Origin: Paraspadella gotoi | Taxonomy: Eukaryota; Animalia; Chaetognatha | NCBI GenBank assembly: GCA_051294375.1 | Contig: CM119269.1 | Coordinates: forward strand, 12,366,981-12,430,980 | Length of the DNA: 64,000 nt | Reading direction: 5' to 3' | Shown: positions 1-64,000 of the stretch, piece by piece | Position numbering within the stretch: the first letter of the stretch is position 1 | Layout: every line of letters begins with the position of its first letter | Notes under the pieces: model-generated | What the model saw: the letters and a program-made list of their open reading frames with translations, nothing else | Told to the model about the DNA's origin: nothing | Database searches by the model: none | Translations under genes and position numbers: made by a program

Positions 1-1027
1 CTTTTCTTTTCTCTTTTTTTTCGTTTACTATCATAATTTTTTCCCAGTTTGGTTCTTTCTGTCTCTCTCTCTCTCTCTCTCTCTTCCTCATCTCTCGTCT
101 CTGCTTTCTCTCCTCTCCCTCCTCTTCCTTCATCTTCTCGTCTCCATTTTCCTCTCTCTCTCTCTCGATTCTGCCTTCAAAAAGAGGACGTCTTCATAAA
201 AACACGGGGGAAATCTTTTCAACTTTCACCCTTTCCTAAAATATAATTTCATAAAGAAAAGGCACGCGTAGAGGAGAGAGACGAACTACAGAAAAGGAGA
301 GGAGAGAGAAGAGAAGACAGAGAAAGAGAGACCGAGAAGATAGAAGATAAGGTAGAACAGTACGACTTTATTGCTTGCGAACTCATTTCCCATGATGCAT
401 TCTCAGACTTTTTATTTTATAAATACAAAAGCCATACTTGGGATTATTGCCTTTTAATCAAACTAGAAGTCTAATTCAACACACATCGAGTCATCTATGG
501 CATTATGTTCACACAATCATCTGTCGTCTCATCTACCTCGTCTTCTCCCTCCTCTCTCTCTCTTCTTCCTCTCTCTCTCTTTCTGTCATGCGGCTCACTC
601 ATCTCTTCCTCCTCTACTTCTCTCTCTCTCTTATCTCTCATTCCTAGCTCACTTTAAACCCATAGTTGGTATTTGCTTTTAAAACCATCCATCGTCTTTC
701 TGTTTTCCCCCCGTATCTCCATACGTCAATACGATCTGTCTGTCCATCTGTCTGTCCGTTGGCCCGTTTTCGGCCATCGTCCACTCAGTAAATTCGTTGA
801 AAAGCTTGGCCGTCTCCTTGTGACGAGCGTGCGAAGAAAAAATTCCAATTCTCTCGCGGTTCCTTCGTATTTTACGGTTCTATCGTAATTTAATTTGGTT
901 CCATCTTGATTTCATGACCTAAATTTAATTCTGTATCAACCAGATTCTATTCGTATCGTTTCCAAGTTACAAGTTTTATCCAATTTCAATCACGTTTCCA
1001 ACCTGATTCCAACACACATGGAGTTTC

Positions 1028-1307
1028 GATCCCGGTTCAATCCCGGTTCAATCCCGGTTCAATCCCAGTTCAATCCCGGTTCAATCCCGGTTCAATCCCG
1101 GTTAAAATCCCGGTTAAAATCCCGGTTAAAATTTCGGTTAAAATCCCGATTAAAATCCCGGTTCAATCCCGGTTAAAATACCGGTTCAATCCCGGCTCAA
1201 TCCCGGCTCAATTCCGGTTCAATCCCAGTTCAAGTCCGGGTAAAATACTGGTTCAATCCCGGTTCAATCCCGGTTCAATCCCAGTTCAAGCCCGGGTTCA
1301 ATCCGGG
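1028..1307. repeat. 11-bp tandem minisatellite (AATCCCGGTTC)n
   Basis: Directly visible head-to-tail units with minor variants (AATCCCGGTTA, AATCCCAGTTC). Confidence 0.95.
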
Positions 1308-1970
1308 TACCGTCTAGATTTCATCCTGATTCCATCCAGTATCCATCCCGGTTCTATCCAAAGTTTATAGCAATTCTATCCCAAGTCTATACCTTGTTCA
1401 ATTCCATCCTTGTTCTATCTCAGTCTATCAAGGCTACAACCTAGTTCTATCTTCTTTCTTTTTTTTTTCCTTTACTCCCCTTTTTCCCTCTTTGCCTCCT
1501 CCCATCTTTTTCAACTCCTGTATTTTCATGTTAAATTCTTTCTTTCTTTTTTTAATATTATTTTCTTTTTCCTTCGTCCATTTTTCTTTTTTTTTTTCTC
1601 TCTTTTGATTCTTTTTTTCTTTCTCTCTCCACTGTTGATTCTTTCATTACCTATTTTCTACTTTTTTTCTCTCTTCCACTCTTTCCCTCTTTTTCTCTCT
1701 TTCTCCTCTCCCTTTCTCTCTTTACCTCTCTTTTTCTCGCTTTTCCTTTCTCTTCTTTTCTTTTTCTTTCTTTTTCTTCTCTCTTCCTCTCTTTACCTCT
1801 CTTTTTCCTCTCTTTTTCTTTCTTTACCTCTCTTTTTCTCTCTTTTCCTTTCTCTTCTTCTCTTTCCCCTCTTTTTTCTCTCTCTTCTCTTCCTCGATCT
1901 TTCTCAGGGGATATTCCTTCTTTCTCAACCGCGAAGGGTATAATATATTGGTTGCAAGTTGGAGGCGGGA

Positions 1971-2047
<77 letters not shown>

Positions 2048-2706
2048 AGAGAGAGAGAGTGGTAGAGGGGTTTAAGGGAAATAGAGGGTTTCAGGAGAAA
2101 AGAGGTTTTAAGGGTAAACGGTGGTTTGAGTTGTTTAGTCGAAGTATCTTTGGGGAAGTTTAGGTAAGTTTAGTTAAAATTGGAGGCGACATAAGACGAT
2201 ATATTATTTAAAGAGATGATAACGGAAAAGTAAGTTAGGAGGACTAGGTTTAGGAGGAGGAGGAGGAGGAGGAGGAGTATAAATGCGAAAGAGGCGCAGC
2301 ATGAGACAAAGGCAGAATAAAAGAGAAAAGAAAACGTAGAGAGAAATAGAAAAAAAAGAAAGAAAAAGAAAGAAAAGGAAAGAAAGTTTCGGACGAGGAG
2401 TAATTCTGAGAAATCAGCGGGAGAGGAGGAGGAGCTGAATTGACCGAGAGAGGCCGCTTCAAGAGCGACTCCAATAAAAGGACAAAGAGGAGCAAAGAAA
2501 GGTCGCAGCTATCATTGCTCCAACGGCAGCTCCAGGCCCGCTCCTGGAAAAGTCGTGTTTTGAAAGAATTAAAAAGCGGTGACGAGCAAGCATTGGACGT
2601 TGGAAAGAAAGCTTGCTCGGTCTTTTCTTGGGAGAACTAGTTGCGTTATTGAGGGATTTTGAGTGCAAATGTTATTGGCGAGCAAGCAGTGTTCGGAGGA
2701 AAGGAC

Positions 2707-2844
<138 letters not shown>

Positions 2845-2999
2845 ATATATGTAAATTGTTCGGCTCTCTTAATTTTAATCTTAGTATTTACCCTAAATAT
2901 ATTTTTAAACTTATAAACGAATCCCTAATCCTTTCACAGTATTACGTCGTTCGATCCGAAAAGGGGAAGAAGCGGTAAGGGGAGGGAGGGGGACGTCTA

Positions 3000-3932
3000 C
3001 ATCGTGACAATTTTACAAGCGCCGGTAGAAATATGCTGTCATTTGCAAACCAGTGGTTATTTCATTGATTTTAAAAATTAGTTGAGTAGAAAATACTAAA
3101 ACTATTTATGTGTTAAAATTTTATATTCATCAGTTAAGGTATGCCTTGACAATGAGTGGAGAAAGTTGGCTTGTAAAATCGGGTTTCATTTTCCAACTCA
3201 CTGTTTTTAAATTCAATTTTTTTTTTACTTTTAGCACTTTTTTAAACAAAGTATTTATTAAAATATTAAAAATATTAACATCCTCAGAAAGCCCTTAAAA
3301 ATATGAAGAGAATGATATACTTACGAAAGCTCTAACATAAAAAGTGAGCTGCCCAGCCTTGGTTCAATTAAGAGTGTCAAAAGTGAATTATTTAAAATTT
3401 TAAATCTTTTTTCAAAATATATGACCTGTTTAAATTATTATAACATAAAATATTATTATTTATATAATATCATAATATATAATATCACAATTTGATAAGT
3501 ATCATAAATTTATTCTCCAGCTATTGATTTTTAAAAAGATGTCTTGTTTTTGAGTATCCTAATTAAATTAAAGCTGGGCCAGTTAAATTTTATACTACAG
3601 TATTTGTCAGTACGTCATTCTTATTAGATTTGAAAGGGCTTTCAGAAGATAATATAATTAACATTATTTTATTTCATATTTCTTCAGAAAACTTACTGAA
3701 AGTAAGAGAAAAAAATTGAATCTAAAAAAAGTGAGTTGGAAAATGAAACCTGATTTTACAAGCCAACTTTCTCCACTCATTGTCAAGGCATATCTTAACT
3801 GATCAATATAAAATTTTAACACATAAATAGTTTTAGTATATTCTACTCAACTAAATTTTAAAATCAATGAAATAACCACTGGTTTGCAAATGACAGCGTA
3901 TTTCTACCGGCGCTTGTAAAATTGTCACCATG
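3000..3932. mobile_element. Non-autonomous Tc1/mariner-type MITE, copy 1
   Basis: ~200-bp terminal inverted repeats (CATCGTGACAATTTTACAAGCGCCGGTAGAAA... / ...TTTCTACCGGCGCTTGTAAAATTGTCACCATG), TA on both sides (2998-2999, 3933-3934), no transposase ORF; second copy at 7665-8593. Confidence 0.9.
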
Positions 3933-3942
3933 TATGTCTTAA

Positions 3943-4408
3943 TCAGCATCATCATCGTCATCAATATCATGATCATCATCATCATGATCATCATCATCAA
4001 CATTATTATCATCATCATTATCATCATGATCATCATCAACATCATCATCATCATCATCATGATCATCATCATCAACATTATTATCATCATCATCATCATC
4101 AACATCATTGTCATCATGATCATCATCATCAACATTATTTTCATCATCAATTCATCGTCATCATCATCATCATCATGATCATAATCATCATCATCATGAT
4201 CATCATCATCAACATTATTATCATCATCATTATCATCATCATTATCATCATCATGATCATCATCAACACCATTATCATTATCATCATCATCATCATCTTC
4301 ATCAACATCATTCTCCTAATCATGATCATCATCATCAGCATCATCATGATCATCATCATCATCATCATCAACATTAATATCATCATCATCATCATCATCA
4401 TCATCATC
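3943..4408. repeat. Compound (CAT)n microsatellite
   Basis: Visible CAT/TAT/GAT triplet array; explains the poly-Met and poly-Ile ORFs. Confidence 0.95.
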
Positions 4409-5327
4409 GTTCCCGACGATCGTGTTGCCGTTTAAACTCGATACTTTTTAATCAGCGTCGACAGAATTTTTGTTGTGAAGAAAGAGAGAAAAACGAAATG
4501 TGTTGCGCCACAGTAACTTTATATTCCTGTGCATTTCTCTTTGATCACATAAGACAAAACATGACATCACATGACAAGACTAACAAACTTTCTTTGCCCG
4601 TCTATTTATGACATGCACTGCATCAAAATTTCGTCTTTTATTCCTTATAGTTTTAGCATTTCCTGAAGGCGGCGCGAGCAATCCCATAGATTTGAGGGTT
4701 TTTTATGTCTTAACAAATGAGCAACCAACCATAGGCAAATTATGTGAATTATTATAGTAACTGGGACAGATAGATGAACAGACATACCGACCAACCGACA
4801 GACCGACTGAAAAGTGACTTAAAAATATGCGATTTGACGTCATCCTCGTTTTCGTCGTCGTTATCGTCGTCGTTATCGTCGTCGTTTTCGTCGTCGTTAT
4901 CGTCGTCGTTATCGTCGTCGTCGCCGCTCCAGTCCAATATAAGAGTCATTTGTTATCTTCTTATTTCAAACTTTTACCTTGAAGCAAAAGTGATAACCAC
5001 AACGCCTAAAGCCTTAAACAAATAGTTCTTTCCATTTGACGAAAACGCTTTTAAAAAACTTTGATTTTATTTTTTCTCACTCAACAAGTTGTGATATAAA
5101 TCCTTGTAGTAGTAAAATTACTATGATTTTTCGCTATGATTTCGTTATTTCCCTATTTTCATTACTCTTTCAATTCCAGTTATATATATTTAAACGATTA
5201 TAAACGCAATCCATGAGGAGTTGGAATACATAAAATCTTTACATTTACTGGATTAAAATAATTCGAGTTCCGACGACGACACCATTTCTTCGAAAAGCTC
5301 TCACATTTCTAAGAAAAGCTCTCGTAA

Positions 5328-7588
5328 TTGACAACGACAACAACTTCAACGCGGCTGAGAATAATAACAGCAACAAGAGCGATCGCCTTCGCCACGACGA
5401 CGCCTCCGCTCCACCGCCGCGCCCGCTTCCGCCCTCTTGTCCGCCTCTGGAGTCTCTGGGCGGCGGCGGCGTTTTTGGCGTCCTTGGCGGCGACAACGAC
5501 CGACGCCCCCCCGCGGAAAGACCAGCGGGGGGGCGTCGAGGAAAGGAAAAGGTAAGGAAGGGTGAGGTGGATCAATCTCTCTCTCTCTCTCTCTCTTCCA
5601 TAAGCCTTTCTCTCTTTCTCTCTATCCTTTCTTTCTGTTTTCTTTCCGTGTTTCTTCCTTCTCTCTCTCACTCTCTCACTCGCTCCCTCTCTCGCTCTCA
5701 CGTGCAGTGAATTAGGGAAGAAGAATAATCGATCTTTCGAGTCACAAAAGTCGCAAAAACCTCGAGATTATGAGAATAATAATGAGCACGTGACCAAAAA
5801 GAAATTAAAGAGATGGAAAAAAAATAACATCGCAAGGATAAGAAAAAGAATAAATCAATTAGGAAATTAAAATGTTGTTAGCGTCAAGATGTTCCTCTTA
5901 TTTGCTTAATTCATATGTCTATATAAAACGTAAAGTACAATTGTTATTACTTTCTTTTCTCATTCTGATCATAACTTCTTGAATCAATCAATGAATAAGA
6001 ATATTTAAACTTCAACCCTTAAACTTATCTAAAAATTCTCGTTTATGAGTTTGAGGAACATGCATCGGCAGACATAAAAAACATCCTTTATTCATGAATT
6101 TTTTCCTTAATAAATTCAAATAATTGAGGAAACGCGAATTCCGTTTGAACATTTTTTTCGGGCATCGACTCTGGCAGCTCTCCACCACTCGTGATGCGTG
6201 AACATTGGCAATGATTTACAAATTGAGTGACTCTGAACTCGAGACTTCCATAAAATTATTAATAATTATACTATTGTCAGCTCACTGTTAGTCTTGCTGT
6301 TTAAACAGATGCACAATAGACGTACATCGTTTTATTTCGCGCCCTTTGATGCGTTTCGCAATGTGTTTTCTATCCCTTCGGCTTCCAATCCTTCTTCGCA
6401 TAGGTCCCGTCTCGTTTGTCCTCAGTCCGCTTCAGCCTTCCCCGTTATAATCGTCCGCTTATCCCCTTCTTCCTCTGCCTCTTTATCTTTCTCCCCTCGC
6501 ACTCCTTTACTCTTACTCTCGTCTTATCTTCCGTTCATCGCTTTCTTACTCTCGTCCTCTATTCTCCTTCCGATTCCTTTTCCTCCATCTCTCTTTTATC
6601 ATTGCCACGTCCCTCGTCATACTCCGCGTATGTAAACTTCTTACTACTCGTATATCCTTACTCTCTTTTATTCTTATCCTTTCTTCGCACTTCTCTTCTC
6701 ATCCGTCTACTCTACTCTATCTTCCTTTCACGTCCTTCTACATCCTCCACTCACTTGTATCCTTGCTTATCCCTTTCTTTATCTTCCTCTCTCTTATCTC
6801 TCTTATCTTCTTCATCCCTTCACCTCTCTCTTTTATCTTCCTTCAATCCCTTTCTTCCTCTCTCTTATCTTCCTTCATCCCTTTCTTATATCTCTTTATT
6901 CTTCCTTCATCCCTCTTTCTCCTTTCTCTTATCTTTCCTTCATCCTTCTTTCTCTCTCTTTACTCTTCATCCCTTCTTCTTCTCTTTATCTTTTCTTCCT
7001 TCTCTCTCTCTTTTACTCTCTCCTTTATCTTCCTTCATCCCTTCCTTTCTCATTCTCTTTTCTCTTCATCTCCCTATTCCTTCCCTCTCTTTCTCTTCCT
7101 TCATCCCTTCTTTCCTCTCTTTATCTTCCCCTCCCTACACAAACTCTCTCTCGTCCCCCTCTCCCTCTCCTCACTCTCTCTCTCCCTCTTTTCTCCCTCT
7201 TTTCCCTCTCTCTTTCTCTCCCTCACTCTCTCTCCCTCCCTCCTCATCCCCTTCTCCCTCCCTCTCCTCTTCTTCTCTCTCTTTCTCCTCCCTCCTCCTC
7301 CCTCCCTCCCCCCTCCCTCCCTCTTCTCCCTCTCTATCTCCCTATTTTCCGCTCGATCTCCTTTATTGCAGCGCGGATTCCTCTTTCGTCTTTTCCTCGA
7401 TTCTTAGCGACAGAATCTTTTGTGTTCTTCCCGGTTTTTTTCCTACAACAATAACAAAAATAGATAAATCAAACTATTCAGTTAAAAATATTAAACGTAA
7501 TAATTCACAGTGTATTGATTGCTGTGAATCTAACCTTTTTCCCGACGTAAAAAATAACAATTCTTCAATATTTGTCGAAAAGGACACC

Positions 7589-7641
<53 letters not shown>

Positions 7642-8669
7642 GCCTATTTTTTTCTTCACTGTTACATGGTGACAATTTTACAAGCGCCGGTAGAAATACG
7701 CTGTCATTTGCAAACCAGTGGTTATTTCATTGATTTTAAAATTAGTTAAGTAGAAACTATTAAAGTCATTTATGTGTTCAAATTTTATATTGATCAGTTA
7801 AGATATGCCTTGACAATGAGTGGAGAAAGTTAGCTTGTAAAATTGGTTTCATTTTCCAATTTTTTTCTCTTACTTTCAGTAAGTTTCTGAAGAAATTGAA
7901 ATAAAATAATATTAATATTATTTTCTTCTGAAAGCCTTTCAAATCTAAAGAGAATGACATACTTACAACTACTGTAGTATAAAATTTAACCAGCCCAGCT
8001 TTAATTTAATTAGGATACTCAAAAACAAGACATCTTTCCAAAAATCATAGCTCTAGAGTAAATTTAGGATTTTATTCAAATTGTGATTGGCTATCTTAAA
8101 TCTCTTTTTCAGGCTCTTTCATGATAGTTATATAAGTAATAATATTTTATGTTATAATAATTTAATAGGTCATATATTTTAAAATAGATTTAAAATTTTA
8201 GATAATTAACTTTTGACTCTCTTAATTGAACCAAGGCTGGGCAGCTTAATTTTTATGTTAGAGCTTTCGTAAGTATATCATTCTCTTCATTTTTTAAGGG
8301 CTTTCTGAGGATATTAATATTGTTAATATCTTAATAAATACTTTGTTTAAAAAAGTGATAGAAGTTGAAAAAAAAAATAAATTTCAAAACAGCGTGTTGG
8401 AAAATGAAACCGGATTTTACAAGCCAACTTTCTCCACTCATTGTCAAGGCATATCTTAACTGATCAATATAAAATTTGAACACATAAATGACTTTAATAG
8501 TTTCTACTCAACTAATTTTTAAAATCAATGAAATAACCACTGGTTTGCAAATGACAGCGTTTTTTTACCGGCGCTTGTAAAATTGTCACCATGTAGATTA
8601 AAGCTTCAGATTTCTTTCGATGTCGTCTGAAATTCGATCTAGATAAAAAGAAATAAAAAGATAAAAAAA

Positions 8670-8734
<65 letters not shown>

Positions 8735-10526
8735 AAAAGGAAAGAAAGAAAGAAACAAAAAGAATAAAAGAAAGAAATAACAGATCTCAGCATAAGATAA
8801 CAAAATAAAGTTTTCTCTTGGTAAGTTTTACTCCATCGCCCAATTCCCTTACCTTCCCAGATTCGCCAACCCGCCCGTCGCCTCTACTTCGCATCCACCT
8901 CACCTTCGAACGCCGCCTTTTCTCAACTCGCCTCACCTCGCCGAACGCCGCTTCCGACCCCGTCGATTCTCGGCTCCGCAGGCGCCGCCCCCGCTGCCGC
9001 GGCGCCGTTACTTTCCTCGCCCCACTTGCGATCTGCGGCGGGAATTTCGCTGCGGCGACGGAAAATGCATCGAAGCGAGAAAATATTGCGATGGAACTGA
9101 TGATTGTTGGGATGGAACCGACGAGTTCCGCTGCTCGGGTGAGTTAGAAGATGGAGAGTGAAATTTTGGGAAAGTTTGAAGTTGGAAGAGACGAAAGTGT
9201 TTGTTGAGAGAAATCGTCGGTTAAAGATGAAAAAATGAGAGAATGAATGAATGAATGAATGAATGAATGAATGAATGAAATTTGAGATAGAAATGACAAA
9301 TATAAAACAGAAAAAGAAATAGAAATTAGAGATAGAAATGATGAATATAAAACAGAAGAAGAGATAGAAATGACGAATATAAAACAGAAAAAGAAATATA
9401 AATTTGAGATAGAAATGACGAATATAAAACAGAAAAAGATTAGAAATTAGAGATAGAAATGACGAATATAAACAGAAAAAGATTAGAATTTAGAATAGAA
9501 ATGATGAATATAAAACAGAAAAAGATTAGAATTTAGAAATAGAAATGACGAATATAAAACAGAAAAAGATTAGAATTTAGAGATAGAAATGACGAATATA
9601 AAACAGAAAGAGATTAGAATTTAGAGATAGAAATGACGAATATAAAACAGAAAAAGATTAGAATTTAGAGATAGAAATGACGAATATAAAACAGAAAAAG
9701 ATTAGAATTTAGAGATAGAAATGAACGAATATAAAACAGAAAAAGATTAGAATTTAGAGATTATAAATGCACGAATATAAAACAGAAAAAGATTAGAATT
9801 TAGAGACAGAAATGACGACATCGACTTTTTTCTCATCACATCGACTTCGATTTCCTGAGAAAATTAAATAAAAATCGATCTTATGAGGTCGACAGTCGAC
9901 CTGGTGATACGAAACCAAAAATTCGGGGAAAAAATCAATAAATTGACGAGACAAAAAGTTGAAGGAACTAAATTTTTTAGCTTCACTTTTCACCAAATTA
10001 TATTAGGTTTTATGTCTAGAAAGACGGAGAGGGCGTTAGAAGTTCTCGCTCGTTAGACTCTCAGTCCAATTGTGAAAGTAGAAGCAGGAATTGGGGATAT
10101 TTTATGGGTTCACGATTTTGAGGAGAAAGGTTCGAAAGACAGTAATAACCGATGGTCGGTCGTTGAGAAATGAGTCTCGCCGAATAAATATGAGACTTTT
10201 TTTCAGCTTTTAAAATATGCTAGACTCGTTAGCTGAAGAAATGTGCAAAGGAATTTCATGGCGCCGAATCATTTTAAGCATCAAATCTGCTATTAATTTG
10301 CTATAAAGGAAACAACAGCAGGTTAAATTTGGGGGAAAAAAAATTGGCACCTTTTATGAAGTGGATTGAGTATTTCGTAGCTAATCGTCATCCCGGCTTT
10401 CGGGAATTCGTCCAATCAGGCGTCCGGAAGTTCGAGACGACGACCAATCACAGAACGAGTTTTTTATGGTCTTCGTATCTCATCGACGGCGACAAAGGAA
10501 TTATCTTCAGTCGTAATAAATATTAA
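5328..10526 (+). CDS. Predicted small secreted protein with a single LDL-receptor class A module; exons ~5328-5551, 8861-9138, 10381-10526 (start codon not located)
   Basis: 9027-9134 encodes [36 protein letters not shown] (six Cys plus the acidic DC.DG.DE motif of LDLa). Exons have GT-AG ends and matching phases (2, then 1). The first segment has a hydrophobic stretch [19 protein letters not shown]. The LDLa exon is secure; the flanking exons are inferred from phase only. Confidence 0.7.
6620..7345. repeat. Polypyrimidine low-complexity tract (intronic)
   Basis: Almost exclusively C/T; source of the 418-aa and 214-aa S/L/P/F ORFs. Confidence 0.9.
7665..8593. mobile_element. Non-autonomous Tc1/mariner-type MITE, copy 2 (inverted relative to copy 1)
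   Basis: Same TIRs as 3000-3932, TA at 7663-7664 and 8594-8595; the interior matches the reverse complement of copy 1. Confidence 0.9.
9280..9820. repeat. ~41-bp tandem minisatellite (AGATAGAAATGACGAATATAAAACAGAAAAAGATTAGAATTT)
   Basis: About 13 visible head-to-tail units, preceded by (GAAT)n. Confidence 0.93.
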
Positions 10527-10559
10527 TGAAAAATGGCGACGAAGTTCTCTCCGTCTTTT

Positions 10560-10604
<45 letters not shown>

Positions 10605-10715
10605 AGGTTCGTCCATTAGTCTACTTTCCTTTTTCCCAAGTGAGAATATCATGTTCATTGTTCAGTTGTCTCTTTGCTCGGTTTACCTATATCTTGAAAA
10701 CTATCATATTAGTGA

Positions 10716-11195
10716 ATATTAATCTGTAGTTATTTTTCTTTTTTTACAAATATAGTAGCCCAGTCAGCTTATTTTGTACATAGTACTACCCTTATATAAT
10801 GTCAAAATTTCAAAATTTTTTTTTTTTTAATTCTGAGAACAGATTCAGATTCCTCGTGAAAATTTGATAAAAGAAAATATAAACGTTTTTTTTAAATTAC
10901 AAAAAACTATATTTTTAAGCTGGAAATTGAAAATTGGCCCTTTAAATTTAATTTTTTACATTTTTGACCAAAGAATTTTGAAAAAAAGAATTATACTTTC
11001 TTATATCTTATAAGGAATCCAAATTCGATCTTAAAATTTAAAAAAATGTATTTTGAAATTGTAGCCTATTATATACTTATTAGTTATTACTATATATAAA
11101 TAAAGCTCACTGGTGCCCACTAATATATAAAATTAAAAAGCAAATTTAGCAAAATATTTTTATTGGTTTTTATTTTATCATTTTCACATCACTCT
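10716..11195. repeat. Dispersed AT-rich repeat family (related copies reverse-complemented at ~20030-20525 and ~30228-30690)
   Basis: Shared blocks, e.g. GTAGCCCAGTCAG..TATTTTGTA.ATA.TACTACCCTTATATAAT.TCAAAATTT and TCTGA.AACAGATTCAGATTCCTCGT. Confidence 0.75.
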
Positions 11196-11351
11196 TCTGG
11201 ACATACTAGTACATTGTAGACATACTAGTACATTGCGGACATTATACGCTTCTAATCAGTACTAAAACTTTTCTCCAAGGTCGCTTCGTGAGAACAGTGA
11301 ACCATTTCAGTCATCCACTGAACATTCTGAACACACATTCTTCGTCCTCGG

Positions 11352-11400
<49 letters not shown>

Positions 11401-11679
11401 ATTTCTTATCTTAATGTGAACTCCAGATACACCCGAGCGTCATTTCTCTTTTAAGACCAAGCAATAGAAACAAGCATTTTTGACTGCTGAAACAATTTCT
11501 ATGTTCATTTTAGCTTTCACTTGGGTAATTCTTGAAACAAATTATTAAATTTTGTTTAATTTTACTTTGTTTAGGCGGATAACAATTACAACAACATTTT
11601 ATTTTATTATTCAAAATATTAATTATTTGATTATGATCATTATTGTATAACTTTTCTCACGCCGCCCATTTTTTGCTTT

Positions 11680-11738
<59 letters not shown>

Positions 11739-12054
11739 CCACACTCGTTTTAGTCGACGATTTGTTTACTTTAACTGCGTGGAATTTTTAGTCTCTTGAG
11801 AATCGTAAAATAAGAAGAAGAAAAGATTTATATCTGTGTTGTGACTTTCTTTGTTTTAGATAAAACTCTTTTTCTTTTTTTTATTTCTCTCTTTCTTTCT
11901 TTCCTTCTTTATCTCCTTCTTTCTCTCTTTCTTTCTTTCTTTCTTTCTCTCTTTATTTTTTTCTTTTTTCTTTCTTTCTTTTATATCTGTTCGGTGACTT
12001 TCTCTCTAACTCTTTTTCTTTCTTTATTTCTTTCCTTCTTTCTTTCGGTATTTT

Positions 12055-12125
<71 letters not shown>

Positions 12126-12434
12126 GCGCTTTGCCCCTTTCCCATGGAAACCAATAAATACAAAATTCATGATATTTCTCATTGCTTTTCGTATTGTCTG
12201 TCTTCCCAGTTTCAGTTTAAATTTACATAAAAAAAATCTTTTAAAACCTTCAACTGGGTAAAGAAGTAATATTTCAAGTTGAGCATACATATTATGCATA
12301 TAAACTCAGACTACACTAATGTATAATGAGATAAAGATATTATGAGGTTAACGAAAAAGTAAAAAAAAAACATTATATTATATATTATTATATATTATAT
12401 TGTACCAATTTCATCTAAGCGCAATGTTAAATGA

Positions 12435-12472
<38 letters not shown>

Positions 12473-12473
12473 G

Positions 12474-12522
<49 letters not shown>

Positions 12523-13109
12523 GGAGTTAGTCCGGCCAATAAATTTTCATTCTACAAGCTTTCGGGAAACGGGCGCGACCAGAGAATCTTAAATTCTTGT
12601 TTTTTTAGTCTCAGCACCAAAGATACTTTAAAGTCTATCTGTCTGTCTGTCTGTCTCCTTAGAATAGTTAGCAATATTAATTTAATAATATTTTTTATTA
12701 TATATTTTATTACTTAAATTTATAAACTAAGAATCATACATTAAAGCTAGTTTTTTAAAGTTTTATTAAGTTACCAGAATATAAATTAAGCTTGAAACCA
12801 AATAAATTTAGACAACTTTATTGTAAACAATGTTCTTCTCACCATATGTAACATGAATAAATATGAAAGACTGAATAATATTTGTACAATGTACATATAT
12901 TTACAACAATATACGGCAGATGGGAAGTAAAAAAAAGGTTTATTAAAAAAGATATAATGAAAATCAAAAGCATACAGACTTTTTTTAACTTAAAACTTTC
13001 ACACATTGCATTAGTTATATTAATTACGAATTTAAGGTAGATGAAATACTTTTTTTATAATTCAAGAAAATATTCTTATGAAAAGAGTGAATCCGTAACA
13101 GTAAAACAA

Positions 13110-13590
13110 TCAGTGTTTTGCTGCGTATCTCGGCTCTACGAATTCTCTTCTTACGCCTGCCGGTTTCCCGTCCGGAGTGTAATACTCTTCTAAGAGTTCA
13201 TAGCTTTGCGGCATTCGATACACTCCTGTATCCGGGTATACTGCAGGCTGACTTCCCGCAATCGAATAAACGCCTCCTTGGTCTTCGACAAAAACCTCCT
13301 GAATGAAAATATGGTAAATATTAAATATTAAATATTAAATATTAAATATTAAATATTAAACATTAAATATTAAATATTAAATAGTAGCTTTTCATTTACA
13401 AAACCCTTAAATTATTTTTAACAGTCTTTGTTTTCATATTACATAGTTTACAATTTAATGTTTTTTTAGTTAGGAAAAAACTAAATCGGACGCTAGCAAA
13501 ACTTATTTGATCTGACAAACTTACTTGCGGAAAGTCAAAGTAACCGTAGTTCTCCGCCGGCACTAGAACAGATTTTCTTCCTGATAGAGA

Positions 13591-13641
<51 letters not shown>

Positions 13642-16031
13642 GGGGGGACATAATCATGAATATCATAAAAGATTGTGTATTATACTGTAAATTATATGCT
13701 TCTTTCCTAACAAATTAATTTGTGGTAAAATATCCGAGCATCAATTACAAAGCAAAAAAAAAGCAACAGGAAATAAAAAACAGGGTTAAAAATAAAACAA
13801 TAAAAAAAAGAACAAACAATTCTCATGGAAAGAAAAAGACTCCCACTGTTTGTTCCCGATGGAGGCAGCCACTTTTTATGGGTAATTTTAAATATCGTCT
13901 TCAGAAGAAAAGAAAGAAGAAAGAAAAAAGAAAGAAGGAGTTAGGTGCATAAAGAAAAGAGAAAGAGAAAGAAAGAAAGAAAGAAAAAAGAAAGAAAGAA
14001 AGAAAGACAGACAGCAAGATAGAAAGACAATATGAAAGAAATAAGAAGAACGAAGCAGAAGATAACAAAAGAAAGTTTTTTTTTGTTTTTTTTTTTTTGG
14101 CCTTACAGAGATTGCGCTATCGTTTAGAAAAAGCTCCCGTTTCTGATAGAAGCTAAAAAAGCCTGACAAAGGCTCATGGGGGACACCCGCTCAAAGGCTC
14201 ACAATGAATCTTTGGAAAAAGCGATGCTGAAATGAAACGACCTTCAGCTCAGATTTTTTTACGTTTCTTTACAAGTACATATTGCCCGGTTATTAAATTC
14301 TATGAATGTATATTAATTCAAGACTGGTAAAATAATTTCGAACAACAAAGAAATCTGTACGACCGATATAAAATGAAAAGTAATTAAACCAGCTATCTTG
14401 GCTCCTTACTTTGGCTAAAGCTCAGGATAAGGAAAAACTCAACTATGATAGTCTTAATTAAACGCTTGATATTTTCTTGTAAGAGGGATAGAGGCCCGAA
14501 ACTACTAGGGTTAAAATAGCTTATTCATTAGATATATTGGTTGTACAAATAATTACTCGGATTAGTGATCCCTTAAAACGAACATTAACCAAGCATTACT
14601 GGCACTCTTTTCCAAAACTGCCACACGGAAAGAACAAATTATCGCCTATTGATTTGTTAATATTAAAACTTAAGATCGAACTATAATCTGACTTTAATCA
14701 TTTCATAAATGAATTTAACGTACAGTCCCGAATACTTGCATTGACCCCAATGGGGCTCAAACCCAAGGCCGTTTGGCGGGAAAAAGAATTTTCGCTCTTA
14801 TTCCACCGGGGTTACGATATTCGATCCAAGTGGGTGGTGATAGTGAATGTGTTTCCACGAGATTCCCATTTTTGTTCCTTAATCCATGAAATTAATTTCA
14901 ACCTTGATATTTCACTGTAATCTATTACTAAACCCTTAAACTAATCACTAATCCTAATCCATAACCGTAATCCCTAAACCTAACCTTATCATGATCGCGA
15001 ACTCTAAACAGTAATCTTTATTCTCTGACCTACACACTTAACCCTAAAACGTAATCCCTGACTCTAATCACTAACCTACTTTCTTGCTCTCACGCTTAAC
15101 CTAGCCCCTAACTTAATATTTAACCACTAATCTCAAACCTAATCATTAAACTTAAAAAAACTATTATGGTGGACTAAAATCCACCAACCGTTCATCAGCG
15201 GCCATTGGTGCCGGAGGCAAGTCATTCGCCTCCCAACCCAAAGGTCCGGGGTTCTAGCCCGGTGGTCGTCTGGCAGTTAAGAGGGACGGGGCGCTTAACC
15301 CGCCTGTAACTCGGTGTTACAGCCTGATCCGAAGCTCAGGGACTTCTTATATTGAACGGTTCTGTCATTAACACATAATAATAATTACTGTCTCTTCACT
15401 ATTTCAGTTTTAAATTTGAAATGAAACGGGGCGTTTTGGAAATTTATGGCTAAACTGTACGTACATACTGGCATTTGTGATCCCGCTCCTAAAACGAACC
15501 TTACCCCAATCCAAACTTACCCGCGGTGTCCAATGGCAACGTCGAGGACGCCGTCTCGTAGTTGATGCTCTGTTTGCTCTTGCGGGCGAAGCGGCCGCCG
15601 ACGGCGAACATAACGGCGGCGATCCAGGCGAAGATACAGGCCAGCCAGGCGAAGGCGTAGGACCAGGAGTAGCAGTAGTCCAGATATTTAGATCTGGAGG
15701 GAGTGGGGATAGAGAGAGAGAAGAGAGAGAGAGAGAGATGTTGGGGGGGAGGGGAATGTAATCTCGGTCTTGCTACCTTAGGCTTCGCAATCGATCTTCT
15801 CTCTCTGTCTATCGGGTTCTATCTTTCTTTCTGTGTCTCTTTCTCTCTTTTTTTCTTTCTTTCTTTTTCTGTCTCTTTATTTTTTCCTTCTTCTTTATTT
15901 ATTTCTTTTGTCACTCTATCCTCATTTGTTTTATTCTTTCTTTCTTTCTTTCTTTATTTTCCTCTCCTCTCCATTAGACGTACTCGATATTGTCCACGGT
16001 GTCCATGGTCAAGTGTAATCACTTCTATTTC

Positions 16032-16084
<53 letters not shown>

Positions 16085-16220
16085 TCGTTTCCCGTCATTC
16101 CTTTAAGAAAGATCTTCTTTGGTTGTCCCTTGAAGACTCCATTTTTGGTGAAGACGTCGGAAGAGCTCGTCAGGATGTTCTGCTCCAAGTAAATCGTTCT
16201 GCGAAGAGAGAGCGAGAGAG

Positions 16221-16268
<48 letters not shown>

Positions 16269-18003
16269 AAAGAGAGAGAATGTTATAATCGAGATTCGAG
16301 AAGATGACACTTTAATGATTTTTTTTTTTAAATTGTTCTTATTAATTTAATTTGTTACTGTGGCAGCAAGACTTAAAGCTGCCTCACTGCTGTCCGTCCT
16401 CAGCCTCGTCTCAATGGCTGAGCAGGCTAAATCATCTCATTCCATCCGTGCGTCCCGGGTTCAATCCCTGGGCATCCCGGTTCTGGCTTAAATGTGACGG
16501 TGCCGGTATAAACATGCCAGTGACAGGAGGCGGTCACTGAGGGTCCACAGCCCCTACGCCAGTTTGTGAGATACCCCGCGCCCTGGGTATCACAGGCTAT
16601 CCTCCCGTTGCCATAAGTGGTGAGCCCTACTCTCGAACACGCAACCGCTGCGCACCATGGCCCATGCTTACGTTGCTTTAGGTATGCATATCACGCCTAT
16701 GCCCTACTTCTCTGGTAACGCTTCCAGACTCGCTCGCGACCAGCCGCTCGCTCTCACTATGGCATGGATCAAAAACCTTCTCTCAGACATACCTCAGGAT
16801 TGAGGCCCCTGTGGAGAAGTCTGGTGGGGGGATCCTGTGGCAGCAAGACTTAAAGCTGCCTCACTGCTGTCCGTCCTCAGCCTCGTCTCAATGGCTGAGC
16901 AGGCTAAATCATCTCATTCCATCCGTGCGTCCGGTTCAATCCCTGGGATCCGGTTCTGGCTAAATGTGACGGTGCCGGTATAAACATGCCAGTGACAGGA
17001 GGCTCACTGAGGGTCCGCGCCCCTACGCCAGTTTGTGAGATACCCCGCCCTGGGTATCACAGGCTATCCTCCCGTTGCCCATAGTCTTCCCTTACGTCAC
17101 AACTTATTTTTTATCTTGTTTTTATTAATGTTTTTTATTATTAAATAATCAACATCGTATTAACACAAACAATAACGCGTAACGGTATCAACAACGCTTA
17201 AAAAACTGGAAGGGTAACGGTATAAATAATAGCGAAAAAGTCTGTAACACAGTAAAATAAAAACTACACTGATAAGATGTAATATTTCTTTTGATATTTT
17301 TAATGTTATGAACTAATTCATAAAAAACTTAAATATAACGTTCAAGAATCAGATGTTAATATCATAAAAACCAGAAACAGTAAAAAACGATAAACGTCAA
17401 GTATAAAAACGTTCAAAATAATACGCAAAAACAAAAATTTCAAAAACATGAAATTTTATAAATATTATGAAATGTTTAACCTTAAAATAAAACGTTCTTA
17501 AAACGTGAAAGATATTAAAGTCAAAACAGCGCTTAATTATGTAAAAAATCTAAAAAATTTAAAAAATCTTAAATTTTGATAATTTTAACTGTAATTTTAA
17601 TTTTAACTGTAATATTTTAACAACGCATAAAACATAATTATAGATAGCAAGCTACAATAAAAAAAAATTCATCACGCAAAATCAATTAAAGACGCTGTTT
17701 TTTTAATTTTTTTAATAAATAATTCATGTACTATATATATATAATGATCGCTTGAATAAAGAATAATTTTAATTTAAATAAAATTCGTACCGTAAAATTA
17801 ACCATAAACAAAAAAAATATAAACAAGTTAAAAACCCGAATTTTCGTTGCTATAGTCGAAAAACCTTGACAGTTCTAGGCCGCCATTTTGGAAATGGAGA
17901 ACAATATCGAGAAGTTGTTCGTGTATGCAAATAGTTTGCTTGAGTAACATATCGCAGCGGCGGTACGTATTGGAAGATGGGGGAACTAATTGAGAGAGAG
18001 AGA

Positions 18004-18076
<73 letters not shown>

Positions 18077-19379
18077 GAAATGTGAAATTTGGTAAAAACA
18101 TTAAATCGGCTTGGGAAGAAAAGGAAAAGAGATAAGAAACCCAAAAGTCGCCGAAAATTCGTTTAAAAAAAGAACGATAATTATTTTCTCAACAATTTAA
18201 TTAACAGTTTTTATCTTTTTGAAAAGGCGCTTACAATGCTGATCCGTAGCTTTATCTTGGGATTAAAACCGTGGTTAAGGGCTCGATCGACCACAAAGGC
18301 GGCTTAGAACTAGATGGTACTTGTTATATTATAAATGACGAAAACTTTTCATCTACAGAAAAAAAAAAAGTGAAGAATTTTTGACGCTGAAGTCATCATA
18401 ATTTTTTATAACGTTTTATATTTTTGGTTTAACTTTTTATGGGGAATCTAAATCTTTATTAAAATAATACCATTAATTATTTAACTAATTATTTAACTTA
18501 TATAAATTATTTACAATTTACAATTTATTTCAAAACCTTAATAAATTTCTATAAAATTAATAATGCTGTGATGCCAGGGCTTTGGTATGTTTAAGATAAA
18601 TATTCAAAATATACCTTTAAAATATAAGATAAGCAACAATGAAGTATCACCATTTAGTGATGGCTCGCCTATACCTGGATATTGGGATTAAAGAGCCGAA
18701 ATCCATGAAGGGTATAGGTTCCCAACTGATGACCCTCCCATTGTATAAACATAAATGATAAAAATTATTCAAAAAAGAAATAATTAAAAAGTAGTATAAA
18801 GAAAAAATAAAATTGTCATTAAAGTATTTTAAAATTATATTCATGACATAAAGGTGCCCCTATAGACCTTTCCCCAGTATGTATCCCTATCAGAACATAC
18901 AATTCTACATGGTAGTCTTATCCCTATTGGTAAAAAAATCATATATAACGTTGGTCCCCCCTCAAAAAATTATCCATTCCCACCCCTTTCTGTTCAGCCT
19001 CTTAGATATTATGATTTTTCATTAATGATTTTCTAACAGAAATGATGTGTGATATCTATTAGAAAACTAGTCTAGATAGTAATCTAGCCTTGTGTTGTAT
19101 AGATGCTCCCTCTATTTCCAGAAGACATCACTGACTTCCCCTTCCCAAATTGAATTATTAGATAAATAAAATATTTTTAAAAAAGAAAGCAATATATATT
19201 TGATTAAATAATATAGATTAAATAGTAAATCCTTCATAAAAATATTAAAATAGAAAAATATAAAATAGTGAAACAAGTAATTTGCAAATTTTCATATACT
19301 CGATAATTTTACTACCTCGCATAAAATTATTATTTTTAATTGACTCAATTCAATTTTTTGTTCTTCTTACCCATGTGAC

Positions 19380-19440
<61 letters not shown>

Positions 19441-19782
19441 TTCTTTAGCACAAAAATGTAGACTAAATTTCAAACCTGTTAACGCTGATGAAGGCTCGAA
19501 ATTAAGAGCCGAAACATGTACGTTTATGAAAGAAATAAACCAAACGTTGTTGAAACAAATTTTTCAAACTTTTTATATTTTTGGTCTAACTTTTTATGGG
19601 GAATCTAAATCTTTAATAAAGACTTCATATACTCGATAATTTTACTATCTCGCATAAAATTTTTATTTTTAATTGACTCAATTCTAAGCTACAGTCTTCT
19701 TACCCATGAAAGAAGGCGATGGCTGCAGCGACGAAGAAAGCGCAAAAACAAAGGAGGATCGTGTTGAATCGATGGAGTGTGG

Positions 19783-19842
<60 letters not shown>

Positions 19843-22484
19843 GAGAGAGAAACATATTCATTTTTTAAATACTTAATAAAATAAATAAAGAAGGAAATAT
19901 TAAACGAGGAAAAGGTGTTACAAAAATATGTTTTTATTAAATTAATATTTAAACATTTTTATACTAATTATCAGTAGCGAAGTAGTAGATTCACATAGTA
20001 GCATCTTATAAGACGTATGTTTATGATCTAACTGCCAAAATAGAGTGGTGTGAAAATAATAAATTTTTAGAAAATTAAAATTTATTTTTTAATTTTATAC
20101 ATACAGTGAGCTATATTTATATATAATAATAAGTATATAAGAAGCTAAAATTTAAAAATGCACTTGATGGCAGCCGTGTGTCCCACCTTTCCGAGGTGGG
20201 ATTAGACCTCCATTTGATGTCTTTTTTGGCTAGCCTCCGACAAAAAAACCAACAAAGCTACAATTTCATAAGTTTTTCGAGCTGTTTTTTGCTAAATATA
20301 GTTTTTTGTAATAATAACATAATTTTTAAAAAAGATTTATATTTTCTTTTATCAACTTTTAACGAGGAATCTGAATCTGTTTTCAGAATTTAAAAAAACA
20401 CTATTTTAAAATTTTGATATTATATAAGGGTAGTATTATATACAAAATAAACTGACTGGGCTACAATATTTATAAAAAAAAATAACTAGAGATTAGAATT
20501 CATTAATATAATAGTTTTTAAGATATAATTGCTAAGTTTTGATTCCAAACTTTCACTTCACCCTACTAAGGAGTTATCCCTGTTTTTTTTACTTTTGAAA
20601 CACTGTAGCACAAAAGGAGATAATGACAAAAAGCGGAACAGCTGGTCACCATTAATTTATTAAGTTTAAATATTTTTCAAGCTATCGATAATAAATAAAT
20701 ATTTTTATTTAATTTCTTGAACGTTTTCTGTTTAAACGGAGAGTAGAAAAATTTGTGCGTCTCGAAAGAATTAACATGTGCAAACCAAGATAATTAATTT
20801 CATAATTAATAAATAAATTGACAATAAATAAATAAATAAATTGAAAATACTCTCGACTTTTCGAGCACCATACTTTTCTTTAAGACAGACCTACTATCGT
20901 AAATTCTGAAAAAACAGGTTTCAAGGAAAATTAGTTGCATAGGTTTTATTTATGGTAGGTCTTTCAGAAATTAGCAAATCGCATGTAAATTGTAACACTG
21001 ATTAAAATAATAAAACGTTACCTGGATCCGTGAACCGCATAAAATCCTAAAATGACGGAGAGGAAGAGAGAGAAGATGGCAAATGCCATCAACCCGAATG
21101 TGGCGCGCATCAGGTGGAACCGGTGCCATTCCTGAGACGAAGAGGAAAACAAATCTGGAATCATCAGCCTCTTTTTTTTCTCTCAAAGTCAATTTGTGTT
21201 TTTTTGCGAGGGAAAAAAAAGAATTCGAAGTCAAAATGGAATCGAGGCCATATTTACTTAAAGCGGCCCATTTAAGTTTATATTCCAAATAAAGTTAATT
21301 TTTAGAATTAAAGATATTGCCGGAAGACAACGATAATACCACTCTCCTTATTATAATTATTATATATTATTATTATATATCATTATATTAAATTAAACTA
21401 ATAATTGAAGTATTTTGCTTTCTTTTCGTTGCGTTTTGATTGAGAGAAAACAAAGTTTGTAATTTTTAATAGAGAAACTATTTTTTAAAAATATAACAAC
21501 GGACATGTTTCGGCTGTTATTTTTCGAGCCTTCTTCACGGTTTGAAAGTAAGTGGCATCAGCAACAATATCACCAAGAGCAACAGCATCAGTAACAGCAT
21601 CAGCAAGACCAATAGCATCAGCATCAGAAACAGTGTCAGCATCAGCATCAGCAGCATCAGCAGGAACAGCATTTGCCGCCAGAATCTCTCCTTTCTCACT
21701 TTGTTCCGGAAGTTGACGTTGTGATCTGGCGGAATCTGCAAGTCGATGTAGAAGCAACGAGTCGAGATTCCTGAAGCAAATCTTTCGAATTGATTGACGA
21801 GATCGAGAGGATCGACGCCGGCTCCGCTATTAGGGATGACATAGACGATTAAGGGAAGGACTCATTGTTGACGTCGTTCTTGTTGTCTGTCGTGCGAGGA
21901 TTTAACGCTATATTTTATTTCATTTCTAAGCCGTCCTCACGCAAGTTACCGCAGGGTAAGTACCGTTGAGGATTGATCCCGGTACCTAATGGTCATGAGG
22001 TCTGATTTTCAGGTATATTTAAAAATTTCAATTTAACTGCGAAATGTAATGTTTAATTCCCAGAGCTAATTTTTCTTACGAGGCGACAAAGTCATGGGAC
22101 CCTAGGTCCTATTACCAGATGTTAACAGCGAACTATATTTCGTCATTGATATTATTTGGCTTGTTGTGTTTTTTTTTAGGGACTCACGTGAACTCGTCAC
22201 ACATGCATTCACGCAAGAGGCCGAAGTGATGAGGGTGATGCTCGTGTCGAATCGACTCGTTGACTGCAGGGGCGCCTGAATCAAAAAAAAAAAAAAAACT
22301 AGAGTGAGACAGAGACAGAGCGAGAGAGAGACAGAGATAGTGTCCGCCCGTCCGTTTTTTTCTCACCGGTCGTTCTCCAAACGTCCATCCAGTGATCAGT
22401 ACCGAGAGCGATGATGCTGCAGATGAGCGCCAAAATCGCGAAGAAGAGGCCGAGGCCAATGAACAAACTCATTTTACGCTGCAT
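13110..22484 (-). CDS. Claudin/PMP22-superfamily four-TM protein, ~412 aa, 11 exons: 22484-22367, 22275-22188, 22132-22080, 21985-21941, 21907-21700, 21131-21022, 19784-19704, 16198-16085, 15693-15521, 13580-13525, 13298-13110
   Basis: TM1 MSLFIGLGLFFAILALICSIIALGTDHW, loop motif HFGLLREC...C, TM2 RATFGLMAFAIFSLFLSVILGFY, TM3 ILLCFCAFFVAAAIAFFHG, TM4 YCYSWSYAFAWLACIFAWIAAVMFAVG. All introns are GT-AG. Exons 1-2 and 6-11 are phase-consistent as written; exons 3-5 need bases present in the duplicate copy. AATAAA on the minus strand at ~12817-12822. Confidence 0.88.
14930..15150. repeat. Degenerate (CCCTAA)-like hexamer array
   Basis: Recurring AACCCT/AATCCT/AACCTA variants; highly eroded. Confidence 0.5.
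15198..15385 (+). mobile_element. tRNA-derived SINE-like element carrying a twister ribozyme fold
   Basis: tRNA-like head 15198-15269 (acceptor stem GCGGCCA/TGGTCGT, A-box-like TGGTGCCGGAGG, B-box-like GGTTCTAGCCC), twister at 15275-15344, (ATA)n tail. No TSD recognised and only one copy in the window. Confidence 0.7.
15275..15344 (+). ncRNA. Twister ribozyme, type-P5 permutation (predicted cleavage U15296^A15297)
   Basis: P5 AGTT/GACT; P2' G(A)GG with P2 CCC; GA 15285-15286; T1 CGG with CCG; UAA; T2 GC/GC; P3 CTGTAAC/GTTACAG; P4 CCTGA/TCAGG closing loop TCCGAAGC. Confidence 0.85.
16483..16562 (+). ncRNA. Twister ribozyme (type P5) in 5' LTR (predicted cleavage U16509^A16510)
   Basis: P5 CTGGC/GCCAG; P2' ATGT with P2 ACAT; GA; T1' CGG; UAA; GC; P3 CAGTGAC/GTCACTG; P4 AGGG/CCCT; loop TCCACAGC (one T1 mismatch in this copy; C in place of the first A of AAGC). 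Confidence 0.75.
16956..17031 (+). ncRNA. Twister ribozyme (type P5) in 3' LTR (predicted cleavage U16981^A16982)
   Basis: Same fold; T1 CCG/CGG is intact, but several single-base deletions affect P3 and the P4 loop (possible assembly errors). Confidence 0.65.
18461..19290. mobile_element. ~0.8-kb dispersed repeat (other copies ~28645-29431 and ~60549-61222; inverted fragment split at ~43500-43569 / 45644-45670)
   Basis: Near-identical sequence at three places (e.g. GATGGCTCGCCTATACCTGGATATTGGGATTAAAGAGCCGAAATCCATGAAG); class not determined. Confidence 0.8.
19480..19525 (+). ncRNA. Minimal type I hammerhead ribozyme (Penelope-type), cleavage after GUA at 19520
   Basis: AACG-CTGATGA-A-GGCTC(gaaattaa)GAGCC-GAA-ACATGT-A-CGTT: intact core, stems I and II, palindromic stem III; AATAAA follows. 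Confidence 0.88.
21497..21543 (-). ncRNA. Degenerate type I hammerhead of the same family
   Basis: Minus strand AAACCG-TGAAGA-A-GGCT(cgaaaaataac)AGCC-GAA-ACATGT-C-CGTT; the C of CUGANGA and stem I are disrupted. Confidence 0.6.
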
Positions 22485-22957
22485 CGCTGCTCCGTTCGGC
22501 CTCTTGCTGCCGCTGGTACTGCCGCTTTTGTTGTTGTTTTCGTTTGACTTTTATTTACACTTGGAGTCGGAGATTAAAGAGTTGTGCTGTTTGTTTGTTT
22601 GTTTGTTTGTTAAAGAGTTGTGTTGTTTGTTTGTTTATTTGTTAAAGAATTGTTCTGTTTGTTTGTTTTTTTCACCGAATCGTTTCTTTACTGTGAATTG
22701 TTTTCTGTTCCTGTTTAGCGCGACTTTAAAGAAATAGAATGAAATATATACTGTAGTTGTTGTTGTCGATTCAATTTGTAAAAATTTTAAAAAAATAATC
22801 TTAAAAGCATAAGGATCGAGCCGCATTCGATAGTAACCAAANNNNNNNNNNGGCTCGATAACAATTTATAATTTGTCAAGAAAAAAAAATAGAAAAAAGT
22901 AAAGGGGAAGAAATGCGGTAGAATGAACGAATTGATACGTAATATAATATAATATGA

Positions 22958-23212
22958 TATGGCAACAGCCGGGTTGCCTGTGATGCCTATTGGGGTGGGG
23001 CATCTCACTGTTGGCTTTGGGGGCTTCCGACCCTCAGTGACGCCTCCAGTCACTGGCGCGGTTACGCTAGGACGGTCTCGCTTTGCCAACGCAGAGGGAA
23101 GTCGTGAGGACTGTGGATGGAACACTACGCTTGGGATGGTGTGTTCCCCTTCTGAGCCAATGGATTTGGCTGAAGGATGGTGGACGTGAGGCGGTGTGAA
23201 TATACCGCCACA
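22958..23212 (-). mobile_element. Solo LTR related to the 16359-17083 element, with 4-bp TSD ATGA
   Basis: Minus strand TGTGGCGG...GTTGCCATA, 255 bp; ATGA at 22954-22957 and 23213-23216; shares CCAGTGAC..GTCACTGAGGGTC and GTGAGAT.CCCC...ATCACAGGC blocks. Confidence 0.88.
23010..23090 (-). ncRNA. Twister ribozyme (type P5) in solo LTR (predicted cleavage between 23064 and 23063)
   Basis: P5 GTTGGC/GCCAAC; P2' GCG with CGC; GA; T1' CCG pairing with CGG in loop TCGGAAGC; UAA; GC; P3 CAGTGAC/GTCACTG; P4 GGG/CCC. Confidence 0.82.
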
Positions 23213-23907
23213 ATGACTTTGTTTGCTCCAACCACCAGCAATGTCGGGATTTATTTTCCAGAAGATAATTTATAAGATAATATTTTCGAAGCCTACAAGG
23301 GCTGCGTCGACCGTCAGATGAACTATCTTGAAAATGTAGCAAGGGTTTATCAATCGTAAAGGGACAGTAAATGTCGAATAAATGACGATTATTTAATTTT
23401 GGCTAAAATAAAGCAGCTAAAATGGCCACTCGAATACTGACCCGACGCGGGCTCACAGAATATCTTTAATTAATATTTATAAGGATTATGATGACGACGA
23501 CGACTTCCGATGATAATTGATGATCATGATGCGATTCTATTAATGATAATGAAAACGACGAAGAGGTAAAGGACCTTTTTCACCGCAGAGGGCGTGGCTA
23601 CCGTGACACAGTTAATCGCGTCCCGTCACTCCGGTTTTGATCGACCGAGGAATCCGAAGGAAAACAATTAAAAGAAAAACCGGAAAAAAAAGAGAAAAAT
23701 GTTAAAGAATAAAGAGACTGTAGTCGGGCATATCATATCCACAAGACAAACTTATTACGAGTCTCGCGTCCAATTTTCTTTCTTTATTTCTTTTTATTAT
23801 TGTTGTTGTTGTTGTTGTTTTATTCATTTTTATGCTAATCCAAAGGAAAATGATTTCTCTTCGATATTGAGAAAAGGATTCGATGTGAATTAAATCCGAG
23901 CTGTGAT

Positions 23908-24175
23908 CAGTGACGTGTAGAAGAGACCTGGTGGAGACCCTTCACAATTTTTTTGGGAGGGAGGATATTTTAAAATACGATTAATTTTATAACTTATAAA
24001 AATATTTATATCCATATTTTTTGTATTTTTTTAATGTTTCAAACTCATATAAAAATATTTTGTGCGAAATTAATGTGTTTATTTTATCTTTTATTTCTTT
24101 ATATTTTTTCGGAATCTCCCCAAGAGCCAAGTCCTCTGTCAAATTTCTAGAATCTACCCCTCTACACGCCTCTGG
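23908..24175. mobile_element. Possible old hAT-type MITE (duplicate at ~33804-34065)
   Basis: Imperfect TIRs CAGTGACGTGTAGA / TCTACACGCCTCTG; TSD not intact. Confidence 0.4.
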
Positions 24176-25188
24176 CAGAAATGTCACAGCTTTGCTATGA
24201 ATTGATCCAAACTGATGTCACATTAAGGATCAACTTAAAATAATCGAAGATAAAATTGAAACATATAGAAAAAGAAAGTTTGCTGTTTTCCATCAATATT
24301 TTAAAGATTGAAAAAAACAAAAATTAATAATTAAGTATGACTTGTCTACTTGAAATGGAAGTATTTATCTTTGTTCGTTTCGTCGCGACAAAGAAGGACA
24401 CAACATAACTTCGTCTTTGTTTCCACGTTTCGCGTGGGTGATATCTCGAACATTTCTCATATACTTTCAGCCAATGAGAGATGTCTTTGACTTTAATATT
24501 GACCAATCAAGAGCAAGAATTTTTTGAAAGATAAAGAAATGACGGAAATTTTTCGAAATTTTTTAGCGCCAGTGATGATGGGAGTTATTTAGCCAAATAT
24601 AAATTTTATTAAATAATAAAATAACTACTTAAACTTCTTTTGTCCAGTCCTCCCACCATTGGATTCTTTTCAGGCTTACTCATATTTTTTTTAAATAATA
24701 TAAAATAAGAAATTCTTCTGTTAGGTTGGCGACCAATTTTGTCTTCAAAAATTTTAACCACGAGAAAATGACGAATCCAAATCTTTCTTCTCGAAACGCG
24801 AGTAAGACACTGGGACGGGCCCGCGAGTCAGCGAGCCAGCGAGTCAGCTCGATCTAGCGAGTTCGTGGGCGAATTCAAGATCAATGAATCGTTTTTGATT
24901 GAATTAGAAAAAGAGAAAATGGTTTTTTTTTTGTTAAAACTTAAATTCAAGGAATAACCACAGTGAGTACGACGACGACGACGACGACCACGACGACATC
25001 AAATTCATCTTGAGAAGAGATTCCATGTTTCGAATGAACGTCTGGATTTGCTTCGCCGTCGCAAGATCACTGCACAATGCAGAGTGCACATCTGTACGGA
25101 CCGGACTTACAGTTACAATACTGTTTTGGATTAGATATATTTTTGCCCCAAGGAAAAAAAAGACGACGACGAAGAAGAAGACGAAGGA

Positions 25189-25224
<36 letters not shown>

Positions 25225-26147
25225 AAAACCGGTTTGAAAGGGATTGTCTCTTCGATTCGCTCCCGATCGGCTAAAATTTACTGAATTGAAAAACCGGTTG
25301 GATTTTAGAGACGAATCTGTCGAAAACTTTTAACGTGAGGCGACTTACATTAAAAAAATAATATTCAAACTTGATTTACGATTCATGCATGAATGGTAAA
25401 CTATACTTAAAAAGAATAAGAAATTAAAATTATTTGATGTTTCAATGAACAAAATTAAATTCGTACTTAGAATTATATATTATATTATATTATCTTTCCG
25501 TCGCGTTATTTTGATCGGAAACCAAGATTCAATTTGAATTCCCGCGCCATCCTACTCGCCCCCCCACCCCATGTCTCATCGCTCAAGCCTCGCGATTTCC
25601 GCTAAAATGATCACGAATACATACAATAAATCCAGGCTAAAGTTTCATCCTCGCCCTTTCCTCTCTCATTCACATGCGCGAGGGGGGCCTCGCAGTTTGC
25701 CCTTTCCATGTTTCATCTCTCTGAATATTGCTTTGAAAAAAAAATTATTTGGTTATTAGTGTTTTAAACTTTTAATATAAATTTTCTTTAACGTACATAG
25801 GAGAAATAATATAATAGAAATGATAATCATCATGACAATATCAATTATAATATAGTATCAATTGTACAAATTTCATAGTATATTATATTATATATAATAT
25901 ATATTATATATACTATATTTCACAAAGCGGGAGTTGCGGCTTTAAAAAACGCAGTTGGGTTTAGCGCCTCCATTACTAAGAGGGAGAAATAGAAAATCTA
26001 AAAAGCAGAAAGGAAAAGGAAAAATAGAATATAATAATAATAATACATAAAAAACTCTACAAGCATGATTAGGATTGTCTTACGCCGGTGTGTACGACAG
26101 AGGCTATTTACCGTGTATAACTAACGCAGAACGTGCGGAGAGAGAGA

Positions 26148-26239
<92 letters not shown>

Positions 26240-26601
26240 AAAGAGAGAGAGAGGTGGGCGGGAGGACACTGGTTAAAAAAAAAAATTCAATTACTGTTTG
26301 AATTTATCAGTTGAAAAAATCACACATTGTTTCTTTTCTCCCGAATTTGAAGAAAATTGGATGGAAAAGAAAGAAAAAAAAAAGAAAAGAAAAAAGTCTC
26401 TTCCCTGGATTTCCTCCTTAAGCCCCTTTCCTTCTCTGTCTCTGTCTCTGTCTCAAAACGTTTCCCCTCCTCTCTCTCTCTCCCTTTTTTTGGTTCATCG
26501 ACAAGAGGGATGGTTAAGAGAATGAATGGGAGAAATGAACGAAGGAAGTGGGGAGAAAATGAGAGAAAACTCGCTTNNNNNNNNNNNNNNNNNNNNNNNN
26601 N

Positions 26602-28644
26602 ATGTCGTAAGTCTGTACATGGGAAAACTTTTCCATTTATAGGATAAATAGCTTTAGGATTTTATAGGACGTTGCCTGGATGTCTGGCTATTGCCCATTT
26701 AAGCAATTTTTCAAAAAAATAATCTTAAACCACTTAAAAATTGGGTCAAAATTTTTTAAAAAACTTGCATAGCTCTAATATATTTGAAATTTTTTTCTTA
26801 AAATTTTGCTAACTTGTACTTAAGAGGTTTGTAAACTTCTGTAGAAATATTGTTACTATCAAAAAATTTTTTGCCATATTTATCAGTGCTAATATTTTAG
26901 ATGGGTCATTTTTTCAATGATGCATAACTTCCTTATTTGTGAATATTATGGTTTTAAATTTTAGTAATAGGTGGGCCTTGGGTAGTCCTACAATACATAT
27001 AAATTTCAATCATTTTGAAAAACTTTTTGACACAGGTCAATTTTTTTTTACAAAATTCAATTGTCAATCCTGCTAAAAATATTATTGCAAATAATGTTAT
27101 TCTTTGCCTATAAATCAGTTAAAACATATTTAAAATAAGCCTAAAGCAAAACATTTTTCTCAACATTTTTAAAAACACATTTGCATATTGTTGCATTTTA
27201 TAATTTTTTACAATTTTTTCACATAAAACTAATCCATTTTTAAAATTTTTGGTACACAGATAATATATAATCAAACCTTTAAAAATATACCATCAAACCT
27301 AATTTTTAATTAATTTCAAATATTTTTAATGTATTTTATATATTACTAAAAATTATGATTTTAATAAACATTCTGCTAACTTTTTCAAAAGTGGGCATCA
27401 TTGAAAAGAGGGCAACTCAAGGATTCCAAATATATAATTTTTTTACCAATTTAATGTCCCAAAGCTGAGATAATTCTTTCCAAAGTGCTCAAAAAATTGA
27501 AAAAACACTACTTTTTAATCGTTAATAGAAAATGCGACTATGATAGTTTTGTTTCAATACTTGGTAACTAGGTCAAGAATTGTTCATATTTTGTGGTAAT
27601 GTCATGTCCAGGGAAGAAAATAAATATTATAGTAGTTTCCTCAATCGATTTTAAATTTGGCAGAACATTTTACTCTTTTTTACCAAGTTTTTAGAGAATG
27701 CTAAACGTTTCTCTGATTACGCAAAATAGAATTTGAGAAATAAAAAATTAATAGTACCAATAGTTGGTGTTATGTCTCAAATAGATGGAAAAAAAACCTT
27801 GTTTAAAAATTTGATCTGGAAAAGGGGTAACTTTGGCATACCAATGGCATCGTCAATGCCAATCGTTCTTTCAAATAATTTTTTTTTTTTTAATACATTG
27901 AAAGGGGAAAAGGAAATTCGAAATGCTGGTGGTATGAAAGTTATAGAAAATCTGGCCATAGTGACTTGATAATCATGACCTTTTATGTCTTGTGTAATGG
28001 GGGCAGTAAATAGACCCAAAAAATTCAATCATTAAGTCAGTCAATCAACCCTTTCAAATAGACTGTTCTGCGAAATTTTTTCTCTTCACTCAAAAATTTA
28101 TTTTCTTCACTAAAAAATTTCGCAGAACAACCTATTTGAAAGGGTTGATTGACTGACTTAATGATTAAATTTTTTGGGTTTATTTACTGCCCTCATTACG
28201 CTAGACATAAAAGGTCATGATTTTCAAGTCACTATGCCCAGATTTTTTATAACTTTCATGCCACCAGCATTTTGAATTTCCTTTTTTCCCCTTTCAAATG
28301 TATTAAAATAAAAAAAAATATTTGAAAGAACGATTGGCATGGACGATGCCATTGTTACGCCTAAGTTACTCCTATTCCAGATCAAATTTTTAAACAAGGT
28401 TTTTTTTCCATCTATTTGAGAACATAACACCAACTATTGGTACTATTAATTTTTTATTCTCAAATTCTATTTTGCATAATCAGAGAAAGGTTAAGCATAC
28501 TCTAAAAACTTTGGTAAAAATTGCTTAAATGGGCAATAGCCAGACATCCAGGCAATGTCCTAATAAAATCCTAAAGCTATTTATCCTGTAAATGGAAAAG
28601 TTTTCCCATGTACAGACTTACGACATTCTTGGTTTCCGGTACTG
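26602..28644. mobile_element. Non-autonomous Tc1-like element, left tip lost in the N-gap
   Basis: ~110-bp inverted repeats at 26602-26710 and ~28517-28626; right end ...GGTTTCCGGTACTG|TA (TA-CAGT terminus typical of Tc1); no transposase ORF. Confidence 0.8.
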
Positions 28645-29530
28645 TATAAATTATTTACAATTTACAAATTATTACAAAACATTAATAAATTTCTATAAAA
28701 TTAATAATGCTGTGATGCCAGGCTTTGGTATGTTTAAGATAAATATTCAAAATATACCTTTAAAATATAAGATAAGCAACAATGAAGTATCACCATTTAG
28801 TGATGGCTCGCCTATACCTGGATATTGGGATTAAAGAGCCGAAATCCATGAAGGGTATAGGTTCCAACTGATGACCCTCCCATTGTATAAACATAAATGA
28901 TAAAAATTATTCAAAAAAGAAATAATTAAAAAGTAGTATAAAGAAAAAATAAAATTGTCATTAAAGTATTTTAAAAATTATATTCATGACATAAAGGTGC
29001 CCCTATAGACCTTTCCCCAGTATGTATCCCTATCAGAACATACAATTCTACATGGTAGTCTTATCCCTATTGGTAAAAAAATCATTATAACGTTGGTCCC
29101 CCCTCAAAAAATAATCAATTCCCACCCCTTTCTGTTCAGCCTCTTAGATATTATGATTTTTCATTAATGACTTTCTAACAGAAATGATGTGTGATATCTA
29201 TTAGAAACTAGTCTAGATAGTAATCTAACCTTGTGTTGTATAGATGCTCCCTCTATTTCCAGAAGACAACACTGACTTCCCCTTCCCAAATTGAATTATT
29301 AGATAAATAAAATATTTTTAAAAAAGAAAGCAATATATATTTGATTAAATAATAAAGATTAAATACTAAATCCTTCATAAAAATATTAAAATAGAAAAAT
29401 ATAAAATAGTGAAACAAGTAATTTGCAAATTTTCATATACTCGATAATTTTACTACCTCGCATAAAATTATTATTTTTAATTGACTCAATTCAATTTTTT
29501 GTTCTTCTTACTCGTGTGACATGTCTCTCT

Positions 29531-29603
<73 letters not shown>

Positions 29604-29642
29604 TTCTTTAGCACAAAAATGTAGACTAAATTTCAAACCTGT

Positions 29643-29688
29643 TAACGCTGATGAAGGCTCGAAATTAAGAGCCGAAACATGTACGTTA
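29643..29688 (+). ncRNA. Minimal type I hammerhead (duplicate of 19480-19525)
   Basis: TAACG-CTGATGA-A-GGCTC..GAGCC-GAA-ACATGT-A-CGTTA. Confidence 0.85.
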
Positions 29689-29864
29689 TGAAAGAAATAA
29701 ACCAATCGTTGTTGAAACAAATTTTTCAAACTTTTTATATTTTTGGTCTAACTTTTTATGGGGAATCTAAATCTTTAATAAAGACTTCATATACTCGATA
29801 ATTTTACTATCTCGCATAAAATTTTTATTTTAATTGACTCAATTCTAAGCTACAGTCTTCTTAC

Positions 29865-29944
29865 CCATGAAAGAAGGCGATGGCTGCAGCGACGAAGAAA
29901 GCCGCAAAAACAAAGGAGGATCGTGTTGAATCGATGGAGTGTGG

Positions 29945-30031
<87 letters not shown>

Positions 30032-32648
30032 ATCATATTCATTTTTTAAATACTTAATAAAATAAATAAAGAAGGAAATATTAAACGAGGAAAAGGTGTT
30101 ACAAAAATATGTTTTTATTAAATTAAATATTTAAACATTTTTATACTAATTATCAGTTAGCGAAGTAGTAGATTCACATAGTAGCATCTTATAAGGAGTA
30201 TGTTTATGATCTAACTGCCAAAATAGAGTGGTGTGAAAATAATAAATTTTTAGAAAATTAAAATTTATTTTTTAATTTTATACATACAGTGAGCTATATT
30301 ATATATAATAATAAGTATATAAGAAGCTAAAATTTAAAAATGCACTTGATGGCAGCCGTGTGTCCCACCTTTCCGAGGTGGGATTAGACCTCCATTTGAT
30401 GTCTTTTTTGGCTAGCCTCCGACAAAAAAACTAACAAAGCTACAATTTCATAAGTTTTTCGAGCTGTTTTTTGCTAAATATAGTTTTTTTGTAATAATAA
30501 CATAATTTTTAAAAAAGATTTATAATTTCTTTTATCAACTTTTAACGAGGAATTTAAAAAAACACTATTTTAAAATTTTGATATTATATAAGGGTAGTAT
30601 TATATACAAAATAAACTGACTGGGCTACAATATTTATAAAAAAAAAATAACTAGAGATTAGAATACATTAATATAATAGTTTTTAAAATATAATTGCTAA
30701 GTTTTGATTCCAAACTTTCACTTCACCCTACTAAAGGAGTTATCCCTGTTTTTTTTACTTTTGAAACACTGTAGCACAAAAGGAGACAATGACAAAAAGC
30801 GGAACAGCTGGTCACCATTAATTTATTAAGTTTAAATATTTTTCAAGCTATCGATAATAAATAAATATTTTTATTTAATTTCTTGAACGTTTTCTGTTTA
30901 AACGGAGAGTAGAAAAATTTGTGCGTCTCGAAAGAATTAACATGTGCAAACCAAAGATAATTAATTTCATAATTAATAAATAAATTGACAATAAATAAAT
31001 AAACAAATTGAAAATACTCTCGACTTTTCGAGCACCATACTTTTCTTTAAGACAGACCTACTATCGTAAATTCTGAAAAAAAACAGGTTTCAAGGAAAAT
31101 TAGTTGCATTGGTTTTATTTATGGTAGGTCTTTCAGAAATTAGCAAATCGCATGTAAATTGTAACACTGATTAAAATAATAAAACGTTACCTGGATCCGT
31201 GAAACCGCGTAAAATCCTAAAATGACGGAGAGGAAGAGAGAGAAGATGGCAAATGCCATCAAACCGAATGTGGCGCGCATCAGGTGGAACCGGTGCCATT
31301 CCTGAGACGAAGAGGAAAACAAATCTGGAATCATCAGCCTCTTTTTTTTTTCTCTCAAAGTCAATTTGTGTTTTTTTCGAGGGAAAAAAAAGAATTCGAA
31401 GTCAAAATGGAATCGAGGCCATATTTACTTAAAGCGGCCCATTTTATTTTATATTCCAAATAAAGTTAATTTTTAGAATTAAAGATATTGCCGGAAAGAC
31501 AACGATAACACCACTCTCCTTATTATAATTATTATATATTATATATCATTATATTAAATTAAACTAATAATTGAAGTATTTTGCTTTCTTTTCGTTGCGT
31601 TTTGATGAGAGAAAACAAAGTTTGTAATTTTTAATAGAGAAACTATTTTTTAAAAATATAACAACGGACATGTTTCGGCTGTTATTTTTCGAACCTTCTT
31701 TCACGGTTGAAAGTAAATGGCATCAGCAAACAACATCACCAAGAGCAACAGCATCAGTAACAGCATCAGCAAGACTAATAGCATCAGCATCAGAAACAGT
31801 GTCAGCATCAGCATCAGCAGCATCAGCAGGAACAGCATTTGCCGCCAGAATCTCTCCTTTCTCACTTTGTTCCGGAAGTTGACGTTGTGATCTGGCGAAT
31901 CTGCAAGTCGATGTAGAAGCAACGAGTCGAGATTCCTGAAGCGAATCTTTCGAATTGATTGACGAGATCGAGAGGATCGACGCCGCTCCGCTATTAGGGA
32001 TGACATAGACGATTAAGGGAAGGACTCCATTGTTGACGTCGTTGTTGTTGTCTGTCGTGCGAGGATTTAGCGCTATATTTTATTTCATTTCTAAGCCGTC
32101 CTCACGCAAGTTACCGCCAGGGTAAAGTACCGTTGAGGATTGATCCCGGTACCTAATGGTCATGAGGTCTGATTTTCAGGTATATTTAAAAAATTTCGAA
32201 ATGTAATGTTTAATTCCCAGAGCTAATTTTTCTTACGAGGCGACAAAGTCATTGGGACCCTAGGTCCTTATTACCAGATGTTAACAGCGAACTATATTTC
32301 GTCATTGATATTATTTGGCTTGTTGTGTTTTTTTTTAGGGACTCACCGTGAACTCGTCACACATGCATTCACGCAAGAGGCCGAAGTGATGAGGGTGATG
32401 CTCGTGTCGAATCGACTCGTGACTGCAGGGGCGCCTGAATCAAAAAAAAAAAAAAAAAAACTAGAGTGAGACAGAGGACAGAGCGAGAGAGAGACAGAGA
32501 TAGTGTCCGCCCGTCCGTTTTTTTTCTCACCGGTCGTTCTCCAAACGTCCATCCAGTGATCAGTACCGAGAGCGATGATGCTGCAGATGAGCGCCAAAAT
32601 CGCGAAGAACAGGCCGAGGCCAATGAACAAACTCATTTTACGCTGCAT
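29865..32648 (-). pseudogene. Second copy of claudin-like exons 1-7, frameshifted as assembled (likely haplotype duplicate)
   Basis: Same exon sequences with different 1-bp indels; exons 8-11 are not duplicated. Confidence 0.6.
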
Positions 32649-35076
32649 CGCTGCTCCGTTCGGCCTCTTGCTTGCCGCTGGTACTGCCGCTTTTGTTGTT
32701 GTTTTCGTTTGACTTTTATTTACACTTTGGAGTCGGAGATTAAAGAGTTGTGCTGTTTGTTTGTTTGTTTGTTAAAGAGTTTTTGCTGTTTGTTTGTTTA
32801 TTTGTTTAAAGAATTGTTCTGTTTGTTTGTTTTTTTCACCGAATCGTTTCTTTACTGTGAATTGTTTTCTGTTCCTGTTTAGCGCGACTTTAAAGAAATA
32901 GAAATGAAATATATTACTGTAGTTGTTGTTGTCGATTCAATTTGTAAAAATTAAAAAAAAAACAATTTATAATTTGTCAAGAAAAAAAAATAGAAAAATG
33001 AAAGGGGAAGAAATGCGTGTGAACGAATGAACGACATATATTGCAATCACGGGTTCCGTGATGTATGGCATCTACTGGGCTTTCGTTCCGACCATCCATC
33101 ACTGGCCTACGCTAGACGTTTGTTGCTCCAACTACCAAGCAATGTCGGGATTTATTTTCCAGAAGATAATTTTATAAGATAATATTTCGAAGCCTACAAG
33201 GGCTGCGTCGACCGTCAGATGAACTATCTTGAAAATGTAGCAAGGGTTTATCAATCGTAAAGGGACAGTAAAATGTCGAATAAATGACGATTATTTAATT
33301 TTGGCTAAAATAAAGCAGCAAAATGGCCACTCAATACTGACCCGACGCGGCTCACAGAATATCTTTAATTAATATTTATAAGGATTATGATGACGACGAC
33401 GACTTCCGATGATAATTGATGATCATGATGGATTTATTAATGATAATGAAAACGACAAGAGGTAAAGGACCTTTTTTCACCCCAGAGGGCGTGGCTACCG
33501 TGACACAGTTAATCGCGTCCCGTCACTCCGGTTTTGATCGACCGAGGAATCCGAAGAAAACAATTAAAAGAAAAACCGGAAAAAAAAAGAGAAAAAATGT
33601 TAAAGAATAAAGAGACTGTAGTCGGCATATCATATCCACAAGACAAACTTATTACGAGTCTCGCGTCCAATTTTCTTTCTTTATTTCTTTTATTATTGTT
33701 GTTGTTGTTGTTGTTTTATTCATTTTTATGCTAATCCAAAGAAAATGATTTCTCTTCGATATTGAGAAAAGGATTCGATGTGAATTAAATCGAGCTGTGT
33801 GATCAGGTGACGTGTAGAAGAGACCTGGTGGAGACCCTTCACAATTTTTTGGGAGGGAGGAATTTTAAACTACGATTAATTTTATAACTTATAAAAATAT
33901 TTATATCCATATTTTTTGTATTTTTTTAATGTTTCAACTTCATATAAAAATATTTTGTGCGAAATTAATGTGTTTATTTTATCTTTATTTCTTTATATTT
34001 TTTCGGAACTCCCCAAGAGCCAAGTCCTCTGTCAATTTCTAGAATCTACCCTCTACACGCCTCTGGCAGAAATGTCACAGCTTTGCTATGAATTGATCCT
34101 AACTGATGTCACATTAAGGATCAACTTAAAATAATCGAAGATATAAATTGAAACATATAGAAAAAAAGTTTTGCTGTTTTCCTCAATATTTTAAAGATTG
34201 AAAAAAACAAAAATTAATAATTAAGTATGACTTGTCTACTTGAAATGGAAGTATTTATCTTTGTTCGTTTCGTCGCGACAAAGAAGGACACAACATAACT
34301 TCGTCTTTGTTTCCACGTTTCGCGTGGGTGATTCTCGAAATTTCTCTATACTTTCAGCCAATGAGAGATGTCTTTGACTTTAATATTGACCAATCAAGAG
34401 CAAGAATTTTTTTGAAAGATAAAGAAATGACGGAAATTTTTCGAATTTTTTAGCGCCAGTGATGAGGGAGTTATTTTAGCCAAATAAAAATTTTATTAAA
34501 TAATAAAATAACTACTTAAACTTCTTTTGTCCAGTCCTCCACCATTGGATTCTTTTCAGGCTTACTCATATTTTTTTAAATAATATAAAATAAGAAATCT
34601 CTTCTGTTAGGTTGGCGACCAATTTTGTCTTCAAAATTTTAACCACGAGAAAATGACGAATCCAAAATCTTTCTTCTCGAAACGCGAGTAAGACACTGGG
34701 ACGGGCCGCGAGTCGCGAGCAGCGAGCCAGCGAGTCAGCCGATCTAGCGAGTTCGTGGCGAATTCAAGATCAATGAATCGTTTTTGATTGAATTAGAAAA
34801 AGAGAAAATGGTTTTTTTTTTTTGTTAAAACTTAAATTCAAGGAATAACCACAGTGAGTACGACGACGACGACGACGACCACGACGACATCAAATTCATC
34901 TTGAGAAGAGATTCCATGTTTCGAATGAACGTCTGGATTGCTTCGCCGTCGCAAGATCACTGCACAATGCAGAGTGCACATCTGTCGGACCGGACTTACA
35001 GTTACAATACTGTTTTGGATTGATATATTTTTGCCCCAAGGAAAAAAAAGACGACGACGAAGAAGAAGACGAAGGA

Positions 35077-35112
<36 letters not shown>

Positions 35113-36934
35113 AAAACCGGTTTAAAGGGTATTGTCTCTTCGATTCGCTCCCGATCGGCTAAAATTTACTGAATTGAAAACCGGTGGATTTTAGAGACGA
35201 ATCTGTCGAAACTTTTACGTGAGGCGACTTACATTAAAAAAATAATATTCAAACTTGATTTACGATCATGCTGATGGTAAACTATACTTAAAAAGAATAA
35301 GAATTAAAATTATTTGATGTTTCATGAACAAAATTAAATTCGTACTTAACAACTGTCAAGCAGGGGGAAAACTTAAATAATTTAATGTACATTTCTAACA
35401 GTCTTTATGCAGTGGGTCATAAGATCCGTCAACTTAGGAGTTCTTATTGGAAACATCTGAATTTTCACTTATAAGGGAACATACTCTGTGAATAAAAGAC
35501 GTGAGTCTGTTAAAAGCTTCAGCGCATTTTATCGTGAGAGCAACACAAACCTGTCTCGAATAGCTATTTAAAATGTAATTTTATTGGTTGATTTATAAAA
35601 TACCTTATTTATGCTAGCGGAGACATTCCGATTAATATAAGAGTGGTTTAAATAATTTGAAATTTACTCATTATAGGAAGAACTGATGAATACAAGACTG
35701 TGATGATAAAGTTCAGGATATGTATTACTAGATAGGAGCTTAAACCAAAAGCGTCATCGGGCAAGATACTTATAATAGATAATTATATTTTGTACCAATT
35801 TATATTATATATATTATCATTATCTCTCGTCGGCTGTTATCTTTGATCGGAAACCAAGATTCATTTGAATTCCCGCGCCATACCTGACTCGCACCCCCAC
35901 CCATGTCTCTATCGCTCAAGCCGTGGTGCGATTTCCGCTAAAATGATCAACGAACATACAATAAACCAGGCTAAAGTTTCATCCTCGCCCTGTTCCTTCT
36001 TCATTCACATGCGCGAGGGGGGCCTCGCAGTTTGCCCTTTCATGTTTCCATCTCCTGAATATTAGCTTTGAAAAAAAAAATGTATTTGGTTATTATGTGT
36101 TTTAAACTTTTAATATAAATTTTCTTTAACGTACATAGGAGAAATAAATAAATAGAAATATAATCATCATTGACAATATAATTATAATAGTATCAATTGT
36201 ACAAATTTCATAGTATATTATATTATATCATAATATATATATATATATAACTATATTACAAAGCGGGAGTGCGGCTTTAAAAAACGGCGAGTTGGTTTTT
36301 TAGGCGCCTCCATTACTAAGGAGGAGAAATAGAAATCTAAAAAAAGCAGAAAGGAAAAAAGCGAAAAATAGAATTATAAGTAATAATAAAACATAAAAAA
36401 ACTCTACAAGCATGCATTAGGAATTGTCTTACGCCGGTGTGTACGACAGAGGCTATTTACGTTATAACTAACGCAGAACGTGCGGAGATAGAGAGACAGA
36501 GAGGAGAGAGAGAGAGGAGAGAGAGAGAGAAGAGAGAGAGCGAGAGAGAGAGAGAGAAGAGAGAAGAGAGAGATGAGAGAGAGAGAAGAGAGAAAAAGAG
36601 AGAGAGAGTGGGCGGAGAACTGGTTAAAAAAAAAAATTCAATTACTGTTGAATTTATCAGTTGAAAAAATCACACATTGTTCTTTTCTCCCGAATTTGAA
36701 GAAAATTGGATGGAAAAAGAAAGAAAAAAAAAAGGAAAAGAAAAAAGTCTCTTCCCTGGATTCCCCTTAAGCCCCTTTCCTTTCTCTGTCTTCTGTCTCT
36801 GTTCTCAAAACGTTTTCCCCTCCTCTTCTTCTCCCTTTTTTTGGGTTTCATCGACAAGAGGGATGGTTAGAGAATGAATGGTGAGAAAATGAACGAAAGG
36901 AAGTGGGGAGAAAATGAGAGAAAACTCGCTTTAT

Positions 36935-37018
<84 letters not shown>

Positions 37019-37153
37019 CGTATTTTTTTGCGCCGTTTGCAATTTTCCCTCTTTTCCTTTTTCCTTTTCTTACAATCCCTGTCACAGAAGGAAAAGAGAT
37101 AGTGAAAAAAAAGTTTTCCTCTTGCGGTGAAGGCCGCGGGGAGGGAGAGAGAG

Positions 37154-37238
<85 letters not shown>

Positions 37239-38663
37239 CCGCCGTCTTCTTGTCGAGGAACCCGCCAAGGACCTCGCGAGACGAAGATTTCTCAGGTCAG
37301 GATGCTGTTTATTGAGAAACCCTTTTAAAACTACTCGCTAACAGTCAATACCCTATATTTTTAAGGCAGGACATTTGATATATATATATATATTTATATA
37401 TGGTTGTGCCTATTTTATATATAACAGAATCTATCATTCTCTAAACTTTCTTTTTCTCTCTGATGCAACGAGGCGACAGTCGATGCTTCAAAGTTCAGCA
37501 TTGAATTTCAATGCTGCCCTGTCCTTTGAGTCACTTTTTAGTTGCGCCTCGAGTACTCGCTGAGCAACTCTTTCAGTCGGTCTATCCCACTTACGTTAAA
37601 ACTATCTGGCATATAGTTGGTTGCTCATTTGTCAAGACAGAAAAAAACCTCAAACTAAGTGACTACCAGCGCCGCCTTTAGGAAATCCTAAAACATTAAA
37701 GAATAAAAGACGAAATTCCAATGCAGTGCGTGTCATAAATACAAATACAATATAAAGACGTTTGTTATACATAAATTTCCGAGTTATGTAGTCATGTGAT
37801 CACAGGAAAAGAAAAGAAAGAAAAGAAAAGAAAAAAAAAAGAAAGAAAAAGATAAGAAAGTCAACGCGACGCATCAAATTGGATGGACCGATCTTGTTTG
37901 ACTAATTTTTTTCTCTAATAACTAATCTAATCAATTTTATAAAAAATACGATTATTTAAAAAAAATTCTAATTTTCTTTTTTAAAAAACACATTCATAAG
38001 GTTTTTACTCTCGCACTCCTCGTAAGACGTAAACAAAAAAGAGAGCAAATGATACAAAACAAAAAGACATTTTTTCTTTGACTTCGTCGATGGTGACGTC
38101 ACGACTTTGATTCTCAAAACATTTTTTTTTATTATTCGTCGTCGTCGTCGCTTCCTTGTCTAAATTCTTGTACAAAGTTCTAAACAAATGTTTTAAAAAA
38201 ATAACATTAAGCCATGTGATACACGTGATAACCAAGAAGACGATTTTGGGTTAAAGAAACAATTTTTTTAAAGTGAGGATCAAGAAAACTTTATTATCCG
38301 TCCTTTGCCCCTAACCCCCCCCCCCAAAAGTCACTTCTCCGTCCATCAGCCCCTCCAAGGCCGGGCGACGACCTCTTAGAGAGGCCCTATGTGTCTGGAT
38401 TTAGGACAGAATTTACAAAGGCAGCCTTTTGGACGAGGTGAGTTCTTGATCTTCTCAATGTCGTTGGGATCCGGAGTTTCTGCAAAAGGAATTGCGAGTT
38501 ATTGCAGATTTGCTCATGGAGGAGCGAGTGACCCTATTGCAGAATGCAGAATGGCCACTCACTAAAGGATTTGAAATCTAAATGTATTGTCTGAAGTCTG
38601 AAATCTTAATCAGGATTACAATATTAGCTTACGTTGAAAGAAATCAGGGACCTGCTATGTAAT

Positions 38664-38726
38664 TATCTTGTAAGAGTGATGGAGGCCTTAAACCACCAAA
38701 GCCTGTCCAAAGTCAGGGGCAAGATA
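38664..38726 (+). ncRNA. Twister ribozyme (type P5) of a third repeat family (predicted cleavage U38689^A38690)
   Basis: P5 TATCTTG/CAAGATA; P2' G(A)GT with ACC; GA; T1 TGG/CCA; UAA; T2 AC/GT; CAAAG linker; P4 CCTG/CAGG closing TCCAAAGT. Confidence 0.85.
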
Positions 38727-41019
38727 GCTTATTTATTAAATGAATGGATAATTTTTATATTGGTTGTACCAATTTCATATATTTTTGAGAAAATATTTAT
38801 AAAAAGTATAGCTTTTTTAAAAAGCTATCTATTGGAGAATACAGCAATACTTTAAATTCAAAGTCTGAAAACGGAATTGGGAAAAAGTGATATTTGGATG
38901 TTAAGTTGATGATATTTCTTTTTCTGACTGATTGTTTTTCTATATAGTTTTCTTACTTATTTCAATTTGATTTTGGTTAAAAATGGTTGATACCTATCCC
39001 TACAGATATTCTATGCTGAATTTGTTCAGCCAATTTCATATTATAAACATTTTTTAATAGGGAAAAGTTATTAACTTTTTATATCGAAAACTAATTTCTT
39101 ATTTTTCGATTTTTAACCAATCGACTTTGTCGTCCACTAAGTTTAGAACGCTTTGCTCAATTTTATAGGGACTTAAACCAATCACTTTATCTTTCTATAA
39201 GCTTTGTTTAATATTTCTATATATTTGTAGAATTCAGCCATCCAATACGGTTTTTTTCGATGTTAAAAAGTGGTTACTTTTTTTTGCGAAGCAGTTTAAT
39301 TAAAAATTGTTTTGGTCTATGTCATTCCTATTTTGGTCGATGTCATTTCTATTTCTTTTCGAGCCGCAGGCAAACTTTTCATCGTTTTTTTATTTCTAAG
39401 TAAAACTTTTTACATAATAATTAATATCTTTTTCGTAATAATACCAGCTATATCGTTACCATTCAATATTATCATCTTACGATTCTTCATCGACTTTTCC
39501 CCCGTTTTCTCTCTCAATTCATATTTGCCTTTTTTTTTCATAGAGTTTTTAATTAGCGGCACTCTCGTTTCTTTCTTTGGTTCTTTCTTTCTTTGGTTCT
39601 TTCTTTCNNNNNNNNNNNNNNNNNNNNNNNNNTATTTTCTTTCTTTCTTCTTTCTTTCTTCTTCTTTCTTTTTCTTCTTCTTTCTTCTTCTCTGTCTATT
39701 CTTTCTTTCTTATCGTTCTCGTCTCTCTCCTCTCTCTCTCTCTTCTCTCTCTCTCTCTTCTCTCTCTCTCTTCTTTCTCTCTCCTCTCTCCTTCTCTCTC
39801 TCTTCACGATTGTTTCATTACTGAAAAAGGGAAATTGGTTCCGCTCAGAGAGGCAAACACCCGAGACGACGCCAGCCAAACGCAGCCCGGGACGGACCCC
39901 GGAAGGCCAGCGCATGTCATTGCGATCCCCTGCCCCCCCCCCAGATCGTATGTGATGCAGCCCTGACGGCCGCACGCGGGCAGCGGAATTCGCCAGTGTG
40001 TTCGCCGATCAGTCCACTCTTATGAGAAACGCCCTTACTGTTCTAGGGTCTGGCGTGAGTCACGATATTAGCTATACTTATTTTAAGAATATTTGATTGC
40101 ATGAGGCTAAGGATGATGGTATTTGCGGACGTATAGATGATGTCCATTTCTCTCCAATTAAACTATGAAAGTTCTGCCCGAGTTCCGAGAGGGTGTGTAA
40201 ATTTAAGCCAAAGACGACGAACGAGTTAATGCCCACTTTGTGTAACTGGTCACTGTGGTTCGTAATATCACGCGCTGATTCATAGATTAATAATTGAAGA
40301 AGCACCGAACGTGCAACTCGCAAGCTAAATGGGCAGTGACGATTGTGCGGTATAAGTACCAGGGACACAGCTGTAGATGAAGCAAACCACGATGATACGA
40401 ATATTATGTTGTGAGGGAAGAAGACAGCAAAGTTGTCTAGTTGATTAGTAGATACATTAATATCCTGGCACGAATACGATATTTGCCTTTCTTTCAGAGC
40501 GAAGAAAACTGTAGTATCGAAAGGACTGAAGGATAGGTGAGAGCAAATCATTGAGAGAATTGAACAGAATCGTGCAAAAATGGTTCTATTATGACAGTTT
40601 TTTGTAAAGAAAAATTGAATAAAATTCTGAGTTGTGCACGCAAGTATCCATATTCTATAAACTCAATTACAGATTATGTATGGTCCTTTAGTTAAAGTTG
40701 AAACCGAAAAACTCATTTATTCTTGTTCAATCAGGAGAATAACGATTCATTGTGGAACCACACAGTTTTCTTTTCACAGCTTAGATTTGTCAAGAGACTA
40801 TCTGTAAAAAGTCTAACTAGTAAGACTTAATGAATGAGTGGGATTACAACGTTCATCTTCCAACCGAACAGTGCACGGTGCGGCGGCGGACAGTCGGTGA
40901 ACCCCCCCCCAATCATTTCTGACCCGATATGAATCCGAATCTGGCGGACGGGTTGGTCATTCCGAGAGTGAAGCCGACGACGATGGAGATGGCGACGACG
41001 AGTAGAGGAGAGACTCCAC

Positions 41020-56182
<15,163 letters not shown>

Positions 56183-57355
56183 CTGAAGGAAATTGGAATG
56201 TTTTGAACTTTTGATTATTAATATTTTATATATAAATAGTTTATATTTATTTACTACATTGTAATAATAAAAGCAACAAATTATAGGCGTTATTTTAAAG
56301 TTAAATTGTAATATAGCCAGCGAATGATATCTCCAAAAATTACCAAGGTTTCAGTTTTCAAAATTTAATAAAATGAATAATTAATTTATCTTGCCTCGAC
56401 ATTCCTGCTCTTAACTCAATCCCCTCCTCTTCGCCCTCTCATGCCTTTAGGGATCGGTTGAGAAGAGTCTTCGTCCCTGACTTCGTCTTCGTCGTCTTCG
56501 TCGTCTTCGTCGTCATCGTCGTCCGCGGGATGACGATCTCCAAAATCCCTCTAGCGACAAACTCCTGAATAGTTTCGTCTCCTACGGAACTTTATTCTGT
56601 TGGCAAATAAAATTTACCATCAACCTGATATCCTTTTTTTTTTTTTTTTTGTCTACTAAATTGCTAATTATAAGAGATATCTGTATTGACGATTAAACCT
56701 TAAACTGTCACCGTCACCTCGTCGACTCCCGAATTTCCCGCCAGATGCCGCGTTTGTCTTTTGTTTTTCCCTTTTGTTTTTATTCAAAGGACGACGAAGA
56801 TTCGATTTTTATTCTAGCCGAAAAAAAAAACAAAACAAAACAAAACCATCGGATAAATAATAAACAAAGAAAAAAATACGAAATGAAAAACGCGAGGAAA
56901 AAAATGGTACAAAGTATGGAGTTGTAAAAACGTTAACGACGGGATTTACCGATCAAATTTTTTTCGAGAGCATTTCCGCGCGGATAAGAGTTATTAACTT
57001 ATTTTGGATTAAATATCGGTATAGTAAATAATAAGCATTTTTTACAATCAAACGAGAAAAGAATTACAAATGAAATAACGATGGGAGAACGAAGAAAAAA
57101 CAATGGAAGAACAACGGAAGAACAACGGAAGAACAACGGAAGAAGAAGACATTCTCTGTATAATTAACGAACCGCCCAAATTAATTCACTCTTCTTCTCG
57201 ACTTTTGACTCTTAATCATTTTTCTTCTTCTTCCTCATACTCCTCCTCCTCCTACCCCTCCTCCTCATCCTACTCCTTTATTTTCCTTTTCATTTTTCAG
57301 GCGGAACTTGCGCCTGAGTCTTCCTTTCTCCTCTCTCTCTCTCTATCTCTCTCTG

Positions 57356-57386
<31 letters not shown>

Positions 57387-57475
57387 CTCTCTCTCTCTCT
57401 ACCTTTCTCCTGGTCGATTAAATAGCAACAAAATCTGTCGGAGTCATTTAGTGAAAAAAACCACCTGGTGTTTAA

Positions 57476-57516
<41 letters not shown>

Positions 57517-58207
57517 GAGAGAGAGAGAGAGTGTGTGTGTTGGGGTTTATCTACGGAAGAGAAGACAATTTCTTTCACGAGGATCAGAAAGACGTCGAAC
57601 ATTTTTCCCAACATCTTTGCGTTTGAAAAATGAGAACACGGGTTTCCCGGTTGCTCACTGACTGTATCACTGATTTTCTACACTGACTGACAGACAGACT
57701 GACTGTCTGACTGACTTACAGACTTTAACACACCTTGGTAAAACCATTTCTTTTATAAAGCAAACTTGTATGTACATGTTCGATAGCCATCATATAACGT
57801 TTAATAGCATTTATAATTTATATGTTGTTATGGTTGTTATTGTATTAATCATTATTGTATTTATCATTATTCTTTGCCTCGCGAGAAATCTCTGTGTCGC
57901 GAAAAAAAGGAAGCTATTATTGTTCCAGTGACTAACTTAATCCTTTTGGACGTCGTCGCTGATGGTATTGCAGATGGCAAGTTATTCCAAAAGATTTCGG
58001 TAGGAAAGCCAACAGTAATATTTAACAAGTCTCCTATGTATAATATATTTATAATCTCTCCCTAACTTATTTATAAACTTTTTTTTCTCTCACTTTTTTA
58101 TGATTTAGACTCCAAACAAATGACAACTGAATCTATTGTCTAGCGAATGTCTTTCAGTCTTTTCCAGAAAAATTATAATGATTTTCTCTCTTTTTTTTAT
58201 TTTCTTT

Positions 58208-58239
<32 letters not shown>

Positions 58240-58362
58240 ACGTCTCTCTCTCTCTGTCTCTCAGCTTCGGTGAAACGTGAAAAATAAATGAAGGTGTAAC
58301 CGAGAGGAAACCCAGAAACGAAGTATCTCTCTTTCTCTCTCTCTCTCTCTCTTCTCTCTTCT

Positions 58363-58402
<40 letters not shown>

Positions 58403-58967
58403 ACTCTCTCTCTTTCTTTTCTTATGATGTTTTCTAATTTTTATATACCATGTGGATATCTAGTCTAAATATTTATTTAAACGTTGGGATTTAAGCAGGA
58501 CAATCTCAAACGCTGAGGTCTTAGTCTTGCATAAAATTAAAACAAAAAATTTTGTTTATATAAAAGTCAAATTTAATTGTAAATGCCTTTGCTCTTTTTT
58601 CTGTTGTTTATCTTTTACATATATTTATTAATGTTTTAGAATTACCGCCTTACGGTTTTCATTGATTTGCATGATTACCTTCACCTCCTTTCCGCTCGAC
58701 GAAGCGTGAAAAAGTTCGAAAGTCGGAAAGCTAAACGGTCGTTCACGCTTTACAATCACGTTCACGCCAAGAAAGTGATTGGCACGCGCTCTCTCTCTCT
58801 CTCTCTCTCTCTCCTCTCTCTTTCTCTCTCTCTCTCTCTTCTCTCCTCTCTTTTTTTCTCTCTCATTCTCTTTTTCAGTTTCTCTCTTCTCGCCTCTCTC
58901 TCTGCTTATCCGACTTTCCTTATCTCTCTCTCTCTACTCTCTCTCTCTTCTCTCTCTCTCTCTCTCT

Positions 58968-59021
<54 letters not shown>

Positions 59022-61944
59022 TTTCAACCGAGCTTCAAATTAATAATTATATAAAAATAAAACCCAATATTTTTTTCTCACTAATTTGCCTAATTACCAC
59101 GACGAGAATGAATCGTCGATTCCAATCCGTCAATTCCATGAGCCTTTTCCTCTTCCTCTTCCTCCTCCTTCACCTACGTCTTTTGTTTTTCCTTTGTTTA
59201 CCCTATTCATCACCAGGAGGAGGAAAGAGTGAGTGAGAGAAAGAGAAATAGTCTGTTACCCGGTTCGACGATCGAGGAGGAGGTGAGTTAAGACGCGTCG
59301 AGGTGAGAAAAAGTGAGAACTTGAAGAAGTTTCTAGTTGCAAAGCAAATCTAAAAGTCAGTCGGTCGGTCGGTCTGTCTGTTTGTCTGTTATCCTTTTGC
59401 TATATATATTTTAAATACTAAAGTATACTTTATCATTTCAGTTAATACTTAATTATTATATATGTTTTTTACTTCTATAATGTATATTATCCATATAATA
59501 TCCATTCATTCATCTGTGATGGTACTAAGGTTTAAAACTTATAAAAATTTTTATTGCTAAATTTAAATCTTAAACATTTTGATGGGAAATGAATAGAATT
59601 TATTTAAAATTTTGTATTTTAACGTACTACCCAAACTTACGAGGTATTTTTTCTTATTTTACAGATTAGGATAGGTTGCTCGTTACGCATATATTTTAAT
59701 TGTTATATTCGACTGTAGTCGAACATAAAAATTGTATAATTAAAAGACCTCCTGGAAATTTGAGAATGTTTATATAAAATCAATGTTACGCAACACATTA
59801 AAATTGACCCGTTTTGTTCTTTGTCGCTGTTGTCGTTCCGTTTCCTGCGATTGTCTCAGCTGAAATCGTTTCCGACGCTTATTGTCGATTAGCGACCTTG
59901 AGTCGTTAAAATGGATGCGGAGAAAGGCGGGGAGAGATGAATGAGAGGGAGGGGGGGAGATGAATGGGAAGAGGGGGAGAGATAAAAGAGGGAAGGGGGA
60001 GAGATGAATGAGGGAAGGGGGAAAGGCAAAGAAAGTGAGGGAGGGGGAATATATGAAAAGAGGGGAGGGAGAAAGAAAGACAGGGTGAGAGAGAATAAGA
60101 GGGAGAAAAAAAAATTAGAAAGCGAGGGAGAGAAGGGGAGAACGGCAGGAGAGAACTTAAGAAGAGAGAGGCCAGAGGGAGTGCGAGACAAAGGACTCAG
60201 GAGAGAGGGAAAGGTCGCCAATGAGAAGAGAGATGGTTAGAGAGAGGTGAGGGAATAGATAATGAAAGGAAGGAGAGAAGACTTGTGAACGGACTGAGAG
60301 TGAACGGAGAAAAGTGAAAACAGCGAAAGAGCTCAACACTTCATTCCATTAAGGTAGACAACTGATAAGAAAAAAAAAGTCTGGAGTTGAGAGACTTCGT
60401 TGTTGCTTCAAGAAAAATCGATGATAAAATTAGTTGTTAGAGTTAAATATTCTAACTCAAAAGGCTCAGTAAATTGGTAATGGGTCTAAAATTATATAGC
60501 CTCTCCAAACACAGGGGTAAAATACGACATTCAAAATACGACATTCAAAATATACCTTTAAAATAAAGATAAACAACAATGAAGGATCACCATTTGGTGA
60601 TGGCTCGCCTATACCTGGATATTGGGATTAAAGAGCCGAAATCCATGAAGGATATAGGTTCCCAACTGAAGACCTTCCCATTGTATAAACATAAAAAATA
60701 AAAAATATTCAAAAAATAAATAATTAAAAAGTAGAATAAAGAAAAAAAAATTTAATTAAAGTATTTTAAAATTATATTCATAACATAAAGGTGCCCCTAT
60801 AGACCTTTCCCCAGTATGTATCCCTATCAGAACATACAATTCTACATGGTAGTCTTATCCCTATTGGTAAAAAAATCATATATAACATTGGCCCCCCCTA
60901 AAAAAATTATCCATTCCCACCCCTTTCTGTTCAGCCTTTTAGATATTATGATTTTTCATTAATGACTTTCTAACAGAAATTATGTGTGATATCTATTAGA
61001 AAACTAGGACAGATAGTAATCTAACCTTGTGTTGTATAGATGCTCCCTCTATTTCTAGAAGACAACACTGACTTCCCCTTCCCATATTGAATTATTAGAT
61101 AAATGAAACTTTTTTAAAAAAGAAAGCAATATATATTTGTTTAAATAATATAGATTAAATACTAAATCCTTCATATAATATAAAAATAGAAAATAGTGAA
61201 ACAAGTAATTTGCAAATTTTCATACATTGTTTATTATAAAATAAATTAAATAAAATAAAAGTATTTATTAAATGAATGGATAATTTGTACCAATTTCATA
61301 AATGAGTTATTTTTAATTTTTTATATTGATTGCACAGATTTCATGACGTCATTGGCGAATTGAGTTTGATTGTGACTACCCAAAAAAATAATATTAATTG
61401 GTTAATCAATTTTAATCAAAGTTTAATTTGGCCAAGATTGAGCGACTAAAGGAGATCGTTGAATTAATCAACAAGCTAATTAAATAATTACTTAATTTCT
61501 CTTTTAAAATTTACTTAAAACTCTTCCTGTCTGAATTTTGCCGCCATTTTCTTTTTTTTTGGGGGGGGGCGCGACGACAGAGACGACGAAAACGAAAACG
61601 ACGAAAACGACGACGACGAAAACGACGACGACGACGACGAGAATAAAAGTTTCCTCGTTAAAAACGTCAGAGCGGAAATAACGAGTTCGCTGGCGACGAC
61701 GATAGCGACGATAGCGACGACGACGATAGCGACGACGAAACGACCGTGACGCTCCTTACGTGGTGACGACTGTGAAAAGAAAATCACAAAATCGGAATTT
61801 TAATGACGAGGATGGATTCATGTGAAGCGTCATTTCGGATAAATACTTATTCATTTCTTCTTTTTTTTCTTTTTTTTTACGATTCTTTCCTAATTTCCGG
61901 CAGGTCATTATGACTTGATGGGTTTTGTGACGCAGAACCGTAAC

Positions 61945-62183
61945 ACCGCCAAACCGCCATGCCACCATACCGCTATGCCACCATACCGCCATGCCACCAT
62001 ACCTCTATGCCACCATGCACCATACCGCCAAACCGCCATGCCACCATACCCCATGCCACGATACCGCCGTACCGCCATGCCGCCATACCGCCATGCCACC
62101 ATACCGCCATACGCGCCAACCATGCCACCATACCGCCATGCACCATACCGCCATGCCACATGACCGCCCCACCATACCGCCAA
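61945..62183. repeat. 8/16-bp tandem repeat (CCATACCGCCATGCCA)
   Basis: Visible units; source of several overlapping ORFs. Confidence 0.9.
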
Positions 62184-62347
62184 AATCATCCTCACTTCGG
62201 ATTTTTAAAACTATATTTTAAAAAAAAAATTGACTTATTTTGCATAATTACAGCATAAACAAGTTATTTTAATGTTTAGATTGGTGTTAAATTAGCCTCT
62301 CTTTTCCCAGACCAGAATTCTTCATTTGAAATGGACGACGATGAAGA

Positions 62348-62379
<32 letters not shown>

Positions 62380-62418
62380 TCAGCCCACGCAATTTACGCC
62401 AAACGTCAAAACGGGAAT

Positions 62419-62670
62419 GGGGCGGACGGAGGGGGGCAGGGCAGACGGATGGGGGCGGACGGAGGGGGGGGCAGACGGAGGGGGGCAGACGGAGGGGGCG
62501 GCAGACGGAGGGGGGCCGACGGGAGGGGGGGCGACGGAGGGGGGGCGGACGGAGGGGGGGCAGACGGAGGACGGACGGGGCAGACGGACGGGGGGGGCAG
62601 ACGTGAACGAGGGAGGGGGGGCGACGGGAAGAGGGGGAGGCGGACGGAGGGGGGCGGGGGGGGGCAGACG
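62419..62670. repeat. G-run minisatellite (GGCAGACGGAGGGG..), G-quadruplex-prone
   Basis: Many G5-G8 runs separated by CAGAC/CGGAC spacers. Confidence 0.85.
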
Positions 62671-64000
62671 GCAAGCCGAGGTGTCGAGTGACGATCGCGA
62701 CACAATAGGCCAGCGTAACCGATTTTCATTCCGCTGCGTGATTCTTTTCACGGGATTTCATGAAAATGAAAGAAACACGTTAAAGTTTTGTCTTGAAAGC
62801 CAGAATCAGTGAACGAATCCGAGTCAAACATTTGCTGGGGGATGAGACCGACGCAGCGGTGGTTCGAAACGTCAAGCGACTATAACATATCAAACATCAT
62901 ATAACAATAAAAAGGGAATGCACACCGACACACACACGAGACGCAAACGAAAACAAGCAAAGGTTGAGATTCAAATGATGAAAAGCTGGAAGTAACTGTC
63001 TGACATCGCTTAGCTGTGTCTAAAAAGGGAGAAAGGAAGCGTTCGGCGGCGAGTATGAGACTTGTTAAGCTTTTGTGGTCGTGTGGTGTTCACGTTGTGC
63101 CTCACCGTCTGATTGCGCACTTGGTCCTTCCAACACGTGACCTCACTACACTTTTCTTCACTGGCAGCGCACCGATCGTTCGTATCTATTCATACGTACC
63201 TTTACCAGTAAGTCCTGTTGAATCCTCTCTCAGAAATGACCGACGATTTCTATCTGACTCAATTGCGACCGACAACGGACCAGACGGATCGAACAAGTTA
63301 CGCGAACACTTTTCTAGGCCATGAACCATATATTATCTTTTTTTACCGTATCTTCGATATCCCTACTATCGCAGGAGTATCAATCCCACGCCAGAAACTC
63401 CGAAAGTCGGATCGGAGGCTCGGGCGATCTCAGCAGAAAATGGAATCGCCGAATCCTGATTGGTCATGAAACCGGAATCGACCAATCAGCTTGCAAGATC
63501 ATTGGAACTGTAAATTTAACCCACGTCGCCCATCCTCTTCCTTAGTTATAAATAGACTTAGTTTGTTCTTGTTTCAGTAGCATTGATCAAGACTCCTGCG
63601 CGTGTCTCACCGTCATCCTTATTCTCAGAATAAATCTCATCTTTGATTTCGTCCCGAAAAATCTATGAGTTTTTCCTTAAATGATATTGTGAGATGATCC
63701 TTAAATGATTCCTTAAATGATATTGTGAGATAATCCTTAAATGATTCCTTAAATGATATTGTGAGATGATCCAAATGATTGACCGACTAGATTTTGGGGT
63801 GGGACCGACGCGTTCCTTACGGACGGCCAATATAAGACCGTTTTGGTCAGAAATTTTATTAGCACCAAACAAAATAGCGCAGCGGGCTACTCTAATTGAA
63901 CTAGCGATAAGAATTTAATTTTGATAAATGGAAAAACGAGAGAGAGAGAGAGAGAGAAAGGAAATAAGAACGGTAATTCAAATGTGTTGCGCCGCAGTGA

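What the first reader, a model, noticed from the sequence alone, without database searches (positions are those of the whole stretch)
15275..38726. All twister copies replace stem P1 with a short palindrome: possible dimer-gated twister ribozymes
Seen: between the T1' strand and UAA, where P1 should be, lie GGCGCT (15290-15295), TGCCGGTA (16501-16508 and LTR2), TCCTAGCG (solo LTR, CTAG core) and AGGCCT (38683-38688). They differ in sequence but are all self-complementary (the solo LTR only at its core) and too short for a stable hairpin. Established: minimal Penelope-type hammerheads use a palindromic stem III and cleave efficiently as dimers; twister tolerates a much-reduced P1. Inference: two twister copies could pair through these palindromes to form a shared P1, so cleavage would be favoured only in two-copy transcripts such as LTR-to-LTR or rolling-circle multimers.
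Basis: inference. Interest (0 to 1): 0.85.

Follow-up and report, generated by a model that had tools for sequence, protein, structure and literature searches.

The report
Palindrome-paired twister ribozymes in animal retroelements
Several jumping-gene families in this animal genome carry a twister-type RNA fold whose first helix is shrunk to a short self-complementary stretch, which likely lets two copies pair and would make them cut best when one transcript holds two of them; cutting itself is untested.

Summary
Observation confirmed. In phage twisters P1 is a 17-24 nt hairpin in exactly this register, never palindromic at its centre (0 of 9 even-length ones). Here it is 6-8 nt with five different palindromic cores: GCGC, CCGG, CTAG, GGCC, GATC. 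Shuffles gave four palindromic cores 29 times in 200,000. The central pairs cannot form within one molecule. Unconstrained folding of LTR1 with LTR2 gives a domain-swapped double twister sharing one P1. The two-LTR element resembles a plant retrozyme, with a twister instead of a hammerhead and a tRNA-like head. Against strict gating: twister P1 is reported dispensable; the solo copy gains no dimer energy; about 13% of LTR depth changes one base of the outer pair; genome-wide covariation and cleavage are untested. Best reading: selected two-copy pairing that favours cleavage (0.6). Strict dimer gating: 0.3. Not found in ten literature searches; unchecked notes of this scan report the same fold in Naiad elements of other genomes.

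The parts
15198..15270 (+). tRNA-like head of element A (paired ends, T-arm with a B-box-like motif at 15250); SINE-like, likely a Pol III promoter
   Evidence: fold and box scan; ARAGORN calls no tRNA
15272..15347 (+). twister-like fold A, type-P5 order; predicted cut U15296/A15297
15290..15295 (+). P1 palindrome of A, GGCGCT (core GCGC, outer G.U)
16359..16615 (+). LTR1 (TG...TA) with tRNA-like A box 16415 and B box 16458 ahead of the twister
   Evidence: (loose ends at 16358/16359 and 16615/16616)
16483..16562 (+). twister-like fold in LTR1; predicted cut U16509/A16510; T1 has an A.C mismatch in this copy, while 99% of laid depth reads G at 16547
16501..16508 (+). P1 palindrome TGCCGGTA (core CCGG)
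16616..16835 (+). non-coding internal region, with a PBS-like TGG start 2 nt after LTR1 and a purine-rich tract before LTR2
   Evidence: tRNA partner not identified
16836..17083 (+). LTR2, 95.7% identical to LTR1 over 255 columns
16956..17031 (+). twister-like fold in LTR2; palindrome 16973-16980; predicted cut U16981/A16982; L4 is one base short in this assembly
22958..23212 (-). solo LTR of a related family (171 of 264 columns identical to LTR1) with a 4-bp TCAT target duplication
23010..23090 (-). twister-like fold of the solo LTR; segment TCCTAGCG 23072-23065 (core CTAG, one C.C mismatch); T1 is CGG/CCG; predicted cut U23064
38664..38726 (+). twister-like fold D; palindrome AGGCCT 38683-38688; T1 CCA/UGG, T2 AC/GU; predicted cut U38689
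42435..42494 (+). damaged second copy of family D (3-nt deletion at the catalytic G/T1' strand, T2 mismatch); segment CGATCT 42451-42456 with core GATC in place of GGCC

Best explanation
These are type-P5 twister-like folds in at least three kinds of retroelement whose P1 hairpin is reduced to a loopless 6-8 nt palindrome, and the palindrome is likely kept so that two copies pair into a domain-swapped double ribozyme that is predicted to cleave better than a single copy. Shown: the fold, the register, five different palindromic cores, and the computed swapped structure. Inferred mechanism: the two palindromes form one 6-8 bp duplex that serves as P1 for both active sites. Each site joins the P5/P2'/GA/T1' strand of one copy with the UAA/P2/P3/P4/L4 strand of the other. 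In the LTR element a transcript started at the tRNA-like promoter of LTR1 (inferred Pol III; no run of four T until 17107) would carry both copies, be cut at 16509 and 16981, and release one unit of about 475 nt with 5'-OH and cyclic-phosphate ends, which a host ligase could circularise as in retrozymes. A solo LTR or a monomeric circle holds one copy and would cut slowly.
For: Five different cores in one register, with both sides changed at pairs that cannot form intramolecularly: GCGC/GGCC, GGCC/GATC, CCGG/CTAG. Phage type-P5 P1 segments are 17-24 nt in 46 of 46 passing loci and 0 of 9 even-length distinct ones have a palindromic centre. 92 of 96 hand-assigned pairs of P2, P3, P4, P5, T1 and T2 are canonical in the four families, with both-sided changes in T1 and T2. 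The minimum-energy fold of the natural two-LTR transcript pairs palindrome 1 with palindrome 2 (probability about 0.48) and swaps P2. Swapped P2 has probability 0.35-0.51 and own-copy P2 0.0; only 1 of 25 segment shuffles reached that level. Free co-folding of LTR1 with LTR2 gives P5, P2, shared P1, P3 and P4 of a double twister (-12.7 kcal/mol), whereas each monomer misfolds. The palindrome adds -8.6 (A), -11.4 (LTR) and -9.4 (D) kcal/mol; segment shuffles did as well in 21, 6 and 4 of 300. Precedent: hammerheads of Penelope-like elements with a palindromic stem III, and amphibian retrozyme hammerheads, work as dimers (PMC6765202 and PMC7229834, passages).
Against: Twister activity was unaffected by P1 imperfections and P1 is called dispensable (PMC11662667; PMC6154101), unlike hammerhead stem III; one paper calls P1-less cleavage inefficient (PMC8501958). 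The solo-LTR copy gains nothing from its palindrome in the energy model (298 of 300 shuffles as good). For A the swapped fold appears with one choice of ends and not with a slightly longer one. T>A at 16501 in 38,917 of 304,427 depth (64 contigs) of run X1 would break the outer pair, with no partner change among the 40 rows listed (12 rows not shown). The families share ancestry, the GATC copy is dead and next to a deletion, and CG to TA can arise by CpG decay. The folding model ignores both pseudoknots. The unit circle is no more structured than shuffles (z -0.14). No cleavage, RNA ends or genome-wide covariation were measured.
Confidence: 0.6

Rival explanations
1. Monomers cleave well. The segment closes a one- or two-pair hairpin with a 4-nt loop, and the palindrome is a relic of a symmetric deletion of an ancestral P1 hairpin that left its two basal arms side by side.
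For: P1 is dispensable. The first and last three bases of a phage P1 already give such a palindrome: the ends of the L151 P1 read as the segment of A. The outer pair varies in about 13% of LTR depth.
Against: One ancestral deletion followed by drift would not give five different palindromic cores. GGCC to GATC arose within one family whose copies differ at 5 of 83 other positions (rough chance 0.001-0.004). Monomers are predicted to misfold.
Confidence: 0.2
2. The palindrome is an RNA dimerisation or packaging signal (kissing loop, as in retroviral dimer initiation sites; recalled) that is independent of catalysis.
For: LTR elements package two RNAs (established knowledge). The LTR segment forms a stable self-duplex.
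Against: It sits exactly in the P1 register, directly before the scissile U, in LTR and non-LTR families alike, and cleavage would separate it from the downstream unit end.
Confidence: 0.08
3. The folds are twister-derived but do not cleave at a useful rate in any state; the structure serves another role such as RNA stability or recognition by a reverse transcriptase.
For: All window copies score below Rfam's cut-off; A and D have a 3-nt P2 strand with a bulge; LTR1, LTR2, the solo LTR and the 42.4 kb copy each carry defects.
Against: The catalytic G, both A residues after the cut, T1 and T2 are kept with compensatory changes in four families. The LTR family's C at the A.A position is a change reported as tolerated (PMC11662667). 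Most laid depth has an intact T1.
Confidence: 0.12

Closest known systems
Type-P5 twister ribozyme (Rfam RF02684)
   Same: Order of strands, U/AA cut site, GA before a 3-bp T1, 2-bp T2, P2, P4 and L4; the phage examples share the register.
   Different: P1 is a loopless 6-8 nt palindrome, not a 17-24 nt hairpin; long P3 hairpin in three families; found in animal retroelements. No short-P1 copy passed my descriptor in the phage, metagenome or prokaryote scans.
Minimal type I hammerheads of Penelope-like elements and amphibian retrozymes that cleave as dimers (PMC6765202, PMC7229834, passages; Lunse et al. 2017 seen only as cited)
   Same: A helix next to the core shrunk to a palindrome, tandem copies in one transcript, predicted double ribozyme.
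   Different: Different ribozyme class; hammerhead stem III is part of the core, twister P1 is reported dispensable, so gating may be weaker.
Plant LTR retrozymes (PMC4918200, passages)
   Same: Ribozyme inside each LTR, short non-coding interior, PBS-like and PPT-like motifs, 4-bp target duplication (solo LTR), solo LTRs, unit-length RNA between two cut sites.
   Different: Twister instead of type III hammerhead, animal host, LTR of about 255 bp with a tRNA-like head, unit of about 475 nt; circular RNA not shown. Animal retrozymes in print are non-LTR and carry hammerheads.
Schistosoma T-variant twisters of Perere-3 (PMC8501958, passages and one section) and truncated RTE twisters (mentioned in PMC7761336)
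   Same: Retrotransposon-borne twisters with weak or missing P1.
   Different: Those are open at P1 at the element's 5' end and take the P1 5' strand from the target site; no palindrome or dimer is mentioned (0 occurrences of either word).

Membership tests
Twister ribozyme, type P5 | N/AA cut site with both conserved A residues | tested here: met
   UAA in 5 of 5 named copies
Twister ribozyme, type P5 | Catalytic G followed by A before T1' | tested here: met
   GA in 5 of 5 named copies; disrupted in the sixth
Twister ribozyme, type P5 | 3-bp pseudoknot between L4 and T1' | tested here: met
   CCG/CGG (A, LTR2), CGG/CCG (solo), CCA/UGG (D); mismatch in LTR1 of this assembly, G in 577,473 of 585,480 depth in X1
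Twister ribozyme, type P5 | 2-bp pseudoknot T2 | tested here: met
   GC/GC in A, LTR1, solo; AC/GU in D; L4 of LTR2 is one base short
Twister ribozyme, type P5 | Stems P2 and P4, with the ends joined at P5 | tested here: met
   92 of 96 hand-assigned pairs canonical over all helices in four families; P2 is 3 bp with a bulge in A and D
Twister ribozyme, type P5 | P1 closed as an intramolecular hairpin | tested here: not met
   6-8 nt loopless palindromes; the best monomer energy uses no P1 pair. Hence filed as a variant, not a standard member
Twister ribozyme, type P5 | Score above the Rfam gathering threshold | tested here: not met
   best 25.8 against 37.6 bits; others not reported
Twister ribozyme, type P5 | Site-specific self-cleavage | not testable with these tools
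   needs in vitro transcription or end mapping
LTR retrozyme | Ribozyme inside each of two LTRs around a non-coding interior | tested here: met
   no stop-free frame of 120 aa or more within 16359-17083
LTR retrozyme | Type III hammerhead as the ribozyme | tested here: not met
   twister-like fold; no hammerhead match in Rfam scans
LTR retrozyme | 4-bp target site duplication | tested here: inconclusive
   TCAT on both sides of the solo LTR; flanks of the two-LTR element do not match (TTAC / GTCT)
LTR retrozyme | Primer binding site and polypurine tract | tested here: inconclusive
   TGG start 2 nt after LTR1 and a purine-rich tract before LTR2; tRNA not identified
LTR retrozyme | Abundant, highly paired circular RNA | not testable with these tools
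   contigs cannot show it; computed circle z -0.14
Dimeric minimal ribozymes (PLE hammerhead type) | Loopless palindrome in place of a core-adjacent helix | tested here: met
Dimeric minimal ribozymes (PLE hammerhead type) | Dimers cleave faster than monomers | not testable with these tools
   only folding energies
Naiad-type Penelope-like element (for family D) | N-terminal GIY-YIG endonuclease and C-terminal reverse transcriptase ORF before the tail | tested here: inconclusive
   short broken frames at 38340-38600: no Pfam match; two repeat-driven, uninformative protein hits

The most novel reading that the evidence does not exclude
A widespread class of obligate double-twister ribozymes acts as a copy counter in animal retroelements: a mobile tRNA-head-plus-twister cassette, shared by SINE-like and LTR elements, cuts only when two copies lie in one transcript, so full two-LTR elements release a unit-length RNA circle while solo LTRs inside host genes and the circles themselves stay uncut. 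The LTR element would be the first animal LTR retrozyme and the first with a twister.
Probability: 0.3. Interest if true: 0.88.

Novelty: new variant of a known kind. Interest (0 to 1): 0.74.

Why it matters
A natural dimeric twister was not found in the papers searched. It would show that two unrelated ribozyme classes reached the same palindrome trick in retroelements, give a reason why repeated ribozyme-bearing LTRs need not cut host transcripts, extend LTR retrozymes from plants to animals with another ribozyme, and provide a compact two-input RNA switch that is cheap to test.

Tried and rejected
No whole genome is held, so genome-wide covariation was not computed. My loose descriptor gave 2 hits in the window against 44 in 60 shuffled windows, so it is no evidence by itself; it served only as a filter. 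Scans for other short-P1 twisters: 0 matches to an A/D-type pattern in viral contigs; 0 of 121 viral loci passed (about a third of the collection scanned); 46 of 66 viral loci passed, all with long P1; 1 of 39 metagenome loci passed, with a 21-nt hairpin; 0 of 71 prokaryote loci passed. These collections hold few animal genomes. 15 of those 71 pattern-selected loci score 15-31 bits on my model, so single scores of 10-19 bits in the window are weak on their own. One search used a structure string out of register with the alignment and is void; one search replaces it. No RNA holder was listed on record; runs X9 and X10 are RNA only by guess and say nothing on expression. Summed depth is not a copy number. 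The class of element D was not identified. A possible HDV-like fold at 49.5 kb had no Rfam support. Kosutic et al. 2015 and Lunse et al. 2017 are not held; the supplement of PMC11662667, which lists the tested twisters and might include short-P1 type-P5 forms, could not be read.
Full report
Setting. The window is microsatellite-rich eukaryotic DNA with no long ORF of note. Two short minus-strand frames resemble the first and last exons of a claudin-family gene (22484-22371 and 15698-15543; Pfam E 0.015 and 0.002, below the cut-offs), which points to an animal. No genome is held.

Observation. The five segments are present at the stated coordinates. Rfam finds only the 38.7 kb copy, as Twister-P5 at 25.8 bits, and its alignment places P1 as AGG/CCU with a loop of zero bases. 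To get an outside standard I scanned viral contigs with a pattern that leaves P1 free from 4 to 34 nt. 46 of 66 loci passed a structural filter, and all have P1 segments of 17-24 nt that begin right after the 3-nt T1' and end right before UAA. Their alignment covaries strongly at P2, T1 and P4. Each score is modest and three alignments are partial. The strength lies in the six best sites being these ones and in helices that the model did not contain: with hand assignment, 92 of 96 pairs in P2, P3, P4, P5, T1 and T2 are canonical in four families, and T1 reads CCG/CGG, CGG/CCG or CCA/UGG (hand assignment favours pairing).

Is the palindromy more than chance? In A, LTR, solo and D, 13 of 14 symmetric positions pair and all four centres are Watson-Crick palindromes. 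Shuffling letters within each segment gave four palindromic centres in 29 of 200,000 trials. The outer pairs could close a monomer hairpin, but the central two pairs cannot form within one strand, so they are the diagnostic ones. In long-P1 twisters 0 of 9 even-length distinct segments have a palindromic centre (6 odd-length ones not countable). The families are related: LTR1 and the solo LTR share 171 of 264 columns, and A aligns with the LTR over its tRNA-like head and twister. The test is therefore compensatory change, not independence. The cores differ: GCGC, CCGG, CTAG, GGCC, and GATC in the second D copy, which differs from D at only 5 of 83 positions outside the segment (rough chance 0.001-0.004). 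That copy is dead and next to a deletion, and two far more decayed D remnants have broken palindromes.

What the elements are. 16359-17083 is a non-coding element with TG...TA LTRs (95.7% identical), a PBS-like and a PPT-like motif and a 477-nt unit. In run X1, 1,852 contigs lie on it, with many different flanks ending at the LTR edges, so it is a much-repeated family. Most depth reads G at 16547, where this copy has a T1 mismatch. T>A at 16501 is read in about 13% of depth with no partner change listed (40 rows shown, 12 not). A few contigs from two other organisms (B, C) also lie on it. The solo LTR has a TCAT target duplication. Both LTR families and A carry a tRNA-like head before the twister, and the two-LTR element has no run of four T until 17107, which would let Pol III read through both ribozymes (inference; such absence is not rare by chance). 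This is the anatomy of plant LTR retrozymes (PMC4918200, passages) with a twister in place of the hammerhead. The class of D is unresolved.

Mechanism. A segment that forms a duplex with a second copy has its two ends at opposite ends of the helix, so each active site must be built from two copies (inference from the topology). In a two-copy transcript this swapped arrangement is nested apart from the pseudoknots, so it can be computed. The minimum-energy fold of the natural two-LTR RNA pairs palindrome 1 with palindrome 2 (probability about 0.48) and swaps P2. Own-copy P2 has probability 0.0, and 1 of 25 segment shuffles gave as much swapping. Free co-folding of LTR1 with LTR2 yields P5, P2, shared P1, P3 and P4 of a double twister, with T1 and T2 partners left unpaired, while monomers misfold. 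D behaves similarly. A does so for one choice of ends and not another, and the solo copy not at all. Even with shuffled segments the swapped form is favoured by 4-6 kcal/mol; the palindrome adds 9-11 in A, LTR and D. Pseudoknots are not in the model.

How strict is the gate? P1 imperfections did not reduce cleavage in a large test of natural twisters (PMC11662667, section 32 read), and a review calls P1 dispensable (PMC6154101, passages), though another paper calls P1-less cleavage inefficient (PMC8501958, passages). Those statements concern imperfect or removed P1; whether they hold for a P1 closed by a 6-8 nt tether I could not see in the text read. I give 0.6 to selected two-copy pairing that favours cleavage, and 0.3 to an obligate dimer.

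Novelty. Ten full-text searches listed no paper on palindromic or dimeric twisters or on twister-bearing LTR elements; most subscription journals are not covered, and most listed papers were seen as listings only. Dimeric hammerheads are established (PMC6765202, PMC7229834, passages). Naiad elements are reported to lack canonical hammerheads, with no mention of twister (PMC8557442, passages). Three unchecked notes of this scan describe P1-less or palindromic type-P5 twisters in Naiad tails of other genomes. They are leads, not support, and I did not test them. This window adds the LTR and SINE-like settings and five cores side by side. Verdict: real, a new variant of a known kind, function untested; interest 0.74.

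Noticed in passing
window 15198-15347 and 16400-16562: The same tRNA-like head plus twister cassette appears in a SINE-like element and inside an LTR, suggesting that the LTR captured a Pol III unit.
   Followed up: partly
window 22484-22371 and 15698-15543 (minus strand): Likely first and last coding exons of a claudin-family gene; the two-LTR element lies between them in antisense orientation and the solo LTR just upstream in sense orientation.
   Followed up: partly
window 38340-38600: Short broken reading frames directly before twister D that could be the end of a retroelement ORF; no database support found.
   Followed up: yes
window 48775-48840: Fragment of the LTR family (L4 to the next hairpin, 85% identical) that lacks the P1 part.
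   Followed up: no
window 16565-16598 and 23007-22979 (minus): A conserved hairpin (GTGAGATRCC ... GGYATCAC) follows the twister in both LTR families, with a compensatory change between them.
   Followed up: no
window 16354-16358, 23216-23213 and run X1 flanks: Loose-end consensus at the LTR edges reads ATAT or GTAC, hinting at a preference for short palindromic target sites.
   Followed up: no
window about 18600-24400 and 28750-34350, partly again near 60550-61300: Long near-identical duplicated blocks about 10 kb apart.
   Followed up: no
window 27775-28421: Long inverted repeat (arms of 174 and 137 nt, over 90% complementary), MITE-like.
   Followed up: no
window 49511-49590: GC-rich stem-loops after a microsatellite; no Rfam ribozyme match.
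   Followed up: partly
L122-L187 (viral contigs): 46 phage loci carry type-P5 twisters with T1 of CCG/CGG, CGT/ACG or CGC/GCG rather than CCC/GGG.
   Followed up: partly

Follow-up and report, generated by a model that had tools for sequence, protein, structure and literature searches.

Twister ribozyme motifs within putative LTRs of tRNA-promoter mini-retrotransposons in the chaetognath Paraspadella gotoi

Results

Genes and repeats in the window

The window analyzed here is a 64,000-nucleotide stretch of the Paraspadella gotoi genome (contig CM119269.1) that holds three families of short repeats, designated A, B, and C (Table 1). Both family A and family B are intronic to a claudin-like gene and run on the strand opposite to it, so that the pre-mRNA of this gene would not be cut by the ribozyme motifs described below. 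For the claudin-like exon of Table 1, feature look-alikes from the claudin clan scored up to 0.90, which is a lead only. The window further contains an 8-kb direct duplication (18501–26576 and 28645–36931, 90–97% alike) with two claudin-like first-exon copies, which may be either a gene duplication or an assembly artefact, as well as large inverted repeats (2996–3934/7663–8597, 87% alike; 43632–44514/44800–45645, 83% alike) and a dispersed AT-rich 695-bp repeat (18602–19296, 28745–29437, and 60543–61224; 93% alike).

Table 1 Features of the three repeat families and of the adjoining gene, in window coordinates.
Feature	Position	Strand	Basis
Target-site duplication CTAT, left copy, 4 bp	15161..15164	+	Sequence
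Family A unit (234 bp, TA...CA), probable solo LTR	15165..15398	+	Depth step and loose-end pile-ups
7-bp hairpin opening the family A unit	15167..15186	+	Predicted fold
8-bp predicted stem enclosing head and twister, 5' arm (partner 15353-15360)	15187..15194	+	Predicted fold
Decayed tRNA-like piece (head) with Gly-CCC-like loop, presumed Pol III promoter	15198..15270	+	Boxes and helix versus shuffles
Twister motif, type-P5 order, predicted cut U15296/A15297, outer helix 15272-77/15342-47	15272..15347	+	Helix table, covariance model, covariation
Short ATA run, internal to the unit, no terminal tail	15375..15385	+	Unit goes on to 15398
Target-site duplication CTAT, right copy, 4 bp	15399..15402	+	Sequence
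Claudin-like host gene exon	15521..15693	-	Translation, splice motifs
Family B first LTR, 257 bp, TG...TA	16359..16615	+	Direct repeat, boxes, twister motif
Family B interior, 220 bp, without long reading frame	16616..16835	+	Sequence
Family B second LTR, 248 bp	16836..17083	+	Direct repeat of first LTR
Family C solo LTR, 255 bp, TG...TA, TCAT duplication on both sides	22958..23212	-	Sequence, flanks

Family A is an abundant, dispersed repeat with fixed ends

The limits of the family A unit were read by aligning contigs of public runs (X4, X5, X6, X9, and X10) to the region. Inside 15165–15398, depth rises by about four orders of magnitude, and loose contig ends pile up at both limits in X4, X5, and X9 (124, 50, and 26 contigs at 15165; 154, 70, and 39 at 15398). 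In X4, from which 16,706 contigs aligned to the unit, summed depth reached 3.3–4.9 million within the unit versus about 320 on the left-flank contig, and the corresponding values in X5 were 0.17–0.53 million versus 8. Summed contig depth is not itself a copy number and points to family A copies on the order of ten thousand, in line with the high copy number implied by an initial, sequence-only reading. The flanks of different copies are unrelated (agreement 0.40–0.45), as in a dispersed repeat, and the 64-kb window holds a single copy. Several family A pieces in X5, X6, and X9 carry 12–22 gap letters and perhaps form a deletion subfamily. No contig of run X11 (organism C) matched the unit, which is no proof of absence.

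The sequence-only reading had placed a tRNA-headed SINE with an (ATA)n tail at 15198–15385. Depth and loose ends instead delimit a unit that starts 33 bases 5' of the tRNA-like head and ends 13 bases 3' of the ATA run, which is under four units long and thus no tail. A check for target-site duplications, suggested by the same reading, returned the 4-bp CTAT on both sides of the unit, and the flank consensus of other family A copies in the public-run contigs begins with ATAG, ATAT, or CTAT, as would be expected if a near-palindromic target were duplicated over 4 bp. A duplication of this length, combined with ends that are fixed on either side, is integrase-like, not SINE-like. Four-bp duplications are also made by animal TRIMs, according to the available text of PMC10886601.

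We next consider junctions between units. The end of the unit is joined to its start, in the same direction, in 7 X4 contigs (summed depth 1,274) and 1 X6 contig, the intervening letters not being known; these joints could be two-LTR copies, tandem dimers, or neighbors. No such joint was seen among X9 contigs, and no strand-changing joint among the 15 shown of 51. If the X4 joints are head-to-tail dimers, they would suit a true SINE or a non-LTR retrozyme like the schistosome Sm-alpha repeats, whose tandem or read-through transcripts a LINE would mobilize; such an origin would also fit the close adjacency of tRNA-like piece and ribozyme, the resemblance of the twister core to RTE-linked twisters of Schistosoma (PMC8501958, available part), and the fact that 5' parts of RTE do enter SINEs (PMC5786205). 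Yet PMC5786205 argues that a SINE would be truncated by a ribozyme placed after its head, and the 33 fixed bases before the head, the fixed 3' end, the 4-bp duplication, the small number of joints, and sister families of LTR type (see below) all make this origin very unlikely. Accordingly, we abandoned the SINE label, and the Sm-alpha-like tandem arrays proposed along with it appear rare at most, the 7 joints comparing with 1,678 X4 contigs that run over the ends of the unit.

A decayed tRNA-like head precedes a permuted twister motif

The head of family A comprises an acceptor-like 7-bp helix (15198–204/15263–69), an A box (15206–17), and a B box (15250–60), each box having one mismatch. Both boxes and the helix occurred together in 2 of 20,000 shuffles, compared to 131 of 20,000 for the boxes without the helix. 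Among family A contig variants, the common letters at 15266 and 15269 preserve the acceptor-like pairing, and one at 15212 fits the A-box pattern. The D and anticodon arms are unpaired, and ARAGORN made no tRNA call on the head at default settings, calling tRNA-Gly(CCC) only at a threshold that yields 29 calls across the window. Rfam likewise gave no tRNA match for the head, whether its gathering threshold or a cutoff of E = 10 was applied, and blastn against phages returned chance matches only. The proposed tRNA origin of the head holds up, and we describe the piece as a presumed promoter that derives from a tRNA and has since decayed. HDV-like or hammerhead readings of the head and of the minus strand were dropped, since inspection by eye found the core absent.

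Downstream of the head, the 5' strand of the outer helix leads through a linker into the P2 3' strand, GA (15285–86), the T1 strand (15287–89), a six-base turn, UAA (15296–98), the P2 5' strand, GC (15302–03), P3, P4, and the closing strand of the outer helix. P3 has 7 bp (15304–10/15316–22) and P4 5 bp (15323–27/15336–40) around the loop TCCGAAGC, while the pseudoknots are complete, with 3 of 3 pairs in T1 (15287–89/15329–31) and 2 of 2 in T2 (GC/GC, 15302–03/15334–35). The motif thus displays U-A-A at the predicted cut, the GA general-base strand, T1, T2, and P4 with L4. This is the twister that the sequence-only reading had described, with the same helices, loop, and pseudoknots, and the sequence places its predicted cut 99 nt from 15198. 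Other parts are weaker: P2 consists of 2 pairs, a bulge, and 1 pair, P1 has at most 1 pair, and P4 is closed by an A-U pair, a position at which G-C is called essentially invariant in twisters (PMC5408937, available text). In the outer helix, ~98% of family A depth has a G at 15345 that pairs.

A strict twister descriptor, written after the sequence was seen, matched this site alone in the window and was found in 0 of 20,000 element shuffles and in none of 40 shuffled windows. Two looser descriptors did not discriminate, the first giving 1 real match versus 1.0 per shuffled window and the second 4 real matches versus 110 over 200 shuffled windows (maximum 4). Rfam twister models matched neither family A nor family B at E up to 10. 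Beyond this genome, exact-motif scans of viral contigs and prokaryote genomes found nothing, and the 50 matches of a gapped motif scan of metagenome contigs were set aside as chance, none being element-like and none having a 5-pair P4.

Families B and C share the tRNA–twister order and include a two-LTR element

At 16359–17083, 1 kb from the family A unit, the sequence anatomy is that of a complete two-LTR mini-retrotransposon of 725 bp (family B). Just 3' of the first LTR lies a primer-site-like motif (16618–16630) that agrees in 11 of 13 letters with the tRNA-Trp site listed for Gypsy-32 and Helenus-2_SyJa in the available part of PMC10886601; possibly, family B uses another primer tRNA. A purine tract at about 16812–16832 precedes the second LTR. 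The two LTRs differ by 1 substitution and 11 gap columns, which look like long-read errors, and the flanks show no clean target-site duplication. Perfect A and B boxes are found in the first LTR (at 16415 and 16458) and in the second head, which was located by a box scan at 16892. The twister motif of the first LTR (16483–16562, predicted cut 16509/16510) has one T1 mismatch; that of the second spans 16956–17031, with its predicted cut at 16981/16982.

The solo LTR of family C is 66.5% alike to family B over 242 columns. It carries a perfect A box at 23159, a decayed B box, and a twister motif with a swapped T1 pair and a predicted cut at 23064/23063. P2 is better paired than in family A, with 4 of 4 pairs in family B and 3 of 4 in family C. 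All four LTRs, i.e., A, both of B, and C, have the tRNA-like piece followed by the twister, and the predicted cut falls 132 (A), 151 and 146 (B), and 149 (C) bases from the start of the repeat. The hairpin that opens the family A unit also opens the units of families B and C. A claudin-like start codon lies at 22484 on the same strand as the family C LTR, which is situated some 470 bases upstream of it. Two further remnants were noted. One is a decayed B/C-type piece at 48700–48845 (+), which is 85% alike over 66 bases; the other, at 33034–33125 (−) inside the duplicated block, is a garbled counterpart of family C.

On the strength of its sharp ends, its 4-bp duplication, and the anatomy it shares with families B and C, we consider the family A unit probably the solo LTR of a twister-bearing, tRNA-promoter TRIM. 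BLAST over the whole LTR found no match of family A to B or C. Outside the twister, the 5' part shows a weak A–C likeness, reached by 12 of 2,000 shuffles when the A box is included and by 160 of 2,000 when it is not. LTR ends are TA...CA in family A and TG...TA in B and C, none being TG...CA; such non-canonical ends occur among published Helenus LTRs (PMC10886601, available part) and in tomato TARE1 (PMC3701649, available part). In run X10 (organism B), a loose end behind 15398 resembles the family B primer site, although this rests on two disagreeing contigs with depth under 6. No family A copy with both LTRs was recovered letter by letter. The consensus of pooled family A loose ends from public-run contigs contains no primer site, and full two-LTR copies of family A would therefore be a minority.

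The terminal hairpin and an asymmetric subterminal inverted repeat, along with a minus strand that folds well as DNA (z −5.1), could also be read as signs that a tRNA–twister piece was captured by a MITE-like or Helentron-like element, non-autonomous and moving as DNA or by rolling circle. This reading has very little probability in our view: the unit has no terminal inverted repeat, family B has LTR anatomy, and family A has a 4-bp duplication, which rolling-circle elements are not expected to make.

Covariation and constraint at the twister

In MAFFT alignments, the helices of family A did not line up with those of B and C. We built a covariance model from the two family B copies and family C, leaving family A out and with a rough calibration. 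This model recovered the family A twister at 23.6 bits (E about 2e-4), the next best match scoring 7.7 bits. In an alignment of four copies from the three families, fitted to the nested helices of the model, 9 of 20 pairs change on both sides and 94.8% of 77 cells are paired. These covariation values were reached in 0 of 500 shuffles, and slid partners gave at most 1 two-sided pair. The T1 pseudoknot, which lies outside the model, has a pair swapped on both sides in family C.

We then turned to variation within family A. Among the 40 variants at 2% or more that are shown (one further is not), 19 represent CpG decay and the other 21 are non-CpG. With the core as set by the analyst, the listed non-CpG variants fall on 0 of 47 twister-core positions versus 18 of 129 other positions (Fisher p 0.004). 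The common ones are located in the P3 loop or, within the acceptor-like and outer helices, replace wobbles and one mismatch by full pairs.

These data bear on whether the twister may be a blocked or slow passenger of a family A solo LTR that spread as an ordinary tRNA-promoter TRIM. The weak P2, minimal P1, A-U closing pair, and absence of an Rfam match would be expected for a passenger, as would the outcome of nested folding, which does not score pseudoknots and predicts a helix at 15287–90/15299–302 (probability 0.93–0.98) that would block T1 and P2. In large assays, however, defects in P1 and P2 are tolerated and the pseudoknots and catalytic bases are critical (PMC11662667, for natural twisters of type P1; PMC5113685). 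Pseudoknot and catalytic positions are all intact in families A and C, the first LTR of family B having the T1 mismatch noted above. In addition, common non-CpG variants avoid the core, the changes of family A relative to B and C are compensatory, and plant retrozymes that are active have been reported to adopt blocked folds as well (PMC4918200). Overall, we judge a passenger twister distinctly improbable, and expect that the twister probably cleaves.

Discussion

Proposed life cycle

Our preferred reading, to which we assign a probability of roughly 60%, is a twister-bearing mini LTR element whose RNA would be cut in both LTRs, circularized, and copied by Gypsy machinery. Specifically, Pol III would start near 15198 (family A numbering), in the tRNA-like promoter of the first LTR, and read through the second LTR, meeting no T4 run in LTR or interior; in family B, the sequence between the first head and a point past the second LTR has none. 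Both twisters would then cut, and the unit-length RNA set free between them, 472 nt in family B, would carry the purine tract and the primer site as well as sequence equivalent to one complete LTR, with the promoter supplied by the second LTR. A host ligase would close this RNA into a circle, and reverse transcription around the circle by a Gypsy-type helper would rebuild two LTRs, or one. We infer Pol III use, circle formation, and Gypsy help from the plant precedent. In plant LTR retrozymes, cleavage by the hammerheads of the two LTRs frees an RNA that lacks a terminal repeat and is then circularized; according to the model proposed for them, the circles are templates from which, with Gypsy help, solo, single, or multiple copies arise (PMC4918200).

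The sequence-only reading had noted the paradox of a monomer that cuts promoter from tail, and had suggested as ways out that cleavage is conditional or that the unit propagates as tandem or circular RNA. The paradox does apply to a solo family A copy, the transcript of which, from 15198 to a T run at 15408 (roughly 210 nt), would be cut into dead-end pieces of about 99 and 112 nt. For a two-LTR form that is cut in both LTRs and circularized, it would disappear, and the guess of multi-unit or circular RNA holds up.

The same LTR element could alternatively be cut by the twister of the second LTR only, which would replace a terminator. The resulting RNA would be linear, not circular, and would begin and end with the same ~99-nt repeat, so that ordinary strand transfer could copy it. 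The LTRs do lack a T4 run, while many Helenus LTRs show, by eye, a T run after the tRNA-like part. Moreover, the 15187–94 arm lies upstream of the presumed Pol III start, so that each LTR copy would fold in a context of its own. The presence or absence of this arm hardly alters the folds predicted for the twister region, however, and plant LTR retrozymes cut in both LTRs (PMC4918200, available part); we thus regard a single cut as unlikely.

Relation to known elements

Two described classes resemble the elements reported here. Like plant LTR retrozymes, as presented in the available text of PMC4918200, they are non-coding and have, in family B, two LTRs with a ribozyme motif in each, a primer-site-like motif, and a purine tract, along with a 4-bp duplication in families A and C, solo LTRs, and a predicted unit-length RNA between the cuts. 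They differ from these in their animal host, in a twister of type-P5 order instead of a type III hammerhead, in the tRNA-derived internal promoter, and in LTR length (234–257 bp versus 300–400). Accumulation of unit-length circular RNA is a further mark of LTR retrozymes; the circle here is predicted.

The second class is Helenus/TRIMp3, i.e., TRIMs with a tRNA-like A/B-box piece in the LTR. As far as described in the available part of PMC10886601, animal Helenus has 4-bp duplications, like those of families A (CTAT) and C (TCAT), and Gypsy-type primer sites, and its size range (311–1263 bp) includes the 725 bp of family B. The elements here differ in that their ends are non-canonical and their tRNA-like piece is not followed by a T run. 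Family A also appears to be far more abundant than the largest Helenus family reported there (5,575 LTRs). In the text available for that paper, "twister" occurs 0 times, "ribozyme" appears only in a reference, and no crustacean term was found; in its supplement, as far as available, 3 of 5 motif terms were absent and the other two occurred in an interior and in Ajax LTRs, with no twister context seen.

Other animal ribozyme repeats are more distant. The twisters of Perere-3/RTE line up with those here in core order and in the letters of L1, L2, P3, P4, and L4, but are of type P1 and located at the 5' end of a coding LINE, compared to permuted strands, P5 closure, other T1 letters, and an LTR host here (PMC8501958, available part). 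Schistosome Sm-alpha and other animal non-LTR retrozymes likewise contain a ribozyme and have single copies that are dead ends (PMC6765202, PMC7229834), and Sm-alpha also has a tRNA-derived Pol III promoter (PMC6765202, PMC7229834, bioRxiv 10.64898/2026.07.22.740005). By contrast, the available parts of these three sources describe hammerheads in tandem arrays with no primer site or purine tract, whereas the units found here are dispersed, their ends are fixed, and a 4-bp duplication flanks them.

More generally, in the available portions of the literature, the retrozymes of animals are hammerhead repeats of the non-LTR kind, and twisters belong to RTE or Perere elements (PMC7229834, PMC7761336, PMC6765202, PMC9695139; bioRxiv 10.64898/2026.07.22.740005). 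Our literature search, which covered mainly openly accessible papers, found no twister inside an LTR or TRIM, and found the self-circularizing design of an LTR with a ribozyme described only in plants, with a different ribozyme. Taken together, these comparisons suggest an element that would work like a plant LTR retrozyme and is built like Helenus, while being a strict member of neither. As the motif is a twister and not a hammerhead, it is no LTR retrozyme by strict definition.

Implications

In its broadest form, the proposal states that animals own Gypsy-moved LTR retrozymes combining a Pol III tRNA promoter with a permuted twister, that this genome has at least three families of them, one with copies on the order of ten thousand, and that they would give rise to circular RNAs of ~470 nt; we see the chances of this full statement as evenly balanced. 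If true, it would give twisters a second eukaryotic role, beyond the trimming of RTE-type LINE transcripts, and show that the life cycle of LTR retrozymes, known from plants, also operates in animals, where another ribozyme serves it. It would also join two element classes that have been described separately, tRNA-promoter TRIMs and retrozymes. The family B element at 16359–17083 is the best object for experiments, and such elements would offer both a short natural route to circular RNA that can be tested and a very large natural set of twister variants missed by Rfam.

What the first reader, a model, noticed from the sequence alone, without database searches (positions are those of the whole stretch)
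16359..17083. Candidate twister-ribozyme LTR retrozyme in an animal-like genome
Seen: a 725-bp protein-free element with LTR-PBS-interior-PPT-LTR layout, where each LTR contains a type-P5 twister fold (16483-16562 and 16956-17031) that keeps the U^A cleavage site and the catalytic G of the GA step. Established: plant LTR retrozymes have this layout but with hammerheads; twister cleavage leaves 5'-OH and 2',3'-cyclic phosphate ends, which RtcB-type ligases can join. Inference: an LTR-to-LTR transcript would self-excise a ~472-477-nt unit (16510-16981) holding PBS and PPT that could circularise and be copied by a helper LTR retrotransposon. I do not know of a described LTR retrozyme using twister, but could not search the literature. 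Caveats: LTR1 has a T1 mismatch, LTR2 has deletions, and the family has CAGC rather than AAGC in the P4 loop.
Basis: partly seen in the sequence, partly recalled or inferred. Interest (0 to 1): 0.95.

Follow-up and report, generated by a model that had tools for sequence, protein, structure and literature searches.

The report
Animal LTR retrozyme with paired twisters
A small, high-copy jumping element in an animal genome carries a conserved twister-type self-cutting RNA fold in each of its two terminal repeats, and is predicted to cut its own transcript into a unit that would be closed into a circle and copied by a helper retrotransposon, as plant retrozymes do with a different ribozyme; cutting itself is untested.

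Summary
Observation confirmed. 16359-17083 is a non-coding LTR-PBS-interior-PPT-LTR element from a high-copy family. Each LTR holds a P5-permuted twister fold. A second subfamily (solo LTR at 22958-23212, 4-bp TSD) keeps the catalytic G and A. Between the subfamilies 7 base pairs changed on both sides and 6 still pair, including the T1 pseudoknot. The LTR1 T1 mismatch is private to this copy (about 99% of family depth pairs).

(1) tRNA-type A and B boxes lie upstream of the twister, so the element fits Helenus/TRIMp3. (2) P1 is a loop-less self-complementary 8-mer in both subfamilies, and folding pairs LTR1's P1 with LTR2's. This suggests a cross-LTR double twister, with moderate support only.

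Best reading: a likely Pol III-driven, Gypsy-dependent TRIM that works like an LTR retrozyme. Transcription, cleavage, circle, primer tRNA and helper are all inferred. Rfam scores are far below threshold, this copy lacks a TSD, and the predicted circle is no more stable than shuffles. Ten literature searches found no twister-bearing or animal LTR retrozyme. Two published wasp Helenus LTRs carry an unremarked hammerhead at the same position (read by eye).

The parts
16359..16615 (+). 5' LTR (subfamily A), TG...CATA
   Evidence: LTR pair alignment; family contigs leave the stretch at 16359 (23 in X1, 21 in X3) and at 16615/16616 (15+33 in X1, 27 in X3)
16359..16387 (+). 5' hairpin of the LTR, also folded in subfamily B with different letters
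16415..16426 (+). A box of a tRNA-type (Pol III type 2) internal promoter; second copy at 16892-16903
   Evidence: exact match to a recalled A-box consensus, 4 matches in the window vs 1.3 expected; function inferred
16455..16471 (+). B box (16458-16468) inside a 5-bp T-arm-like stem, 44 nt after the A box; second copy at 16933-16943
   Evidence: one mismatch to a recalled consensus; a variant at 16469 (8% of X1 depth) turns the G.U pair into G-C; ARAGORN finds no tRNA
16483..16562 (+). P5-permuted twister fold 1: P5 16483-87/16558-62, P2 16492-95/16512-15, G16496 A16497, T1 16498-500/16545-47, T2 16516-17/16550-51, P3 16518-39, P4 16540-43/16552-55
   Evidence: family majority G at 16547 completes T1
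16501..16508 (+). P1: loop-less self-complementary 8-mer, predicted to pair with its copy in LTR2 (16973-16980)
   Evidence: self-duplex -10.9 kcal/mol, no hairpin; pairing probability 0.55 in the two-LTR transcript
16509..16510 (+). predicted cleavage site 1 (U^A)
   Evidence: position in the twister-P1 alignment; cleavage untested
16565..16594 (+). 3' hairpin of the LTR, with a compensated pair in subfamily B
16616..16646 (+). PBS-like segment (TGG at 16618), shared by both subfamilies; primer tRNA not identified
   Evidence: an X10 contig joins a subfamily-B LTR to this same segment and diverges after 16646
16616..16835 (+). 220-nt non-coding interior
   Evidence: a family contig covers 16638-16864 at depth 897.5 in X8
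16813..16832 (+). polypurine tract, followed by TCC and LTR2
   Evidence: sequence; a B-like LTR in organism C is preceded by the same GGGGATCC end (one contig)
16836..17083 (+). 3' LTR, with ten bases missing relative to LTR1 in 1-2-nt gaps (likely assembly errors, not shown)
   Evidence: shares the non-majority letters at 16565 and 16584 with LTR1, as expected if both LTRs came from one template
16956..17031 (+). twister fold 2, predicted cut at 16981/16982; T1 intact, L4 lacks one A as assembled
17107..17112 (+). first T run of 4 or more after the element (possible Pol III stop); none inside the element
   Evidence: weak, since 33% of shuffles of the unit also lack one
22958..23212 (-). solo LTR of subfamily B with its own twister (23090-23010), flanked by a 4-bp TSD TCAT
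48775..48840 (+). decayed fragment of the LTR 3' part
   Evidence: 85% identity over 66 nt

Best explanation
This is a protein-free miniature LTR retrotransposon with a conserved twister fold in each LTR, which likely works as an LTR retrozyme: it is predicted to be transcribed by Pol III, to cut itself at both LTRs, and to be copied from the resulting circle by a helper Gypsy element. Steps: (1) SHOWN: high-copy family, two subfamilies, exact LTR ends, 4-bp TSD on a solo LTR, shared PBS segment, PPT. (2) SHOWN at sequence level: twister core kept through compensatory changes. (3) INFERRED: the A/B boxes start a transcript near 16405 that meets no T4 run until 17107, so it spans both twisters. 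(4) INFERRED, about even odds: the two loop-less P1 8-mers pair with each other and the cores exchange strands, so both cuts are favoured only once LTR2 exists. (5) INFERRED: cuts at 16509/16510 and 16981/16982 free a ~475-nt RNA with 5'-OH and cyclic-phosphate ends and no terminal repeat. Ligation (host RtcB-type ligase, recalled) rebuilds one whole LTR. (6) INFERRED: tRNA-primed reverse transcription runs across the junction without a strand transfer, and a Gypsy integrase inserts the copy.
For: Family-level twister conservation: between the majority letters of subfamilies A and B, 16 positions differ on 29 pairs. 7 pairs changed on both sides and 6 of these still pair (P5 1, P2 2, T1 1, P1 2). 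The chance of at least 7 double changes is 1.8e-5, or 5.7e-5 leaving P1 out. On window letters, 81 of 86 cells pair vs 26-41% for slid controls. Descriptor null: 0 of 4000 shuffles, twice. G at 16547 makes up 98.6% (X1), 99.6% (X3) and 99.6% (X8) of depth. The letter at 23066 that completes B's P1 makes up 99% in X1 and X3. P1 self-duplex is -10.9 (A) and -11.0 (B majority) kcal/mol, with no hairpin. The unconstrained fold of 16405-17083 contains the LTR1:LTR2 P1 duplex (p=0.55) and both exchanged P2 helices (p=0.52; within-LTR P2 5e-6), and the exchanged form is 8.3 kcal/mol more stable under constraint. LTR-element marks: TSD on copy B, 160 and 168 X1 contigs leaving its two ends. Precedent for the cycle in plants: PMC4918200 and PMC7761336 (passages). 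Precedent for dimer cleavage through palindromic short stems in hammerheads: PMC6765202 (passages). Animal Helenus use Gypsy-type primers and 4-bp TSDs (PMC10886601).
Against: Transcription, cleavage, ligation and mobilisation were not observed in any call. Rfam scores are 15-23 bits against 67.2, with no P5 row. The predicted circle is 64% paired, z -0.39 and +0.05, below the >70% quoted for retrozyme RNAs (PMC4918200). Subfamily B has family-wide A.C mismatches at one P2 end and one P4 end. The dimer step is soft: P1 is dispensable in twisters (PMC11662667), 4 of 30 shuffles of the P1 letters also gave exchanged P2 at p>=0.5, the inner four letters would stay self-complementary by chance 17% of the time (whole 8-mer 1.8%), and variants at 16501 (14% of X1) and 16508 (7%) break the outer pair. 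Only two subfamilies were compared. This copy has no TSD, and LTR2 as assembled lacks a conserved L4 A. The primer tRNA is unidentified, subfamily B's B box is non-canonical, and none of 98 window ORFs is RT or integrase.
Confidence: 0.55

Rival explanations
1. Active twister used only as a 3'-end maker. The Pol III transcript starts near 16405 and is cut in LTR2 only, which leaves a ~105-nt terminal repeat for ordinary LTR strand transfer from a linear RNA. No circle is involved.
For: Most published Helenus LTRs read here have a T run just after the B box (supplement parts 1 and 5-9 of PMC10886601, by eye), whereas this element has none, so the ribozyme could stand in for the terminator. The circle is not unusually stable. 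Cassandra replicates from a short-R Pol III transcript.
Against: The LTR1 twister lies wholly inside the predicted transcript and has the same family sequence. The predicted fold builds both cores symmetrically, so something would have to block the LTR1 cut.
Confidence: 0.25
2. The twister is a captured passenger, for example from a Penelope-type or SINE-like ribozyme repeat inserted into a TRIM LTR. It is now inactive or irrelevant, and the element moves as an ordinary Helenus TRIM.
For: Kojima proposes that Helenus LTRs arise by SINE insertion. Unchecked scan notes report similar palindrome-P1 twisters in Naiad tails. Rfam scores are low.
Against: Compensatory changes in P2, T1, P5 and P1 between two subfamilies that share their PBS segment mean the fold stayed under selection while inside the LTR element, unless it was captured twice. 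An intact ribozyme inside the transcript would hardly be neutral.
Confidence: 0.12
3. The twister cuts as a monomer without needing P1, and the palindrome serves something else, such as a dimer signal for packaging, or is incidental. Circles may still form.
For: P1 imperfections did not lower cleavage across about 2,600 natural twisters tested (PMC11662667). Inefficient cleavage without P1 is noted in PMC8501958. The null for the inner four letters is 0.17.
Against: All four P1 pairs are kept across five substitutions (null 0.018), and folding places the duplex exactly in register with both cores. This rival overlaps the best explanation, differing only in step 4.
Confidence: 0.3
4. The fold is a chance resemblance within a GC-rich repeat.
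For: MFE z-scores near 0; below Rfam threshold.
Against: 0 of 8000 shuffles match the descriptor; double-change clustering P about 2e-5.
Confidence: 0.03

Closest known systems
Plant LTR retrozymes (Cervera et al. 2016, PMC4918200; reviews PMC5680766, PMC7761336; passages read)
   Same: Non-coding LTR-PBS-interior-PPT-LTR layout, one ribozyme per LTR, 4-bp TSD, solo LTRs, presumed Gypsy helper.
   Different: Twister instead of type III hammerhead; animal host; smaller (725 bp, ~475-nt unit vs 600-1000 nt); tRNA-type Pol III boxes; primer not shown to be tRNA-Met; circle not shown and not unusually stable.
Helenus / TRIMp3 (Kojima 2024, PMC10886601; text parts 1-4 of 6, supplement parts 1 and 5-9 of 11)
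   Same: TRIM under 1 kb, A and B boxes in the LTR, PBS and PPT, 4-bp TSD in animals, TG...TA ends seen in some families.
   Different: No ribozyme is described for Helenus (0 hits for 'twister'; 'ribozyme' only in a reference). I saw no twister by eye in the parts read, and the PBS 10-mer is absent from the file. No T run follows the B box here. Helenus-2_SyJa and Helenus-2_SyUm LTRs do show an unremarked hammerhead core just 3' of the B box (by eye).
Type-P5 twister ribozyme (Roth et al. 2014, not read, recalled; permutations mentioned in PMC6765202; tolerance data in PMC11662667)
   Same: Strand order P5-P2b-GA-T1b-P1-U^AA-P2a-T2a-P3-P4; catalytic G and A; both pseudoknots.
   Different: P1 is a loop-less palindrome rather than a hairpin; far below the Rfam threshold; no natural dimeric twister found in print.
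T-variant twisters of Perere-3 RTE elements (Liu et al. 2021, PMC8501958; passages)
   Same: A twister that processes retrotransposon RNA in an animal, with a weak or variable P1.
   Different: Non-LTR element, one ribozyme at the 5' end, no PBS/PPT, no unit excision.
Metazoan non-LTR retrozymes and dimeric hammerheads of Penelope-like elements (PMC7761336, PMC6765202, 10.64898/2026.07.22.740005; passages)
   Same: Animal ribozyme elements; palindromic short stem that favours cleavage as a dimer.
   Different: Type I hammerheads in tandem units, stated to lack LTRs, PBS and PPT.

Membership tests
Helenus / TRIMp3 | TRIM under ~1 kb, non-coding, two LTRs | tested here: met
   725 bp; longest ATG frame 48 codons
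Helenus / TRIMp3 | tRNA-like A and B boxes in the LTR | tested here: met
   A box exact, B box one mismatch in a T-arm stem, 44 nt apart; subfamily B keeps the A box and a variant B box
Helenus / TRIMp3 | PBS complementary to a host tRNA, and PPT | tested here: inconclusive
   TGG 2 nt after the LTR in a segment shared by both subfamilies, and a PPT, are present; no host tRNA set was available to name the primer
Helenus / TRIMp3 | 4-bp TSD (animal families) | tested here: met
   TCAT on both sides of solo LTR B; one case only, and the flagged copy has none
Helenus / TRIMp3 | Transcription by Pol III | not testable with these tools
   also unvalidated for Helenus itself
Plant LTR retrozyme | Self-cleaving ribozyme motif in each LTR, flanking PBS and PPT | tested here: met
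   twister fold in both LTRs; activity untested
Plant LTR retrozyme | Ribozyme is a type III hammerhead | tested here: not met
   no hammerhead hit in Rfam; the fold is twister. Lowers 'is a member', not 'works like'.
Plant LTR retrozyme | Unit RNA predicted highly self-paired (>70%) | tested here: not met
   64% paired; 20 of 60 and 34 of 60 shuffles as stable
Plant LTR retrozyme | Circular unit-length RNA accumulates | not testable with these tools
   only assembled contigs could be laid
Twister ribozyme, type P5 | P2, P4, T1, T2 with general-base G and general-acid A in permuted order | tested here: met
   majority letters
Twister ribozyme, type P5 | P1 closed as a hairpin | tested here: not met
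   8-nt loop-less palindrome, no hairpin predicted; P1 reported dispensable
Twister ribozyme, type P5 | Rfam gathering score | tested here: not met
   best 23.1 bits to twister-P1 vs 67.2; no P5 row shown
Twister ribozyme, type P5 | Site-specific self-cleavage | not testable with these tools
   needs an in vitro assay
Metazoan non-LTR retrozyme / PLE derivative | Tandem units without LTR, PBS or PPT | tested here: not met
   sharp LTR ends, PBS-like segment, PPT and solo LTR with TSD

The most novel reading that the evidence does not exclude
Animals have an overlooked class of LTR retrozymes made by placing a ribozyme behind a Pol III promoter in a TRIM LTR (twister here, hammerhead in Synergus Helenus-2). 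In this family the twister is a natural strand-exchanged dimer built from both LTRs. It acts as a completeness check: only a two-LTR transcript is cut at both sites, while solo-LTR transcripts and the finished circle, each with one palindrome, are spared.
Probability: 0.35. Interest if true: 0.92.

Novelty: new variant of a known kind. Interest (0 to 1): 0.8.

Why it matters
The reviews read here divide retrozymes into plant LTR forms with type III hammerheads and animal non-LTR forms without PBS or PPT. This element would break both halves of that division and show that the LTR-circle strategy does not depend on one ribozyme class. It would give a biological role to a P5-permuted twister, and possibly the first natural dimeric twister. 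It also makes an open question cheap to test with a 700-nt transcript: whether a ribozyme-made circle can replace the R-region strand transfer of LTR replication. Finally, it suggests that published TRIM libraries hide more ribozymes.

Tried and rejected
No whole genome is held, so copies could not be collected one by one, TSDs could not be counted and no helper element could be sought; family evidence comes from per-position tables of contigs.

Sequencing runs: no RNA holder listed (14 rows, 12 holding the stretch or part of it, 9 of organism A). This says nothing either way. X8 ('RNA?') holds the same diverged 355-nt contig as two DNA runs at a similar ratio to the main interior (7.07 vs ~900; 202.9 vs ~25,000-40,000; 44.4 vs ~5,000-7,500), so I treated it as DNA. 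X12 and the other unlaid rows were not used. Organisms B and C gave 1-5 low-depth contigs each and may be relatives or carried-over DNA. Depth is very low over LTR2's deleted stretch (16938-16966) and zero beyond 17083; the tool warns that a hole proves nothing, so the 'assembly error' reading rests only on the gap pattern.

Empty-site test: the duplicated segment does not hold a clean empty site for copy B but a deletion-riddled remnant of its 3' half near 33035-33120, so it gave no insertion proof.

Pattern scans: 0 hits in metagenome and viral contigs. The 2 metagenome hits for the LTR-end/PBS motif and 1 prokaryote-genome hit are chance matches in bacterial DNA.

Other dead ends: Rfam trimming to expose a P5 hit failed. 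My first pair count mis-registered P5 and was redone. A P1-type reading with the downstream GAUACC was rejected: it has no T1 partner, and the family letter at 16565 differs. Host taxon was not resolved: LDL-receptor A and weak claudin-like hits point to an animal, and the homologue search found none. Low P2 probabilities in the circle and solo LTR (2e-4, 7e-4) are not taken as proof of inactivity, since pseudoknots are not modelled. Scan look-ups by sequence, by place and with the long word list returned nothing. Supplement parts 2-4, 10 and 11 of PMC10886601 were not read, and supplements of the retrozyme and twister papers were not seen; they could list such elements.

Full report
OBSERVATION. 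LTR1 (16359-16615) and LTR2 (16836-17083) align with 246 identities, 1 mismatch and 11 gap columns, and enclose a 220-nt interior with a PBS-like TGG at 16618 and a purine tract at 16813-16832. There is no coding capacity, and no TSD on this copy. Both LTRs share letters at 16565 and 16584 that differ from 97% and 99% of family depth in run X1, as expected if both were copied from one template, so this is probably one real, young insertion. It lies on the opposite strand within what looks like an intron of a claudin-like gene (weak Pfam hits). An LDL-receptor A exon (E=1.9e-10) points to an animal; the taxon was not resolved.

FAMILY. 1,886 (X1) and 1,636 (X3) contigs lie on the element, and they leave it sharply at 16359, 16615/16 and 16836. 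The interior's depth is roughly 115-200 times that of one diverged contig, which suggests on the order of a hundred copies; the tool warns that this is no copy number. A second in-window relative at 22958-23212 (minus strand) is a complete solo LTR with a 4-bp TSD. It represents a more abundant subfamily B: 7,662 and 7,460 contigs, with 160 and 168 X1 contigs leaving its two ends. One X10 contig joins a B LTR to the same 31-nt PBS segment as A, so B is also a full LTR element.

TWISTER. Rfam is weak: twister-P1 23.1 bits on a short stretch, 16.8 bits for copy B, and no P5 row. A generic P5-order descriptor hits LTR1 and copy B and nothing else in the window, and 0 of 4000 shuffles of each; LTR2 fails because of a deletion in L4. 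The family letter at 16547 completes T1 in about 99% of depth in three runs. Comparing majority letters of A and B over 29 pairs, 16 positions differ, 7 pairs changed on both sides and 6 still pair, one of them in the T1 pseudoknot. The chance of that clustering is 1.8e-5, 3.9e-4 if the invariant helices are dropped, and 5.7e-5 without P1 (window-letter count). The structure was set from LTR1 and the twister consensus, only two subfamilies were compared, and B carries two family-wide A.C mismatches at helix ends. In a test of about 2,600 natural type-P1 twisters, defects in P1, P2 and most of P4, C.A in the longer pseudoknot and A-to-C at the trans A.A position were tolerated (PMC11662667, section 32 read whole), which answers the CAGC caveat.

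P1 AND THE CROSS-LTR MODEL. P1 is eight letters with no loop. In A it is self-complementary. Copy B's own letters break this, but 99% of B depth restores it, with 5 of 8 letters different from A, including a C-G to U-A change of the innermost pair, which can only form between two copies. Self-duplexes are -10.9 and -11.0 kcal/mol and no hairpin forms. Folding 16405-17083 without constraints pairs LTR1's P1 with LTR2's (p=0.55) and exchanges both P2 helices (p=0.52); P3-P5 do not take their native form in that fold, and pseudoknots are not modelled. Under constraint, the exchanged form beats the separate form by 8.3 kcal/mol. Controls temper this: 4 of 30 P1 shuffles also reach 0.5, the null is 0.018 for the 8-mer but 0.17 for the inner four letters, minor variants break the outer pair, and P1 is dispensable in vitro. 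I noted this idea before seeing unchecked scan notes on palindrome-P1 twisters in Naiad elements of other genomes; those are leads, not support.

PROMOTER. Each LTR has an A box (16415-16426) and, 44 nt on, a B box in a T-arm-like stem (consensus patterns recalled); there is no full tRNA. The plus strand has no T4 run until 17107 (weak, 33% of shuffles also lack one). This meets the published definition of Helenus/TRIMp3, whose animal members make 4-bp TSDs and are thought to use Gypsy helpers (PMC10886601). That paper mentions no ribozyme in Helenus. Reading its consensus file by eye (parts 1 and 5-9 of 11), I saw no twister, but Helenus-2_SyJa and Helenus-2_SyUm LTRs carry a hammerhead core with type III order just after the B box. 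This was not run through any tool.

MECHANISM. A Pol III transcript from about 16405 would contain both twisters. Two cuts would release a 472-477-nt unit with PBS and PPT but no terminal repeat, which ordinary LTR strand transfer could not copy. Joining its ends rebuilds one LTR and removes that need, as proposed for plant retrozymes (PMC7761336, PMC4918200; passages). My estimates: LTR element 0.97, twister fold under selection 0.9, active cleavage 0.8, circle-based cycle 0.55, cross-LTR dimer about 0.5. The main rival is a single cut in LTR2 acting as terminator (0.25). Against the circle, its predicted fold is ordinary: 64% paired, z near 0.

NOVELTY. Ten searches of the held library returned no twister-bearing LTR retrozyme, no described animal LTR retrozyme and no natural dimeric twister. 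The library lacks most subscription journals, Repbase was not searchable, and one review hints at unpublished work on insect elements with type III hammerheads. A 2026 preprint still places LTR retrozymes primarily in plants, with type III hammerheads (passages). Twisters are known in animal non-LTR elements (PMC8501958, passages) and in environmental circular RNAs (10.1101/2022.07.19.500677, passages). Also seen as passages only: PMC5680766, PMC6765202, PMC11722881, PMC8557442. Verdict: a member of Helenus/TRIMp3 by the tested features; it likely works like an LTR retrozyme but is not a member of the plant family as defined; new variant of a known kind; interest 0.8.

Noticed in passing
PMC10886601 DataS1, Helenus-2_SyJa-LTR and Helenus-2_SyUm-LTR: Both published wasp LTR consensus sequences show a complete hammerhead core in type III order, with complementary loops, just 3' of the B box and with no T run in between; the paper does not remark on it. 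Read by eye only.
   Followed up: partly
window 18549-26576 and 28693-36931: An ~8-kb duplication at 86-100% identity in pieces, including the first claudin-like exon (one copy ~22340-22490, other ~32505-32650); may be an uncollapsed haplotype.
   Followed up: partly
window ~33035-33120 (-): At the position matching solo LTR B, a deletion-riddled remnant of only the 3' half of the LTR, starting close to P1; probably a consensus artefact of the assembly.
   Followed up: partly
window 16750-16763 with 16608-16625: The interior carries a stretch complementary to the LTR end and PBS start, predicted to form a long-range stem over the primer site.
   Followed up: no
window 1025-1308: An 11-bp minisatellite of 25 copies whose unit matches the element's B box.
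   Followed up: no
window 17092-17095: The left-flank 4-mer TTAC recurs 8 nt after LTR2's end; could be a displaced TSD or chance.
   Followed up: no
window 27677-28520; 43567-45646: Long inverted repeats: an ~850-bp self-inverted stretch at 90% identity, and nested inverted arms around 44.2-45.1 kb that may be a DNA-transposon remnant.
   Followed up: no
window 2996-3934, 7663-8597; 18842-19146, 28985-29287, 60779-61083: Other dispersed repeat families with several in-window copies at about 80-98% identity.
   Followed up: no
window 9024-9158 (+): LDL-receptor class A exon, Pfam E=1.9e-10.
   Followed up: no
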